Shown: positions 1 through 64,000 of the stretch, piece by piece | Numbering within the stretch: position 1 is the stretch's first letter | How the letters are laid out: the number at the start of each line of letters is the position of its first letter | Assembly: GCA_951406725.2 (NCBI GenBank) | Contig: OX597843.1 | Span: 14,322,001-14,386,000 of the forward strand | Length of the DNA: 64,000 nt | Direction of reading: 5' to 3' | Source of the DNA: Octopus vulgaris | Lineage: Eukaryota | Program-made: the position numbers and the translations under genes | Notes under the pieces: generated by a model | Told to the model about the DNA's origin: nothing | The model's database searches: none | Seen by the model: only the letters and a program-made list of their open reading frames with translations

Positions 1-128
1 TCCCTCTATACACTAACTCTCCCTCTTTCCCTGTCCATCTCTCTCTATTTCTCTGCATCTGTCTGTGTGTCTCTCACTGTCTCTCAGTTTCCGATGGAGG
101 AAAAACAGTAGTTAAGGGTGAGTGGGGG

Positions 129-157
129 GAGAGAGAGAGAGAGAAAGAAAGAAAGAA

Positions 158-210
<53 letters not shown>
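129..210. repeat. (GA)n/(GAAA)n microsatellite
   Basis: Direct reading of the sequence. Confidence 0.95.
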
Positions 211-213
<3 letters not shown>

Positions 214-399
214 TGATGATGTGACCTTTTTATAGGTTATTACTGGATTATATAAACTGCACACGTGGGAAAGTGTGTGTGTGTGTGTTTATATACACAC
301 ACAAACACACAAGTGTGCATAAGTTTGTATACACACATACTTGTATATACACACACATACACAAGTAAGCTGGACAATAATTACTTCACTGGTACTCAA

Positions 400-447
400 C
401 CACCACCACCACCACCACCACCACCACCACCACCACCACCACCACCA
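400..447. repeat. (CCA)n microsatellite
   Basis: Direct reading; explains the poly-Pro and poly-Trp ORFs. Confidence 0.95.
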
Positions 448-1989
448 TACAGTAATACAAAGCTGAACCATAATTAGCAATTTGGAAAATTAATAGTCTG
501 GGGGGAACTGGTGGGGGAGGGAGAAAGGAGAGGGGGAGAGAATGAGAGAGAGAGAGAGAGAAAGGTAAGTGAAAATAAGATGAGGAAGAAAGCAGAATGA
601 AGGGAAAAAGATTTGAAGATAACCCCTACCCTGCTCCCCAACACACTATTAATAGCAAGAAGTGTGTGTGTGTGTTGTGGGGGTTCCTCTGAAAGTGGGG
701 GATAGGTAATAAACAGTCCTTCAACTAAGACAATGTAAAACAAGAAGAAAAGAAAAAACTGGAAGCAGAATGGGGGACAAAGCATCTGCTGAGTTGAGTG
801 AGGCAACTGGTGTCTCACTGTTTATAATGACTAATTTAGAGCAGACCTTGTCTATCTTTTGTAGCTTAGTGACCCCCTACCACTGAATGGAATGGCATAT
901 CATTAATGCTCCCCTGGGTCTTGGGGGGGGGGGGCAGATTTTTAATCAAATAGAAGCAAATTTTGCTCAGTGTTTAACTGTCCAAATTTCTTAATCTATT
1001 CCACTGGACATGTTTGTCCACCTTTTAGCGCCCTCTATGTTCAGTTTTTATGGAAACTACTGAAGAAAGTGAGGCCTTTTAAAATGAAAGTATTTTGCAC
1101 ATTGGTACAGCATCAGTCATTAGACTGTGGCCATGCTGGGGCAACACCTTGAAGAATATTTTGGTGAATGAATTAACCCCAGTTCTTACGTTTTTTGAAA
1201 GCCTAATTATTATTCTGTTGGTCTCTTTTACCAAACTGCAAAGCTACAAGGACATAAACACACCGAAAGGCGTGTTTATGTGGCAGGGAACAAAGACACA
1301 CCTATCATCATTTAACATTCATTTTCCATGCTGGCATGGGTTAGATGGTTTGACTGGAACCAGAAAGCCAGAGAGCCACCATCAACTTCTACTGTCTGAT
1401 CTGGCATGGTTTCTATGGCCGGATGCCCTTCCGAACACCAACCACTTCACAGAGTGGCACTGGGTGTCATTTACATGCTACCAGCACGGGTACCTTTTGT
1501 GTCTCAGAGAGGCTTCTTTCAGTTTCTGTTTACCAAATCCAAACACTAGATTTTGGTCAGTCTGTGACTTATAACAAAAGAGACTTGTCCAAGGTTTCAC
1601 ACAACGGGACTGAACCTGGAACCATGTGGTTGGGAAGCAAGCTCCTTGCCACACCGCCACACCGATGCCTATTCACTAACATAATCTCCTTCTTCTACAC
1701 GTAAGACATTCGAGTGGACTTGTGCCTTCTCTTTTAAATGACTAAAGAAGATGAAGACTTCTAGAATGAAATTCTATTGGACCTTGCTACAAACATCAAT
1801 CGTGTTTTCTGCTCCCCTCATACACAACCACCTCCTCATACACAAAAGACATAAGTAGGGACTGACCTGGGGTTAAACAACATGGAAGGGCATGATGTTG
1901 CTCTTAATGCACTATTTCTGAATAAAAGACAGGGTGGTCATAGCTGGAACATCTTTGATTACTTGTGGCTGTGGTATCAGGCGATATAA

Positions 1990-2225
1990 GGCGGCGAACT
2001 GGCAGAATTGTTAGCATGCCGGGCGAAATGCTTTGTGGTATTTCGTCCCTCGCTGCGTTCTAAGTTCAAATTCCGCCGGGGGTCGACTTTGCCTTTCATC
2101 CTTTCGGGGTCTATAAATTAAGTACCAGTGACACACTGGGGTCGATATAATCGACTTAATACCTATGTCTGTCCTTGTTTGTCCCCTCTGTGTTTAGCCC
2201 CTTGTGGGTAGTAAAGAAATAGGTA
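1990..2225 (+). mobile_element. tRNA-derived SINE, family C (Meta-domain-like body)
   Basis: Head with A-box-like TGGCAGAA and B-box-like GTTCAAATT; body GCCTTTCATCCTTTCGGGGTC..ATAAATTAAGTACC resembles the SINE Meta domain (from recall). Other copies at ~10700-10924, 17592-17800, 31813-32042 (minus). Confidence 0.8.
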
Positions 2226-2573
2226 TCAACCTAAAGAAACTGTGTGATTTATCCTAGAAAATATTCCCTTATCTGGGGCCACTGGGGCTGGTGGGGTTTC
2301 ATTGGGACTTTTTGAGTTGGAATCCCACCAGAAGCGTCAACTTCACCTTTCCTCTTTTTCGGGGTCAATAAGATCCAGAACTGGCAAAATATTTGGGTTG
2401 TTAACATCAACCACTCACCTCCTCCCTCTGAAGTAAAGACCAAACACCCAAACACACAGCGTGCGTGTGCGTTTAATTGGCCAAATATGCCCATCCCCAC
2501 CAACTAGAACAATGTTTCAACAAACGATTTCATATCAGAAATCTTGCAAAACAAATATGTGTGTGTGTGTGTA

Positions 2574-2963
2574 GGTGTGCAGGCATAGCTGTGTGGTAAG
2601 AAGCTTGCTCCCCAACTACAGAGTTCGGGGTTCAATCCCACTGTGTGGCACCTTGGGAAAGTGTTTCTACTATGGCCTTGGGCCAACCAAAACCTTACGA
2701 GTGGATTTGGTAGTTGGAAACTGAAAGAAACCCATGGTATGTATGTATATATATGTGTGTGTGTGTGTGTGTGTCTCCCCATCATTGCTTGGCAACCGGT
2801 GTTGGTGTGTTTACAGCCATGTACCTTAGTGGTCGGTAAACAAGGTTGACAGAATAAGTACTAGGCTTATAAAATAAGTCCTGGGGTTGATTTGCACAAC
2901 TAAAACCCTTCAAGGTGGTGCTTCAGCATGGCTGCAGTCAAATGACTGAAACAAGAGTAAAAA
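2574..2963 (+). mobile_element. tRNA-derived SINE, family A (CORE-like, bipartite with internal microsatellite)
   Basis: A box GCTGTGTGG, B box GGTTCAATCC, CORE-like GCACCTTGGG, internal (TA)n(TG)n, 3' end CAGCATGGCTGCAGTCAAATGACTGAAACAAG; over 20 full or partial copies in the window. Confidence 0.85.
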
Positions 2964-4074
2964 TAGTATAGACACACACACACAATGGGCTTCCACACAG
3001 TTTTTTCCATCTACCAAATTGGTCATTGGTCAGTTTCGGTCTATTAGTAGAAGACTTTTAAGCAAAGTGCTGCTGGCCAGGACTTGAACCTGAAACCACA
3101 CGGTTGCAAAGCAGAGCTTCTTAGCCACACAGCCAGGCTGAAGATATTGTCTCCACCACCACCACTGCCTCCTCACCCCATCCCCTGCCACCACTGTACC
3201 CTATCATTATACCCTCCAGTTATACAGGGTAGCAGCAGTAGTAGTAGCAGTGGTAGTAGCAGTGGTAGTAGAAGCTGTTGAACATATTTGGAAAGGAGGA
3301 AACTTAATGGAAGTTTAACAACCACCTGGGGTGGTGGAAGTAAGGGTAGTGATGATGGTGGTGGTGGTAGTGGTGGTGGTTTTGGTGGTGTATATGATGG
3401 TTTGTGGCTTAAAATAGGTCATCACCAATTTGGTTGTAAGAAGGAGAGAGTGGGGGGGATGAGGAGGGGGGCGGGGGCGAGGGGGTGGAAGGGTAGAGGG
3501 GGGGTTACCCCTCTGTCAACTTTATGCAAACAAACTTTACATATTTTTTTCTTTGGTGACCCAGCAGCAGCAGATCTTGACTAGACATGGCTTGCAAGGC
3601 TAAGGGTGGCTGGCAGTGAGGGGTGGTGATGGTGGTGGTGGGGGTGGGGGCAGTTTTGTGAATATAATGGTCATAGCGGTGATGGTGATGGTGGCAGGGG
3701 GCCCTCAGCTTAGTGGTGGTGTTGGTGTTGATGTTTATAGTTTTAATAGTTGTGGTGACCAGGAGACAATCTTGTTAGCATGGTGGTGGTGGTGGTGGTG
3801 GTAAAATGGAGTTCCTTGTGGAGGGGGTAGCTGCAAGTGAGAGGGGAGCTTGGTTGCTAAAAAAAAAAAAATTACTAATGCTACTACTACTAATACTACA
3901 AACACAAACCACAAAACTGAAAGAAAGCACTGACTCTGCTAGAAACAGCAAGCAAATCTCCCTCACAAGTACACACATGTATGAACATGAGCAAGTGATG
4001 TATCTAAATTATTTGACATGCTAGAAATAGCAACTTAATCTTTCTTAAAGCATGCTTTACACTGTCAAAAACTG

Positions 4075-4685
4075 AAGGACACATTGAGTGGAAGCTTTGG
4101 GTGCAGTGTGCAGAAATAAGATGGAATGTCTTTGATCAGGTGTTTTGGATCGAGACTGCCCGGGGCTAAACAACAACACCAAGGAAGGACATATTTGATA
4201 ATGTAGTCCTAGATACACTGTGACTAAAGGATAGTCACAGGTGGAACATCTATGATCATGAGACAACTGGATTCTGACTGACCAGGGCTAAACAACACCA
4301 AGGAAGGATACATTAGATAATGTAGTCCTAGATACACAATGCCAAAATAAAAGACAGGATGGTCACAGCTGGAACATCTTTAAACATGTCTGCTGGACCA
4401 GGGCAGCCCTGGCGCTAAAGAACAACAGAAACAAGGAAGGACACGTTAGATAATGTACTCCTAGATCACTATGCCTGAATAAGAGACAGGATGGTCACAG
4501 TTGGAACATTTCTGACCATAAGTTCGCTTGATATGCAGTGACCTGGTGTTAAACAACAACAACACATTAGATAATGTAGTCCTACATACACTATGTCTGA
4601 ATAAAAGACAGGGTGGTCACAGGTGGAACATCTTTGATTATAGGTCTGCTGGATCAAGACTGACCTAGGGCTAAACAACAAGAGC
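4075..4685 (+). repeat. Degenerate tandem array (~120-bp unit, ~5 copies) of the 3' part of dispersed repeat family F
   Basis: Recurrent GATAATGTAGTCCTAGATACAC...GGTCACAG.TGGAACATCT...GGGCTAAACAAC; related sequence at ~1860-1960, 14290-14400, 22105-22390. Confidence 0.75.
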
Positions 4686-4856
4686 ATAATTGTTTATAAA
4701 GACCAAACCTGTTCCCAATCATTGTTTTATGTCCACTCATCTATGCTGGCATGGGTTAGATGGATCCTCTCCCACATAGCACCCTCACTGCTTGCGTTCC
4801 CTCCTCATCTCCGTCCCTCAACATCTTGCAATCAGCTTTCATCATTTCTGCCCATA

Positions 4857-5245
4857 GGTACAAGCGTGGCTGTGTGGTAAGAAGCTTGCTTCCCAACCAC
4901 ATGGTTCCAGGTTCAGTCCCACTGCATGGCACCTTAGGCAAATGTCTTTTACTATAGCCTCAAGCTGACCAAAGACTTGTGAGTGGATTTGGTAGATGGA
5001 AACTGAAAGAAGCCCCAGCATGTATATATAACGTGTGTGTGTGTTTGTCCTCCCCCCCTCTTGAAAACTGATATTTATGTGTGTACATCCTCATAACTTA
5101 GTGGTTTGGAAAAAGAGACTCATAGAATAAGTACCAGGCATAAAAAACAAACAAAACAAGTGCAGGGGTCGATTAATGGGGACTAAAAACACTTCAAGGT
5201 GGTGCCCCAGCATGGTCACTGTCTAAAGCTGAAACATGTAAAAGT
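4857..5245 (+). mobile_element. SINE family A
   Basis: Same head, body and tail as 2574-2963. Confidence 0.85.
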
Positions 5246-5517
5246 TAAAAGATGTCTTCCTTGATGCCCCAATTCACCTGGGACCTTTTTAGCCACCTGT
5301 CCTCATCCATACACATTACCTGTCCCCTACCAAAACAACAGAGACCCTCATCCCTCTCACTCCCTGTTTTTTGATTTGGTAGACGGAAACCCAGCCACAA
5401 AACCATGCCAAAGCAGACCTCACCAGTGCTGGTGCTCCCTAAAAACCACCAAGTCCACTCTGTAAAGTGGTCGAAGTTGGCCATCCAGCTGCAAGAATCA
5501 TGCCAAAGCTGAGTGTG

Positions 5518-6060
5518 GAGGCACGTGGCTCAGTGGTTAGGGTGTCAGCACCATGATCGTAAGATTGTGGTTTCGATTCCTGGACCGGGCGACGCGTTGT
5601 GTTCTTGAACAAAACCCTTCATTTCACGTTGCTCCAGTCCTCTCAGCTGGCAAAAATGAGTAACGCTGCGATGGACTGGCGTCCCATCCAGCTGGAGAAC
5701 ACATACGCCACTGAAACCGGGCCCATGAGCCTGGCTAGGCTTTAAAAGGGCACATTTATTTGGAGGCACATGGCCTAGTGGTTAGAGCAGCAGCCTCACG
5801 GTTGTGGGATCGCGGGTTCGAATCTCAGACTGGGCGATGTGTGTGTTTATGAGCGAAAACACCTAAGCTCCACACGGCTCCGGCAGAAGGTAATGGCAAA
5901 ACTTCTGCTGACTCTTTCGCCACAACATTCTCTCACTCTTTCCTCCATCTTGCAGCTCACCTGCGATGGACTGGCGTCCCGTCCAGGTGGGGAACCTATA
6001 CGCCAAAGAAACAGGGAAACCGGCCCTTATGAGCCTGGCATGGCTTGAGAAGGAACAAAC
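5518..6060 (+). mobile_element. Two adjacent tRNA-derived SINEs (5518-5760; 5762-6060)
   Basis: Each starts GGAGGCAC.TGGC..AGTGGTTAG (A box) with G(G/T)TTCGA(A/T)T B box; shared GCGATGGACTGGCGTCCC.TCCAG segment. Confidence 0.75.
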
Positions 6061-6768
6061 AAAGCTGACAGTGGAGCTTAGCACAGTCCATGGGCTTACC
6101 AGCTGAAGAAATCAAGCCAAACCAGACTGGAGCCTGGTGCAGCTTTCCTGCTCATCAGATCCAGTAAAACTGTCTAACCCATGCCAGCATGGAAAGCAGA
6201 CGTAAATGATGATGATGATGATGGCTATTTGCAGCAGAAATCACTGTTATCCCATTTATTGTTGGCAGCAAAATTTGGTTGGTACGAGGAAAGTGGGTAC
6301 CTGCCACCGAGGAGGCACATGTATGCTGAAATCACGCGATCTTGCAATCCTGGCACCCATTCCAAATGGTCCTTGTCTGCTAGAGATATACAGTTGTGCT
6401 CTTAGTATCGGACATCTACATGAGAGAACCTTCAAAGTTGTTTTACAGGGCTGGGAAAAACTGAAAGACCACCGCAACAAGTGTTGGATCTGAGAGGTGA
6501 ATAATGGTGAATAAAATCATAATTAACTGATCCTTCCTGTATTTTCTTTTAGCTAAAGTCAGAAACTTTTCAGCATGTGTGTATGTACATGCATGCGTGT
6601 GTGTGTGTATGTGTGCACACACGCATGTGTGTGTGTATGTATATATATATATATATATATAATTTAAATAACGAGGGAGATAAATTGAATATTAATTTAA
6701 TTAATATCAATTTAAAACCAGTAGCCTAGCATACAAAAATCTGGAAAATCAGAGAAAAGTCTAATACA

Positions 6769-6934
6769 TGTGTATATTTGAAGTGCAAAACCACTAGGTG
6801 GCATGTGCATATGCTAGAAGTAGATCACCTACGATCAAACTACAAAGAAAAGAATGTTCTCTAGAGGAAGATTCAGCGATCTACTTCTAGCATACGGCCA
6901 ACCACCTAGTGGTTTTGCTCTTCAAATATACACA
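6769..6934. repeat. Inverted repeat / foldback element, ~58-bp arms
   Basis: TATATTTGAAGTGCAAAACCACTAGGTGG...TATGCTAGAAGTAGATC pairs with GATCTACTTCTAGCATA...CCACCTAGTGGTTTTGCTCTTCAAATATA. Confidence 0.85.
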
Positions 6935-7293
6935 CACACACACACATGTGTGTGTGTGTATCAGTGTTTGTCCGCCTTCCTCCAGTGCTTGACAACCAGT
7001 GTTGGTGTGTTTACACCCTCACATCTTAGCTTAACAAAAAGAGACCGATAGAATAAATACCAGGTTTAAAATTAAAAAAATACTGGGGTCAATTTGCTCA
7101 ACTACAGTTTTTAAAGGCAGTGCCCCAGCATGGCCACACTAATGGCAGAGACAAGTAAAAGAAAAGATACATAAACAGACCGATGTGTGTAGGAGGGTAA
7201 ATCTCCTGTTACCCCCACCACAAGGCATCAAGCTGTGTCTGTGTGTCTGAGAGTGTGGTTATGTTTACATATGGTTGTAAATATATATATATA

Positions 7294-7473
7294 TATATTA
7301 ATTATAATAAAGGGTTAATTGCAACAAGTTGCTCAAAACCACATACTGAAAATATTAGAAATAGCAGCCAAATAGTAGGAGAAATAGTGACCCATTTGGC
7401 TGCTATTTCTAATATTTTCGGTATGTGGTTTTGAGCAACTTGTTGCAATTAACCCTTTATTATAATTAATATA
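7294..7473. repeat. Near-perfect 80-bp inverted repeat with 20-nt loop
   Basis: Arms 7294-7373 and 7394-7473; one mismatch seen, which is G-U in RNA. Confidence 0.9.
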
Positions 7474-7563
7474 ATCCTTACCAAATATGGTCTTTTCCAT
7501 ACTGAAAAATCTACTAGGTGAAATTTATTAATTTTATTAAATTAATTATATTTCACCCTTTTT

Positions 7564-7615
<52 letters not shown>

Positions 7616-7964
7616 TATATATATATACTGTGTGTAGGATTGTGTGGGTGTGAGAGAGGGAGGCTAGTCTTAAGCCGATCATACACCAAGGCTTGAGTTA
7701 CAGGGTATGTCTGTGTGTTATGTATGTCTGTGCGTACACAAACATATATACCAATGCATAGACACACATATAAGTCCTGGGGCTAAAACAACAATAACAT
7801 CAGCCTATACAGGACTTCCATGTTATGTTGGTCTATAAACATTATACATACACACACATACATATATATATATACATATATATATAAACAAGAAAACACA
7901 ACAATGCGAGGACGTGGAACACGTAGTATAATATGGACGCTCAGGATGGAAGGGAAGAAGGAGG

Positions 7965-7999
7965 GTTTAATGTTTCGAGTGGAGGTCTTCGTCGGAAAC
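7965..7999 (-). ncRNA. Minimal type I hammerhead-like motif (U4C core) in a ~190-bp dispersed element (7885-8072)
   Basis: Minus strand reads GTTT-CCGACGA-A-GACCTCCACTC-GAAAC-ATT-AAAC; second copy at 46861-46895. Confidence 0.5.
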
Positions 8000-8751
8000 A
8001 TAGGAGAAGGAAAGATCCAGAGAAGGGAAGACAGAGGGAAAAAAAATCGCCAACGGTACACACGAGGTCACATACACAAACATATGCATACATACTCATG
8101 TGTGTGTGTGTATACATACACAAACATGTCTATATATTTGTATACATATATACATTCATAAACATGTATACACACATACATCCAAATAAAAAAATATGCA
8201 TATAATATATATATCACGCACACACACATAGTGAATGACTGCACATGCAATATCAGTCTGTCTATGTAGTATGGTGATAGCTGCTACATGGCAGAAGGAC
8301 ATGTGGAGTATTGAATGTGGGAAGAAAGTTTATGTAGTGAGAGAAGGGGAGAGAGGAGCAAAAGAATCGTATCCTTTAACATGAGAGCAACTCATGTGGC
8401 ATTGAATGTGGGATGGACATGTGGTGCACATGTAGAGAGTTAGGGTATCACCTCGGTACTGTTATCAGCTGATATGTGTTGGGTGGGGAGAGGGAGGGAG
8501 AAACGGTTGTGCTGGAAGAGTCACAAAGAGTCACGGTGACTTAGTAGTGTGAGTCATGGTGTGTTTGTTGCTGTTTGGTGAAGAGGAAAGCAGAAGGATG
8601 GAGGATGAGATCTGGTTATGATGTGTGTGTGTGTGTGTGCTAATAAACCGTGTGGGAGACAGACATGGGGTAATGAAGAATGTGGAAGACAGAGAGAGAG
8701 AGAGAAATACACGGTGAGAATATCCGATTTCCTTCTATACTGTTAACAAAT

Positions 8752-9110
8752 AGGTGCAGGAGTGGCTGTGTGGTAAGTAGCTTGTTTACCAACCACATGG
8801 TTCCGGGTTCAGTCCCGCTGCGTGGCACCTTGGGCAAGTGTCTTCTGCTATAGCCTCAGGCTGACCAAAGCCTTGTGAGTGGATTTGGGAGACGGAAACT
8901 GAAAGAAGCCCGTCGTATATATGTATATATATATATGCGTGTGTGTGTTTGTCCCCCTAGCATTGCTTGACAACCGATGCTGGTGTGTTTATGTCCCCGT
9001 TACTTAGCGGTTCGGCAAAAGAGACCGATAGAATAAATAAGTCGATTTGCTCGACTAAAGGCGGTGCTCCAGCATGGCCGCAGTCAAAATGACTGAAACA
9101 AGTAAAAAGA
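8752..9110 (+). mobile_element. SINE family A
   Basis: Near-consensus copy. Confidence 0.9.
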
Positions 9111-9792
9111 AAAAGAAAGAAAAAGAAAAAGAAAGAGAAAGAAAAAGAAAAAAGAAAGAAATACCACACACACATGCGTATACATATAGCCATATAAACA
9201 GATACACATATAAATGCACATACATGTACAAGTATATACATACCTATATATACAAATACATATATATACATACCCAGACACATACAATATACGTATACAC
9301 CCAGACACACACGTATATACACATTGTCGAACATGCAAGGCTGTTGTCCTATAAAACTGTTCTGCTTTCAGAACGGTGGGACAAAAGACATCTTAAAGCC
9401 ACACACGCAGCTATCATTATCTTTTGTTTCAGTCAGTAGACACTGGCCATGCTGGGGCACCACCATGAAGAACCTTTAGTCAAAATGAATTGACCCCCCA
9501 CCCCTCAGTACGGGTTTTCTTAAAGCCTGGTACTTATTCTATCAGTCTCTTTTACCAAACTGCAAGGGATGTAAACACACCAACACTAGTTGTAGAGTGG
9601 TGTTGGAGGACAGACACAGAGAGACACACAGTTTTCATCTACCAAAATCCACTCAAAGGCTTTGGTCGGCCCAAGGTTATAGAAGACATCCAACCAAGGT
9701 GCCATGCAGAGGGACTGAACCTAGAACCATGTGGGTGGGAAGCAAACTTCTTACCACACACCCACTCTTGCACATATATATATATATATAGT

Positions 9793-10094
9793 GGAGGCGC
9801 AATGGCCCAGTGGTTAGGGCAGCAGACTCGCGGTCGTAGGATTGTGGTTTCGATTCCCAGACTGGGTGTTGTGAGTGTTTATTGAGCGAAAACACCTAAA
9901 AACTCCACGAGGCTCTGGCAGGGGATGGTGGTGATCCCTGCTGTACTCTTTCACCACTCTTTCTCCCACTCTTTCTTCTGTTGGCCTGCTCGCTTACCCA
10001 GCGGGGTGGCCTCACTTGATGGCTAAATCAATGCGAAGCGCATTGTGACCAGCGATGTGTAGCAACATCTGATAGTCTGGTCGGTCACGTGATC
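9793..10094 (+). mobile_element. tRNA-derived SINE, family B (tRNA-Arg-like head)
   Basis: GGAGGCGCAATGGCCCAGTGGTTAGGGCAGCAGACTCGCGGTC...TTCGATTCC head; 3' end CATCTGATAG.CTGGTCGGTCAC; copies at ~11830-12028(-), 15832-16080, 33420-33720, 49342-49643(-). Confidence 0.85.
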
Positions 10095-10260
10095 AATATA
10101 TATATATATATATATATGTAAACAGAGTTAGCGGTTATAGTAACCGACTAAGGGATAAGATATCCGTATATACTATCGGTATCAGTTACCTGTATTATAC
10201 CTGGGCATTGGTGTGCAGGTAACAAGAGGATAAACAAGAGTTTATCAGGAACCAATGCAA

Positions 10261-10654
10261 ATAATTAGAAAGCGGAGAAAACCACAGATTAACCAACACA
10301 TCGGTTGGACCAATTATGGGATATTTTTTTCATACAAAGCATCACATAACAAAGCAGGTGACGTAACATATCTTCTGGCCATTTTCCAGACTATTCCTCT
10401 AAGCCATGTTTTCTTTGCTTTTGTTTATATTGTCTGCTCTTGTTTTTCACTCTGATGAAGATCCGTTGCCTTAATGCCTGATGAAGATGGAGAATTTTAT
10501 CCTCACATTTATTTATAGACTGCATTTTGGCAATCTGATCAGTAACGGCCGTAATATATTTTATGTCATCACCTATTTTATGTCATGCTTTGTATTAAAA
10601 GACAAGCCATGGGGTTCAATCGAGGTTAATCTGTGGTTTTCTCCATTTTCTAAT

Positions 10655-10657
<3 letters not shown>
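10261..10657. mobile_element. Element with long imperfect terminal inverted repeats next to (TA)n
   Basis: ATAATTAGAAAGCGGAGAAAACCACAGATTAACC vs GGTTAATCTGTGGTTTTCTCCATTTTCTAATTAT, with further internal complementarity; two CTGATGAAG motifs inside. Confidence 0.65.
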
Positions 10658-10701
<44 letters not shown>

Positions 10702-12138
10702 CTTTATTACCCACAAGGGGCTAAACACAGTGGGGACAAACAAGGACAAACGGATTAAGTCGGTTACATCAACCCCAGTGCGTAACTGGTACTTAATTTA
10801 TTGACCCTGAAAGGATGAAAGGCAAAGTCAACCTCGGCGGAATTTGAACCCAGAACGTAACGGCAGACGAAATATGGCTACGCATTTCGCCCAGCATGCT
10901 AACCTTTCTGCCAGCTCGCCGCCGTCTATATATATATTGTGTGTGTGTGTGTGTGTGTGTATTTGCCACCCCCACCCCATTGCTCAACAACTGATATTGG
11001 TGTGTTTGCATCCTTGTAACTTAGTGGTTTGGCAAAAGCAACTGATAGAATAAATCTTGGGGTTGATTTGTTCAACAAAAGGTGGTGTTCCAGCATGGCC
11101 ACAGTCAAAATGACTGAAACAAATGAAAGAAAAAAAAAAAAAATCTATATATATATATATACACACACACACATACATACATACATACATACACATATGA
11201 CAAGTTTTCTTTCAGTTTCCATCTGCCAAATCCACTCACAAGGCTTTGCTTGGGCTGAGGCTATAGTAGAAGACACTTGCCCAAGGTGCCACACAGAGGG
11301 ATTGAACCTGGAACCAGGTGATTGGGAAGCTGACTTCTTACTACACAGTCATATCCGAGTACATGCTCGCGCGTGTGTGTGTGGAGGTGTGTGTGTGCAC
11401 ATGCATATATATTACACTTTCATACAATTTCCATCGACAAGGTATTGGCCAGTCCTAATCTGAAGAAAAAAAATTGCCAAAGGAGCCATGCAGTAGGATG
11501 GAACTCATAACCTTGTGATCTCCTTCGGTGATGAATGACCATGGAATTGCACCTAGAATGTTACCCTCCGAGGCACAAGTCCGGGTAAGGTTGTTTATGG
11601 AAGACCAGCAGTCACCCACGCATACCAGCCCCCTCTCTTCACGCCACTGATGTTATCCAAGGGAAAGGCAAAGGGGCCGATACAGCTTGGCACCATTGAC
11701 GTCGCAGCTCATTTATTAACGTGTAAGTGGCTGAGTACTCCACAGACACATGTACCCTTAACGTAGTTCTCGGAGAGATTCAGTGTGACACAGAATGTGA
11801 CAAGGCTGGCCCCTTTGAAATACAGGTACAAGAGAAAGAGGAAGAAAGAGGGAGAGAAAGTTGTGGCGAAAGAGTACAGCAGGGTTCACGACTACCCCCT
11901 GCTGGAACCTTGTGGAGCTTTAGGTGTTTTCGCTCAATAAACACTCACAATGCCCGGTCTGGGAATCGAAACCGTGATCCTATGACCACGAGTCCGCTGC
12001 CCTAACCACTGGGCCACTGGGCCTCCACTCATAACTACATGGTTGCAAACCTCAAACAAGAATGGAAATAGAGAAACTCAGAGCAACAACTAGGCTGAAT
12101 CTAATATTTCACTTAACTCCTCACCTCATTTGCAAATC

Positions 12139-12188
<50 letters not shown>

Positions 12189-12374
12189 GATCCTTTCTGG
12201 AGTTGCTTGACCTGCTAGAAACAGCAACCAAAATTTCAAATATGAAGACCTTGGTATACAGAAAAGAAACCAAGAAAAAAAACTGGATGGTCAGAATTAG
12301 AATGCCTTTGTTCATAGGTCAACAGGATGAGGACTAGCTCATATCCTTTATACAAAAATCTTTATACAATCATT

Positions 12375-13665
12375 TGAATTGTTAGGTATAGCAGCAAAAT
12401 CACCCTCAAATCACACCCTACTCTCTTATGTATGTATATATGTATGTATAAGCCAATGAGGGAGACCTCTACATGGTAGCTAGACATGGTAGAAATAGCA
12501 GCCAAATCTCCCTCAAATCACACCCTACAGTCTTATCTATGTATATATGTATGTATGAGCCAATGAGGGAGACCCCTACCTGGTAGCTAGACATGGTAGA
12601 AATAGCAGCCAAATCTCCCTCAAATCACACCCTACTCTCTTATGTATGTATATATGTATGAGCCAATGAGGGAGACCTCTACATGATAGCTAGACCTGGT
12701 AGAAATAGCAGCAAAATCACCCTCAAATCACACCCTACTCTCTTATGTATGTATATATGTATGTATGAGCCAATGAGGGAGACCTCTACATGGTAGCTAG
12801 GCTTCCTTGAAATAGCAGGCAAATCTCCCTCAAATCACACCTTACTCTCTTATGTATGTATATATGTATGTATGAGCCAATGAGGGAGACCCCTACCTGG
12901 TAGCTAGACATGGTAGAAATAGCAGCCAAATCACTCTCAAATCACACCCTACTCTCTTATGTATGTATATATGTATGTATGAGCCAATGAGGGAGACCTC
13001 TACATGATAGCTAGACCTGGTAGAAATAGCAGCCAAATCTCCCTCAAATCACACCCTACTCTCATGTATATATGTATGTATGAGCCAATGAGGGAGACCT
13101 CTACATGGTAGCTAGACATGGTAGAAATAGCAGCCAAATCACCCTCAAATCACACCCTACTCTCTTATGTATGTATTTATGTATGTATGAGCCAATGAGG
13201 GAGACCTCTACATGGTAGCTAGACATGGTAGAAATAGCAGCCAAATCTCCCTCAAATCACACCCTACTCTCTTATGTATGTATATATGTATGTATGAGCC
13301 AATGAGGGAGACCTCTACATGATAGCTAGACCTGGTAGAAATAGCAGCCAAATCTCCCTCAAATCACACCCTACTCTCATGTATATATGTATGTATGAGC
13401 CAATGAGGGAGACCTCTACATGGTAGCTAGATCTGGTAGAAATAGCAGCAAAATCACTCTCAAATCACACCCTACTCTCTTATGTATGTATATATGTATG
13501 TATGAGCCAATGAGGGAGACCTCTACATGGTAGCTAGACCTGGTAGAAATAGCAGCCAAATCTCCCTCAAATCACACCTTACTGTCTTATGTATGTATAT
13601 ATGTATGTATGAGTCAATTAGGGAGACTTCTACATCAGATAAAAATAGCAGCCAAATCTCTCTCA
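12375..13665 (+). repeat. Satellite array, ~12 units of 101-107 bp
   Basis: GCCAATGAGGGAGACC recurs at 12452, 12559, 12662, 12769, 12876, 12983, 13084, 13191, 13298, 13399, 13506 and degenerately at 13613. Confidence 0.95.
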
Positions 13666-14699
13666 ATTCACACATTGGTTAAAGTTGTATATGGTGAGCT
13701 GGTCATGGCTGGAATGCATTTGATTATGTCTTTACAGTCAGTTCTTACTCAGGATTAAACACAACTACCACCATCACTGCCAACAACATCCCTCCACACT
13801 CCCACATCAGAGATTCACTAATTAGGAAGTCGTTATTTATAATTAACACCTAATGAGAAGAATGTACCGATGCTAAGGAATGTAAAGCGAGGGTGGTGAA
13901 GATGGTGGTGGGGATTGTTGCAAAGGGTATGGCTGATGGTTGTGATGATGATGATGATGATGATGAGGGTATTGATGTTAAAGGTGGTGGTGGTGGTGGT
14001 AGTAGTAATGGCAGTGGTGGTAATAGTAATAATGGTGGAGGTGAAGGTGGTGGAAGTGGTTGTTGTGGCAGTGCTGTACTGTTCAGGAGAACAAGTATTT
14101 AAAATAGAACAGGGTGGGGGATTTTGTGCTCATCACCACAAGGTACTCAGCGGACTGAACATGCTAGAAATATCAAAGCATTGTACAGTCTGAAAGTGTG
14201 AGGAGGCACATTGAATAATATCTGGGTGGGCATGGTTGGACCACCTTTGATCAGAGGGTCTGCTTGCTTGGCAAGAACAAGAACATGGTGTGTCCTTGAC
14301 ACACCATGTCTGAAACAAAAAAGGGGCTGGTCATGGATGGAACACCTTTTGATCATAGGGTTGCTAGAACAAAGTTGGCCTGGGTCTATAACAACAACAC
14401 ACATTGACACAGAACCTGCTAGAAACAGCAGCCAAATCTCCCTCACCTCACACCATACAGTTTTTATTACAGGATACATGAGATCATATAGCCACCCCTT
14501 CTCCTCCTCATCATCATTAGGGGTCAAGCTTCTACTAGATGACCCTTGAGGGTCCACTTATCTCTTTCTCCCATGACTTGCTTCAGTTCTTCTCAGGGTC
14601 AGCTGTTAAGTTAACTAACATATTTCACAAGTCAGCCAATGAGATTACAATCTCACCCAGATGTCCTGACTTGGGGTCACAAATAGGTGCTTCCTTTAA

Positions 14700-14925
14700 T
14701 GAGGTGCCACTAACTTGTGCCCCATTACTCCTCCAGTAAGGTTCCACTGACCTGGACCTCCTTAACTCCTCCAGTAAGGTTCCACTGACCTGTGCCTCAT
14801 AACTCCTCCAGTAAGGCTCTACTGACCTGGACCTCCTTAACTCCTCCAGTAAAGTGCCACTAACCTGTGCCTCATAACTCCTCCAGTAAGGCTCTACTGA
14901 CCTGTGCCTGCTTCCTTCTCCAGTA
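14700..14925. repeat. Minisatellite, ~36-38-bp unit
   Basis: CTCCTCCAGTAAGG.TC.ACTGACCTG repeated about 6 times. Confidence 0.85.
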
Positions 14926-15203
14926 GGGACCAGAGAACTGAACTATTCTTTCTCTGATGGGGCACAGTAACTTTCTAAGAATTTTATTGTGTAAACTCTG
15001 CCGACAGCATGTAGTCCCAGATACGATGGTCGTAGAAGGATTTTGATCCTAAGTCTATTCAATCACAGTTGACCTGGGGCACAATATTTAAATTAATAAT
15101 GGGTCAACACTGTTTCGTTTCATTGCTACATTACGTAGTAGAGAACATGTCTACACTCTTATTAGCCAACGCTGTATGTTATGACAAACACAGACATTAC
15201 ATA

Positions 15204-15260
<57 letters not shown>

Positions 15261-15271
15261 GTATGCTGATC

Positions 15272-15620
15272 TTTGTAGGGGGAACCTATGGCAGAGGTAG
15301 ACCCAGGAAAACATGGGTCGTGGTACTGAAGTGTTATCTACAGATTTTGGTCTCAAGGAGGCGATGACAAGTGATCGAGACCCTTGGCAATTTGCTATGT
15401 TTGAGAAGACACCAAGCCAAGTGAAACCGTAGTGATGACCAGTACCCATAACACGTAAAAGGGACCCAGTACACTCTGTAGAGTGGTTGGTCTTAGGAAG
15501 GGTATCAAGTCATAGAAAATAAGCCCAAACTGGAGCCTGGTACAGCTCTCTGGCTTACAAGTTCCAGTCAAACTATCTAAACCATGCCAGCATGGAAAAT
15601 GGACACTAAATGATGATGAA
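15272..15620 (+). mobile_element. 5'-truncated RTE-clade LINE (ORF C-terminus, 3' UTR, (GAT)n tail)
   Basis: Translates GTYGRGRPRKTW..., then after a frameshift EAMTSDRDPWQ; runs into the abundant AGGAAGGG.ATC...CCATGCCAGCATGGAAAATGGAC..TAAATGATGATG repeat, identifying that repeat as the RTE 3' end (other copies ~1305-1495, 16081-16222, 17375-17545, 19552-19935, 20946-21295, 49097-49342). Confidence 0.7.
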
Positions 15621-16783
15621 TATATGTAGACATGCATGTGGTAAGTAGCTTGCTTACCAACCACATGGTTCTGGGTTCACTCCCACTGCATGGCAAGTGT
15701 CTTCTACTATAGCCTTGTGCTGACCAAAGCCTTGTAAGTGGATTTGGTAGATGGAAACTGAAAGAAGCCCATTGTGGATGTGTGTGTGTGTATGCGTATA
15801 TATATATATATATATATACATACACATATGTGGAGGCGCAATGGCCCAGTGGTTAGGGCAGTGGATTCGCGGTTGTAGGATGGCGGTTTTGATTCCCAGA
15901 CCAGGCGTTGTGAGTGTTTATTGAGCGAAAACACCTAAATCTCCACAAGGCTCCAGCAGAGGGTACTCTTTCACCACAACCTTCTCTCACTCTTTCTTCT
16001 GCTGGCCAACTTGCTTAGCCAGTGGGGTGGCGTCACTGAAGGCTAAAACAATGCAAAACGCATTGTGACCAGCGATGTGTAGGAGTGGTTGGCGTTAGGA
16101 AGGGCATCCAGCCGTAGAAACACTGCCAGATCAGACTGGGCCTGATGCAGCCTTCTGGCTTCACAGACCCCAGTGGAACCGTCCAACCCATGCTAGCATG
16201 GAAAGCAGACGCTAAATGATGATATATATATATATGTATATATGTATGTATATGTATGTCTGTCTGTGTTTGTTTCCCCACCATCGCTTGATAACCAATG
16301 TTGGTGTGTTTACGTCCCCCGTCACTTAGTGGTTCGGCAAAAGAAACTGATAAAATAAGTACTAGGCTTACAAAGAATAAGTCCTGAGGTCAATTTGTTT
16401 GACTGAAGGCAGTGCCCCAGCATGGCCGCAATTCAAACGCCAAACAAATAAAAGATACACACACACATATATACATGTCAAAAAGGGCCAAAGCATGGAA
16501 CTGTCAGCCCTCGAGTCACTTTGTAATTTCTCTTCCAATTATTAATAAAAATATACAGTTATGCTCTAAATTCTGATTTCCTGTTTGCATCAGCCAAACC
16601 CCTACATGTGTGAACGTGTCTTTATGTCATGTTAAATGTAAAAACAATTTAACATTGACCTGAAAGCTTACTCAATGCCTTTTAGCAGGATGTGCGTTTT
16701 ATTTTGGTCGAGTTGGTCTCATTCTTCTCTGAGTTTCACTTGTGGGCACACAGGGTTTTTAGGCAAGTCACAATCATCTTAAC

Positions 16784-17198
16784 GGATCTTTTCCGTTTGA
16801 ACGGCAGTTTTTTCTAGCGGTGTCATATGAAATTGTCACCCATAATTATGACCCTAGTATCGATCTATTGCATTTCAATCTGTTTTAGGGTTAGGTTTGG
16901 GGGAAGGGTATCTTTTTTCCTTCAGAAATGTAAATAAACCCAATCTGTTTCTTAAACGAGGGACATATTCATACGCACAGAATGTTTTTTTTACCTCAAT
17001 GGACGTCATTGATTGGTTGAAATTGCAGAAATTGAAGAAAAAAAAACCCCACAAATACCTTACAAACTATAGAATTTTCTCAATAAAGCCAAGAGAAAAA
17101 GATGTTTTATAAACACATTCTACCAGTATACAAAGTTTAAAAGTGTTTAGTTACGTGGAAATTATTAAAAAAAACTGCCGGTCAAACCGAAAAGATCC
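16784..17198. mobile_element. 415-bp MITE with GG..CC ends, Merlin-like
   Basis: TIR GGATCTTTTCCGTTTGAACGGCAGTTTTTT / AAAAAACTGCCGGTCAAACCGAAAAGATCC; flanks ATCTTAAC and GTCTTAAC (8-bp TSD, one mismatch). Superfamily call is inference. Confidence 0.75.
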
Positions 17199-19079
17199 GT
17201 CTTAACTTAGCTGAAGACCCCATGCACCTTCAAGTGAAAATTCAGAGAAGAAAGGGACCGACTCGTCCAAAATAAGATATTCATCTCTATTACAGTATTG
17301 AGTGCTCTTTCGTTTGGTAGTCAACACTCCAAAGTGTGTGTGTGTGTGTGTACACCAATCTATCTATGATGTTCATCATCATTTAGCATCCATTTTCCAT
17401 ATTGGCATGGGTCGGAGAGTTTGACAAGAGTTGGCAAACTGGAGAACCGCACCAGGCTCCAATTTGGATGCTTTGAAGTGGTTCCTACAGCTGGATGCCG
17501 TACAAGTGTTATGACCCTCTCTACAAGGTGCACTGGGTGCATTGTATGTTGATGGCAGCGGCTGCAGCGAGTGTATGCAGAGACTTACAACCTATTTCTT
17601 TACTACCCACAAGGGGCTAAACACAGAGAGGACAAACAAATTAAGTCGATTACATCGACCCCAGTCCATAACTGGTACTTATTTAACCGAAAGGATGAAA
17701 GGCAAAGTCGACCTCGGCGGAATTTGAACTCAGAATGTAGCGGCAGACGAAATACTGCTAAGTATTTTGCCTGGCGTGCTAATGTGTCAGCCAGCTTACC
17801 ACTGCCAGAGACTTACAACCTCTTCTCACATGTGACATAGTTGACTTGAGAGAGAGATATGAGGGAGGAAAATTGGACCCAGTAAGTGATGAGGTACTTT
17901 GACTTCAAATGTCGATTCAAGGATTTGAACTCACAATGTAGTCATAAGGAAAGGACTGTTTAACCAGAGGGACCTGGTTTTAAACTGAGACAAAATATAC
18001 GTTTTTTTAAATACACAGATATGACCACATTCTTGCATGCGCACGCGCGTGTGAGAGAGAGAGGAGGCATAGACACCCACCCATAAATATATATATATAT
18101 ATACACATACACACACACAAATATGCATAGCATGTACACACATGCACACACAACATACACGCCCACACCCTATTAAACAGTTAATGGTAACTGGTTGATT
18201 CATAGAGAAAATGCTGTGAGCGAGTGGAGGAGGAAGTGGATACTTGTTGATGACAGAGATAGCACTTAAGGAAAAGAAACAGAAAACCAGCAGCAGAGGG
18301 AAGGGGAAGAGGACGGGGAGGTCTTTAGGCCCTCACTAACAGGACTGAGCTATATATATATACATATGTATATATATATATCTATGGCTAATTGTAAAAT
18401 CTCAATGATGACAAAGTTTGTCACAGACCCGTCTGACCCTAAAATGAGGGGCAGGACATATTTACTTGGCATCCATGCATCATATGATGAGACACATTCT
18501 CAATTTAACTCTTACTTGTTTCAGTCATTTTGACTGTGGCCATGCTGGAGCACCACCTTTAGTCGAGCAAATCGACCCCAGGACTTATTCTATCAGTCTC
18601 TTTTGCCAAACCGCTAAGTGACAGCGATGTAAACACACCAGCATCGGTTGTCAAGCAATGCTAGGAGGACACAGACACACAAACATATACTCTTTTACTT
18701 GTTTCAGTCATTTGACTGCGGCCATGCTGGAGCACAGCCTTTAATCGAGCAACTCGACCCCAGGACTTATTCTTTTGTAAGCCCAGTCTCTTTTAGCCGA
18801 ACCGCTAAGTAATGTGGACATAAACACACCAGCATCGGTTGTCAAGCAATGCTAGGGGGACAAACACACACACATATATATACATATACATACATATATA
18901 CGACAGGCTTCTTTCAGTTTCCGTCTACCAAATCCACTCACAAGGTTTTGTTCAGCCCGGGGCTATAGTAGAAAACACTTACCCAAGGTGCCATGCAGTG
19001 GGACTGAACCTGGAACCATGTGGTTGGGAAGCAAGCTACTTACCACACAGCCACTCCTACGCCTATACTTGTTTACTTT

Positions 19080-20560
19080 CAATTACAAGAGTCACTTGGG
19101 ACTTAGGAAAGGAAAACTTTATTTTACTCAAATTATGAGACAAAAGAAGTTAGAAAAGAAGCATGGAATTCTAGGACAAAGTTATTAAAATCCTTTGGAT
19201 TGGCAAAAAATCATACAGAAAGCCTTACTATAAAGACATTGTTTTGTATAACAAATTCACCAACATCACCTTAAAGCTACCTCTTGTAAAAGACCTGCTC
19301 AACTCTTGGTCTGTCTTGTCTATCTCAAGAAATACACGGGGCATATTTCCCTGGCATCCATACACCATACTACACAGTCCTTATTTTTATCTTAATCACC
19401 AGAGTGACTTGGAACTTATGAAAAGAAAACTTTGTTTTACTCAGAACGTATGAAAACAAGAGATAACAAAATCTCTGTAAACAAGAATGGATGTTTAGGA
19501 CAGACTTATGAAAATGCTTCGGACAGCCAAACGGTGGATGTCACACAGTTTCATCATCATCATCATTGTTTAACGTCCGTTTTCCGCGCTTGCACGGGTT
19601 GGATGGTTCGACCGGGGTCTGGGAAGTCAGGAGGCTGCACCAGGCTCCAGTCTGATCTGGCAGTGCTTCCTAATGTCCTTCCTGGATGCCCTTCCTAATG
19701 TCAACCACTCCGCGAATGTAGTGGGTGCTTTTTACGTGCCAGGGGAATCTGGCAGCGGCCACGATCAGTTGGTGCTTTTAACGTGCCAGTGGCATGGAAG
19801 CCAGTCAAGGTGGCACTGGCATCGGCCACGCTCGGATGGTGCTTTTTATGTGCCACCGGCGCAGAAGCCAGTCGAGGCGGCGCTGGCATCGGCTACGCTC
19901 GGATGGTGCTTTTTATGTGCCACCGGCACAGGTACTATAAAGATATATTTTGTAAAACAAATTCACCAAAGTCACACTAAAACTGTCTCTTCTAACAGAA
20001 CTGCTTATCCCTTTGCTTGTCTTGTGTGTCGCATAGGATACTCGGGACATACTTCCCTCGCACCCATGCAACATATAAGATAGACATTGCCAATTTTTTA
20101 TTTTAACCCTTTAGTGTTCAGATTATTCAATCAAACATAATCCCTATTGATTCCCATTGATTTGAATTAATCATGCATTATCTCATATCTTCAAGATCTT
20201 GATGGTGTAATTACTTAATGTAGAATAACATTGTAGGGTAGGTGTGAGAGCCTGGATCTGGTCAGTTTGAACATAAAACAGATTAAATATTTTGGCCAGA
20301 TATGGCCGGTTTAAATTACTAAAGGGTTAATCCCCAGAGTAACTTGGGACTTAGGAAAAGAAAGCTTTATCTTAAGTGAGAACATGTGGAAGAATGAAGC
20401 ATGGATGTAGAGGAGAGACTTGTGAAAATGCTTTGGACAGGCATGGCGTTAATGCCACAGAATGAGCCACCAGGAAGACACATTTTGTATTACATAAATT
20501 CAAAGTCACACCAAAAACTGTCTCTGCTAACAGAACTGTTTAACACTTTCCCTCTCCTGT
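19080..20560. repeat. Old ~310-bp degenerate tandem repeat (3 copies) interrupted by an RTE 3' end and a piggyBac MITE
   Basis: AGAGT.ACTTGG.ACTTA.GAAA.GAAA recurs at ~19088, 19401, 20337; TTTTGTA..ACA.A(A/T)TTCA recurs downstream of each. Confidence 0.65.
20107..20326. mobile_element. piggyBac-type MITE
   Basis: TTAA|CCCTTTAGT...ACTAAAGGG|TTAA. Confidence 0.8.
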
Positions 20561-21671
20561 GGGGTCTGGTGTTTATGGGGCTGAGGATCACAGTATTAGG
20601 CAGTATAGTCTGAGATACACTCAGCCACAAAAGCTTTCTGGTACAGATCTGCTTGATCAGGGCTGACCGAGGGCTAAACAACAACACCGGAGATGAAATG
20701 AAAATATGCAGATGAAAGGTGTGTACGATGACAATGACGTTAATAACGTCATCTCAGACAACAAAATTTCCAATTTAGGTACCATCGACACTCCCCTCCA
20801 CCCGAGTACTTGATTGGGGCTCTATTTTATTGACCTTGAAAGGATGAAAGGCAAAGGTGACCTTGGTTGGAATTGAGCTCAGAACAAAAAGAGCCGGAAG
20901 GAGTGCCACAAATCACTTTGACATGTCAACAATTCTGCCAGCTCACATCATCATCATCATTGTTTAACGTCCGCTTTCCATGCTAGCATGGGTTGGATAA
21001 TTTTGAGGATTGGTGAACCAGATGGCTGCACCAGGCTCCAATCTTGATCTGGCAGAGTTTCTACAGCTGGATGCCCTTCCTAATGCCAACCACTCCGAGA
21101 GTGTAGTGGGTGCTTTTACGTGCCACCAGTACGGGCGTCAGTCAGGCGGTACTGGCAACGACCTCGCTCGAATCTTTTTACACGTGCCAGTGAAGCGACG
21201 TTGGTAACGATCACGCTCGAATGGTGCCCTTTTACATGCCATGGGTATGGAAGCCAGTTGGCTGCTCTGGCAACGATCACGCTCAGATGGCTGCGATAAT
21301 GGTGATGATGATGGTGGTGGCGGTGGTAGATGTAGTAGGTGCTGGTGATAGTGGTGGTGGTGGTGATGACGGTAGTGGTGGTGGGAGCAACAGTGGTTGT
21401 CATTAATGTTAAGTCCAATCTTGTTAATACTGTGGACAAATTGGTCAAGTGCCTGTATGGAGAGGGGGAGGGAGGGGGAGGTACCCAGAGGAAGTGCCTG
21501 ATGTTTCCTGCCCACCCACCCTCAAATGTCATTCCACCCATAAAATAATATTTACTCATATCAGCAGAGCCATGCAGTGAGACTATATATAGTTGCATGA
21601 TCTGCCAGAAATAGTAGCTGAATCTCCCTCAAGTCACACCCTGTTGGGGATTTTTTGAATAAAAACACATA

Positions 21672-21833
21672 GGCATAGGACTGGCTATGTGGTAAGTTGC
21701 TTACTTACGGGCCACATAGTTCCGGGTTCAGTCCCACTGCGTGGCACCTTGGGCAAGTGTCTTCTGCTATAGCATCGGGCCGACCAAAGCCTTGTGAGTG
21801 GATTTGGTAGACGGAAACTGAAAGAAGCCCGTC

Positions 21834-21889
<56 letters not shown>

Positions 21890-22104
21890 ATATGTTTGTG
21901 TCTTTGTTTGTCTCCTCAACATTGCTTGACAACCGATGGTGGTGTGTTTATGTCCCCGTTACCTAGCAGTTCGGCAAACGAGACTGATAGAATAAGTACT
22001 GGGCTTACAAAGAATAAGTCCTCGGGTCGATTTGGTCGACTAAAGGCGGTGCTCCAGCATGGCCACAGTCAAACGACTGAAACAAGTAAAAGTGTAAAAG
22101 AGTA
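21672..22104 (+). mobile_element. SINE family A
   Basis: Near-consensus copy with GTAAAA tail repeats. Confidence 0.9.
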
Positions 22105-23458
22105 TAATGTTGTCCTAGATATGGTATGACAAAATTAAGACAGGATGGTCATAGCTGGAACATCTTTGATCGTAAGTCAACTGGATCAAGACTGACGTGG
22201 GACTAAACAACAAGGATGGAACATGTTTGATCAGAGGTCATAGGACTAACCTAGGGTTAAATAACAGCAAGGAAGGACACATCAGATAATGTAGTCCTAG
22301 ATACACTATGTCTGAATGAAAGACAAGATAGCCATGGCTAGAACATCTCTGATCATAGGTCTATAGGATGAGACTGACCTGGGGTTAAACAGAAAAAGCA
22401 GCTAAATCTTGAAATGAGACGGGTGACAGTGGTTATTGCTGTTATTTAGCATCAGGTCAACTGTTTCCATATGAGCTCCATCCACAGCCATCCTGCCTTT
22501 TCACAGCAGGATGTAATGGAGTTCTTCCTACTTTTGAGATGCTAGAGCAATTTGACAGCTATTTCTAGCAGCTTTGTGTTGGTCTAAACACTTGTGAGTC
22601 CTGATTGAAGAGATTTAACAAGAAAATAATTCCAACTATGCCAATCCCTTCATATTCTCAGGCACACTACTGTCAACCTAGTATGATACTACTTGCTTTG
22701 AGAGACTTGGCTATTATTTCTAGCAGGTCTATCTACCATGAAGAGGTCTCCCTCATTGGCTCATACACACGTGTATACATACATAAGACAGTAGGGTGTA
22801 ATTTGAAGGAAATTTGGCTGTTATTTCTGGCAGACCAAGTAGAAATTTGCAAAGCAAAAGGAGAGCATATTACTAGTGCCTATCCCACAGATGACCACCA
22901 CATCTATCCTCATCACCACCTCCACCACCAATCTTATGCCCTCCCCATCCTGTGTCATGAGTCACGAAGAGATATAACAGGGTGGAGTGTACCAACCCAA
23001 CTAACATGAATGTCACTCACACACACACACACACACATGCTGAACTGGTAATAACAACTTTGGACAGAATATCCTTACAGGGATCCATAAACCCTAGCCA
23101 GAAAAACCCCTACAGTCTAAGGACCAATCTAATGACGATGGGACTGGTGGAATTGTAAGAATAGGGGACCACATGTCTTATGGTATTGATTCAAGCTCCT
23201 TGTAGTCTGAGTTCAAATCCTGCCATGGCCTTCCAGAGTGGGAACCTCAACCCATCACCTGGTAAGCATTTGGGTGACATTTTGTTTGAGGGTACCTTCT
23301 CCCTTCCTCTCACTAGCTAGAAGGTCCCATAAAGGGTCACAAACACTGCTGTCCTTATTGATTGACCGTTAACATACTTATACTGAAATATACTTTATTT
23401 TAATTAGTGTGGAAAATAACGAAGAATGTAGTAAAATAATTTAGTTATCATTAAGATA

Positions 23459-23862
23459 GGCGCAGGAGTGGCTGTGTGGTAAGTAGCTTGCTTACCAACC
23501 ACATGGTTCCAGGTTCAGTCCCACTGTGTGGCATCTTGGGCAAGTGTCTTCTGCTATAGCCCCGGGCCGTCCAAAGCCTTGTGAGTGGATTTGGTAGACG
23601 GAAACTGAAAGAAGCCCGTCGTATATATATATGTATATATGTGTGTGTGTATTTGTGTGTCTATGTTTGACCCCCTAGCATTGCTTGACAACTGATGCTG
23701 GTGTGTTTATGTCCCCCGTTACATAGTGGTTTGGCAAAAGAGACCGATAGAATAAGTACTGGGCTTACAAAGAATAAGTCCCGGGGTCGATTTGCTTGAC
23801 TAAAGGCGGTGCTCCAGCATGGCCGCAGTCAAATGACTGAGACAAGTAAAAGAGTAAAAGAA
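23459..23862 (+). mobile_element. SINE family A inserted in a piggyBac-type MITE relic (~23370-23988)
   Basis: Full SINE; flanks match the reverse complement of the 43262-43468 MITE and end ...AAAAGGG|TTAA. Confidence 0.8.
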
Positions 23863-24529
23863 TAGTGTTAGGAACATAAATTGTGACTAAGGTTTGGTGG
23901 AAGATTTTCATTCAGAACTTTTGAAAACAAGACATTTGTACTAAGGAGCCAGAGGTGGTTTCAGCCAGGTTGGTATCAAAAGGGTTAAAACAGTGGCAAC
24001 ATGATTTGCTGGTTGGGGTGTTACACTCCCAATTGTCAGATGGTGGGTTTGAATTCTGGACTGGGTAACGTTTGGCTTCCTTGAGTAAAATACTTTATAT
24101 CCCGTTGTATAGAGACCGGCCTGCTGAAGAATGGACCCAATGTTCCTTCTGCATGTCACGAGAGGCAACAAAAAGGGGTTGAGGAGGGATTTGCACTCTG
24201 ACCTCGTAAAACCCTCACTAGCAACAATGACACAAACAGACCAGGGGGTTAGAAGGTTGTTGACAAAGTGGTACAAAGAGTCGCGGGTGCAGCAATGTGC
24301 TGTTGCATCGCATGCCCTCATAATAACAAAAGAACAAAAAAAACACTTTAAAACGGAGAGTTTGTATCACAGAACCAGAGCCAGTCTCAGAGGGTATCAA
24401 AAGGGTTAAGACAAACATGGAGCGTTCTAGAAGATGATCCACGTGAGAAGGGTATTTCTGTTGAAACACACTGTCTTCGTTGCAATTAATTTTGAGAATA
24501 ATGAAGAGTTTTTACTAAAGTAACTGTCA

Positions 24530-24746
24530 GTGGCTGTAGCGAAAGCGGTGGTATGGTGGACCCGTTTGAAAGGGGTCAGACACTTTCCTCTTTGGCCAAG
24601 GCCTCATCAACTTTTTCAAGTTTCACTTGAAAAGGAAGGTGAGAGTAGAGAGGGAAGGGCTGTCTGATGGCAAGTTTACTGAAAGGTGGGTGAATGTCGC
24701 AAGAATGGCCAGTATAAATGGACCAATTCTGAGGATACACCTGTAG
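24530..24746 (+). pseudogene. Tx1/L1-like LINE ORF2 C-terminal relic (frameshifted)
   Basis: VAVAKAVVWWTRLKG / DTFLFGQGLINFFKFHLKRKVRVEREGLSDGKFTERWVNVARMASINGPILRIHL*; AKxxVWxxR...FxERW pattern recalled from Tx1-type ORF2 ends. Confidence 0.5.
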
Positions 24747-26054
24747 TATAAAAAGGTATTATAAAAGAAGGGGCTCTCTACCCCCCTTTTGACCAGGCTC
24801 CCGTGGCTTTTATGGGTTTTTCCATGAGTAACTTTCCGAAGCCCCTCCCCCGATTGGGAATTTCAATTGTTATATTTTGCTTGACAACTGATGTTAGTGT
24901 GTTTACATCCCCGTAACTTTGAGGTTCGGCAAAAGAGACCGACAGAATAAGTACTAGGCTTACAAAGAATAAGTCCTGGGGTCAATTTGCTCGACTAAAA
25001 GCAGTGCTCCAGCATGGCTGCAGTCAAATGACTGAAACAAATAAAAGAATCAGCATTTTGCCCTGCACACTGAAGTTTCCACCAGAAGGAATCTCGCTTA
25101 GCATTTTGTCTGGTCTGCCAAGGATAAAAAGGGATTTCATGTGCCGGAAGGGCAACTGGTGATGGGAGTTTATCAGGACAATTTACAGAAAAATGCAAAG
25201 GAGGGAAGGAGAGTCACAGAATTCCTTATTAGAAGTGGGTGGTGGAAATGTATGACAAGGGTATACAAAGGGACCTGAAGCAAGATCAATAGGGTGGGTG
25301 CAGCTATACAGGGGCCAAACAAGGATTCCCACACTTCTAGAAATCCTGATTACTAAAGTCAAACTGCCACCCTTCACCTTACCACCCACCCACCACCCTC
25401 TCTCTCTCTCCCCTTTAATTGTCATTCCCTGCCTGACAATAGGAAGTCAGCAACAGGCAGGATGTGGGCCTTTGAGCTTTTCTCTGTAGGTCTTTCAACT
25501 TTTCCAAAATATTTCTCTTTTTTTAAAGTTTTCTGTATTTGTGGTGCATTGAGCAAACTGATGGCATTTAAAGGGTCTTTTGTGTCATAACAGGATTCAG
25601 TATTTGCTAACATAAAAGCATTTTTAGTGATGGCAATGAGGAGGAGGGTAGGGCATTTGGGGACCCCTTTTTTTTATATATGTAAGAGACGTGGGCAGAA
25701 AAGTATGGCTGTGTGGTTAAAGAGTTTACTTCACAACCTTGTGGTTTCAGGTTCATTCTCCAGAGTTTGACACCCTGGGCCTGGGCCAGTACCTTCTACT
25801 TAGAACCCTAGGGAAACTAATGCTTTGTGAGAGAATTTGGTAGACAGAGACTGAAACAAACCTGTCATGTGCATGCAAGTGTGTGTGTGTGCACGGGCGT
25901 GTAACCATCACCGAATGTCCTGGGACCCTGATCATGGTTGATGAGAATTACTGTGTCTGGTCAGATTGCTTGGAGAACAAACTTCTTCCACAGATATGGC
26001 TAACATAGTTATCTGGTCCCTGCAGCAAAAGCTCTTTCTAGTCAGCCTGTGTCA

Positions 26055-26129
26055 CCCTTGCCATTTTTGGTGATTAAGAAAACCAATTCTAGAAAGCAGC
26101 ATTCTGTTGCACTCACTGCATCTGAATTC
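26055..26129 (-). pseudogene. RTE-type LINE C-terminal zinc-finger relic
   Basis: Minus frame EFRCSECNRMLLSRIGFLNHQKWQG resembles the CxxCxR..SRIGLxxH terminus of RTE ORFs. Confidence 0.5.
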
Positions 26130-26551
26130 TCAACTGAAATCTTCTGGGATCTCTCTCTGTTTTCTCCCCTTTCGCAAGGATCTGTTGAGCACTTCATGTT
26201 CAACACACATTGTCTCAGGACCCTTTAGATTCCTATTTTACTCAAATGGACCCTCCTAGCCATTCAACATTTCAAAAATCCTATTAGGTTTGAATAATTA
26301 AACATTTTTAGGAATTGTATATTCTTTTATTCTTTTACTCGTTTCAGTCATTTGACTGTGGCCATGCTGGAGCATCACCTTTGGTCGGACAAATCAACTC
26401 CAGGACATTCGTTGTAAGCCTAGTACTTATTCTATCGATCTCTTTTGCCGAACTGCTAAGATACTGGGATATAAACACACCAACAGCGGTTGTCAAGCAA
26501 TGGTGGGGAAGACAAACATAGACACACAAAAATATATATATATATATATAT

Positions 26552-26590
<39 letters not shown>

Positions 26591-26726
26591 GCGGTTCGGC
26601 AAAAGAGACCGATAGAATAAGTACTGGGCTTACAAAGAATAAGTCCCGGGGTCGATTTGCTCGACTAAAGGCGGTGCTCCAGCATGGCCGCAGTCAAATG
26701 ACTGAAACAAGTAAAAGAAAAAGAAA

Positions 26727-26770
<44 letters not shown>

Positions 26771-27037
26771 ACAGGTTTCTTTCAGTTTCCATCAACCAAT
26801 CCACTCACAAGGCTTTGGTTGGCCTGAAGCTACAGTAGAAGATACTTGCCCAAGGTTTCACTCAGTGAGACTGAACCTGGAACCATGTGGTTGAGAAGCA
26901 AGCTTCACAGAGCCACGCCTGCACCTATAAAATAATTATTAAAATAGTCTGTGTTTTGTAGCAGTATAACCAATTACACATGAATTATGTGGAACCCCTG
27001 TTGAGAACCTTTGGCTTTAATCACCACCAGATTTAAC

Positions 27038-27299
27038 CAGGGCTGTGGAGTCAGAGTAGGAGAGTTGAAAACAATTAAGGGTAGCTGGAGTCAGCATCTG
27101 TAAAACTATACTGACTCTGACTCACAATATCTTTATTGTTTTTAATAAACCAGTTATAACATATGGGCCCCTTCAAAGTACAAGTGTATGCATATGCTTT
27201 ATGAGATATGTAGACCAGAATCCCTTAATTACATAAAAAGGAATCAGAGGTGCCAATAGTAGGGGAGTCGGAGTTTTTTGTTTTGACTTCACAGCCCTG
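27038..27299 (+). mobile_element. hAT-type MITE, copy 1
   Basis: TIR CAGGGCTGTGGAGTC / GACTTCACAGCCCTG; flanks GATTTAAC (left) and GTTATTTC (right). Confidence 0.85.
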
Positions 27300-28158
27300 G
27301 TTATTTCTACTAGGTCTAGCTATCATGTAGAGGTCTCACTCATTGGCTCATACATACATATATACATACGTAAGAGAGTAGGGTGTGATTTGAGGGAGAT
27401 TTGGCTGCTATTTCTACCAGGTCTAGCTACCATGTAGAGGTCTCACTCATTGACTCATACATAAGAGAGTAGGGTGTGATTTGAGGGAGATTTGGCTGCT
27501 ATTTCTACCAGGTCTAGCTACCATGTAGAGGTCTCCCTCATTGACTCATACATAAGAGAGTAGGGTGTGATTTGAGGGAGATTTGGCTGCTATTTCTACC
27601 AGATCTAGCTACCATGTAGAGGTCTCACTCATTGACTCATACATAAGAGAGTAGGGTGTGATTTGAGGGAGATTTGGCTGCTATTTCTACCAGGTCTAGC
27701 TACCATGTAGAGGTCTCCCTCATTGACTCATACATAAGAGAGTAGGGTGTGATTTGAGGGAGATTTGGCTGCTATTTCTACCAGGTCTAGCTACCATGTA
27801 GAGGTCTCCCTCATTGACTCATACATAAGAGAGTAGGGTGTGATTTGAGGGAGATTTGGCTGCTATTTCTACCTGGTCTATCTACAATGTAGAGGTCTCA
27901 CGCATTGGCTCATACATAAGATAGTAGGGTGTGATTTGAGGGAGATTTGGTTGCTATTTCTACCAGGTCTAGCTGCCATGTAGAGGTCTCCCTCATTGAC
28001 TCATACATAAGAGAGTAGGGTGTGATTTGAGGGAGATTTGGCTGCTATTTCTACCAGGTCTAGCTACCATGTAGAGGTCTCCCTCATTGACTCATACATA
28101 CATATATACATACATAAGACAGTAGGGTGTGATTTGAGGGAGATTTAGCTGTTATTTC
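27300..28158 (-). repeat. Satellite array (same family as 12375-13665, opposite strand): seven 91-bp units bracketed by 107-bp units
   Basis: TTTCTAC at 27304, 27411, 27502, 27593, 27684, 27775, 27866, 27957, 28048. Confidence 0.95.
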
Positions 28159-28404
28159 CAGGGCTGTGGAGTTGGAGTCAGAAATAATAGGTAGGTGGGA
28201 GTCTGTATAGTTTTACTGACTCTGACTCACAATATCTTTATTCTTTTTAATAAACCAGTCATAACATATGGGCCCCTTCAAAGTACAAGTGTATGCATGT
28301 GCTTTATGAGATATGTAGACCAGAATCCCTTAATTACATAAAAAGGAGCCAGAGGTGCCAATAGTAGGGGAGTCGGAGATTTTTGTTTTGACTCCACAGC
28401 CCTG
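28159..28404 (+). mobile_element. hAT-type MITE, copy 2
   Basis: TIR CAGGGCTGTGGAGT / ACTCCACAGCCCTG; flanks GTTATTTC (left) and GCTTTAAC (right). Confidence 0.85.
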
Positions 28405-29424
28405 GCTTTAACTCCACACACTCAATTACGTTTCAGTGTCCATGTGTTTGCATATAATTTGCACTGAGTGACATCTGCAAATGTTGTTGGCATTTATAAC
28501 GAAGCTGCAGCCAATTAGTGGCATCCGTTTGACCTTCCCTCTCAACAATTCATCCATAAGCCCAGTATTTTGGAATCCCTCTCAAATGAAAAATGGTTGG
28601 TGACAGCGAGAGCATCCAGCTGTAAAATCTAGCCCCAGAAGACTCCCTTCTCACCCCATGCCAGCATGGAAACGAAAGGGGTTAAACGAATGACTGCTGC
28701 TGTGTTGTTTTTGTTCAGATGCCCTTTCTTACAGCAGGTGACATCAGGGACCCTTAGGGGACCCCATAAATAAAATGCCCAGGCACAGATCTACGTGTGA
28801 GGGCCAGTGGAACTAACGTAATTCCATTTGAAAAGCAAGTAGGGGGTCAGCATTAGTAAGGGCATCAGGCTACAGAATACTGTTTCAATACTTTGCAACC
28901 AACCCATGTCAGCACAATGGTGGTGGTGGTCATGGTAATGACAGTAACGATGATTATGGTGATGGCAATGATGGTGATGATTGTGGTAGTGATGATGATG
29001 ATGATGGCAAGGAGAAGGATGATGACAGCGATGGAGGGGAAGTGGTAGTGATGATGATGATTGACTGAAGGGATTGGAAACAAACACCACAAGACATTCT
29101 ACCAAACGCTAACGACTGCTAATTAGCTACCCTCATCTAACTCATTCCAGTATGGAAAAAAAAAAAAAGACAAACCGACACGATGATGATGATGATGGTG
29201 ATTGTGGTAGTGATGATGATGATGATGATGGCAAGGAGAAGGATGATGACAGCGATGGAGGGGAAGTGGTAGTGATGATGATGATGATTATCTGGTTTTC
29301 CTAATTCTACCATTCTAAGAATTGATTAATCACAGAATATATTGGAAATAATTATTGAAGAATGAAAGGAATTTAAGATATTTAAATCAAATACCCCCCC
29401 CACACACACACCAGTACCAAAACA

Positions 29425-29860
29425 AGCATGCATATATACATACACACATACATGTACACATACACATACATACATGTACACATACATACATGTACACATA
29501 CACATATATACATACATATGTACACATACACATTATATATACATACATACACATACATACATGTACACATATACATACAGGTACACATACACACATACAT
29601 GTACACACACACATACATATACATACATGTACACATACATATATATACATACATGTACACATACATATATATACATACATGTACACATACATATATATAC
29701 ATACATGTACACATACATATATATACATACATGTACACATACATATATATACATACATGTACACATACATATATATACATACATGTACACATACATATAT
29801 ATACATACATGTACACATACATATATATATACATACATGTACACATACATATATATGCAC
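29425..29860. repeat. 26-bp minisatellite derived from a TA/CA microsatellite
   Basis: CATGTACAC at 29652, 29678, 29704 and onward. Confidence 0.9.
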
Positions 29861-30634
29861 CCACTCATGTATACACACACACGTTAAATATACCTCTCTC
29901 TCTATATATATATATGTCCGACATACACACAACAACATGGAATTTATGTCAAATAACATTTATACTTATAAACCTGAGCTCAAACACACACACTAACACC
30001 TACACAATATTCATACACAGAATTCAAATCTAATTTACACACACACATATTCCTACACACACATATTCCTACACACACACACACACACATATCCCTACAC
30101 ACACACACACACATATCCCTACACACACACACAACATATATACATACAAGTAATTTAAATGAAATAATAATTACACACACACTTTATTATTTACTGTTAA
30201 TGAAAGGAGAAAAGGGACCAGAACCCCTAGACCTTTTATAGGTTCCATAACACTGGTAGAAAGATGATAGGAAGTTGTCTTCAAACAGCAGAGCTGCTTT
30301 TCCCCTCTTATTTGTTGGTATCCCTTAAAGGTCAGGCATGAAAGGGCAACACCTGTGACCCTTTATATTTTCAGGGTCTCACACACTTAGGAAGAAAGGA
30401 TATAATCCAATATTGGTGTCAAGTCTTTAGCATTTAAACTAGCCAGGTCCAGCCTCTCAGACCTACCCAACAAGGCCATTCTCAAAATAATCCCATCATT
30501 GAAATCTCAAAGCTTTGAGATAATCCAGGATTAATTCAAAACAATGTGGATAAACAAGGATTACATTTGAGGGAGTAATATAACAATTAAAGGGTTAACC
30601 TTTAGCATTTAAAAGGGCCACATCTAGCTGAAGT

Positions 30635-30980
30635 GAAGGCACATGGGTCAGTGGTTAGAGGATTGAGATCACAATCAGGAGGTGGTTCAATCCCCAGACC
30701 GGGCTCTGTGTTGTGTCCTTGGGTAAGACACTTTATTTCACATTGCTCCAGTTTGCTCAACTGTAGAAATGAGTTGCAATGTCACTGGTACCAAGTTGTT
30801 TTGGCCCCTTTGCTTTTCCCTTGGACAACATCAGTGGCAGGGAGAGGGGTGGGGGTGGTATGCATCGGGGATTGATTGCTGGTCTCCCATAAGCCACCAT
30901 ACCCAGACTTGTGCCTCGGAGGAGAACTTTCTAGGTGCAATCCCATGGACATTCATGACTGAAGGGGCTCTTTATCCTTT
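30635..30980 (+). mobile_element. tRNA-derived SINE, family G
   Basis: tRNA-like head then TGTGTTGTGTCCTTGGGTAAGACACTTTATTTC; similar copy at ~33780-34100 and reverse partial at ~11520-11710. Confidence 0.7.
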
Positions 30981-31229
30981 ACATGTTCCATGAATACACC
31001 AGAAATAGAACCCCTTGAATGCTTGAAGGGAAGAGGTCGGGGAGGGAGGGGGGTCTTTACTTTTTTACCTAGCTGAAATATTTTGCATGTTTTATGTTCA
31101 AAACTGGCCAGATCCAACCTCTCAAACCTACCCTACAATGTCATTTAAAAAATAAATACACACACAGTTTGATAGGCTTCTTTCAGTTTCCGACTACCAA
31201 ATCCCCTCACAAGGACCTAAAGTGACATG

Positions 31230-31600
31230 TTCAGAAAGAAGCTATGCTAGGCCACTTACAAAGAACTACTCAAAAGCAGGTGAAACCCAGCACATATATT
31301 TTGTTGCCCTGACACTCAGGGATCAAACACGATACCTTACAACATACCTATGTCTCATGGTCTACCCAGTCACCTTCCCATCTGCCTCTCCCTAAACCTC
31401 TTCTCCTTCCTCCTCTAATTATCTTGTTCTGACCATCCTTCAAAGCTTTTTCCTTATGAATGTTTATGGGTGTGTGTATGTGTATTACTATACAGCTGTA
31501 ATGCCAAGAATGGCTATACACTTATACATACATACATACATACATACAGGAATATATACACACACAATGTAACTAAAATTAGTTAAGTTGGTATGCAGTG
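31230..31600. repeat. ~370-bp dispersed repeat, copy 1 (copy 2 at 41515-41879)
   Basis: Near-identical direct copies ~10.3 kb apart. Confidence 0.85.
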
Positions 31601-34149
31601 TGTATAATACATGTATGTAATGTACTTATAGCCTTGGGTCAACCAAAGCCTTGTCAGTGGATTTGATAGAAGGAAACTGAAAGAAGCCCATCATCTCTCT
31701 CACTATATATAAGAAAAATGAGAAAATAGAGATCAATCAATTAATAATTATATTTATTAATTGCAAAGAACAGGCATAATCTGTTAATGAGGCATTAACT
31801 GAACTATATATGTTTCTTTACTACCCACAAGGGGCTAAACATAGAGGGGACAAATAAGGACAGACAAAGGGATTAAGTCAATTACATCGACCCCAGTGCG
31901 TAACTGGTACTTAATTTATCGACCCCGAAAGGATGAAAGGCAAAGTCGACCTCGACAGAATTTGAACTCAGAACGTAACGACAGACGAAATACCGCTAAG
32001 TATTTTGCCCGGCGCGCTAACGTTTCTGCCAGCTCGCCGCCTTCTAACTGTGCTATATATATATGTGTGTGTGTGTATGTACATACACACACATGCATAT
32101 GCGTGTGTGTTTATTCTCCACCACTACTTGACAACCAGTGTTGGTGTGTTTATGTTCCTATAACTTAGTGGTACGGCAAAACAGACTGATCAAATAAATA
32201 CCAGGCTTCACAAAAACCAAAAAAAAAGAAGTAATAAGTGCTGACGTTGATTACTTTTTCTGAAATCCTCCAAGGTGGTGCCCCAGCATGGCCTCTGTCT
32301 ATTGACTGAAACAAGTTGATGAAAAGAAAGGGAAATAACTGAAATAGGCCAATGGCATGAAGACACTTAAAATAAGTGAGAGGCTGATGAAGGGAGAGGC
32401 TGATGGGGGAAGAGGATGAACAGATCTCCTCCTCAATGAGCTGGAATTTCCTCAATGGAAGAAAGAAGAAGATTAGACTCGTTAACAGAATTACTGAAAT
32501 GCTTTGGTTTTAGTTCGTTAACTAAGACGGAAATGTTAACGTCAGTCAGTACATCACGACACTTACTGGTTTATGCGGATACACTGGCAGTGGGTGCGTG
32601 CGTGTTTGCCTATATGTGTGCATGCGTATGGGAGTGTTTGTGTCTGTGTGTGCGTGCATATGCACATGTGTACATGTGTGTATTTGTATGTGCGTGTTGG
32701 AAAGCGTGTTTGCATGCATATGTGCATGCGTATGTGAGTGTTTGTGTGTGTGTGAGTGCACATTGTTTGCGTGTGCATGCACGTGCGTATTTGTGTGTGT
32801 GTGTTGGAAAGCGTTTTTGCATATATGTGTGCATGTGTTTGTGTGCATGCGTATGTGTTTGTGTCTGTGTGTGCGTGCATATGCGTATGTGTGCATATAT
32901 GTGTATTTGTGTATGTGCATGTTGGAAAGTGTGTTTACATGCATGTGTGTGTGTGTTTACACGCGCATGTGGCTATCTTGTTTCATTCATTAGACTGCAG
33001 CCCATGCTGGAGCACCACTTTGTAAACTTTTAGCTGAATGAATCCACTCAACTACTTATTCCATCAGTCTCTTTTTACCAAACTGCTAAGTTACAGAGGT
33101 GTAAACAGACAACATCGGTTATCAAGCAGTACTGGGGGACAAACACAAACATAGATGTGTATGACAGGCTTCTTTCAGTTTCCGTCTACCAAATCCACTA
33201 ACAAGGCTTTGGTCGGCCCGAGGCTATAGCAGAAGACACTTGCCCAATGTGCCATGCAGTGGCACAGACCCCAGAACCATGAGGTTGGTAAGCAAGCTAC
33301 TTACCACACAGCCATGACTATTACTGCACTACACATGTTCACACACAAATGCCACACACATTTGGCTTTATTACACATTAAACACAACCATCAATAACAC
33401 ACACACACACACACACACAGAGGCGCAATGGCCTAGTGGTTAGGGCAGCGGACTCGCGGTCGTAGGATCGCAGTTTCGATTCCCAGACCGGGCGTTGTGA
33501 GTGTTTATTGAGTAAAAACACCTAAAAGCTCCATGAGGCTCCGGCAGGGGGTGGTGGCCATCCCTGCTGTACTCTTTCGCCACAACTTTCTCTGACTCTT
33601 TCTTCTGTTGGCCTGCTCGCTTAGCCAGTGGGGTGGCGTCATTTGAAGGCTAAAACAATGCAAAGCGCATTGTGACCAGCGATGTGTAGCAACATCTGAT
33701 AGCCTGGTCGGTCACGGTGATATATATGTATATATATATACACACACATACATTTATGTACAGATATATACATTCCTCATGGCTCATTGTTTAGAGTAGC
33801 AAGCTCACAATCATGAGGTAGTGAGTTCGATTCCTGGACTGGGCTGTGTGTTGTGTTCTTGAGCAAGACACTTCATTTTTACACTGCCCCAGTTCACTCA
33901 ACTGTAGAAATGAGTTGCAATGTCACTGGTGCTGAGCTGTCTATTGGGCTTTGCTTTACCCTTGGATAAGGTCAGAACATCAGTGGTGTGGAGACAGGAG
34001 GCTGGTATGCATGGGCGACTGCTGGACTTCCATAAACAATCTTGCCTGGACTTGCACCTCGGAGGGGAACTTTCTAGGTGCAATCCTATGGTCATACACC
34101 AGAAATGGAACCCCTTGAATGCTTGAAGGGCTGAGTGGAAGAAGGTGAT

Positions 34150-34545
34150 GGTTTTTGCATCCTAGGAGACATATGAACAAGGGAGGTGGTTGCTCTGAAA
34201 GTATAGAAGCTAGAGTAAGAACTGGTTGGAAAAGGTCTAAGGAGCTAGATTGTATAACGATTGTGTAAGAATGCAGAGGATGAGAGAGGACAGAATGATG
34301 CAAGCGTTCTCTGCGTGAATGTTGTGCTGAGAGAAAAAAATGGGCATCAGACGAATCAGATGTTGTGTTCAAGAAAGAAGCACTCTACTGGTCTGGACAT
34401 ACAACTTGGATGAGGACAGTGTCCGAGGAAGATCTAGGAAGGTATGGGATGAAGTGGTGAAGGCTCACCTCGGGATCCTAAGCCTCAGAGAGAAGGACAG
34501 AGGACCAGGATACCCAGTGATATGAGGTTCTGGAGAAAACCTGCC
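34150..34545 (+). pseudogene. Decayed RTE-clade LINE ORF fragment
   Basis: GGGCSESIEARVRTGWKRSKEL and LREKMGIRRIRCCVQER...RGRSRKVWDEVVK resemble the RTE C-terminal region. Confidence 0.6.
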
Positions 34546-36940
34546 CATCGCGGAGAAACTGATTTCTAAAAGCACTGTGTGGGTCTTGGGGATATATATA
34601 TATATATCTAGACACCAATATCTAAGTGTTATCCAAGCTTAATAAGATTATCTGTGAAGAAAATGAATCTCAATGTAATTAATCTGCAGAAACCAGGAAT
34701 CTACAAACACTTTCCACTTTCCTCAGAACAATGAGACGAAGGCACCAAAATCCATCTACAAACAGCGGGGTGGCGTCATTTGAAGGCTAAAACAATGCGA
34801 AGCGCATTGTGACCAGCGATGTGTAGCAACATCTGATAGCCTGGTCGGTCACGGTGATCACGTGATATATATATATGTAAAGACACACACACCCAACTAA
34901 AAGATCATTAGGCCACAGATTAGGTTAGTTTCTGAGGTATTGAAAGCTGAGTGGAAGCCTCACTCCTTCTGGAATGTTCTCTGTTTGCAGATGTGTTTAG
35001 TGTTACTGGTGTTGTGGTGAGTACGTGTGTGTGGGGGGGGGGAATGCGGGTGCTGAATCATCCCACCCAGAGAGGCTGCTGGTGGTACACATTTCTAGAC
35101 AACAGCAGAATGAAACGAAGAAGGGTTTTGCTCAGGGAACACATTTTGCAGAAATTGAACCCACGAGTCTTCTGATTGCGAAATCACCCTAACCCCAACC
35201 CTAACCACTAAGCCATATGTCTGTCCCCATGCCCCTTCCCCCTTTTCTCTCAATTGATAGACACAGAGAGATTGACAGATAGACAAACAAACAGAGATAC
35301 AACTACAGACACACAGACAGACATACTCAGAAATATACACAGGAAGCAACACTAGCAATACCTGGGCGGGTGTGTCGGTAGATACAGGTGTGTCAAGAAG
35401 TTTGCTAACCAAAACTTAGCTTCAGGTTTCAGTCCCACCTTGTGGCACATCAGGCAAATATCTTCTATAACCCCAGGCCAACCAAAGTCTTGTGAGAGGA
35501 TCCAGTAGACAGAAATCCATTGTATGGATGGAGTGGGCAGAAGAAAATACAAGAGGATCAGATAATTGGAATTATATTCCACATATTTCTTTTTCAGATC
35601 CACACAGTTATTGCAGCGGTCCTTCAGTTTTTCTAAGCCCTGTAAAAAGAACTCACAAGGTTGGGCCTCCAGCCAGGCCTACCACAATACCCTTAAAACC
35701 AGTAACTTTTCAGCGCCCCTCAAATACACAAACACAAGGGTATACTGAAAGGTTCCTGGCTTTAAGTGAAAGAAAATACAGGAGGATCAGTTAATTATGA
35801 TTTTATTCATCATGTTCCCCTCTCTGATTCACACACTTACTGCAGTGGTCCTTCAGTTTTTCAAAGCCCTGTAACTTGGGAAGTTGGGCCTCCAGCCAGG
35901 CCTTTTGTGATACCCTTAAAGCACCCCATCGTATATGTATGTATGCATGAATGTAGGTTTTGACATTGCATGATGTCTGGCTCATGGGGTAATATCATCT
36001 TGCTTGGAAAAAGGCTGATAACAGGAAGGGGACACTTGGCTGCAAAAATTCTGCCCAACCCATGCAAGCTTGGAAAAGGGGATGTTAGCCTGATGATGAT
36101 GATGATGAGGTGGGCTGTTGATAGACAAAGTGAAAGTGAAGTTCTAAAGCAATTGATCTACGTGTGTGTGTGTGTTTTTCAGTCATTGATCTGTGGCCAT
36201 ACTGGAGCACAAATTTTCTTCCTTGGAACTTATTCTATCCGTCTTTTATGCTGAACTTCAATTTCTACCTTCCAGATCCAGCGACAAGGATTTTGACTGG
36301 ACTGGTGAAAGCTATAGCAGAAGAAAGATACTTGCTCAAGGTGCCATGCAGCAGGACTGAACCCAAACCCATGAGCTTGCAAAACGAGTGCTTTTCCACA
36401 CAACCATGCTTGTATCACACACACCTTTTATCTTGGTTCAGATAATTAGACCGTGGCCATGCTGGGGCACTGCCATGAAGGAATTTTAGTCAAATAAACA
36501 AACCCCAGAACTTCAGTTTTTTAAACCCTGGAACTTATTCTATCAGTCTCTTTTGCCAAACTGCTAAGTTACAAGGATGTAAACACACCATCGTCGGTTG
36601 TTGATGGTGGTGGGGACAAACATACTGCATGATGGGTTTATTTTGGTTCAACCCATCAACCCAACCCACTCACAAGGTTTTGGTCCATTCAAGGCTATAC
36701 AGAAGACACTTACCCAAAGTGACACACAGTGAGACTGAACCCGGTACCTCGTGGTTGGCAAGCAAGCTTCTTACCACACAGCCACAAACTCAATATAATT
36801 GGATAGGTGTCGGAGTGGATGTGTGGTAAGAAGCTTGCTTCCCAACCACATGGTTTCAGGTTCAGTCCCACTGCCTGGCACCTTGGGCTGACCAAAGCCT
36901 TGTGTGTGGGTTTGGTACACAGAAACTGAAAAGAAGCCTG

Positions 36941-36982
<42 letters not shown>

Positions 36983-38617
36983 CGCTAAATGATGATGATG
37001 ATGTATGTGTGTGTGTGACTGTCTGTCTGTGTTTGTCTCTCCCACCGTCACATGACAACCGATGTTGGTGTGTTTACATCCCTGTAATTTAAGAGTTCGA
37101 CAAAAGAGACCGATAGAATAAGTACTAGGCTTATAAAAAATTAAGTCTTGGTGTCGATTTGTTCAACTAAAGGCGGTGCTCCAGCATGGCCACAGTGAAA
37201 TGACTGAAACAAATAAAAGAATAATAAATATGGAGTACAACACATTTAGAATGGAAACCTCAATCGCCCTTACTCTGAGTTTCTTTTCAGTTTCTGTCTA
37301 CCAAATCCACACAGAAGGCTTTGGTCGGCCCAAGGTGCCAGGCAGTGGGACTGAACCTGAAACCATGTGGTTGGGAAGCAAGCTCCTTACCACACATCCA
37401 CTCCTACACCTATCCAATTATATTGAGTTTGTGGCTGTGTGGTTTATTCGCAGCATGAAACATGTGGCAGAAAAAGATGCACACATGTGTGTGTAAATGG
37501 ATGACTGTATGTTGTTGTGTACCTAAAACAAAGAAAGGGGTCAGGGGAAAAAAAACAAGCACCCCATATAAAACAACAAAGGCATATAAATATATAAATA
37601 AATATAACATTCCATGTGGAAGATGAAGATCCCCGATTGCCAGAGTTTCATCCGTGGAGAAGATGAGAGAAACAAGAAATGAAGGGGAATGGCCAAGAAG
37701 TTTGGGTTCTGAGGAAATTAAATGAAAGATAATAATAAAAAAAATACCTGGAGAGTAATTGTGGAGATCCATGGTGGTAGGAAATATGTGTACAACCTCT
37801 ATAAACAAGTAAGATATGTAAATGTGTGTGTGTGTAGGTGTTTCTTTGTTATGTGTGTGTGTTATTGGTGTATTTGTATATATACATACACACTGCTAAA
37901 TAATTGTGTGTGTGTACAAATGCAAATATGTTTATATGTACAGTTGTGTTGGCGTGTGTAAATGAATGAAGTTACATGTGTGTGTCTAGGTCAGAGCTTT
38001 AAATGCATGAAACTGTGAGAAACTTTGTGTAAATGAGAGAGAAAGAAAAAGTATTTATTGAAATGGTGTTTTTGTGTGAATTAGGAATTTTTATGTGTTT
38101 GTATGTGTGTATGTATATATATGGTATTTGTATATAATGTGTCTATGTATCCAAGACTGTGTATGTGTGTGTGTATTTATGTATAAATGTATGTGTATGT
38201 ATTACACACACGTGTGTGTGTGTGTGTAATATGGAGCAGAAAGTCCAGTCCAGTGGCAGCTAAAATCCAGAAGGAAGTCAGACAAGTCTGAAGAATTTGG
38301 TAGAAAAGGGGAAAAAAGAAGCCAGTTGACAACTTTGAATATAAACTGTTGAAAAAGGAGAAGGGAGAGGAGGGGGGGAAACAGAGATGATAACAACAAC
38401 AACAACAACAACCGATATACAATCAGTTCATCCTTCCTTTCCCCTCTTTTCAGAACTTCCTTGAGAAGAACAGAATTGAGTGAGAGAGAGTGACGACATG
38501 GAGTGTGTGTGTGTTGTATGAGAGAGAGATAGAGATAGAGAGATAGAACGATGATGAGTAAATGAGAGAGAGAGAGAGAGAGATGGATAGATAGGTAGAC
38601 AGATAGGAGAGACAGAT

Positions 38618-38658
<41 letters not shown>

Positions 38659-39782
38659 GTAGAAATAAAGAGCTATGGAGAGAGTAAGAAGTGAATATGT
38701 GAGAACCACAAAGGCAGAGAATGGGAATGAATGAATATGCAAGAAATAGAGAGAGGAGGAGGAGGAGTAGAGAATTAGAGAGCAAGAGAGAGGGGGGGAA
38801 TTGAAGACCAAGAGGAGAGGGTCAGAAATGTAGAGAGGTAGGAGTAGAGGACTAGAGTGAAGAAGGGGAGGAGGAGAAATTTAAAGAGAGGAGTAAAGGA
38901 CATGGGAAAGGGGAGGAACGAAATACTAGGAATAGCGAACTACAGCAAGAGAGAGAGAAGGGAAGAGTTAAAAAGACAAGGCGGAGGGAGGGAGTAGAGA
39001 AGTAGAAAGAAAGGGGAGGGGAAGGAGTGGACAGAAAGGGAAAGTGTGAAAGGAGGAGTGAAGTGACAAGGAGAGGGTGTAGTGATGTTGTTAGTGTTGT
39101 CGCTGATGATGATGATGATGATGTTACTGATATTAATAGCTGTTTGAGAGGAAGATGGGAAGGGGGAGGAGAGAAATAGCGTTGATAGCAGTGGGAAGGA
39201 AGGAGGAGGAGGAGGAGATGGTAGTGTTGTCCAGTCATGATGAAAGACAGAGATTAATGACTTGAGTGAAAGAGAGAGAGAAAGAGTGCGAGTGTGCGTG
39301 CGTGCGTGTGTGTGTGTCTGTGTGTGTGTGTCTGTGCGTGTGTCAGTCAGTCAGTCAGTCAGTCACAGCAGCAGCAGCAGTCGTTGTAAGACTGTCATAG
39401 CATGCCTGTGTGTCAGTCCCCTTCTCCATCCATCTGCCGTCTGTCATCCTGATTAATCAGGAGGAACCCTCTTCAGTTGTAAAAACTGTCATCACCAATC
39501 TACACACACATCTGCTTTTTACATAATTTCCTTCTGAATCCCCTTCCATTTTGTCTCCATCCTTCTGTTCACTCACACAGCTTCCCCACATCTCTCTATC
39601 TCTCTACATTTATCGATCTATCGTACATCTCTACCTGTCTCTCTCTCTCTCTCTCTCTCTATTATCTTTTACTAATTCCACTCACTAGACTGCGGCCACG
39701 CTGGGGCACAAATCAACCCCAGTAAACACAATTTGTCGAGCAGTGGCGAAAGAAATATACGCACACACGATATATATATATA

Positions 39783-40396
39783 CAGGGTTGGCCAAAAGTC
39801 ACCCGACACTAAATCGAAACCTTTTCAGTCAAAGATTTATGGGCGATCTTTCGTCTCTAGTAGACCTTTCCGTCGATTTCCGTAAAAATTTTTTTTTCTT
39901 TTTACATATGGGCTTGCGGGAACTTTTGAAGTAATATACATACATATACACATACACCGAGTAAAAAATTTCAGTTATCTCTTTCTTTCACACATTATTC
40001 TGTCTCTTCACACACACTAACAGAAGCACTTCACTTACACAACATACTGTCTGTCTCACACACCCCATCAAACACACACACATGTACATCAATGCTTCAC
40101 ATGCACGGTAACTTCAAAAGAACTTCCCTCGTCATACAATCGCTTCCTCTTAGTCTCTTTCGCTCTCATTACTTCAAAAGTTCCCGCAAGCCCATATGTA
40201 AAAAAAAAAATTTTACGGAAATCGACGGAAAGGTCTACTAGAGACGAAAGATTGCCGATTTATGTTTAAACAACTGAACGAATTTAATAAAAGCATCTAA
40301 ATATGAAACATCATGAAAATTGTCCTTCAGTCACGCATATTCTTCATTCGAATTAATAAAGAATTACAGAGAGTATTTATGGAATTTTAATTTACT
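39783..40396 (+). mobile_element. Tc1/mariner-like left-end relic hosting a MITE
   Basis: TA|CAGGGTTGGCCAAAAGTCACC terminus; no right TIR found. Confidence 0.5.
39842..40256. mobile_element. 415-bp MITE with ~90-bp TIRs, GG..CC ends and perfect 8-bp TSD, Merlin-like
   Basis: GATTTATG|GGCGATCTTTCGTCTCTAGTAGACC...GGTCTACTAGAGACGAAAGATTGCC|GATTTATG. Confidence 0.85.
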
Positions 40397-40680
40397 GTGT
40401 GTGTGTGTATATATATATACTCTTTTACTCTTTTACTTGTTTCAGTCATTTGAATGCGGCCATGCTGGAGCACCGCCTTTAGTCGAGCAAATCGACTCCA
40501 GGACTTATTCTTTTGTAAGCCTAGTACTTATTCTATCGGTCTCTTTTGCCGAACCGCTAAGTTACGGGGACGTAAACACACCAGCATCGGTTGCCAAGCG
40601 ATGTTGGGGGAGGGGAGCAAACACAACACACAAAACATATACACACACATACATATATACGACAGGCTTCTTTCAGTTTA

Positions 40681-40719
<39 letters not shown>

Positions 40720-41200
40720 ACGGTGGCTTGACAGGAGCTGGTAAGGCCAGGGGCTGCACCAAGTTCCATCTCGGTTTCTACAGCTGGATGCCCTTCCTAA
40801 TACCAACCACTTTACAGAGGATACTAGGTGCTTTTAACATGGTACCACCACCCATACCAATACTTTTTATGTTACACATTGGTTTTAGGATCTCTCTCTC
40901 TCTCTCTCTGGCCCCCAAAGCTGTATTTTGTCCAATCGTTTGTCCTTGTCCAACGTCCTAAATCACACTGTGTTATTTTGCTTGTTTTGTTTGCTCTCGT
41001 CTCATCCCTAATTCTCTGCAAGAAAACTTTTCGGGGGGAAAGGGGGGGGCATCGCCAATTGGGAAGTGGTCAGTCTTATCGTTAAAGGTGCAAAACTGAA
41101 CGGTAGCAATTGGTCAATAACTGATGAAGAATTACGAACCTTCTCTTTGTCCCCCATTCATTTTTACATTGTTTTTTGTTTATTTACCATACACTTTTTC

Positions 41201-41285
<85 letters not shown>

Positions 41286-41376
41286 GGGAAAGTTTACGAA
41301 AATAAACAAAAGACGAAGACAGGTGGTGTACAAAACAAACAGATGTATCTGTATAACGCTCGGGAATAGAAAAAGT

Positions 41377-41412
41377 CTTTTACGTTTCAAGCCTATGCTC
41401 TTCTACAGAAAG
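41377..41412 (-). ncRNA. Minimal type I hammerhead-like motif (A6U core)
   Basis: CTTT-CTGTAGA-A-GAGC ATAG GCTT-GAAAC-GTA-AAAG on the minus strand. Confidence 0.5.
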
Positions 41413-41514
41413 GGACACAAAAAAACAAGGAGAGAAACAAGGAGAAAGAAAAAAGGAGAGAAAAAATGTGTGTAGTGGCTAACGATCATCTTTGTATATC
41501 TTCCAAGGCATAGC

Positions 41515-41879
41515 TTCAGAAAGAAAGCTATGCCTGGCCATTTACAAAGAACTACTCAAAAGCAGATGAAACCCAGCACATATTTTGTTGCCCTGACACT
41601 CAGGGATCAAACACGATACCTTACAACATACCTATGTCTCATGGTCTACCCAGTCACCTTCCCATCTGCCTCTCCCTAAACCTCTTCTCCTTCCTCCCTA
41701 ATTATCTTGTTCTGACCATCCTTCAAAGCTTTTTCCTTATGAATGTTTATGGGTGTGTGTATGTGTATTGCTATACAGCTGTCATGCCAAGAATGGCTAT
41801 ACACTTGTACATACATACATACATACAGGAATATATACACACACAATGTAACTAAAATTAGTTAAGTTGGTATGCAGTG
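41515..41879. repeat. ~370-bp dispersed repeat, copy 2
   Basis: Matches 31230-31600. Confidence 0.85.
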
Positions 41880-41931
41880 CTTGTGTGTAATGTTACTGAT
41901 GTATACATTATATATAAATATATAATGTATA

Positions 41932-42323
41932 TGTGGTAAGGAGCTAGTTTACCAACCACATGGTTCCGGGTTCAGTCCCACTGCGTGGCACCTTGGGCAA
42001 GTGTCTTCTACTACAGCCTCGGGCCAACCAAAGCCTTGTGAGTGGATTTGGTAGACGGAAACTGAAAGAAGCCTGTCGTATATATGTGTATATATATATA
42101 TATGTATGTGTGTGTATATGTTTGTGTCCGTGTTTGTCCCCCTAGCATTGCTTGACAACCGATGCTGGTGTGTTTATGTCCCCCGTCACTTAGCGGTTCG
42201 GCAAAAGAGACCAATAGAATAAGTACTGGGCTTACAAAGAATAAGTCCCGGGGTCGAGTTGCTCGATTAAAGGCGGTGCTCCAGCATGGCTGCAGTCAAA
42301 TGACTGAAACAAGTAAAAGAGTA
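41932..42323 (+). mobile_element. SINE family A
   Basis: Near-consensus copy. Confidence 0.9.
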
Positions 42324-42826
42324 ATACACACACACACACACACACAGACATGATAGCATGTAGTACATAGTATTACAAGCTGTGACTCCTATCCAACAGA
42401 TTTCAGACCTCATCAATCATGACCACCCCTCTTTCCTCCACCCTTTATGGCTGAAAGAGAGAGGGGGTGGGGAGAAGAGATAAAGAAGGGAAGAAAGAGT
42501 GAAAAACAAACTATATATATATATATCTTGTTTCAGTCGGTGGTCTGTGGCCATGCTGGAGTACCACCTCGAATGGTTTTTACACTAATTTTTATTTTTT
42601 TTAAAGTCTGGTACTTGTTCTATCAGTTCTCTTTTAGCAAACTGCTAAGTCACATGGACATAAATCAACACTGGTAGAGTCAAGTAGTGTGTGTGTGTGT
42701 GTGTGTGACTGGTACTTGGTCGGGTACGACAACGAGGGTTCCAGTTGATCTGGTCAACGGAACAGCCTGCTAGCAGAATGAATGGACAAGTGGCTGAACA
42801 CTCCACAGACATGCATACCCTTAACG

Positions 42827-43255
42827 CAGTGCTGGATTAACCATTAAGCAAAATAAGCACGTGCTTAGGGCATCAAGGGAAGGAGGGGGGGACCACAGAA
42901 ATGGTAAATGGTTGACAGCACAAAAGAAATCACTTTAAACTTGTTAAAATAATATTCGGGATGCCTTTATCTCTGCTGAGTATAGATGCAGATTTGTTAC
43001 CAAAGATTAATTTTAAGGATCTGATCAAAGACTTTGCAATTCCAAAAAGTAGGAGGAACCGTTTCAAATCTAAATAAAATGGAAGGAAACAAAAATTAAA
43101 CCTTATTTTCCCTTTTACTGTTTTGTTTCGTTTTGAAAGATAAAAAATTATTTCATGGTTTGTTATTTGTTTCTATTTTGAATTACAGAATCTTTTATGG
43201 GGGCACCAAAACCTTTTGAGTGCTTAGGGCCTCGATGAGTCTTAATCTGGCCCTG
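42827..43255 (+). mobile_element. Internally deleted hAT transposon retaining the transposase C-terminus
   Basis: TIR CAGTGCTGGATTAA / TTAATCTGGCCCTG; TSD CCTTAACG; 42967-43077 translates LSLLSIDADLLPKINFKDLIKDFAIPKSRRNRFKSK*, like the end of the hAT dimerisation domain. Confidence 0.8.
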
Positions 43256-43261
43256 CCTTAA

Positions 43262-43468
43262 CCCTTTCATTACCAACCCAGCTCTGGCTCTGTAATACAG
43301 ATGTCTTGCTTTCATAAGTTTTGAATTAAAATCTTGCATCAAACCTTAGTCACAATTTATGTTCCTAACACTAGCTTAATGATAAGTAATTTTTCTAAAT
43401 TCTTTGTTATATTTAAAATAATTGAAAGAAACACAGAGCATCTCAAAATAAATACAGTAACGAAAGGG
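43262..43468. mobile_element. piggyBac-type MITE
   Basis: TTAA|CCCTTTCATTAC...GTAACGAAAGGG|TTAA. Confidence 0.85.
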
Positions 43469-44683
43469 TTAATGTAGTTTTCAGTGAGATTCTGCAGGAT
43501 ACAGAATATGACAAGAGGCACCCTTTGAGATGCAGGTACGAATCGTTTTTGAAGATGAAAAGACTGGAACAAAATGAAATGAAGTGTTTTGCTCAAGGAC
43601 ACAACTCAATGCCACTGGAAATTGAACCCACAACCTTACAGTCACAAGCTGAATATCCCAAACCCTTACATACTTATAAATGATGAGCTTCCACAGAGTT
43701 TTCGTCCACTAAATTCACTGGTCTGGAGTTGCAGGAGGACAGACTTGCCTCACCCACGTACAGCTATATACGAAAACCCCAAACTCTGCGTGCCTCAGGG
43801 CAGAAAACAAACAAACACCAACAAAATATAAATCCATTTCATTTTCTTTTCCCTTTTTTATAATCTAAGCACAAAGCCTGAAACTTTTAAAGGAAGGACT
43901 GGGGGATAGTCAATTACATTGATACCAGTAATTAACTGGTACTTATTTTATCACCACCCACCCCGCTCCCAAAGAAATTTGAAGATAGAATCGTAAAGCC
44001 AGACAAAGTACTTCTAAGAGATTGGTCTGATTTTCTGCATTAAAAATAAACCCACACAGCCAATCCTTTCAACCACCACCACCTTCCTGTCGCTGGAAAC
44101 GGAAATATTCGAAGCATTTCTGACCAATGTGTTGGAAGAAGATTTCGGAAACAGAAATGGTGGGAAAGCCCATTATATATACTCATTTACTTATTTCAGC
44201 CACTGGACTGTGGCCATGCTGGAGCACCACCTTAAAGTGTTTTTAGTTAAAGAGATCAACCCCAAGACATATTCTTTGTAGCCTAGTACTTATTCTATTG
44301 ATCACTTTGGCCCAAACCACTAAGTTACAGGGATGTAAACACACCGACATCGGTTGTCAAGTGGTGATTGGGGGAAGACAAACACACACACACACACACA
44401 TGACAGTCGTATGACAGTCTTCTTACAGTTTCTGTCTATCAAATCCACTCACAAGGCTTTGGTCGGCCCGAGGCTATAGTAGAAGATTCTTGCCCAAGGT
44501 GCCACGCAGTGGGACTGAACCCAGAGCCATCCAGTTGGAAAGCAAGCTTCTTACGACACATCCACTCCTGTGCCTATACACACACACATACATATATATA
44601 TACACAGTTCTATATTTAAGAGATGAGGAATTATGTACATTATTTACAATTGATGGATATTTGTCCTCATCTTGTTTGTTGTT

Positions 44684-44729
44684 AACACAACGTTTCGGCT
44701 GGTATACCCTCCAGCCTTCATCAGGTGTC
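44684..44729 (-). ncRNA. Minimal type I hammerhead ribozyme, canonical core (Penelope-type)
   Basis: GACAC-CTGATGA-A-GGCTGG AGGGTATA CCAGCC-GAAAC-GTT-GTGTT: 5-bp stem I, 6-bp stem II, palindromic AACGTT stem III. Confidence 0.8.
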
Positions 44730-44825
44730 TTAGGGAAATTTACATATATATTCTGATTGAATCTTCATGCATTAACATGTTCTTCCCTGCGACAATGTAA
44801 ACTTTGATTTAATCAAGATACCCTC

Positions 44826-44909
44826 GGCCTGACGAGTAGCCTGCAGTATACACTTCACTTGGATATTTACCACTTCTGAAGTTCTGCTCGCTATGAAGCA
44901 TATGTAGCC
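44826..44909 (+). ncRNA. Degenerate type I hammerhead-like motif with long loop II
   Basis: GGC-CTGACGA-GTAGC...GCTAT-GAAGC-ATAT-GTA-GCC (GAAG in place of GAAA). Confidence 0.4.
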
Positions 44910-45540
44910 CAGATCTTATCTGCTGCATTCCTTAGCTCTTGTTTTCTTATTCACACACTCGGCAAACCAGGTTTCCTATGTTGAAATATAAAAAGAACTT
45001 TTTTCAGTTTATATTCTGCTAAGAAAATAATCCTTAACCTTCCATCTCAATAAACCATTATCGTTCTTGAAAATTGTTTTTTGATTTTTACTACGGATTG
45101 CTTGAAACTAACTTTCTTCCTTGGATCTTGCATACATCCATTTATTTCCATCTGTTCCTCGCTGATGAAGGAAAAGTCGGAACCAAGTTGGGGGTAACTA
45201 TATTTTAATGAATTTGTTAGCTTGCATCCCTCTTTTTGGCACGTGGTGTAATAATACAAATAAAAATATTTTATGTGGTCAGACGATTAGCGTCTATTTT
45301 TCAGCATTTTGGCAATGAAAATTTTTGGTTCTTTTTGTCCTTATTTATAATTTTGTATTGAAAATTTCACCTTTTAAGGTATTTTTCATATGCTGGCCAC
45401 TGATAAAAGGTTTTGAAATTTTATCCTTATTTTAGAAGTTTATGTGTGTGTGTATGTATATATATATGTATATACCAGAGTAAACACATAAATGTGAAAC
45501 AAGGTGGAAAAAAGAGTACTCAAATACCAGGGGTAGAGTA

Positions 45541-45648
45541 ATATGCTTTATTTAAAAGCAGCAGAGTTAACAAAAACTGTCTGACAAACGGGGGAACGTG
45601 AAACTCAGAGTAACAGGTTTTGTTGAATCTCTGCTCTTTTAAATAAAG

Positions 45649-45653
<5 letters not shown>
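45541..45653 (+). ncRNA. Long hairpin capped by a type I hammerhead-like motif (G8A)
   Basis: CTGT-CTGACAA-ACG GGGGAA CGT-GAAAC TCAGA GTA-ACAG; stem I extends about 35 bp (ATATGCTTTATTTAAAAG.. / ..CTTTTAAATAAAGTATAT). Confidence 0.6.
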
Positions 45654-45682
<29 letters not shown>

Positions 45683-46860
45683 AGTAAAATAGAGGGAACT
45701 GAAAAGTAGTTGTGCTGAGGGTGATTGATGGTGGAGTGGATGAAAGTGTTGGGGTGGGGTGGGGGTGACAAAGTTTGAGAAGTATGTGAGTGAGAGTGAG
45801 TGGTGGTGGTGGTGAGTGGACATGAGTGACAATTAGTAAATATGAGTGGTGAGTGGGGGGGGGGCTTGATGTGCCTGCAATGTTACAGAGAAAGTGAGAG
45901 AGAGAGAGAGGGAGGAGACACTTGTTTCTGTAATCCCCCCCCCCCGTTTCCTACTTCCCCCCCCCCCCCCACATACACATACACAACAACACCCAAGCAT
46001 ATACCCCACTTCACTCTTTCTCCTCTTCAAAAATGTCAACTGGGTCAGGTCAACATCTACTGGCAGAGAGCAGGGGGTGGGGGTGGATGGATGCGAGGGA
46101 TGGGACGGAACCCAACCAAGCAGCCAGTCAACCAACCAGGCAACCAGCCAGACTCCCTGTAACATGACCCCTGCCAGCAACAATAACTCCAACTACCAGT
46201 GCAAAGGAGGGACACCTCTGGAGGGGAACTGGACCTGCTAGAAACAGCAGTCAAATCTCCCTCAAATTGCACCTTACTGTTTTATCTATGTGTATACATA
46301 TAAGTCAATGAAGGCAACCTCTACATGGGAGCTAGACCTGCTAGAAATAGCAGTGAAATCTCCCTCAAATCGCTTGTGAGTGAGGATGTATGAACTATGA
46401 CCCAGAGAAGGAAACCCTTTCAAATGCCAGATGTCTTCAAAATGGTCAGATTTGTCCAGCAGATCCAGGACATCACTAATGACAGACCAAAATGAGTCAA
46501 TGGTGGAGCCATGTAGCGTCTTTCCAACCATGTGGTTCCAGGTTCCGTCCCACTGCATGGCACCTTGGGCAAGTGTCTTCTAATATAGTCCTGGAACAAC
46601 CAAAAGCTTTGTGAGTGGACTTAGTAGATGGAATCTGAAAGGAGCCTATCATATATATAAGTTACAGGAACATAAACATATCAACAGGGTATTAAATGGG
46701 GTGTGGGTACAGACACACACACAGATACATATCATCATCATCATTCAATGCCTGTCTTCCATGCTAGCATGGGTTGGACATATTTATATGTGACCTCGTG
46801 AGTACTACCGGCGATTTTTTTTCCTCTGTCTTCCCTTCTTGGGATCTTTCCTTCTCCTAT

Positions 46861-46895
46861 GTTTCCGACGAAGAGCTCCACTCGAAACATTAAAC
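46861..46895 (+). ncRNA. Minimal type I hammerhead-like motif (U4C core) in element 46790-46992
   Basis: GTTT-CCGACGA-A-GAG CTCCA CTC-GAAAC-ATT-AAAC. Confidence 0.5.
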
Positions 46896-47004
46896 CCTCC
46901 TTCTTCCCTTCTTTCCTGAGCGTCCATATTATACTATATGTGTTCCACGTCCTTGCGTTGTTGTGTTTTTTGTTTTCTTGTTTGGATTAACTATATATAT
47001 ATAT

Positions 47005-48197
47005 TGTATAATTCACTAGTTATCGTTATAGATATTTAAGATCTATCTCCCTTATAGAAATTGGCTGCCGATTCTTCGCGGGGTTTTTCTCTTCCCTTCT
47101 CTCCCCCTCTTTTTACATTGTCGTCTGTCTGGACTCCTCTCTTCCTACCACCCGCCATGGCTATGCATACTTAAGCTAGTAAACTGCCTCATTCTTGATT
47201 CCGAATTCCTTTTGCCAAGTCTGTCCGTAAACGAAGTGATCTCAAGATAAGAAATCTTTGAACTCTAATTCATCCGTATCTCTATTTATTATTATTATTT
47301 ATTAATTATTATTATTCTGATCCCCCTAGTCGCCACTCTGTTTACTATTTCAGCCTCGCCTCGTTTTTGCATATTCTGTATAATTCACTAGTTATCGTTA
47401 TAGATATTTAAGATCTATCTCCCTTATAGAAATTGGCTGCCGATTCTTCGCGGGGTTTTTCTCTTCCCTTCTCTCCCCCTCTTTTTACATTGTCGTCTGT
47501 CTGGACTCCTCTCTTCCTACCACCCGCCATGGCTATGCATACTTAAGCTAGTAAACTGCCTCATTCTTGATTCCGAATTCCTTTTGCCAAGTCTGTCCGT
47601 AAACGAAGTGATCTCAAGATAAGAAATCTTTGAACTTTAATTCATCCGTATCTCTATTTATTATTATTATTTATTAATTATTATTATTCTGATCCCCCTA
47701 GTCGCCACTCTGTTTACTATTTCAGCCTCGCCTCGTTTTTGCATATTCTGTATAATTCACTAGTTATCGTTATAGATATTTAAGATCTATCTCCCTTATA
47801 GAAATTGGCTGCCGATTCTTCGCGGGGTTTTTCTCTTCCCTTCTCTCCCCCTCTTTTTACATTGTCGTCTGTCTGGACTCCTCTCTTCCTACCACCCGCC
47901 ATGGCTATGCATACTTAAGCTAGTAAACTGCCTCATTCTTGATTCCGAATTCCTTTTGCCAAGTCTGTCCGTAAACGAAGTGATCTCAAGATAAGAAATC
48001 TTTGAACTCTAATTCATCCGTATCTCTATTTATTATTATTATTTATTAATTATTATTATTCTGATCCCCCTAGTCGCCACTCTGTTTACTATTTCAGCCT
48101 CGCCTCGTTTTTGCATATTCTGTATAATTCACTAGTTATCGTTATAGATATTTAAGATCTATCTCCCTTATAGAAATTGGCTGCCGATTCTTCGCGG
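47005..48197. repeat. Tandem array, 372-bp unit, 3.2 near-identical copies
   Basis: TGTATAATTCACTAG at 47005, 47377, 47749, 48121. Confidence 0.95.
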
Positions 48198-48274
48198 CGC
48201 GCCAGCCCTACCCACCCCCACCACCAATACCGGATATCTCTATTTTGCTCCAACTATACCGGATGTCGTTTTCT

Positions 48275-49096
48275 CCCACCACCATTATAGGTGTCTACTC
48301 TTTGAACCCCCTCTTCAATACGCTATTTCACCATGCATTACCCCTCTCTCGATATCCTACGTTCTACTTGCCTAGAACCTGTCCTCTGGACCACCCCTCC
48401 CACTGGTGCTCACCCCTCCCACTGGTGCTCCCCTATATTTCTGCATCCCCCCACCACCATTATAGGTGTCTACTCTTTGAACCCCCCTCTTCAATACGCT
48501 ATTTCACCATGCATTACCCCTCTCTCGATATCCTACGTTCTACTTGCCTAGAACCTGTCCTCTGAACCACCCCTCCCACTGGTGCTCCCCTATATTTCTG
48601 CACCCCCCCACCACCATTATAGGTGTCTACTCTTTGAACCCCCTCTTCAATACGCTATTCACCATGCATTACCCCTCTCTCGATATCCTACGTTCTACTT
48701 GCCTAGAACCTGTCCTCTGAACCACCCCTCCCACTGGTGCCCACCCCTCCCACTGGTGCTCCCCTATATTTCTGCACCCCCCACCACCATTATAGGTGTC
48801 TACTCTTTGAACCCCCTCTTCAATACGCTATTTCACCATGCATTACCCCTCTCTCGATATCCTACGTTCTACTTGCCTAGAACCTGTCCCCTGAACCACC
48901 CCTCCCACTGGTGCTCCCCTATATTTCTGCACCCCCCACCACCATTATAGGTGTCTACTCTTTGAACCCCCCTCTTCAATACGCTATTTCACCATGCATT
49001 ACCCCTCTCTCGATATCCTACGTTCTACTTGACTAGTACCTGTCCTCTGAACCACCCCTCCCACTGGTGCTCCCCTATATTTCTGCACCCCCCCCA
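48275..49096. repeat. Tandem array, 5 units of 155-175 bp
   Basis: ACCATTATAGGTG at 48281, 48456, 48613, 48786, 48941. Confidence 0.95.
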
Positions 49097-50527
49097 TAAA
49101 AAGCACCATCCGAACGTGGCCGATGCCAGACCCCTCTGGCACCTGTGCAGGTGGCACGTAAAAAACACCCACTACACTCGCGGAGTGGTTGGCGTTAGGA
49201 AGGGCATCCAGCTGTAGAAACACTGCCAGACTAGACTGGAGCCTGGGGCAGTCCCGAGCTCCCCAGACCCCGGTCGAAACCGTCCAACCCGTGCTAGCGC
49301 GGAAAATGGACGTTAAACGATGATGATGATGATGATGATGATCACCGTGATCGACCAGGCCATCAGATGTTGCTACACATCGCTGGTCACAATGCGCTTC
49401 GCATTGTTTTAGCCTTCAAATGATGCCACCCCGCTGGCTAAGCGAGCAGGCCAACAGAAGAAAGAGTGAGAGAAAGAGTGGTGAAAGAGAACAGCAGGGA
49501 TTGCCACCACCCCCTGCCGGAGCCTCGTGGAGCTTTTAGGTGTTTTTGCTCAATAAACACTCACAACGACTGGTCTGGGAATCGAAACCGCAATCCTACG
49601 ACCACGAGTCCGCTGCCTTAACCAATGGGCCATTGCATCTCCACACACACACACATATATATATATGAAAAAGGGATAAGTACTAGAGCTGATTTGTTTG
49701 ACTAAAATCCTTCAAGGTGTGACCCCCAGCAATGTTTTTTAAAGCCTGGTACTTGTTCTATTGGACTCTTTTGCTGAACCGCTAAGTTACAGGAACATAA
49801 ATATACAAACAGGGTATTAAATGGGGTGTGGGTACAGACACACACACAGATACATATCGTCATCATCATTCAATGCCCATCTTCCATGCAAGCATGGGTT
49901 GGACATATTTATATAGACACACACAATTCCAGTTTCTGTCTACCAAATTCACATGCACATGGTACCAGTTGGCCCAGGGCTATAATAGTTTCATGCAGTG
50001 GAACTGAACCCAGAACCATGTGGTTGGGAAGCATACTTCTTACCACACAGCCACCTCTGTGCCTATATATATTTATATATATATTCTTTTACTTGACTGT
50101 GGCTATGCTGGAGCACCACCATAAGGGTTTTTTTTAGCTCAGCAAATTGACCCCAGGGCTAATTCTTTGTAAGCCTAGTACTTATTCTATCAATTTCTTT
50201 TGCCGAACTGCTAGGTTACAGGAATGTAAACATATATAGGTGCAGGAGTGGCTGTGTGGTAAGTAGCTTGCTTACCAACTACATGGTTCTGGGTTCAGTT
50301 CCACTGCGTGGCACCTTGGGCAAGTGTCTTCTACTATAGCCTCGGGCCGACCAAAGCCTTGTGAGTGGATTTGGTAGACGGAAACTGAAAGAAGCCCGTC
50401 GTATATATGTGTATATATATATATATATAACGGGAAGCTTTATGAAAATAGACAAAAGACGAAGGCAGGTGGAAAACAAACAAACAATTGTATTAGTATG
50501 GCGCTCAGGAAATATAAATGAAACAAG

Positions 50528-50565
50528 TCTTTAACGTTTCGAGCCTACGCTCTTCGACAGAAAGA
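50528..50565 (-). ncRNA. Minimal type I hammerhead-like motif (A6U core) in an element inserted in the (TA)n of a SINE A
   Basis: TCTTT-CTGTCGA-A-GAGC GTAG GCTC-GAAAC-GTT-AAAGA. Confidence 0.55.
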
Positions 50566-50800
50566 TACACAGAGAGAAAAAAAACACAGAAAGAAGGAGA
50601 GAAAAAAAATGCGTGCAGTAGCTAACGAATCAACATGGCGATCTGATTTCGGCCAGAGGTCAAAGATCAAACATGAGACGCGAGAGCGAAATAAGGGGAG
50701 ATAATAGGGTTGATAATAGGGTTGATAATAGGGTTGAAGGACCAGCTAATAGTGCGTAGGAGGGGTCTGGACGTGTGTATGTATAGGGTTGGTGTATGTA

Positions 50801-50840
<40 letters not shown>

Positions 50841-51663
50841 TGTGTGTGTTTGTGTGTCTGTGTTTGTCCCCCTAGCATTGCTTGACAACCGTTCAGCAAA
50901 AGAGACCGATGGAATAAGTACTGGGCTTACAAAGAATAAGTCCCGGGGTCGAATTGCTCGATTAAAGGCGGTGCTCCAGCAGGGCCGCAGCCAAATGACT
51001 GAAACAAGTAAAAGAGTAAAAGAGTAAAGAGTATATCAACACCAGCTGTAAAACGATGGTGTGGGGTGGAGTGGGACAGACACAAACATTTACACGACAG
51101 GCTTCTTTCAGTTTCCCTCTACCAAATCCATTCGCAAGGCTTTTGGTCAACCCGAAGCTATAGTAGAAGACACTTGCCCAAGGTGCCACGCAGTGAGACT
51201 GAACCCGGAACCATGTGGTTGGGAAGCAAGCTTCTCGCCACACAGCCACGCTGTATATAAAAGCCAGGAATTTATTCACCTATTCACACACACACAAAAG
51301 TACTTTTAACAAACACACACACACACACACACACAAGGTCATGAATTCAGGCTTTTAGGAGCACAAATTCAAGCCTGAACTCCCATAATCCTCTCAACAT
51401 GTGTCATCTACAAAGTGACAAGTGATGGCAGAGGAGGTGGTGAAGGGGGAGGGAGAGAAAGAGAGAGAGAGAGAAGTGGGGGAAGAAGAGCTGAGGAGGG
51501 TATGTAGCAGTGAGTGAGTGAGTGTTGGGACAGTATAGGAGTAGAGAGACAGGGGCAGATGGTAAGGGGGAGGCGGAGAAATGAACCGGATGGAGGGATG
51601 CAGATGCCTTGGAAGTGTTGGGGCCCAGCAGAGAGAGTGTCACTTGCAGCATAAGTGGAGGAA

Positions 51664-51697
<34 letters not shown>

Positions 51698-51799
51698 GGG
51701 ACAGGGTTTTGTATACCCAGAAGGTAGAGGTTTCATGCAATAATTGCTATTTGTTTTATGGTGCAGTTTTAAATGAAAACTTGGGTGCACATATCTACG

Positions 51800-52352
51800 T
51801 GTATTTCCTCTGCCCCTACGTTCTGAGTTCAAATTCCGCCGAGGTTGACTTTGCCTTTCATCCTTTCGGGGTCGATTAAATAAGTACCAGTTACGAACTG
51901 GGGTCAATATAATCGACTTAATCCGTTTGTCTTTCCTTGTTTGTCCCCTCTGTGTTTAGCCCCTTGTGGGTAGTAAAAAAATAGGTATTTCGTCTGCCGT
52001 TACGTTCTGAGTTCAAATTCCGCCGAGGTCAACTTTGCCTTTCATCCTTTCGGGGTCGATTAAATAAGTACCAGTTATGTACTGGGGTTGATATCGACTT
52101 AATCCATTTATCTGTCCTTGATTGTCCCCTCTGTGTTTAGCCCCTTGTGGGTAGTAAAAAAATAGGTATTTCGTCTGCCGTTACGTTCTGAGTTCAAATT
52201 CCGCCGAGGTCGACTTTGCCTTTCATCCTTTCAGGGTCGATTAAATAAGTACCAGTTATGTACTGGGGTCGATATAATTGACTTAATCCGTTTGTCTGTC
52301 CTTGTTTGTCCCCTCTGTGTTTAGCCCCTTGTGGGTAGTAAAGAAATAGGTA
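51800..52352 (+). mobile_element. Head-to-tail trimer of SINE family C (~182-bp unit)
   Basis: TTCTGAGTTCAAATTCCGCCGAGGT at ~51821, 52006, 52186; junction AAATAGGTATTTCGTCTGCC. Confidence 0.9.
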
Positions 52353-53913
52353 TGGCTGTGTGGTAAGAAGGTTGCTTCCCATCCACATGGTTCTGGGTTC
52401 AGTCCCACTGCGTGGCACCTTGGGCAAGTGTCTTCTACTATAGCCTTATACCTTGTGAACGGATATGGTAGATGGAAACTGAAAGCAGCCCATCATATGT
52501 GTGTTCGTTCTCCCATCACCACTTGATAACCAGTGTTGGTGTGTTTACGTTCCTGTAACTTAGTGGTTCGTCAAAGTAAACACACCAGCACCAGTTGTCA
52601 TTATTTACTTGTGGCTTAACAGGAGATTATTCTCATCCAAGATGGAGACAACTACCAATATTCCCATGTTGTAGGGTTGACAATTGTTAAGATTTCTCTT
52701 GACATGAAACCATTGGTAGCCATGTTAACACAAAGCGTGTGCATATATCTTCATTTAACAACAGTTTTCCATGCAGGCATGGGTTGGATGGTTTCACAGG
52801 AGCTGACCAGATGATCTCTGTGCTTTTAAACGACATAACGAAAGATAGAAGTTTCTAGAAGTTCATGTCCAAAACTTCAGATTTTAAAGAAAACTTTAAC
52901 CCTTTTGTTACCATATTTCTGTTGGAATAGACGGCTTTTGTTTCAATTTTTAGAATAATGAAGAATTAAGTAAAATGATAATTAAGTTGGTGATTGTAAC
53001 ACATTAACATAAAATTGTGATGAAACATTTCAATTTAAATCAATTCAAACGAAGTTTGATTCATAGCACCAACAGGGGTGGTCTCAGATGGGTTGGTATC
53101 AAAAGGTTTAAGACAAATATTGATGGAGAGATCTGGAAGCTAAGTCATAGGATTAGGAAATTTCTGTTGAAATATATTGCCTTTGTTTCAAAAAGCAGCT
53201 TCATCATTAATTAAGTTGGTGTCTGGAACATAAATTAACACGAGATTTTGATGGAAGTTTTTAATTTATCAAACTTTAACTCAGGGAGTTTGTATCATAT
53301 AAGCAGAGATGGTCTCATATGGATTGGTATCGAAAAGGTAAATAGATGAACTTGTAGAATATGCCAGTTTCCACATATGCTGCCTCTTCTATTGCAAACA
53401 AAAACATAATAATATAAAGTGCTAAAACAATGTGATGTCCAGAGGCAGGTCAAGTGTTTGACCGAACACCAAAGGGAATGTGAAACACAAAACATACCTG
53501 AGTGAAACCCTAAACTCACCAACTCCACACTCAAAGCAACAACAGCTGTCACTCACTCAATTATCGATCCATTTTAAGTCATAAAATATTCAACAGGGGA
53601 GGTGGGGTGAACATGGACTCAAAAATGGTGCCCCAGCAAGGTCGCAGCCCAGGAACTGAAATCTACAGAAGAATTAATACAATGCCAAACTGTTTCTTTG
53701 ATGTGGTATTTTTATGTCTGGATTTTGTGGAAAAACTGGCAGATTGTTTAGTCAGCTAAAGATTGAGTATAAACATACATAATTTAATGTTTGTGTAGCA
53801 AACATTCGTAGTGTTACACATTATATGTGTGTGTGTGTGTGTATTTTGGTGGAGTCATAAAATTATTGGAGCATTGCATACATAATTAACTGTTCATGCA
53901 TACAGCAGGAATA

Positions 53914-54325
53914 TGTTTCTTTATTACCCACAAGGGGCTAAACAAAGAGGGGACAAACAAGGGCAGACAAAGGGATTAACTCGATTATATCGACCCCAGT
54001 TCGTAACTGGCAATTAATTTATCGACCCCGAAAGGATGAAAGGCAAAGTCGACCTCGGCAGAATTTGAACTCAGAACGTAACGGCAGACGAAATACCTAT
54101 TTCTTTACTACCCACAAGGGGCTAAACACAGAGGGGACAAACAAGGACAGACAAAGGGATTAAGTCGATTATATCGACCCCAGTGCGTAACTGGTACTTA
54201 ATTTATCGACCCCGAAAGGATGAAAGGCAAAGTTGACCTTGGCAGAATTTGAACTCAGAACGTAACGGCAGACGGAATACCGCTAAGCATTTCACCCGGC
54301 GTGCTAACGTTTCTGCCAGCTTGCC
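53914..54325 (-). mobile_element. SINE family C dimer
   Basis: Full head plus a second unit joined at GGCAGACGAAATACCTATTTC. Confidence 0.85.
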
Positions 54326-54349
54326 GTCTTCAGCATGAATATGTGCACG

Positions 54350-54385
<36 letters not shown>

Positions 54386-54774
54386 CATGCATGTATCATG
54401 TAGATATGGTTAAAATCCCAGCTGTTTCCTCTCGCAACCCATCTGCTTATTCCTGTATTACAATCCAGTGGGTAGTTGTTGTTGTTGTTTTTATGCAAAT
54501 TACACATCAGACCCCAAAATTCTGGAAGTATTGATTGCAACGTTATTATACAGCAAAACAGGAAGTTTGGACAAAACGGGTTTTGGTGTCATTTATTCAC
54601 CATTACACATGTTTCGTTTGCTAATAAGAATTACAAAATTGTACATGTAAGAGAAAACATGCAAGGAATCTCCTATCAGAAATTCTTCAGATGGATTTTC
54701 TAATCAGAGATATCTTACATGTTTTCTCCTACATGTACAATTTTGTAATTTGTATTAGCAAATGAAACATGTAA

Positions 54775-55169
54775 CCTCTCTCTATATAAAGCTGAAGTTG
54801 TCTGTGTATGGCAGGTTTGGTAGCCTTCAACTAACACTATCTCCTCTGAGACCCTGCGGTGCAAGTTGACCAAAATTGAGAGTATGATAGAAGAAGGCAT
54901 GCTCTTCCTTCTGTAGAAGATAAAATTCAAATCGGACCATGTTAATACCAAAAATTATTTACATCAAAAAGGTGCTTTTTTTTCTATGAAAATCCCTATT
55001 TTTTACGATTTTTTGACTGCTGTGTCACCATTTTTTCAGTGTATTTCAACCAGAAAAATGTCCACTTAAAAAGAATAACAAGCTACATAATGCAAACTTT
55101 TTACTTTTCAAAAATTCCAATTCTAAAGGGTTGAAACAAACCCGAGCAACGACGGGTGATACTACTTAG
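54775..55169 (+). mobile_element. Non-autonomous Helitron (second copy ~58464-58858)
   Basis: 5' ..TCTCTATATAAA; subterminal hairpin ACCCGAGCAACGACGGGT followed by CTTAG|T; sits between A and T with no TSD. Confidence 0.7.
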
Positions 55170-56044
55170 TAATGAATAAATACCAAAAAACTTAGAAATC
55201 TGTTTTTGGTGTGTGTGTGTGTGTAAATAGATATGGAACATTCAACTATTTCTATCCAAGAGGATTTTTCCAATCCAACATTGACAGGTTATTACTTACA
55301 GTTTTGTGAGTTCCAAGATCCATCGTCCCCAAAACAAATTATTTCATTTTCACTCAAAATTTATGAATTACGGATGCCAGCCGATGATGTGTGTGTATAT
55401 CTTGGTAGGTTAGCAGCATTGTTAGAGCATCAAACACAAAGTGGTCTGTCCAAGTGTGTGTGTGTGAGTATATATAATTATATAATTATATATATAATAT
55501 AGTAAACTGTGCGTATGTTTGGGTGGGTTGGTAGAATCATTAGAGCATGACACCAAAATAGTTTGGGGTATTTAGCTTTGGTTCATTAAATCCTGAGTTC
55601 AAATACTGCTGAGGTCAACTTCGTTGTTCATCCTTGCGCACTTCATAAAAAAAAAAGTACATGTCAACTGCCAGGGGGGTCAATGCCTTTGACTTGTCCT
55701 CTCCACCCCCACCAGAAAGAAGCTGTCAGCCTCGTTAAATTACAAATATTTATTAGATGAACATAGGCACAGCTATGGCTGTGTGGTAAGAAGCTAGCTT
55801 CCCTCTATGCTTGTCCTCTCTATCTTTAGCCTCTTGTGCTTCCCAACCACATAGTTCTGGGTTCAGTCCTACTGCATGGCACCTTAGGCAAGTGTCTTCT
55901 ACTATAGCTTCAAGCCAACCAATGATTTGAGAGAGGATTTGGTAGGCGGAAACTGAAAGAAACCTGTCATTAAAAAAATTTCTTTTTTAGAAAATTATAA
56001 AAATGGAGAGGAAGTACACACTAAGAAGTAGAGCAGTCTATATT

Positions 56045-56555
56045 TTTTACTGGTGAAGACCTGATTATAGGGTTACTCTGGGTTTCTTGCCATAAAGAGT
56101 ATCTTTATGGCATATCAGACCCTAAGACTTGTTGGCCTGTGGCCCCTTTGAAGTATGGAAACTAGATATAAACAATGAGGGTTATCTCAGTCTTCTGGTG
56201 GTCATTGGCTGGTCATCAGCTTTCGGCAAGGTTGTTGACCTTCAGTTACGCCACCTGTCAGCTGAGAGGGAGTTATCTCCTACTCTCATCAGCAATTAAT
56301 TTCCAACAATGGTGTAAATATTATTGCTAATACTGATATTATTGTTATTATGTGGTTCCCAAAACCCAAAACGCCAATAGGAATTTCCTGAAATGCAAAC
56401 AAGGCTGGAAAACTTCCATTCTGGGGTTCAGTATGTTCCCTAGTACGTGCGAATTTTTCATGGAAATCCTGAAAAACTTGCAAGTCTGAGGGTCTGATGA
56501 TATGCCTATGGCAAGAAACCCAGGGTAACCCTATAATCAGGCCTCCACCAGTAAT
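56045..56555. mobile_element. Foldback/MITE-like element with ~85-bp imperfect TIRs (second copy ~59733-60243)
   Basis: TTACTGGTGAAGACCTGATTATAGGGTTACTCTGGGTTTCTTGCCATA vs TATGGCAAGAAACCCAGGGTAACCCTATAATCAGGCCTCCACCAGTAA. Confidence 0.75.
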
Positions 56556-56744
56556 AAATAAATATATACACACACGTGTGTTTGTCCCTGCCCCCTACTT
56601 GACAACAATGTTGGCGTGTTTACATCTCCGTAACTTAGCGGTGCAACAAAAGACAACCGATAGAATAAGTACTAAAAAGGTCCCTGGGGCCGATTCGTTT
56701 GACTACAACCCTTCAAGGAAGAAGAACATTGATAGGCAATGACA

Positions 56745-57010
56745 CAAAAGGGCCACAGAACGATTCACATGAGGAATATCATTAAGAAAGCATATTGGAA
56801 ATGAGGAATTTTGAGAAGAGAGCAGAATGCCGAAAGCAGAAATTCCACTGGGCCAGACATATTGCAAGGTTACCAAAGACAGCAGGTGGTGCCATGCAGT
56901 TGCTGAGTGGCATCCAAGAAGTTGATAAAAGCCACTTGGAAAGACTCCATGATGATGAGAAGACGATTTAGCGAAACAATTTGGGACAAGCTGGAAAAGA
57001 AAGATGGCGT
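56745..57010 (+). pseudogene. Decayed RTE-clade LINE fragment
   Basis: KQKFHWARHIARL../DSRWCHAVAEWHPR with stops and frameshifts. Confidence 0.6.
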
Positions 57011-57363
57011 ATTTAAGTAAGACTTCTTGTAAGGGTGCTGAAGTTCCTTGAGACTTTGAACCGAGCGGTCGTTGGCATCTTCACTATCTCGTCCGGCAGC
57101 TTATTCCACGGATCCGCACCCGGACGGAGAAAGCCCCTCTCCTTCGATTGAGATGAAATCGTCACAGATAGAGCTTTTCGGAGTGACCCCGCAGCCAACG
57201 CTCTGGAGCAGGAGTGAAGAACAGCTCTTTCGAGAGGTTACACTTTCCGCTTATGATGTTGTGAGCAAGAATGACATCATGACCAGCAGCGGCGTATAGC
57301 AACATCTGATGCTCTGGTTGATGACAAGCTTCTTTTAGTTTCCATCTACTGATTCCACTCACA

Positions 57364-57463
57364 NNNNNNNNNNNNNNNNNNNNNNNNNNNNNNNNNNNNN
57401 NNNNNNNNNNNNNNNNNNNNNNNNNNNNNNNNNNNNNNNNNNNNNNNNNNNNNNNNNNNNNNN
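57364..57463. other. Assembly gap (100 N)
   Basis: Run of N. Confidence 1.
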
Positions 57464-58036
57464 ACATAATTTAATGTTTGTGTAGCAAACATTCGTAGTG
57501 TTACACATTATATGTGTGTGTGTGTGTGTATTTTGGTGGAGTCATAAAATTATTGGAGCATTGCATACATAATTAACTGTTCATGCATACAGCAGGAATA
57601 TGTTTCTTTATTACCCACAAGGGGCTAAACAAAGAGGGGACAAACAAGGGCAGACAAAGGGATTAACTCGATTATATCGACCCCAGTTCGTAACTGGCAA
57701 TTAATTTATCGACCCCGAAAGGATGAAAGGCAAAGTCGACCTCGGCAGAATTTGAACTCAGAACGTAACGGCAGACGAAATACCTATTTCTTTACTACCC
57801 ACAAGGGGCTAAACACAGAGGGGACAAACAAGGACAGACAAAGGGATTAAGTCGATTATATCGACCCCAGTGCGTAACTGGTACTTAATTTATCGACCCC
57901 GAAAGGATGAAAGGCAAAGTTGACCTTGGCAGAATTTGAACTCAGAACGTAACGGCAGACGGAATACCGCTAAGCATTTCACCCGGCGTGCTAACGTTTC
58001 TGCCAGCTTGCCGTCTTCAGCATGAATATGTGCACG

Positions 58037-58073
<37 letters not shown>

Positions 58074-61000
58074 GCATGCATGTATCATGTAGATATGGTT
58101 AAAATCCCAGCTGTTTCCTCTCGCAACCCATCTGCTTATTCCTGTATTACAATCCAGTGGGTAGTTGTTGTTGTTGTTTTTATGCAAATTACACATCAGA
58201 CCCCAAAATTCTGGAAGTATTGATTGCAACGTTATTATACAGCAAAACAGGAAGTTTGGACAAAACGGGTTTTGGTGTCATTTATTCACCATTACACATG
58301 TTTCGTTTGCTAATAAGAATTACAAAATTGTACATGTAAGAGAAAACATGCAAGGAATCTCCTATCAGAAATTCTTCAGATGGATTTTCTAATCAGAGAT
58401 ATCTTACATGTTTTCTCCTACATGTACAATTTTGTAATTTGTATTAGCAAATGAAACATGTAACCTCTCTCTATATAAAGCTGAAGTTGTCTGTGTATGG
58501 CAGGTTTGGTAGCCTTCAACTAACACTATCTCCTCTGAGACCCTGCGGTGCAAGTTGACCAAAATTGAGAGTATGATAGAAGAAGGCATGCTCTTCCTTC
58601 TGTAGAAGATAAAATTCAAATCGGACCATGTTAATACCAAAAATTATTTACATCAAAAAGGTGCTTTTTTTTCTATGAAAATCCCTATTTTTTACGATTT
58701 TTTGACTGCTGTGTCACCATTTTTTCAGTGTATTTCAACCAGAAAAATGTCCACTTAAAAAGAATAACAAGCTACATAATGCAAACTTTTTACTTTTCAA
58801 AAATTCCAATTCTAAAGGGTTGAAACAAACCCGAGCAACGACGGGTGATACTACTTAGTAATGAATAAATACCAAAAAACTTAGAAATCTGTTTTTGGTG
58901 TGTGTGTGTGTGTAAATAGATATGGAACATTCAACTATTTCTATCCAAGAGGATTTTTCCAATCCAACATTGACAGGTTATTACTTACAGTTTTGTGAGT
59001 TCCAAGATCCATCGTCCCCAAAACAAATTATTTCATTTTCACTCAAAATTTATGAATTACGGATGCCAGCCGATGATGTGTGTGTATATCTTGGTAGGTT
59101 AGCAGCATTGTTAGAGCATCAAACACAAAGTGGTCTGTCCAAGTGTGTGTGTGTGAGTATATATAATTATATAATTATATATATAATATAGTAAACTGTG
59201 CGTATGTTTGGGTGGGTTGGTAGAATCATTAGAGCATGACACCAAAATAGTTTGGGGTATTTAGCTTTGGTTCATTAAATCCTGAGTTCAAATACTGCTG
59301 AGGTCAACTTCGTTGTTCATCCTTGCGCACTTCATAAAAAAAAAAGTACATGTCAACTGCCAGGGGGGTCAATGCCTTTGACTTGTCCTCTCCACCCCCA
59401 CCAGAAAGAAGCTGTCAGCCTCGTTAAATTACAAATATTTATTAGATGAACATAGGCACAGCTATGGCTGTGTGGTAAGAAGCTAGCTTCCCTCTATGCT
59501 TGTCCTCTCTATCTTTAGCCTCTTGTGCTTCCCAACCACATAGTTCTGGGTTCAGTCCTACTGCATGGCACCTTAGGCAAGTGTCTTCTACTATAGCTTC
59601 AAGCCAACCAATGATTTGAGAGAGGATTTGGTAGGCGGAAACTGAAAGAAACCTGTCATTAAAAAAATTTCTTTTTAGAAAATTATAAAAATGGAGAGGA
59701 AGTACACACTAAGAAGTAGAGCAGTCTATATTTTTTACTGGTGAAGACCTGATTATAGGGTTACTCTGGGTTTCTTGCCATAAAGAGTATCTTTATGGCA
59801 TATCAGACCCTAAGACTTGTTGGCCTGTGGCCCCTTTGAAGTATGGAAACTAGATATAAACAATGAGGGTTATCTCAGTCTTCTGGTGGTCATTGGCTGG
59901 TCATCAGCTTTCGGCAAGGTTGTTGACCTTCAGTTACGCCACCTGTCAGCTGAGAGGGAGTTATCTCCTACTCTCATCAGCAATTAATTTCCAACAATGG
60001 TGTAAATATTATTGCTAATACTGATATTATTGTTATTATGTGGTTCCCAAAACCCAAAACGCCAATAGGAATTTCCTGAAATGCAAACAAGGCTGGAAAA
60101 CTTCCATTCTGGGGTTCAGTATGTTCCCTAGTACGTGCGAATTTTTCATGGAAATCCTGAAAAACTTGCAAGTCTGAGGGTCTGATGATATGCCTATGGC
60201 AAGAAACCCAGGGTAACCCTATAATCAGGCCTCCACCAGTAATAAATAAATATATACACACACGTGTGTTTGTCCCTGCCCCCTACTTGACAACAATGTT
60301 GGCGTGTTTACATCTCCGTAACTTAGCGGTGCAACAAAAGACAACCGATAGAATAAGTACTAAAAAGGTCCCTGGGGCCGATTCGTTTGACTACAACCCT
60401 TCAAGGAAGAAGAACATTGATAGGCAATGACACAAAAGGGCCACAGAACGATTCACATGAGGAATATCATTAAGAAAGCATATTGGAAATGAGGAATTTT
60501 GAGAAGAGAGCAGAATGCCGAAAGCAGAAATTCCACTGGGCCAGACATATTGCAAGGTTACCAAAGACAGCAGGTGGTGCCATGCAGTTGCTGAGTGGCA
60601 TCCAAGAAGTTGATAAAAGCCACTTGGAAAGACTCCATGATGATGAGAAGACGATTTAGCGAAACAATTTGGGACAAGCTGGAAAAGAAAGATGGCGTAT
60701 TTAAGTAAGACTTCTTGTAAGGGTGCTGAAGTTCCTTGAGACTTTGAACCGAGCGGTCGTTGGCATCTTCACTATCTCGTCCGGCAGCTTATTCCACGGA
60801 TCCGCACCCCGGACGGAGAAAGCCCCTCTCCTTCGATTGAGATGAAATCGTCACAGATAGAGCTTTTCGGAGTGACCCCGCAGCCAACGCTCTGGAGCAG
60901 GAGTGAAGAACAGCTCTTTCGAGAGGTTACACTTTCCGCTTATGATGTTGTGAGCAAGAATGACATCATGACCAGCAGCGGCGTATAGCAACATCTGATG

Positions 61001-61389
61001 CTCTGGTTGATGCAACGATACAGGGACAGAGACAAGCTTCTTTTAGTTTCCATCTACTGATTCCACTCACAAGGCTTTGGTTGGCTCAGGGCAAAAGGTG
61101 CCATGCAGCGGGACTGAACCGAGATCCATGTGGTTAGGGAGCAAACTTCTTACCACACGGCCACACCTTTGCCAAATGGTAATATTTATTCTGAACGAGG
61201 TATAAACAGTAACTGCACGACAATGTGAGGTATACTAGCCATCTCAATTTGGCTAACCACAAAGGGTGGGTGTTACTGTAGCTTTTAGCCCCAGGAGATC
61301 ATCGTCTCCAGCTGGCTTTAGGCACACTATCTGTGCCCTTATGGTATTTGCAAAGGGAGGTCATCCCCCCCTCGAAAACTTAAGTGATA

Positions 61390-61434
61390 CGCACGGACTG
61401 CAGTTTCTGGGTATTGACCCGTCATCAGCGTACG
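61390..61434 (-). ncRNA. Type I hammerhead ribozyme, canonical core with GUC site
   Basis: CGTACG-CTGATGA-C GGGT CAAT ACCC A-GAAAC TGCA GTC-CGTGCG; 6-bp stem I, palindromic ACTGCAGT stem III, C-A mismatch at the base of stem II. Confidence 0.75.
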
Positions 61435-61784
61435 ACAATCACCAGTTTTCGATGAAAGGGGTCCCAATGCAAATACTTACATCGTCTTTCCAGGAACTTT
61501 TTGTCACTGATCTTGAAAAACTGTCTGCAAGCAATAATAAATCTCTGAATGAGGTATATTATTCTGTTTGCCCATTAGGGGCAAGGCTGACCCTTGTGTT
61601 GCTGGCACCTCAGGCAAGCTGAACTTCAGCACCCTTACAAGTATAATTTTGGTCTTTGTTATGCTCTCCTTGGTGTCCAGGGCAATTGCCCAAGTTTCCG
61701 GTATCTTGAGCCAGCCCTGATTGAGGGTGTACTCTATGGGTGGGTATACATTAGTTTGGGTATACACAGTATGGCCAAACAGTT

Positions 61785-62140
61785 TAAGTTAGTTAAGTTA
61801 AGTTAATTTTTTGGCTCAAAAAGGAAAAAGCAAGGCCATGTAGGGGGACATGGAGTTATGTACAGGGAGGGTGGTCATACAAAGAGTTCAGGCCATTACT
61901 GGTCAAGAGAGACTTTGAACCGAGCGGTCGTCGGCATCTTCACTATCTCGTCCGGCAGCTTATTCCACGGATCTGCAACCCGGACGGAGAAAGCCCCTCT
62001 CCTTCGATTGAGATGAAATCGTCGCAGATAGAGCTTTGCGGAGTGACCCCGCAGCCGACGCTCTGGAGCAGGAGTGAAGAACAGCTCTTTCGAGAGGTTA
62101 CACTTTCCGCTTATGATGTTGTGAGCAAGAATGAGATCAC
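61785..62140 (-). mobile_element. 5'-truncated CR1-clade LINE 3' end (variant A)
   Basis: Homologous to 63262-63620; tail is (AGTTA)n on the plus strand; smaller fragments at ~57050-57280 and 60739-60970. Confidence 0.85.
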
Positions 62141-62519
62141 CACTTTAAAAAGTAGGGACTTGTCATTGTGCCATGCTGATTGCACCAGAGAATTACAATA
62201 GACATGTCTGGAACATTCAGTCTCTTAGGGTCTTCAAGAAGTAATTAGCTTGATTAGATTAATGAATCCTTGTGGACAGAAAACCACTGCCACCCCAGTA
62301 TAATTGTGAGTAATTCTATATTTGGCAGGGGGATGGGGGAGGAGAAATAGAGAAGGGGAGGGAAGAGGGGAAAGGAGAGGGGAGGGGTGTTGAGTAAAAT
62401 GGTGGTTGATGGGAAAGCATGTCAACAGAAGTGGAGTCCAGGTGTATGGGTGGGTAGTTTGGCTCTAGGAAGGTGAGGGGGAATCGGCAACAAGAGGTAT
62501 TAAACGGGGTGGGAATGGA

Positions 62520-62870
62520 TTAGTTAGTTAGTTAGTTAGTTAGTTAATTTGGCTCAAAAGCAAATAGCAAGGCCATGTAGGGGGACATGGAGTTAAGTAC
62601 AGGGTGGTGTTCATGTAAAGAGTTCAGGCCACTTGAGGTCCAGGGAGGCTTTGAACAAAGCGGTCGTCGGCATCTTCACCATCTCGTCTGGCAGCTTGTT
62701 CCACGGATCCGCAACCCGGACGGAGAAAGCCCTTCGATTGAGATGAAATCGTCGCAGATAGAGCTTTTCGGAGTGACCCCGCAGCCGACGCTCTGGAGCA
62801 GAAGTGAAGAACAGCTCTTTCGAGAGGTTACACTTTCCACTTATGATGTTGTGAGCAAGAATGAGATCTC
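62520..62870 (-). mobile_element. 5'-truncated CR1-clade LINE 3' end (chimeric)
   Basis: (TAAC)n tail; truncated at the same point as 61785-62140. Confidence 0.85.
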
Positions 62871-63261
62871 CACTTTAAAAAGTAGGGACTTGTCATTGTG
62901 CCATGCTGATTGCACCAGAGAATTACAATAGACATGTCTGGAACATTCAGTCTCTTAGGGTCTTCAAGAAGTAATTAGCTTGATTAGATTAATGAATCCT
63001 TGTGGACAGAAAACCACTGCCACCCCAGTATAATTGTGAGTAATTCTATATTTGGCAGGGGGATGGGGGAGGAGAAATAGAGAAGGGGAGGGAAGAGGGG
63101 AAAGGAGAGGGGAGAGAGGCGGGGAGGGGTGTTGAGTAAAATGGTGGTTGATGGGAAAGCATGTCAACAGAAGTGGAGTCCAGGTGTATGGGTGGGTAGT
63201 TTGGCTCAAGGAAGGTGAGGGGGAATCGGCAACAAGAGGTATTAAACGGGGTGGGAATGGA

Positions 63262-64000
63262 TTAGTTAGTTAGTTAGTTAGTTAGTTAATTTGGCTCAAA
63301 AGCAAATAGCAAGGCCATGTAGGGGGACATGGAGTTAAGTACAGGGTGGTGTTCATGTAAAGAGTTCAGGCCACTTGAGGTCCAGGGAGGCTTTGAACAA
63401 AGCGGTCGTCGGCATCTTCACCATCTCGTCTGGCAGCTTGTTCCACGGATCCGCAACCCGGACGGAGAAAGCTCCTCTCCTTCGATTGAGATGAAATCGT
63501 CGCAGGTAGAGCTTTTCGGAATGACCCCGCAGCCGACGCTCCGGAGCAGGAGTGAAGAACAGCTCTTTCGAGAGGTTACACTTCCCGCTTATTATGATGT
63601 GGGCGAGAATGAGATCACCATGGCGGCGGCGTTTTTCAAGAGAACAAAGGTCGAGCGTCCTCAGCCTTTCTTCGTAGGACAAATTTTTGAGACCATGAAC
63701 CATGCGGGTAGCCAGCCTCTGGACTCTTTCGAGGTGCTGTATGTCTTTGAGGAGATAAGGAGAAGAGGCTTGAATCCCATACTCCAATATGGGTCTCACC
63801 AGCGTGACATAGAGTGGCAGGAATATGGCTGCTGTGAGCATTCCGAATGACCGTCGAATCAAAAACAGAATTCCGCGCGCTTTGTTGGCAGCATGGACGC
63901 ACTGGGCCGAAGGCGAAAAGGAGGAATCCACCAAGATACCCAGGTCCTTTACCTGATCGGTCCTCTCCAGCAGCAGACGACCCGGCTCGAAATCAAGTTG
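63262..64000 (-). mobile_element. CR1-clade LINE, 3' part with (TAAC)n tail
   Basis: RT C-terminal ORF, short 3' UTR and tandem-repeat tail. Confidence 0.9.
63353..64000 (-). CDS. LINE ORF2 reverse transcriptase C-terminal region (CR1 clade), 5'-partial at the window edge
   Basis: Open frame QLDFEPG...KDLGILVDS...LYVTLVRPILEY...LERVQRLATRMV..L..LSYEERL..L.L.SLEKRR..GDLI...RGHSEKL...FSVRVADPWNKLP, typical of CR1/L2-group ORF2. Confidence 0.9.
   Translation of the reverse strand, partial: QLDFEPGRLLLERTDQVKDLGILVDSSFSPSAQCVHAANKARGILFLIRRSFGMLTAAIFLPLYVTLVRPILEYGIQASSPYLLKDIQHLERVQRLATRMVHGLKNLSYEERLRTLDLCSLEKRRRHGDLILAHIIISGKCNLSKELFFTPAPERRLRGHSEKLYLRRFHLNRRRGAFSVRVADPWNKLPDEMVKMPTTALFKASLDLKWPELFT

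What the first reader, a model, noticed from the sequence alone, without database searches (positions are those of the whole stretch)
7885..50640. A ~190-bp (TA)n-embedded element family with recurrent non-canonical hammerhead cores (U4C and A6U)
Seen: four dispersed copies (7885-8072, ~41285-41490, 46790-46992, ~50430-50640) share a pyrimidine-rich leader, a hammerhead-shaped motif and a downstream CC(T/C)GAGCG segment, all beside (TA)n tracts. Stem I, a short stem II and GAAAC are kept. Two copies read CCGACGA and two read CTGT(A/C)GA instead of CUGANGA, so each change recurs within a subfamily and is not single-copy decay. Established: minimal type I hammerheads occur in Penelope-like retroelements and can act as dimers via palindromic stem III. 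Inference: non-autonomous Penelope-dependent elements that spread with a variant or attenuated ribozyme.
Basis: partly seen in the sequence, partly recalled or inferred. Interest (0 to 1): 0.7.

Follow-up and report, generated by a model that had tools for sequence, protein, structure and literature searches.

The report
Penelope-type repeats with altered hammerhead cores
The four copies belong to two related families of ~200-base repeats that carry a hammerhead-ribozyme-shaped motif with one changed core letter; in the one family tested the change is the family norm in four organisms, so these are likely Penelope-retroelement derivatives that would have spread with a ribozyme predicted to cut poorly or not at all.

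Summary
The four copies are real but form two families, not one: A (7887-8074, 46787-46991; 91% alike; core CCGACGA, U4C) and B (41285-41485, 50430-50628; 76-82% alike; core CTGTNGA, A6U). A and B share only the motif, a T/C-rich leader and CCYGAGCG. All other features fit the minimal type I hammerhead of Penelope-like elements (PLEs), and the 3' ends lie 82-103 nt past the cut site at microsatellites.
For A, copy-level decay is refuted. Among 17,095 contigs laid from four organisms, no other letter reached 10% of depth at any core position. The majority has a 4-bp stem II and the ACGT palindrome, which both window copies have lost. B could not be tested beyond the window; there, its two copies differ mostly at free positions.
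No cleavage data and no link to an autonomous PLE were obtained. Most likely these are short PLE terminal-repeat derivatives copied from uncut RNA, with an attenuated or silent ribozyme. U4C is already known from a viroid and U3-A8 from PLEs. I did not find A6U in the papers read, but the key paper (Lünse et al.) was unavailable. New variant of a known kind; moderate interest.

The parts
7887..8074 (-). Family A copy c1 (decayed; stem II 2 bp; 3' end at a TA tract)
7965..7999 (-). Hammerhead-shaped motif of c1: stem I GTTT/AAAC, core CCGACGA (7995-7989, U4C), extra A, GAAA, helix III insert CA, H17=U at 7969
7938..7945 (-). CCTGAGCG segment of c1
46787..46991 (+). Family A copy c3 (minor 3' subfamily; followed by a TA tract)
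46861..46895 (+). Hammerhead-shaped motif of c3: core CCGACGA 46865-46871 (C4 at 46866 is the family letter); this copy has A at 46880 and 46889 where the family majority reads G; H17=U at 46891
46915..46922 (+). CCTGAGCG segment of c3
41285..41485 (-). Family B copy c2 (3' end at (CA)n 41242-41282, then (TA)n 41208-41242)
41377..41412 (-). Hammerhead-shaped motif of c2: stem I CTTT/AAAG, core CTGTAGA (41408-41402, A6U), stem II 4 bp with one G-U, palindrome ACGT, H17=A at 41381
41357..41364 (-). CCCGAGCG segment of c2
50430..50628 (-). Family B copy c4 (3' end at (TA)n 50402-50429)
50528..50565 (-). Hammerhead-shaped motif of c4: stem I TCTTT/AAAGA, core CTGTCGA (50560-50554, A6U), stem II GAGC/GCTC, palindrome ACGT, H17=U at 50533
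50502..50509 (-). CCTGAGCG segment of c4

Best explanation
These are two families of ~200-nt dispersed repeats that carry a minimal type I hammerhead motif with one changed core letter (U4C, the family norm in A; A6U in both B copies), and they are likely short derivatives of Penelope-like-element (PLE) terminal repeats whose ribozyme is predicted to cut weakly or not at all. Inferred mechanism: a PLE RT-endonuclease supplied in trans nicks AT-rich or microsatellite DNA. It starts reverse transcription about 80-100 nt 3' of the motif and copies uncut RNA through the motif to a defined 5' boundary about 75 nt upstream of the core. Cleavage is not needed for this, so a core change in a master copy could be fixed and amplified. 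The rest of the motif (stems, G8, G12, palindrome) has been kept, probably as inherited or protein-recognised structure. Shown: the sequence anatomy, the family-wide C4 in A, copies spanning the cut site. Inferred: PLE origin, mobilisation in trans, low cleavage.
For: laid contigs of four runs (organisms A, B, D, E; 9311, 5649, 1976 and 159 laid, >=80% alike) on c3. No row appears for 46865-46871 at the 10% cut, while depth is at or near its maximum there in all four runs. Nearby differences were detected: 46880 A>G in 81, 81, 94, 93% of depth and 46889 A>G in 88, 89, 95, 55%. These give a 4-bp stem II and the ACGT palindrome. Depth does not drop across the cut site in three of four runs (46885-92 vs 46893-900: 3.04M vs 3.30M in X1), so copies hold both sides. 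In organism E the motif (46861-46884, ~135,000) is covered far more than the leader (<400) or tail (<9,000), and 46895 C>T (73%) keeps a G-U pair in stem I. Loose ends show the leader starting after TA-rich letters (2 of the 24 rows shown). B copies: motif 33 of 38 alike against 111 of 170 in flanks (Fisher p=0.011, post hoc); the 5 differences fall at N7, H17, loop II, the outermost stem I flank and a G-C to G-U pair. H17-to-3'-end distance is 82, 100, ~96 and 103 nt. In the anole PLE PAc, RT starts 111-118 nt into the ORF and the cut is 26 nt in, i.e. 85-92 nt apart by my subtraction; its hammerhead mutants still insert, and uncut RNA is the main template (PMC11167929). Core mutants have low activity (PMC9901934); A6C gave <0.1/min and U4C is much reduced in vitro (PMC3088659). 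Folding of the natural A copies puts GAAAC in a competing hairpin (pair probability 0.55-1.0) and stem I at 0.00; stem I is <=0.02 in the B copies.
Against: No autonomous partner was found: no PLE ORF or RT/GIY-YIG motif in the window, four protein searches gave nothing related, and the 3' ends of Naiad_Obim and Naiad_Ovul do not match by eye. No RNA evidence. B was not tested outside the window. Contig depth is weighted to abundant young copies, is no copy number, and 'no row' means only that no other letter reached 10%. The organism E pattern rests on 159 contigs and may partly reflect the 80% cut. Covariation is not above shuffles. A canonical-core copy in the same window (44724) also spans its cut site and has stem I at only 0.22, so neither feature singles out the variant families. 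Keeping C3-G8, G12 and the palindrome is also what a still-active ribozyme would show.
Confidence: 0.6

Rival explanations
1. The motifs are working variant ribozymes that cleave slowly as dimers or with help from the PLE protein, and selection for cleavage keeps the rest of the motif.
For: C3-G8, G5, A9, G12-A14, A15.1-U16.1, stem II and the palindrome are the family majority in A and intact in c4. U4C supports viroid infectivity (PMC3088659). The PAc hammerhead cleaves only with protein. The motif is better kept than its flanks.
Against: Single changes in the CUGA turn give low activity, with no rescue by a second change (PMC9901934). PLE minimal hammerheads are weak even when canonical. The copies here are solo; no tandem joints were listed (contigs show presence only). 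Competing fold in A.
Confidence: 0.2
2. Pure hitchhiking: the motif is dead and has no role; it looks conserved because few master copies founded each burst and because the search is anchored on the motif.
For: The best explanation needs no cleavage either. Covariation is not significant. The Fisher tests are post hoc on two copies each, with indel-prone low-complexity flanks. Naiads amplify without a canonical hammerhead (PMC8557442).
Against: Organism E keeps the motif and CYGAGCG while its leader and tail diverge. A and B keep pairing with one two-sided change in stem I. B differences sit at free positions.
Confidence: 0.12
3. In family A the motif overlaps the start of the partner's ORF (ATG at 46859, as PAc's ORF starts inside its hammerhead), and coding constraint fixed C4.
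For: An ATG sits in stem I and the frame is open through the motif in both A copies. No other letter reached 10% at 46859-46861. PAc precedent.
Against: T/C-rich DNA is poor in stop codons. A search of longer proteins with this frame found 0 of 32 candidates at E<=0.01 (weak evidence). B has no such ATG.
Confidence: 0.04
4. The copies decayed from a canonical-core consensus, or the resemblance to a hammerhead is chance.
For: Both A copies carry decay-type changes elsewhere in the motif (46880, 46889). Rfam listed no hammerhead among the 150 rows shown of 165.
Against: T at 46866 is under 10% in 4 of 4 runs. U4C creates a CpG rather than removing one (sequence). Two B copies 76-82% alike share U6. 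Strict descriptor 4 vs 0 in shuffles. Rfam also did not list the canonical motif at 44724.
Confidence: 0.04

Closest known systems
Minimal type I hammerheads (min-HHRs) of metazoan Penelope-like elements (Cervera and De la Pena 2014, PMC4209133)
   Same: U-rich leader, 4-5 bp stem I, extra nt after A9, G10.1-C11.1, GAAA, 2-nt palindromic helix III (ACGU), H17 often U, mostly dispersed single motifs.
   Different: C at 4 (family A) or U at 6 (family B). All 44 alignment rows seen in their supplement have U4 and A6 (their descriptor demanded the core, and part 1 of the file was not read). Their reported core variant is U3-A8. No PLE ORF is linked here.
PAc (Poseidon) hammerhead of Anolis (Frangieh et al. 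2024, PMC11167929)
   Same: Motif about 85-92 nt upstream of the RT start, AT-rich targets, insertion from uncut RNA.
   Different: PAc is autonomous, and its hammerhead cleaves with protein help. Here the units are ~200 nt, with no coding region found and a changed core.
Natural core variants U4C (viroid) and A6C (phage Bcep176) (Perreault et al. 2011, PMC3088659)
   Same: Same positions changed; U4C identical.
   Different: Those are single replicons. Here U4C is the norm of an abundant animal repeat family; A6U is not among the variants named in the section and passages read (Figure 5 itself not seen).
Non-LTR retrozymes (bioRxiv 10.64898/2026.07.22.740005; PMC7229834 listing only)
   Same: Short non-coding PLE-derived units with a type I hammerhead; solo monomers exist.
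   Different: Retrozymes are defined by tandem units with complete hammerheads; these four copies are solo with altered cores.
Naiad PLEs (Craig et al. 2021, PMC8557442)
   Same: (TA)n preference; amplification without a canonical hammerhead; present in Octopus.
   Different: The 3' ends of Naiad_Obim and Naiad_Ovul do not resemble A or B, and three motif strings scored 0 in the supplement.

Membership tests
PLE minimal type I hammerhead | Core C3 U4 G5 A6 N7 G8 A9 | tested here: not met
   U4C in A (family norm); A6U in both B copies. The other core positions are canonical.
PLE minimal type I hammerhead | G12 A13 A14 A15.1, U16.1, H17 | tested here: met
   4 of 4 copies; no other letter >=10% at these places in A.
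PLE minimal type I hammerhead | Extra nucleotide after A9 and G10.1-C11.1 pair | tested here: met
   Extra A in 4 of 4; G-C in 3, G-U in 1.
PLE minimal type I hammerhead | Stems I and II | tested here: met
   Stem I 16 of 16 cells, stem II 13 of 16; the A majority has a 4-bp stem II. Predicted folding does not favour stem I.
PLE minimal type I hammerhead | Palindromic helix III for dimer formation | tested here: met
   ACGT in both B copies and in 55-95% of family A depth; broken in both A window copies.
PLE minimal type I hammerhead | Covariation in stems | tested here: inconclusive
   One two-sided change (G-C vs C-G) between A and B; 82 of 500 shuffles as high; one-sided G-U changes.
PLE minimal type I hammerhead | Self-cleavage 3' of H17 | not testable with these tools
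   No raw RNA reads were offered; needs a bench assay.
Penelope-like element derivative | Link to a PLE RT + GIY-YIG ORF | tested here: inconclusive
   None in the window; protein searches blank; no genome held.
Penelope-like element derivative | 3' end about 85-100 nt past the motif at AT-rich or microsatellite DNA | tested here: met
   82-103 nt; 3 of 4 at a TA tract, 1 at (CA)n; 5.3% of the window lies within 20 nt of (TA)4.
Penelope-like element derivative | Partial tandems or inverted pLTR arrangement | tested here: inconclusive
   Not seen in the 4 copies; no joints listed in short contigs.
Non-LTR retrozyme | Tandem units each with a complete hammerhead | tested here: not met
   Solo copies, altered cores; arrays elsewhere in the genome are not excluded.
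Naiad | Sequence match to described octopus Naiad 3' ends | tested here: not met
   By eye and by motif strings only.

The most novel reading that the evidence does not exclude
Families A and B are natural catalytically silenced hammerheads that selection keeps as the structure by which a Penelope RT-endonuclease recognises its template. Two sister lineages would have lost cleavage by different core changes (U4C, A6U) and spread better for it, separating the motif's structural role from its chemistry. The shared CCYGAGCG, which can pair with the 3' strand of stem II (probability about 0.3 in both B copies, 0 in the decayed A copies), might be part of that element.
Probability: 0.25. Interest if true: 0.7.

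Novelty: new variant of a known kind. Interest (0 to 1): 0.45.

Why it matters
What the hammerhead does in Penelope-like elements is open: it is nearly universal in canonical clades, yet weak in vitro and dispensable for insertion in the one reconstituted system (PMC11167929, PMC8557442). An abundant family that fixed a core change predicted to impair cleavage, while keeping stems and palindrome in four organisms, is a natural test of cleavage against structure. A canonical-core family lies in the same window as a control. Descriptor searches that demand CUGANGA miss such families, so 'no hammerhead' calls for some PLEs may hide variant cores. The interest is capped because core variants in PLE hammerheads are already in print, activity is untested, and family B rests on two copies.

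Tried and rejected
No whole genome is held, so no subfamily consensuses or copy counts were made. Rfam: no hammerhead among the 150 of 165 rows shown; top hits are microsatellite-driven miRNA models. Protein-level read-out of the core failed: two near-length searches (0 and 1 candidates, none significant), one longer-length search (0 of 32), and a phmmer over 1.84 billion proteins that gave one hit, a tandem-repeat protein matching outside the motif, rejected. Degenerate motif scans: viral contigs 0; metagenome contigs 3, rejected because the flanks are unlike A or B and stem I is absent by eye; genome contigs 1 (a Bacteroides MAG, not inspected). No RNA holder on record was listed; this says nothing about expression. 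Reads were laid on family A, so B was not tested. Depth beyond 46959 was masked by the tool, and 232 of 256 loose-end rows were not shown. Naiad identity was rejected. ARAGORN found no tRNA. Earlier-findings look-ups by sequence, by place and by one word set were empty. Lünse, Weinberg and Breaker (PMC5785218), the most likely prior report of PLE hammerhead variants, is not held; only its title was seen. Claims that A6U is not in print rest on searches and are weak.
Full report
Observation. The four copies are present. They sort into two families. Family A is c1 (7887-8074, minus) and c3 (46787-46991, plus), 91% alike. Family B is c2 (41285-41485, minus) and c4 (50430-50628, minus), 76% by blastn and 82% by global alignment. 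No A-B blastn hit appears at E<=1, although all 4 cross-family global scores exceed 200 shuffles. Shared by all four are a T/C-rich leader, the motif, and CCYGAGCG 19-26 nt past H17, which occurs 4 times in the window against 0.59 expected. A hammerhead descriptor with one core mismatch allowed found 6 loci against a mean of 0.3 in 30 shuffles, and 4 against 0 in its strict PLE form. It caught c2, c3, c4 and two further hammerhead-type motifs, missed c1, and gave one locus (7502) that I take as chance. Rfam listed no hammerhead in the 150 of 165 rows shown.

Anatomy. Family A reads GTTT, CCGACGA, an extra A, stem II, GAAA, C-A, U16.1, H17=U, AAAC. Family B reads CTTT, CTGT(A/C)GA, an extra A, GAGC-loop-GCT(C/T), GAAA, C-G, U16.1, H17=A or U, AAAG. 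Stem I pairs in 16 of 16 cells and stem II in 13 of 16. One stem I pair is G-C in A and C-G in B, but with four sequences this is not above shuffles (82 of 500). Both A copies have lost the ACGT palindrome and one stem II pair. The 3' ends lie 82, 100, about 96 and 103 nt past H17, three at TA tracts and one at (CA)n. Each pair of copies also shares its 5' start. No PLE ORF or RT/GIY-YIG motif lies in the window. The abundant SINE-like repeat of the window (families D6, D8) looks like an octopus SINE from memory; that is recalled and unverified.

Family-wide test. No genome is held, so I laid public contigs of four runs, labelled organisms A, B, D and E, on c3 at 80% likeness. 9311, 5649, 1976 and 159 contigs were laid. 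Ten positions showed another letter in at least 10% of depth in some run; none lies in 46865-46871, where depth is at or near its maximum. C4 is therefore the family letter in 4 of 4 runs. Two motif positions where c3 has A read G in most depth: 46880 (81, 81, 94, 93%) and 46889 (88, 89, 95, 55%). So the majority has a 4-bp stem II and the palindrome, and the window copies are worn members of a minor 3' subfamily (depth falls about 100-fold after 46926, where 183, 106 and 48 contigs go on with another tail). In organism E depth is about 135,000 over 46861-46884, under 400 over the leader and under 9,000 past 46893; 46895 C>T (73%) keeps a G-U pair, and a loose end still shows CCGAGCG. Depth is level across the cut site in the other three runs. 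No joints and no pile-ups of ends were listed. Limits: depth is weighted to abundant copies and is no copy number; contigs show presence only; 24 of 256 loose-end rows were shown; 46959-47000 was masked.

Family B was not tested outside the window. Within it, the two copies agree at 33 of 38 motif positions against 111 of 170 in the flanks (p=0.011, post hoc). The five differences fall at N7, H17, loop II, the outermost flank of stem I and a G-C to G-U pair. Sharing U6 at this divergence points to a common ancestor with U6 (inference).

How it most likely works. Cervera and De la Pena (PMC4209133; main text parts 1-2 of 4 and supplement file 2 part 2 read) describe this architecture in PLE terminal repeats, mostly as dispersed single motifs, weakly active and only as dimers or with an extended helix III. 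Frangieh et al. (PMC11167929; passages and section 3 part 2) show that a PLE protein nicks AT-rich DNA and starts reverse transcription 111-118 nt into the ORF, 85-92 nt past the cut site by my subtraction. They also show that hammerhead mutants still insert, that uncut RNA is the main template, and that cleavage needs the protein. The units here fit that geometry and span the cut site. I infer copying in trans from uncut RNA, with a master-copy core change fixed because cleavage is dispensable. That the change impairs cleavage is predicted from mutagenesis: low activity for changes in the CUGA turn (PMC9901934, passages); A6C under 0.1/min, and U4C much reduced in vitro yet enough for viroid infectivity (PMC3088659, section 8 and passages). 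Folding of the natural copies gives stem I a probability of 0.02 or less, and in A a competing hairpin takes GAAAC. Against over-reading this: the canonical motif at 44724 has stem I at only 0.22 and also spans its cut site, and the A copies folded are not the majority form.

Rivals. An active, protein-assisted or dimeric variant (0.2) is favoured by the retention of every other catalytic position and by the viroid precedent; it is more plausible for A than for B. Pure hitchhiking (0.12) is favoured by the thin covariation and by Naiads, which amplify without a canonical hammerhead (PMC8557442; passages, section 6 and supplement searches). Coding constraint from an ATG at 46859 (0.04) found no protein support. 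Decay or chance (0.04) is refuted for A.

Comparison and novelty. It works like, and descends most likely from, the PLE minimal hammerhead, but fails the canonical-core test, and membership among PLE derivatives lacks the ORF link. It is not a retrozyme by the tandem criterion (bioRxiv 10.64898/2026.07.22.740005; part 1 of 5 and passages) and does not match the described octopus Naiad ends. All 44 rows seen in the 2014 alignment have U4 and A6, but that search required them. U3-A8 in PLEs and U4C in a viroid are in print. I did not find A6U, or any cephalopod hammerhead survey. Two cephalopod repeat papers were checked: PMC13282606 (part 1 of 3 and supplement) gives PLEs as 6.83% of the O. vulgaris genome in 190 families, with no 'hammerhead' in its supplement; PMC8967140 has 0 occurrences of 'hammerhead'. 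Lünse et al. (PMC5785218) could not be read; a review passage on it was seen (PMC6765202). Unchecked earlier notes of this scan report other PLE core variants, one with C4, which suggests such variants recur. Verdict: real; new variant of a known kind; interest 0.45.

Noticed in passing
window 44603-44760, minus; core at 44724: A third family with a canonical PLE-type minimal hammerhead (CTGATGA, extra A, 6-bp stem II, ACGT, 5-bp stem I), ending 86 nt past H17 at a TA tract. A natural control.
   Followed up: partly
window 45480-45650, plus; core at 45581: A fourth hammerhead-type motif (CTGACAA, G8A in this copy) with a longer helix III, lying between TA tracts and inside a long predicted hairpin.
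   Followed up: partly
window 47005-48197 and 48275-49093: A 372-bp unit repeated 3.2 times (99% match) starts right after c3's TA tract, followed by a 156/174-bp tandem array.
   Followed up: no
window ~53777-57400 and ~57464-61000: A near-identical duplication with ~3.69-kb spacing (53777-54076 = 57464-57763 at 100%); recent tandem duplication or assembly artefact.
   Followed up: no
window 12320-13780 and 27274-28210: Tandem arrays of 107-bp and 91-bp period that match each other in inverted orientation (162 nt, 94-96%).
   Followed up: no
window, e.g. 8750-8963, 21669-21882, 50236-50449: An abundant SINE-like repeat with an internal microsatellite; recalled as an octopus SINE, not verified; ARAGORN finds no tRNA. 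c4 sits inside one copy's TA tract.
   Followed up: no
runs X1 and X3 laid on window 46817: Loose ends show a family A form with a different 5' leader, also preceded by TA-rich letters (15 and 25 contigs, agreement under 0.5).
   Followed up: no
window 46859-46861, plus: An ATG lies in stem I of both A copies with an open frame through the motif; no protein relative found.
   Followed up: partly

What the first reader, a model, noticed from the sequence alone, without database searches (positions are those of the whole stretch)
27030..28412. Cointegrate-like block: MITE-satellite-MITE with reciprocally swapped 8-bp target duplications
Seen: two direct copies of one hAT MITE bracket a 9-unit satellite, arranged GATTTAAC[MITE]GTTATTTC-satellite-GTTATTTC[MITE]GCTTTAAC. 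Neither MITE has its own matching TSD. The outer flanks match each other (7/8) and the inner flanks match perfectly. The inner 8-mer is a variant (internal units read GCTATTTC) found only at the two array ends, and the ends join in register as if the array were an opened circle. Established: A[TE]B-X-B[TE]A is the geometry of a cointegrate. Inference: an extrachromosomal satellite circle was integrated either by MITE-MITE recombination or by replicative/alternative hAT transposition. This would be a route for seeding satellite arrays at new loci; a candidate source array lies 14 kb upstream in the opposite orientation.
Basis: partly seen in the sequence, partly recalled or inferred. Interest (0 to 1): 0.8.

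Follow-up and report, generated by a model that had tools for sequence, protein, structure and literature searches.

The report
Tandem array spliced into old transposon
Two copies of a small DNA transposon bracket a short tandem-repeat array with their 8-base target duplications swapped, and because the copies share one rare, decayed core but have very different left ends, the array was likely spliced into an old transposon copy by recombination-type DNA repair, a tidy fossil of a known way in which repeats can move.

Summary
The geometry is real. A[M1]B-(9 units)-B[M2]A' lies at 27030-28412, with outer 8-mers 7/8 alike, inner 8-mers 8/8 alike, and the array ends in register with exactly 8 bp overlap. 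Chance is about 0.1-0.6% even allowing for target preference measured in a related TIR family. New here: against family contigs from four sequencing runs, M1 and M2 share 12 of 15 minority letters over their 3' ~190 bp (3.7% apart). Their 5' ~56 columns differ by 25%, with 16 gap bases and an inverted loop. So at least one copy is likely a chimaera of two parents. That fits homology-driven splicing (crossover or template switching with conversion) into a resident MITE better than replicative copying of one element. A circle is allowed but not required (about 45%). The 'satellite' is an 851-bp array whose unit is likely built from a very high-copy poly(A)-tailed repeat. Three relatives in the window lack MITEs, so this is at most an occasional seeding route. 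No genome was held. The pre-event allele, the donor and the inner junctions are untested, and misassembly is not excluded. Verdict: a single new case of a known kind.

The parts
27030..27037 (+). Outer target duplication A (GATTTAAC)
   Evidence: 7/8 match to 28405-28412; scores like a typical target of a related TIR family
27038..27299 (+). MITE copy M1, 262 bp, with 15-bp TIRs (14/15 complementary) and GGAGTC-type subterminal motifs; its 5' loop 27100-27111 is the exact reverse complement of M2's
27300..27307 (+). Inner target duplication B (GTTATTTC), also the first 8 bp of unit 1
27300..28158 (+). Tandem array of 9 units (107, 7x91, 107 bp) plus 8-bp terminal redundancy; six core units are 1.3% apart; the unit appears to be a piece of a very high-copy dispersed repeat plus a CATA microsatellite
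28151..28158 (+). Second copy of inner target duplication B
28159..28404 (+). MITE copy M2, 246 bp; its 3' 190 bp is 96.3% identical to M1 and shares 12 family-minority letters; its 5' ~56 bp is of a different type
28405..28412 (+). Outer target duplication A' (GCTTTAAC)
   Evidence: a contig of run X20 joins M2's 3' part to the right flank, with 20 gap letters at a place not shown (record 32)
12388..13673 (-). Related 12-unit array (96-107 bp units) with no MITE; candidate source, not shown to be one
22698..22835 (+). Older ~1.5-unit relative with no MITE; carries the GTTATTTC variant
46246..46371 (-). Older ~1.5-unit relative with no MITE

Best explanation
Two direct MITE copies with swapped 8-bp target duplications bracket a nine-unit array, share one rare decayed 3' core and differ at their 5' ends, and the block likely arose by homology-driven recombination or repair between an old resident MITE (A[Ma]A) and a second MITE copy sitting inside a tandem array (B[Mb]B). 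Shown: the geometry, the exact 8-bp in-register overlap, the shared minority letters and the discordant 5' ends. Inferred steps: (1) Mb inserted into a variant array unit whose T at position 2 fits the target preference, creating B. (2) A stretch of that array carrying Mb was presented end-to-end, either as a circle looped out by unit-unit recombination (about half of this model's weight) or by slipping back one or more units during template-switch copying of a linear array. (3) A crossover or template switch through MITE homology put it into Ma, giving M1 the 5' end of Ma and M2 the 5' end of Mb. (4) Gap repair or conversion, at the event or later between the two copies 1.1 kb apart, made the 3' ~190 bp of both come from one parent. 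(5) The 91-bp unit then amplified in place. No transposase is needed at the splicing step.
For: Geometry and chance levels. 15 sites have a family letter above 60% of depth in all four runs; at 12 of them M1 equals M2 against the family (about 8 independent events, as two clusters are 3 bp each), and at 3 only M2 departs. The copy was therefore already about 6% from the family majority before it was duplicated, which argues against fresh transposition. The 5' and 3' parts differ in divergence: 14/56 vs 7/190, Fisher p=8e-6; without the loop 10/44, p=1.5e-4. Both loop orientations occur in family contigs, the M1 letters at 1-22% of depth with mapping biased to M2. GTTATTTC scores 1.34 bits against -0.72 for the usual GCTATTTC under the related family's target matrix. 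The terminal units are the 107-bp type seen upstream, while the six core 91-bp units are 1.3% apart. Homology-seeded satellite spread by conversion or eccDNA is proposed in PMC7403614, and template switching inside TIR elements in PMC8277862 (passages).
Against: No pre-event allele A[M]A and no donor B[M]B was seen: the window has only these two MITE copies and no genome was held. The parents would have been roughly 10-20% apart over 250 bp (family contigs vs M2), a poor substrate for recombination. The 5' GGAGTC motif cluster varies in number among copies of a related family, so part of the 5' difference could be slippage after duplication. The TSD pattern (A 7/8, B 8/8) is about 3 times likelier if B is young, as in transposase capture of a circle (0.28 vs 0.09). 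One contig in run X19 has only 5 other letters over 28240-28348 at about twice the usual depth, so a small subfamily may carry the 'shared' letters. The family letters come from coded, related organisms and summed contig depth, not from this genome's copies.
Confidence: 0.55

Rival explanations
1. Transposase captured a satellite circle. The right end of one MITE and the left end of another attacked an extrachromosomal array circle at B, making B a fresh TSD while A stayed old. The two ends came from sister chromatids of A[M]A, or from a tandem dimer A[Ma]A[Mb]A formed by double insertion.
For: Best fit to A 7/8 and B 8/8 (likelihood 0.28 vs 0.09 and 0.05). No MITE-bearing donor array is needed, and none is in the window. 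Tail-to-head hAT junctions integrate with 8-bp nTnnnnAn duplications (PMC2803484, passages). TE dimers by double insertion, including hobo, are documented (bioRxiv 10.1101/158386, passages). The dimer version would also give two different 5' ends.
Against: The sister-chromatid version predicts whole-length identity, but the 5' ends differ (P about 4e-6 at 3.7%, 0.001 at the upper confidence limit). The core was already about 6% decayed. The dimer version needs three rare steps plus later conversion.
Confidence: 0.17
2. Composite element. A MITE inside an array was duplicated with nine units (unequal exchange, or alternative transposition with re-replication repaired through unit homology), and the outer ends moved [M]B-array-B[M] to a new site, making A.
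For: It gives the same string with no circle (inference). Maize composite insertions consist of TE ends flanking re-replicated DNA within an 8-bp TSD, and some were repaired by homologous recombination (PMC4270019, passages). The outer TIRs are intact.
Against: It predicts sister copies over the whole length, and the 5' ends disagree. It has the lowest TSD likelihood (0.05). It needs transposase action on a decayed copy. No donor is in the window.
Confidence: 0.13
3. Assembly artefact: two real loci, A[M]A and an array with B[M]B, were threaded together through the shared MITE.
For: A[M]B-X-B[M]A is also what a repeat-mediated misjoin produces (inference). The window has a 3.55-kb, 99.8% duplicate either side of its 100-N gap. 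No listed contig spans either inner junction or the whole block (laid only 28110-28900).
Against: M1 and M2 carry their own private changes (3 in M2 against the family). A 250-bp repeat is short for an assembly that resolves 1.2-kb arrays and has one gap in 64 kb (inference). One X20 contig ties M2's 3' part to the right flank without substitutions, which fits but does not exclude the artefact.
Confidence: 0.07
4. Two independent MITE insertions at the edges of a pre-existing array, with the 8-mer matches due to chance and target preference.
For: The related family has a clear target preference (T at position 2 in 88 of 116 flanks, A at position 7 in 84 of 116). A similar 8-mer (GCTTTAAT) lies 16 bp left of A (flank printed).
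Against: Neither copy has its own TSD. P(A match) is about 0.005 even with the preference. It would also need in-register ends with an exact 8-bp overlap, the same rare variant at both ends, and 12 shared minority letters.
Confidence: 0.02

Closest known systems
Homology-seeded spread of Rsp-like satellite into 1.688 clusters in Drosophila (PMC7403614; passages incl. abstract text)
   Same: A short euchromatic array arrives at a new locus through homology to an abundant resident repeat; eccDNA reintegration and interlocus conversion are the two proposed, unresolved routes.
   Different: Here the homology handle is a DNA-transposon MITE, whose two swapped TSDs record both junctions; it is a single locus.
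Duplication/translocation through circular DNA intermediates (cattle KIT, tilapia vasa; PMC3420103 and PMC3245284, passages)
   Same: A circularly permuted insert; the cattle 'repatriation' is ascribed to homologous recombination with a resident copy.
   Different: Those are 28-575 kb gene-bearing segments where permuted unique sequence points to a circle. In a tandem array permutation is not diagnostic, so the circle stays unproven here.
Pack-TIRs by gap-filling or FoSTeST (PMC8277862, passages)
   Same: Template switching inside an old TIR element captures foreign DNA, often from nearby in cis and without transposition.
   Different: Pack-TIRs hold filler inside one TIR pair joined by microhomology. 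Here there are two complete elements, four TIRs and a second TSD pair.
Maize Ac/Ds composite insertions by alternative transposition (PMC4270019, passages); macrotransposons and P-element hybrid-element insertion (recalled)
   Same: hAT-type ends flank duplicated donor-flanking DNA inside an 8-bp TSD.
   Different: Those copy the donor ends faithfully; here the two 5' ends disagree and the core was already decayed.
Bacterial cointegrates and IS-homology plasmid integration; gapped-plasmid ends-in integration in yeast (recalled)
   Same: A[TE]B-X-B[TE]A geometry; gap repair makes both copies carry one parent's interior.
   Different: Animal-type genome, non-autonomous element, no replicon; only the product is seen.

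Membership tests
hAT-superfamily MITE | Short terminal inverted repeats beginning CAG, with subterminal repeats | tested here: met
   15-bp TIRs (14/15 complementary in each copy) and GGAGTC-type motifs; the CAG-start rule is recalled
hAT-superfamily MITE | 8-bp target duplication | tested here: met
   A/A' 7/8 and B/B 8/8 with exactly 8-bp overlap. In elements with the same TIR from metagenome contigs, 3 of 6 candidate full elements show 8/8, 7/8 and 6/8 at 8 bp and at most 3 matches at 7 or 9 bp; the other 3 show none
hAT-superfamily MITE | nTnnnnAn target consensus (PMC2803484) | tested here: inconclusive
   Met in the related family (88 and 84 of 116 flanks). At this locus A and A' have only the A at position 7, and B has only the T at position 2
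hAT-superfamily MITE | Autonomous partner with the same ends encoding a hAT transposase | tested here: inconclusive
   L060 has a transposase-like frame, but it lies outside the TIR-bounded element and hit only DUF659 below Pfam's cutoff
hAT-superfamily MITE | Short, non-coding, many dispersed copies | tested here: met
   246-262 bp; many distinct contigs laid in all four runs, up to 78 per site. The repeat-only frame 26356-26838 is the nearest ORF of 120 aa or more; none overlaps the block
Replicative cointegrate / hybrid-element or composite insertion | Swapped TSD geometry around two direct copies | tested here: met
Replicative cointegrate / hybrid-element or composite insertion | Both copies descend from one element over their whole length | tested here: not met
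   5' 14/56 plus 16 gap bases vs 3' 7/190, p=8e-6; later conversion could rescue it
Integration by homologous recombination between two TE copies | Chimaeric elements at the junctions | tested here: met
   Shared 3' minority letters and discordant 5' ends; the parents themselves were not seen
Integration by homologous recombination between two TE copies | Pre-event allele with one element and matched TSD; donor with element and TSD B | tested here: inconclusive
   No donor in the window; the unique right flank was covered in 1 of 4 runs and that contig ends inside M2
Circular-intermediate (eccDNA) insertion | Circular permutation that only a circle explains, or the circle itself | not testable with these tools
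   The ends are in register, but tandem units allow the same join on a linear template
Satellite DNA (long arrays) | Long, high-copy tandem arrays | tested here: inconclusive
   The arrays in the window are 0.85 and 1.3 kb, with two ~1.5-unit relatives. The commonest continuation after 28158 in four runs is the dispersed-repeat type, not the array type (table 7). Genome-wide array size was not tested

The most novel reading that the evidence does not exclude
A germline satellite circle carrying a MITE integrated into a dead MITE copy by gap-repair recombination, or was captured by hAT ends, and left both junctions signed by swapped TSDs. If such blocks recur genome-wide, MITE families act as landing pads for eccDNA, and swapped-TSD counting becomes a direct, datable genomic assay for satellite spread through circles.
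Probability: 0.15. Interest if true: 0.7.

Novelty: new member of a known kind. Interest (0 to 1): 0.38.

Why it matters
How short satellite arrays reach new loci is open: PMC7403614 names eccDNA reintegration and interlocus conversion and says experiments are needed. TSDs are rare built-in junction labels, so a swapped-TSD MITE pair gives an unusually clear record of a repeat-moving event. It also suggests a cheap genome-wide test. But one locus cannot separate a circle from template switching, the product types are known, and three related loci in the same window have no MITE beside them.

Tried and rejected
No whole genome is held, so the family-wide TSD census could not be run. The full-length MITE pattern found 0 metagenome stretches. 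The shorter TIR pattern gave 120 loci of related families, matching M1/M2 only over the first 21-39 bp. These were used only as a proxy for TSD length and target preference, after reducing to 116 unique flanks; some may still be the same insertion in replicate assemblies, and one or two (L028, L090) may be chance matches. Runs X1, X19 and X11 gave no cover of the unique right flank. The tool warns that filtered records leave holes, so this is no evidence of an empty or absent allele. Shares of 0.15-0.19 for organism C and one organism-A run were not interpreted. Of the 40 difference rows shown (28 more hidden) I used 22 and dropped 18 minor-letter rows. The unit tree had 1 of 17 branches well supported and does not name a source. 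The 8-bp anomaly after B in upstream unit 9 was considered as an excision footprint and rejected, because the unit length is unchanged. Rfam found 0 matches in 12000-30000. The L060 transposase-like frame could not be tied to these TIRs. Earlier-findings look-ups by place and by sequence were empty. Octopus terms in the paper searches came from a recalled resemblance of the window's dispersed repeats; no call identified the organism, and the listings held nothing on this repeat.

Full report
OBSERVATION. The block is as described: GATTTAAC (A, 27030-27037), M1 (27038-27299), GTTATTTC (B, 27300-27307), nine tandem units of 107, 7x91 and 107 bp, GTTATTTC (28151-28158), M2 (28159-28404) and GCTTTAAC (A', 28405-28412). 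All 8 internal sites read GCTATTTC. The array's ends overlap by exactly 8 bp. These are the only two copies of the MITE in the window. Random local 8-mers match at 7/8 or better with frequency 0.00125, and 41 of 127,984 window 8-mers lie within one mismatch of A. To test target preference I took 120 metagenome loci that share the TIR. They match M1/M2 only over the first 21-39 bp, so they are related families and a proxy. Their 116 unique left flanks show T at position 2 in 88 and A at position 7 in 84, the nTnnnnAn pattern reported for Hermes (PMC2803484, passages). Even so, two independent targets match at 7/8 or better with probability 0.0046, or in 40 of 6670 real pairs. Of 6 candidate full elements, 3 show an 8-bp duplication and 3 show none. 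The variant B scores 1.34 bits against -0.72 for the usual unit 8-mer, which fits B being a chosen target. One correction: the variant also occurs in a dispersed copy near 22.8 kb (3 of 32 motif matches have T at position 2).

THE TWO MITES. No genome was held, so I laid 28110-28900 on contigs of 4 of the 24 listed runs. Of the 40 difference rows shown (28 hidden) I used 22. At 15 of these the family letter exceeds 60% of depth in all four runs. At 12 of the 15, M1 has the same minority letter as M2 (28247-9, 28270, 28275-7, 28323, 28328, 28343, 28368, 28376; about 8 independent events). At the other 3 (28260, 28299, 28349) only M2 departs. M1 and M2 differ at 7 of 190 sites in 28215-28404 (3.7%, 95% interval 1.5-7.4%), whereas listed family contigs mostly carry 10-21 other letters per about 90-150. 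So the 3' cores come from one already decayed copy or a very small subfamily. One X19 contig with only 5 other letters over 109, at about twice the usual depth, keeps the subfamily reading open. The 5' parts are different: 14 mismatches in 56 aligned columns plus 16 gap bases (Fisher p=8e-6; without the loop 10 of 44, p=1.5e-4; alignment-dependent). A 12-bp loop is exactly inverted between the copies (27100-27111 vs 28205-28216), and both orientations occur in family contigs. Against over-reading this: the number of 5' GGAGTC motifs varies widely among copies of the related family. On balance two parents contributed the 5' ends and one parent the 3' cores (inference).

THE ARRAY. The stretch 28110-28163 drew summed depths of 81,000-766,000 against 260-26,000 over the MITE core, with T-rich loose ends before 28115-28122 and a different continuation after 28158. 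The unit is therefore likely a piece of a very abundant retroposon-like tail (poly(A) on the minus strand; inference) joined to a CATA microsatellite. Four loci in the window carry it: 12 units at 12388-13673, about 1.5 units at 22.7 kb, 9 units here, and about 1.5 units at 46.3 kb. Only this one has MITEs. Six core units are 1.3% apart. Inner versus upstream units average 6.0% (nearest pairs 2-4%), against 12% and 16% to the two short copies. Unit 1 groups with upstream units 4 and 10 at 85/80 support, below the tool's threshold. The upstream array is a compatible source, and would be MITE-free if the MITE-bearing stretch looped out, but this is not shown.

SUPPORT FOR THE ASSEMBLY. One X20 contig (232 letters, 28303-28554, 0 other letters, 20 gap letters) joins M2's 3' part to the right flank. 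Its depth (4.63) equals the residual depth at the M2-private site 28349 (4.6). The only repeat longer than 3 bp at 20-bp spacing there is the 8-mer at 28391/28411, so the gap probably removes the TIR end and most of A' in that sample (inference; the gap's place was not shown). No listed contig spans an inner junction. The other three runs did not cover the unique flank, which the tool says proves nothing.

MECHANISM. Four routes give A[M]B-X-B[M]A. (a) Recombination or template switching between a resident A[Ma]A and an array-borne B[Mb]B, with the array presented as a circle or by slipping between units. This gives two parents in one event, and gap repair or later conversion between copies 1.1 kb apart gives the shared core. 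(b) Transposase attack of MITE ends on a circle, which makes B young. (c) A composite element or maize-type composite insertion, which makes A young. (d) A misjoin in assembly. On the TSD mismatches alone the likelihoods are 0.09, 0.28 and 0.05 for a, b and c (rough ages of 3.7% and 16%). The 5' discordance has probability about 4e-6 (0.001 at the upper limit) if the copies are whole-length sisters, so single-parent forms of b and c need an extra conversion. I give (a) 0.55, (b) 0.17, (c) 0.13, (d) 0.07, independent insertions 0.02 and other 0.06. A circle is involved in about half of (a) and all of (b), about 0.45 overall. These weights are judgement.

COMPARISON. It works like homology-seeded satellite spread in Drosophila (PMC7403614, passages), like circular-intermediate translocation with repatriation by homology (PMC3420103 and PMC3245284, passages; bioRxiv 10.1101/2022.06.22.497135, passages), and like transposition-independent capture by TIR elements (PMC8277862, passages). 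It fails one defining feature of replicative or composite insertions (PMC4270019, passages), namely whole-length sisterhood of the two copies. TE dimers (bioRxiv 10.1101/158386, passages) and integrating hAT end-junctions (PMC2803484) make route (b) plausible. PMC3744419 and PMC4079207 were seen as listings only. Bacterial cointegrates, yeast gapped-plasmid integration, P-element hybrid-element insertion, maize macrotransposons and the Alu model of segmental duplication are recalled (of the last, only its reference title was seen). The MITE is hAT-like by its ends and TSD; a matching transposase was not found. The listings showed no title or abstract opening that describes a swapped-TSD MITE pair around a satellite array in an animal. 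The library lacks most subscription papers, and no supplements were read. The organism was not identified; a cephalopod is a recalled guess.

VERDICT. A real and well-signed rearrangement fossil, most likely recombinational, of a known kind. It is a single locus, with the circle unproven and the decisive allele unseen. Interest 0.38.

Noticed in passing
window 53777-57327 and 57464-61015: A 3.55-kb duplicate at 99.8% identity lies on either side of the 100-N gap (57364-57463); it looks like a scaffolding overlap or haplotype duplication rather than biology.
   Followed up: no
window 27014-27037 and 28405-28420: The reconstructed empty site is a degenerate 16-bp tandem: GCTTTAAT CACCACCA precedes A, and TCCACACA follows A'. 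It could be an older local duplication or footprint.
   Followed up: partly
window 27100-27111 vs 28205-28216: Exact 12-bp micro-inversion in a hairpin loop between the two MITE copies; both orientations are present in the family, suggesting template-switch flipping.
   Followed up: partly
window 12816-12801 (minus strand, upstream unit 9) and 12388-12395: The 8 bp right after the B-equivalent site differ at 5 of 8 positions without a length change, and the upstream array ends within the B-equivalent 8-mer.
   Followed up: partly
window 28385-28420: Run X20 (organism E) has a contig identical to 28303-28554 except for 20 gap letters; an 8-bp repeat 20 apart suggests a microhomology deletion of the MITE's right tip.
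   Followed up: partly
window 46999-48197 and 48275-49093: Two adjacent young tandem arrays: 372-bp units x3.2 at 99%, and 156/174/329-bp units.
   Followed up: no
window 61787-63620: Tandem duplication of about 740 bp period at 94% identity.
   Followed up: no
L060 876-2000: A transposase-like open frame (Cys/His N-terminal motif; weak DUF659 hit below cutoff) lies 376 bp outside the end of an element with the same TIR.
   Followed up: partly
L001-L120: A MITE family with the same CAGGGCTGTGGAGTC end is abundant in a few metagenome assemblies (about 810 stored stretches estimated), probably host DNA; its 5' GGAGTC cluster is highly variable in number.
   Followed up: partly
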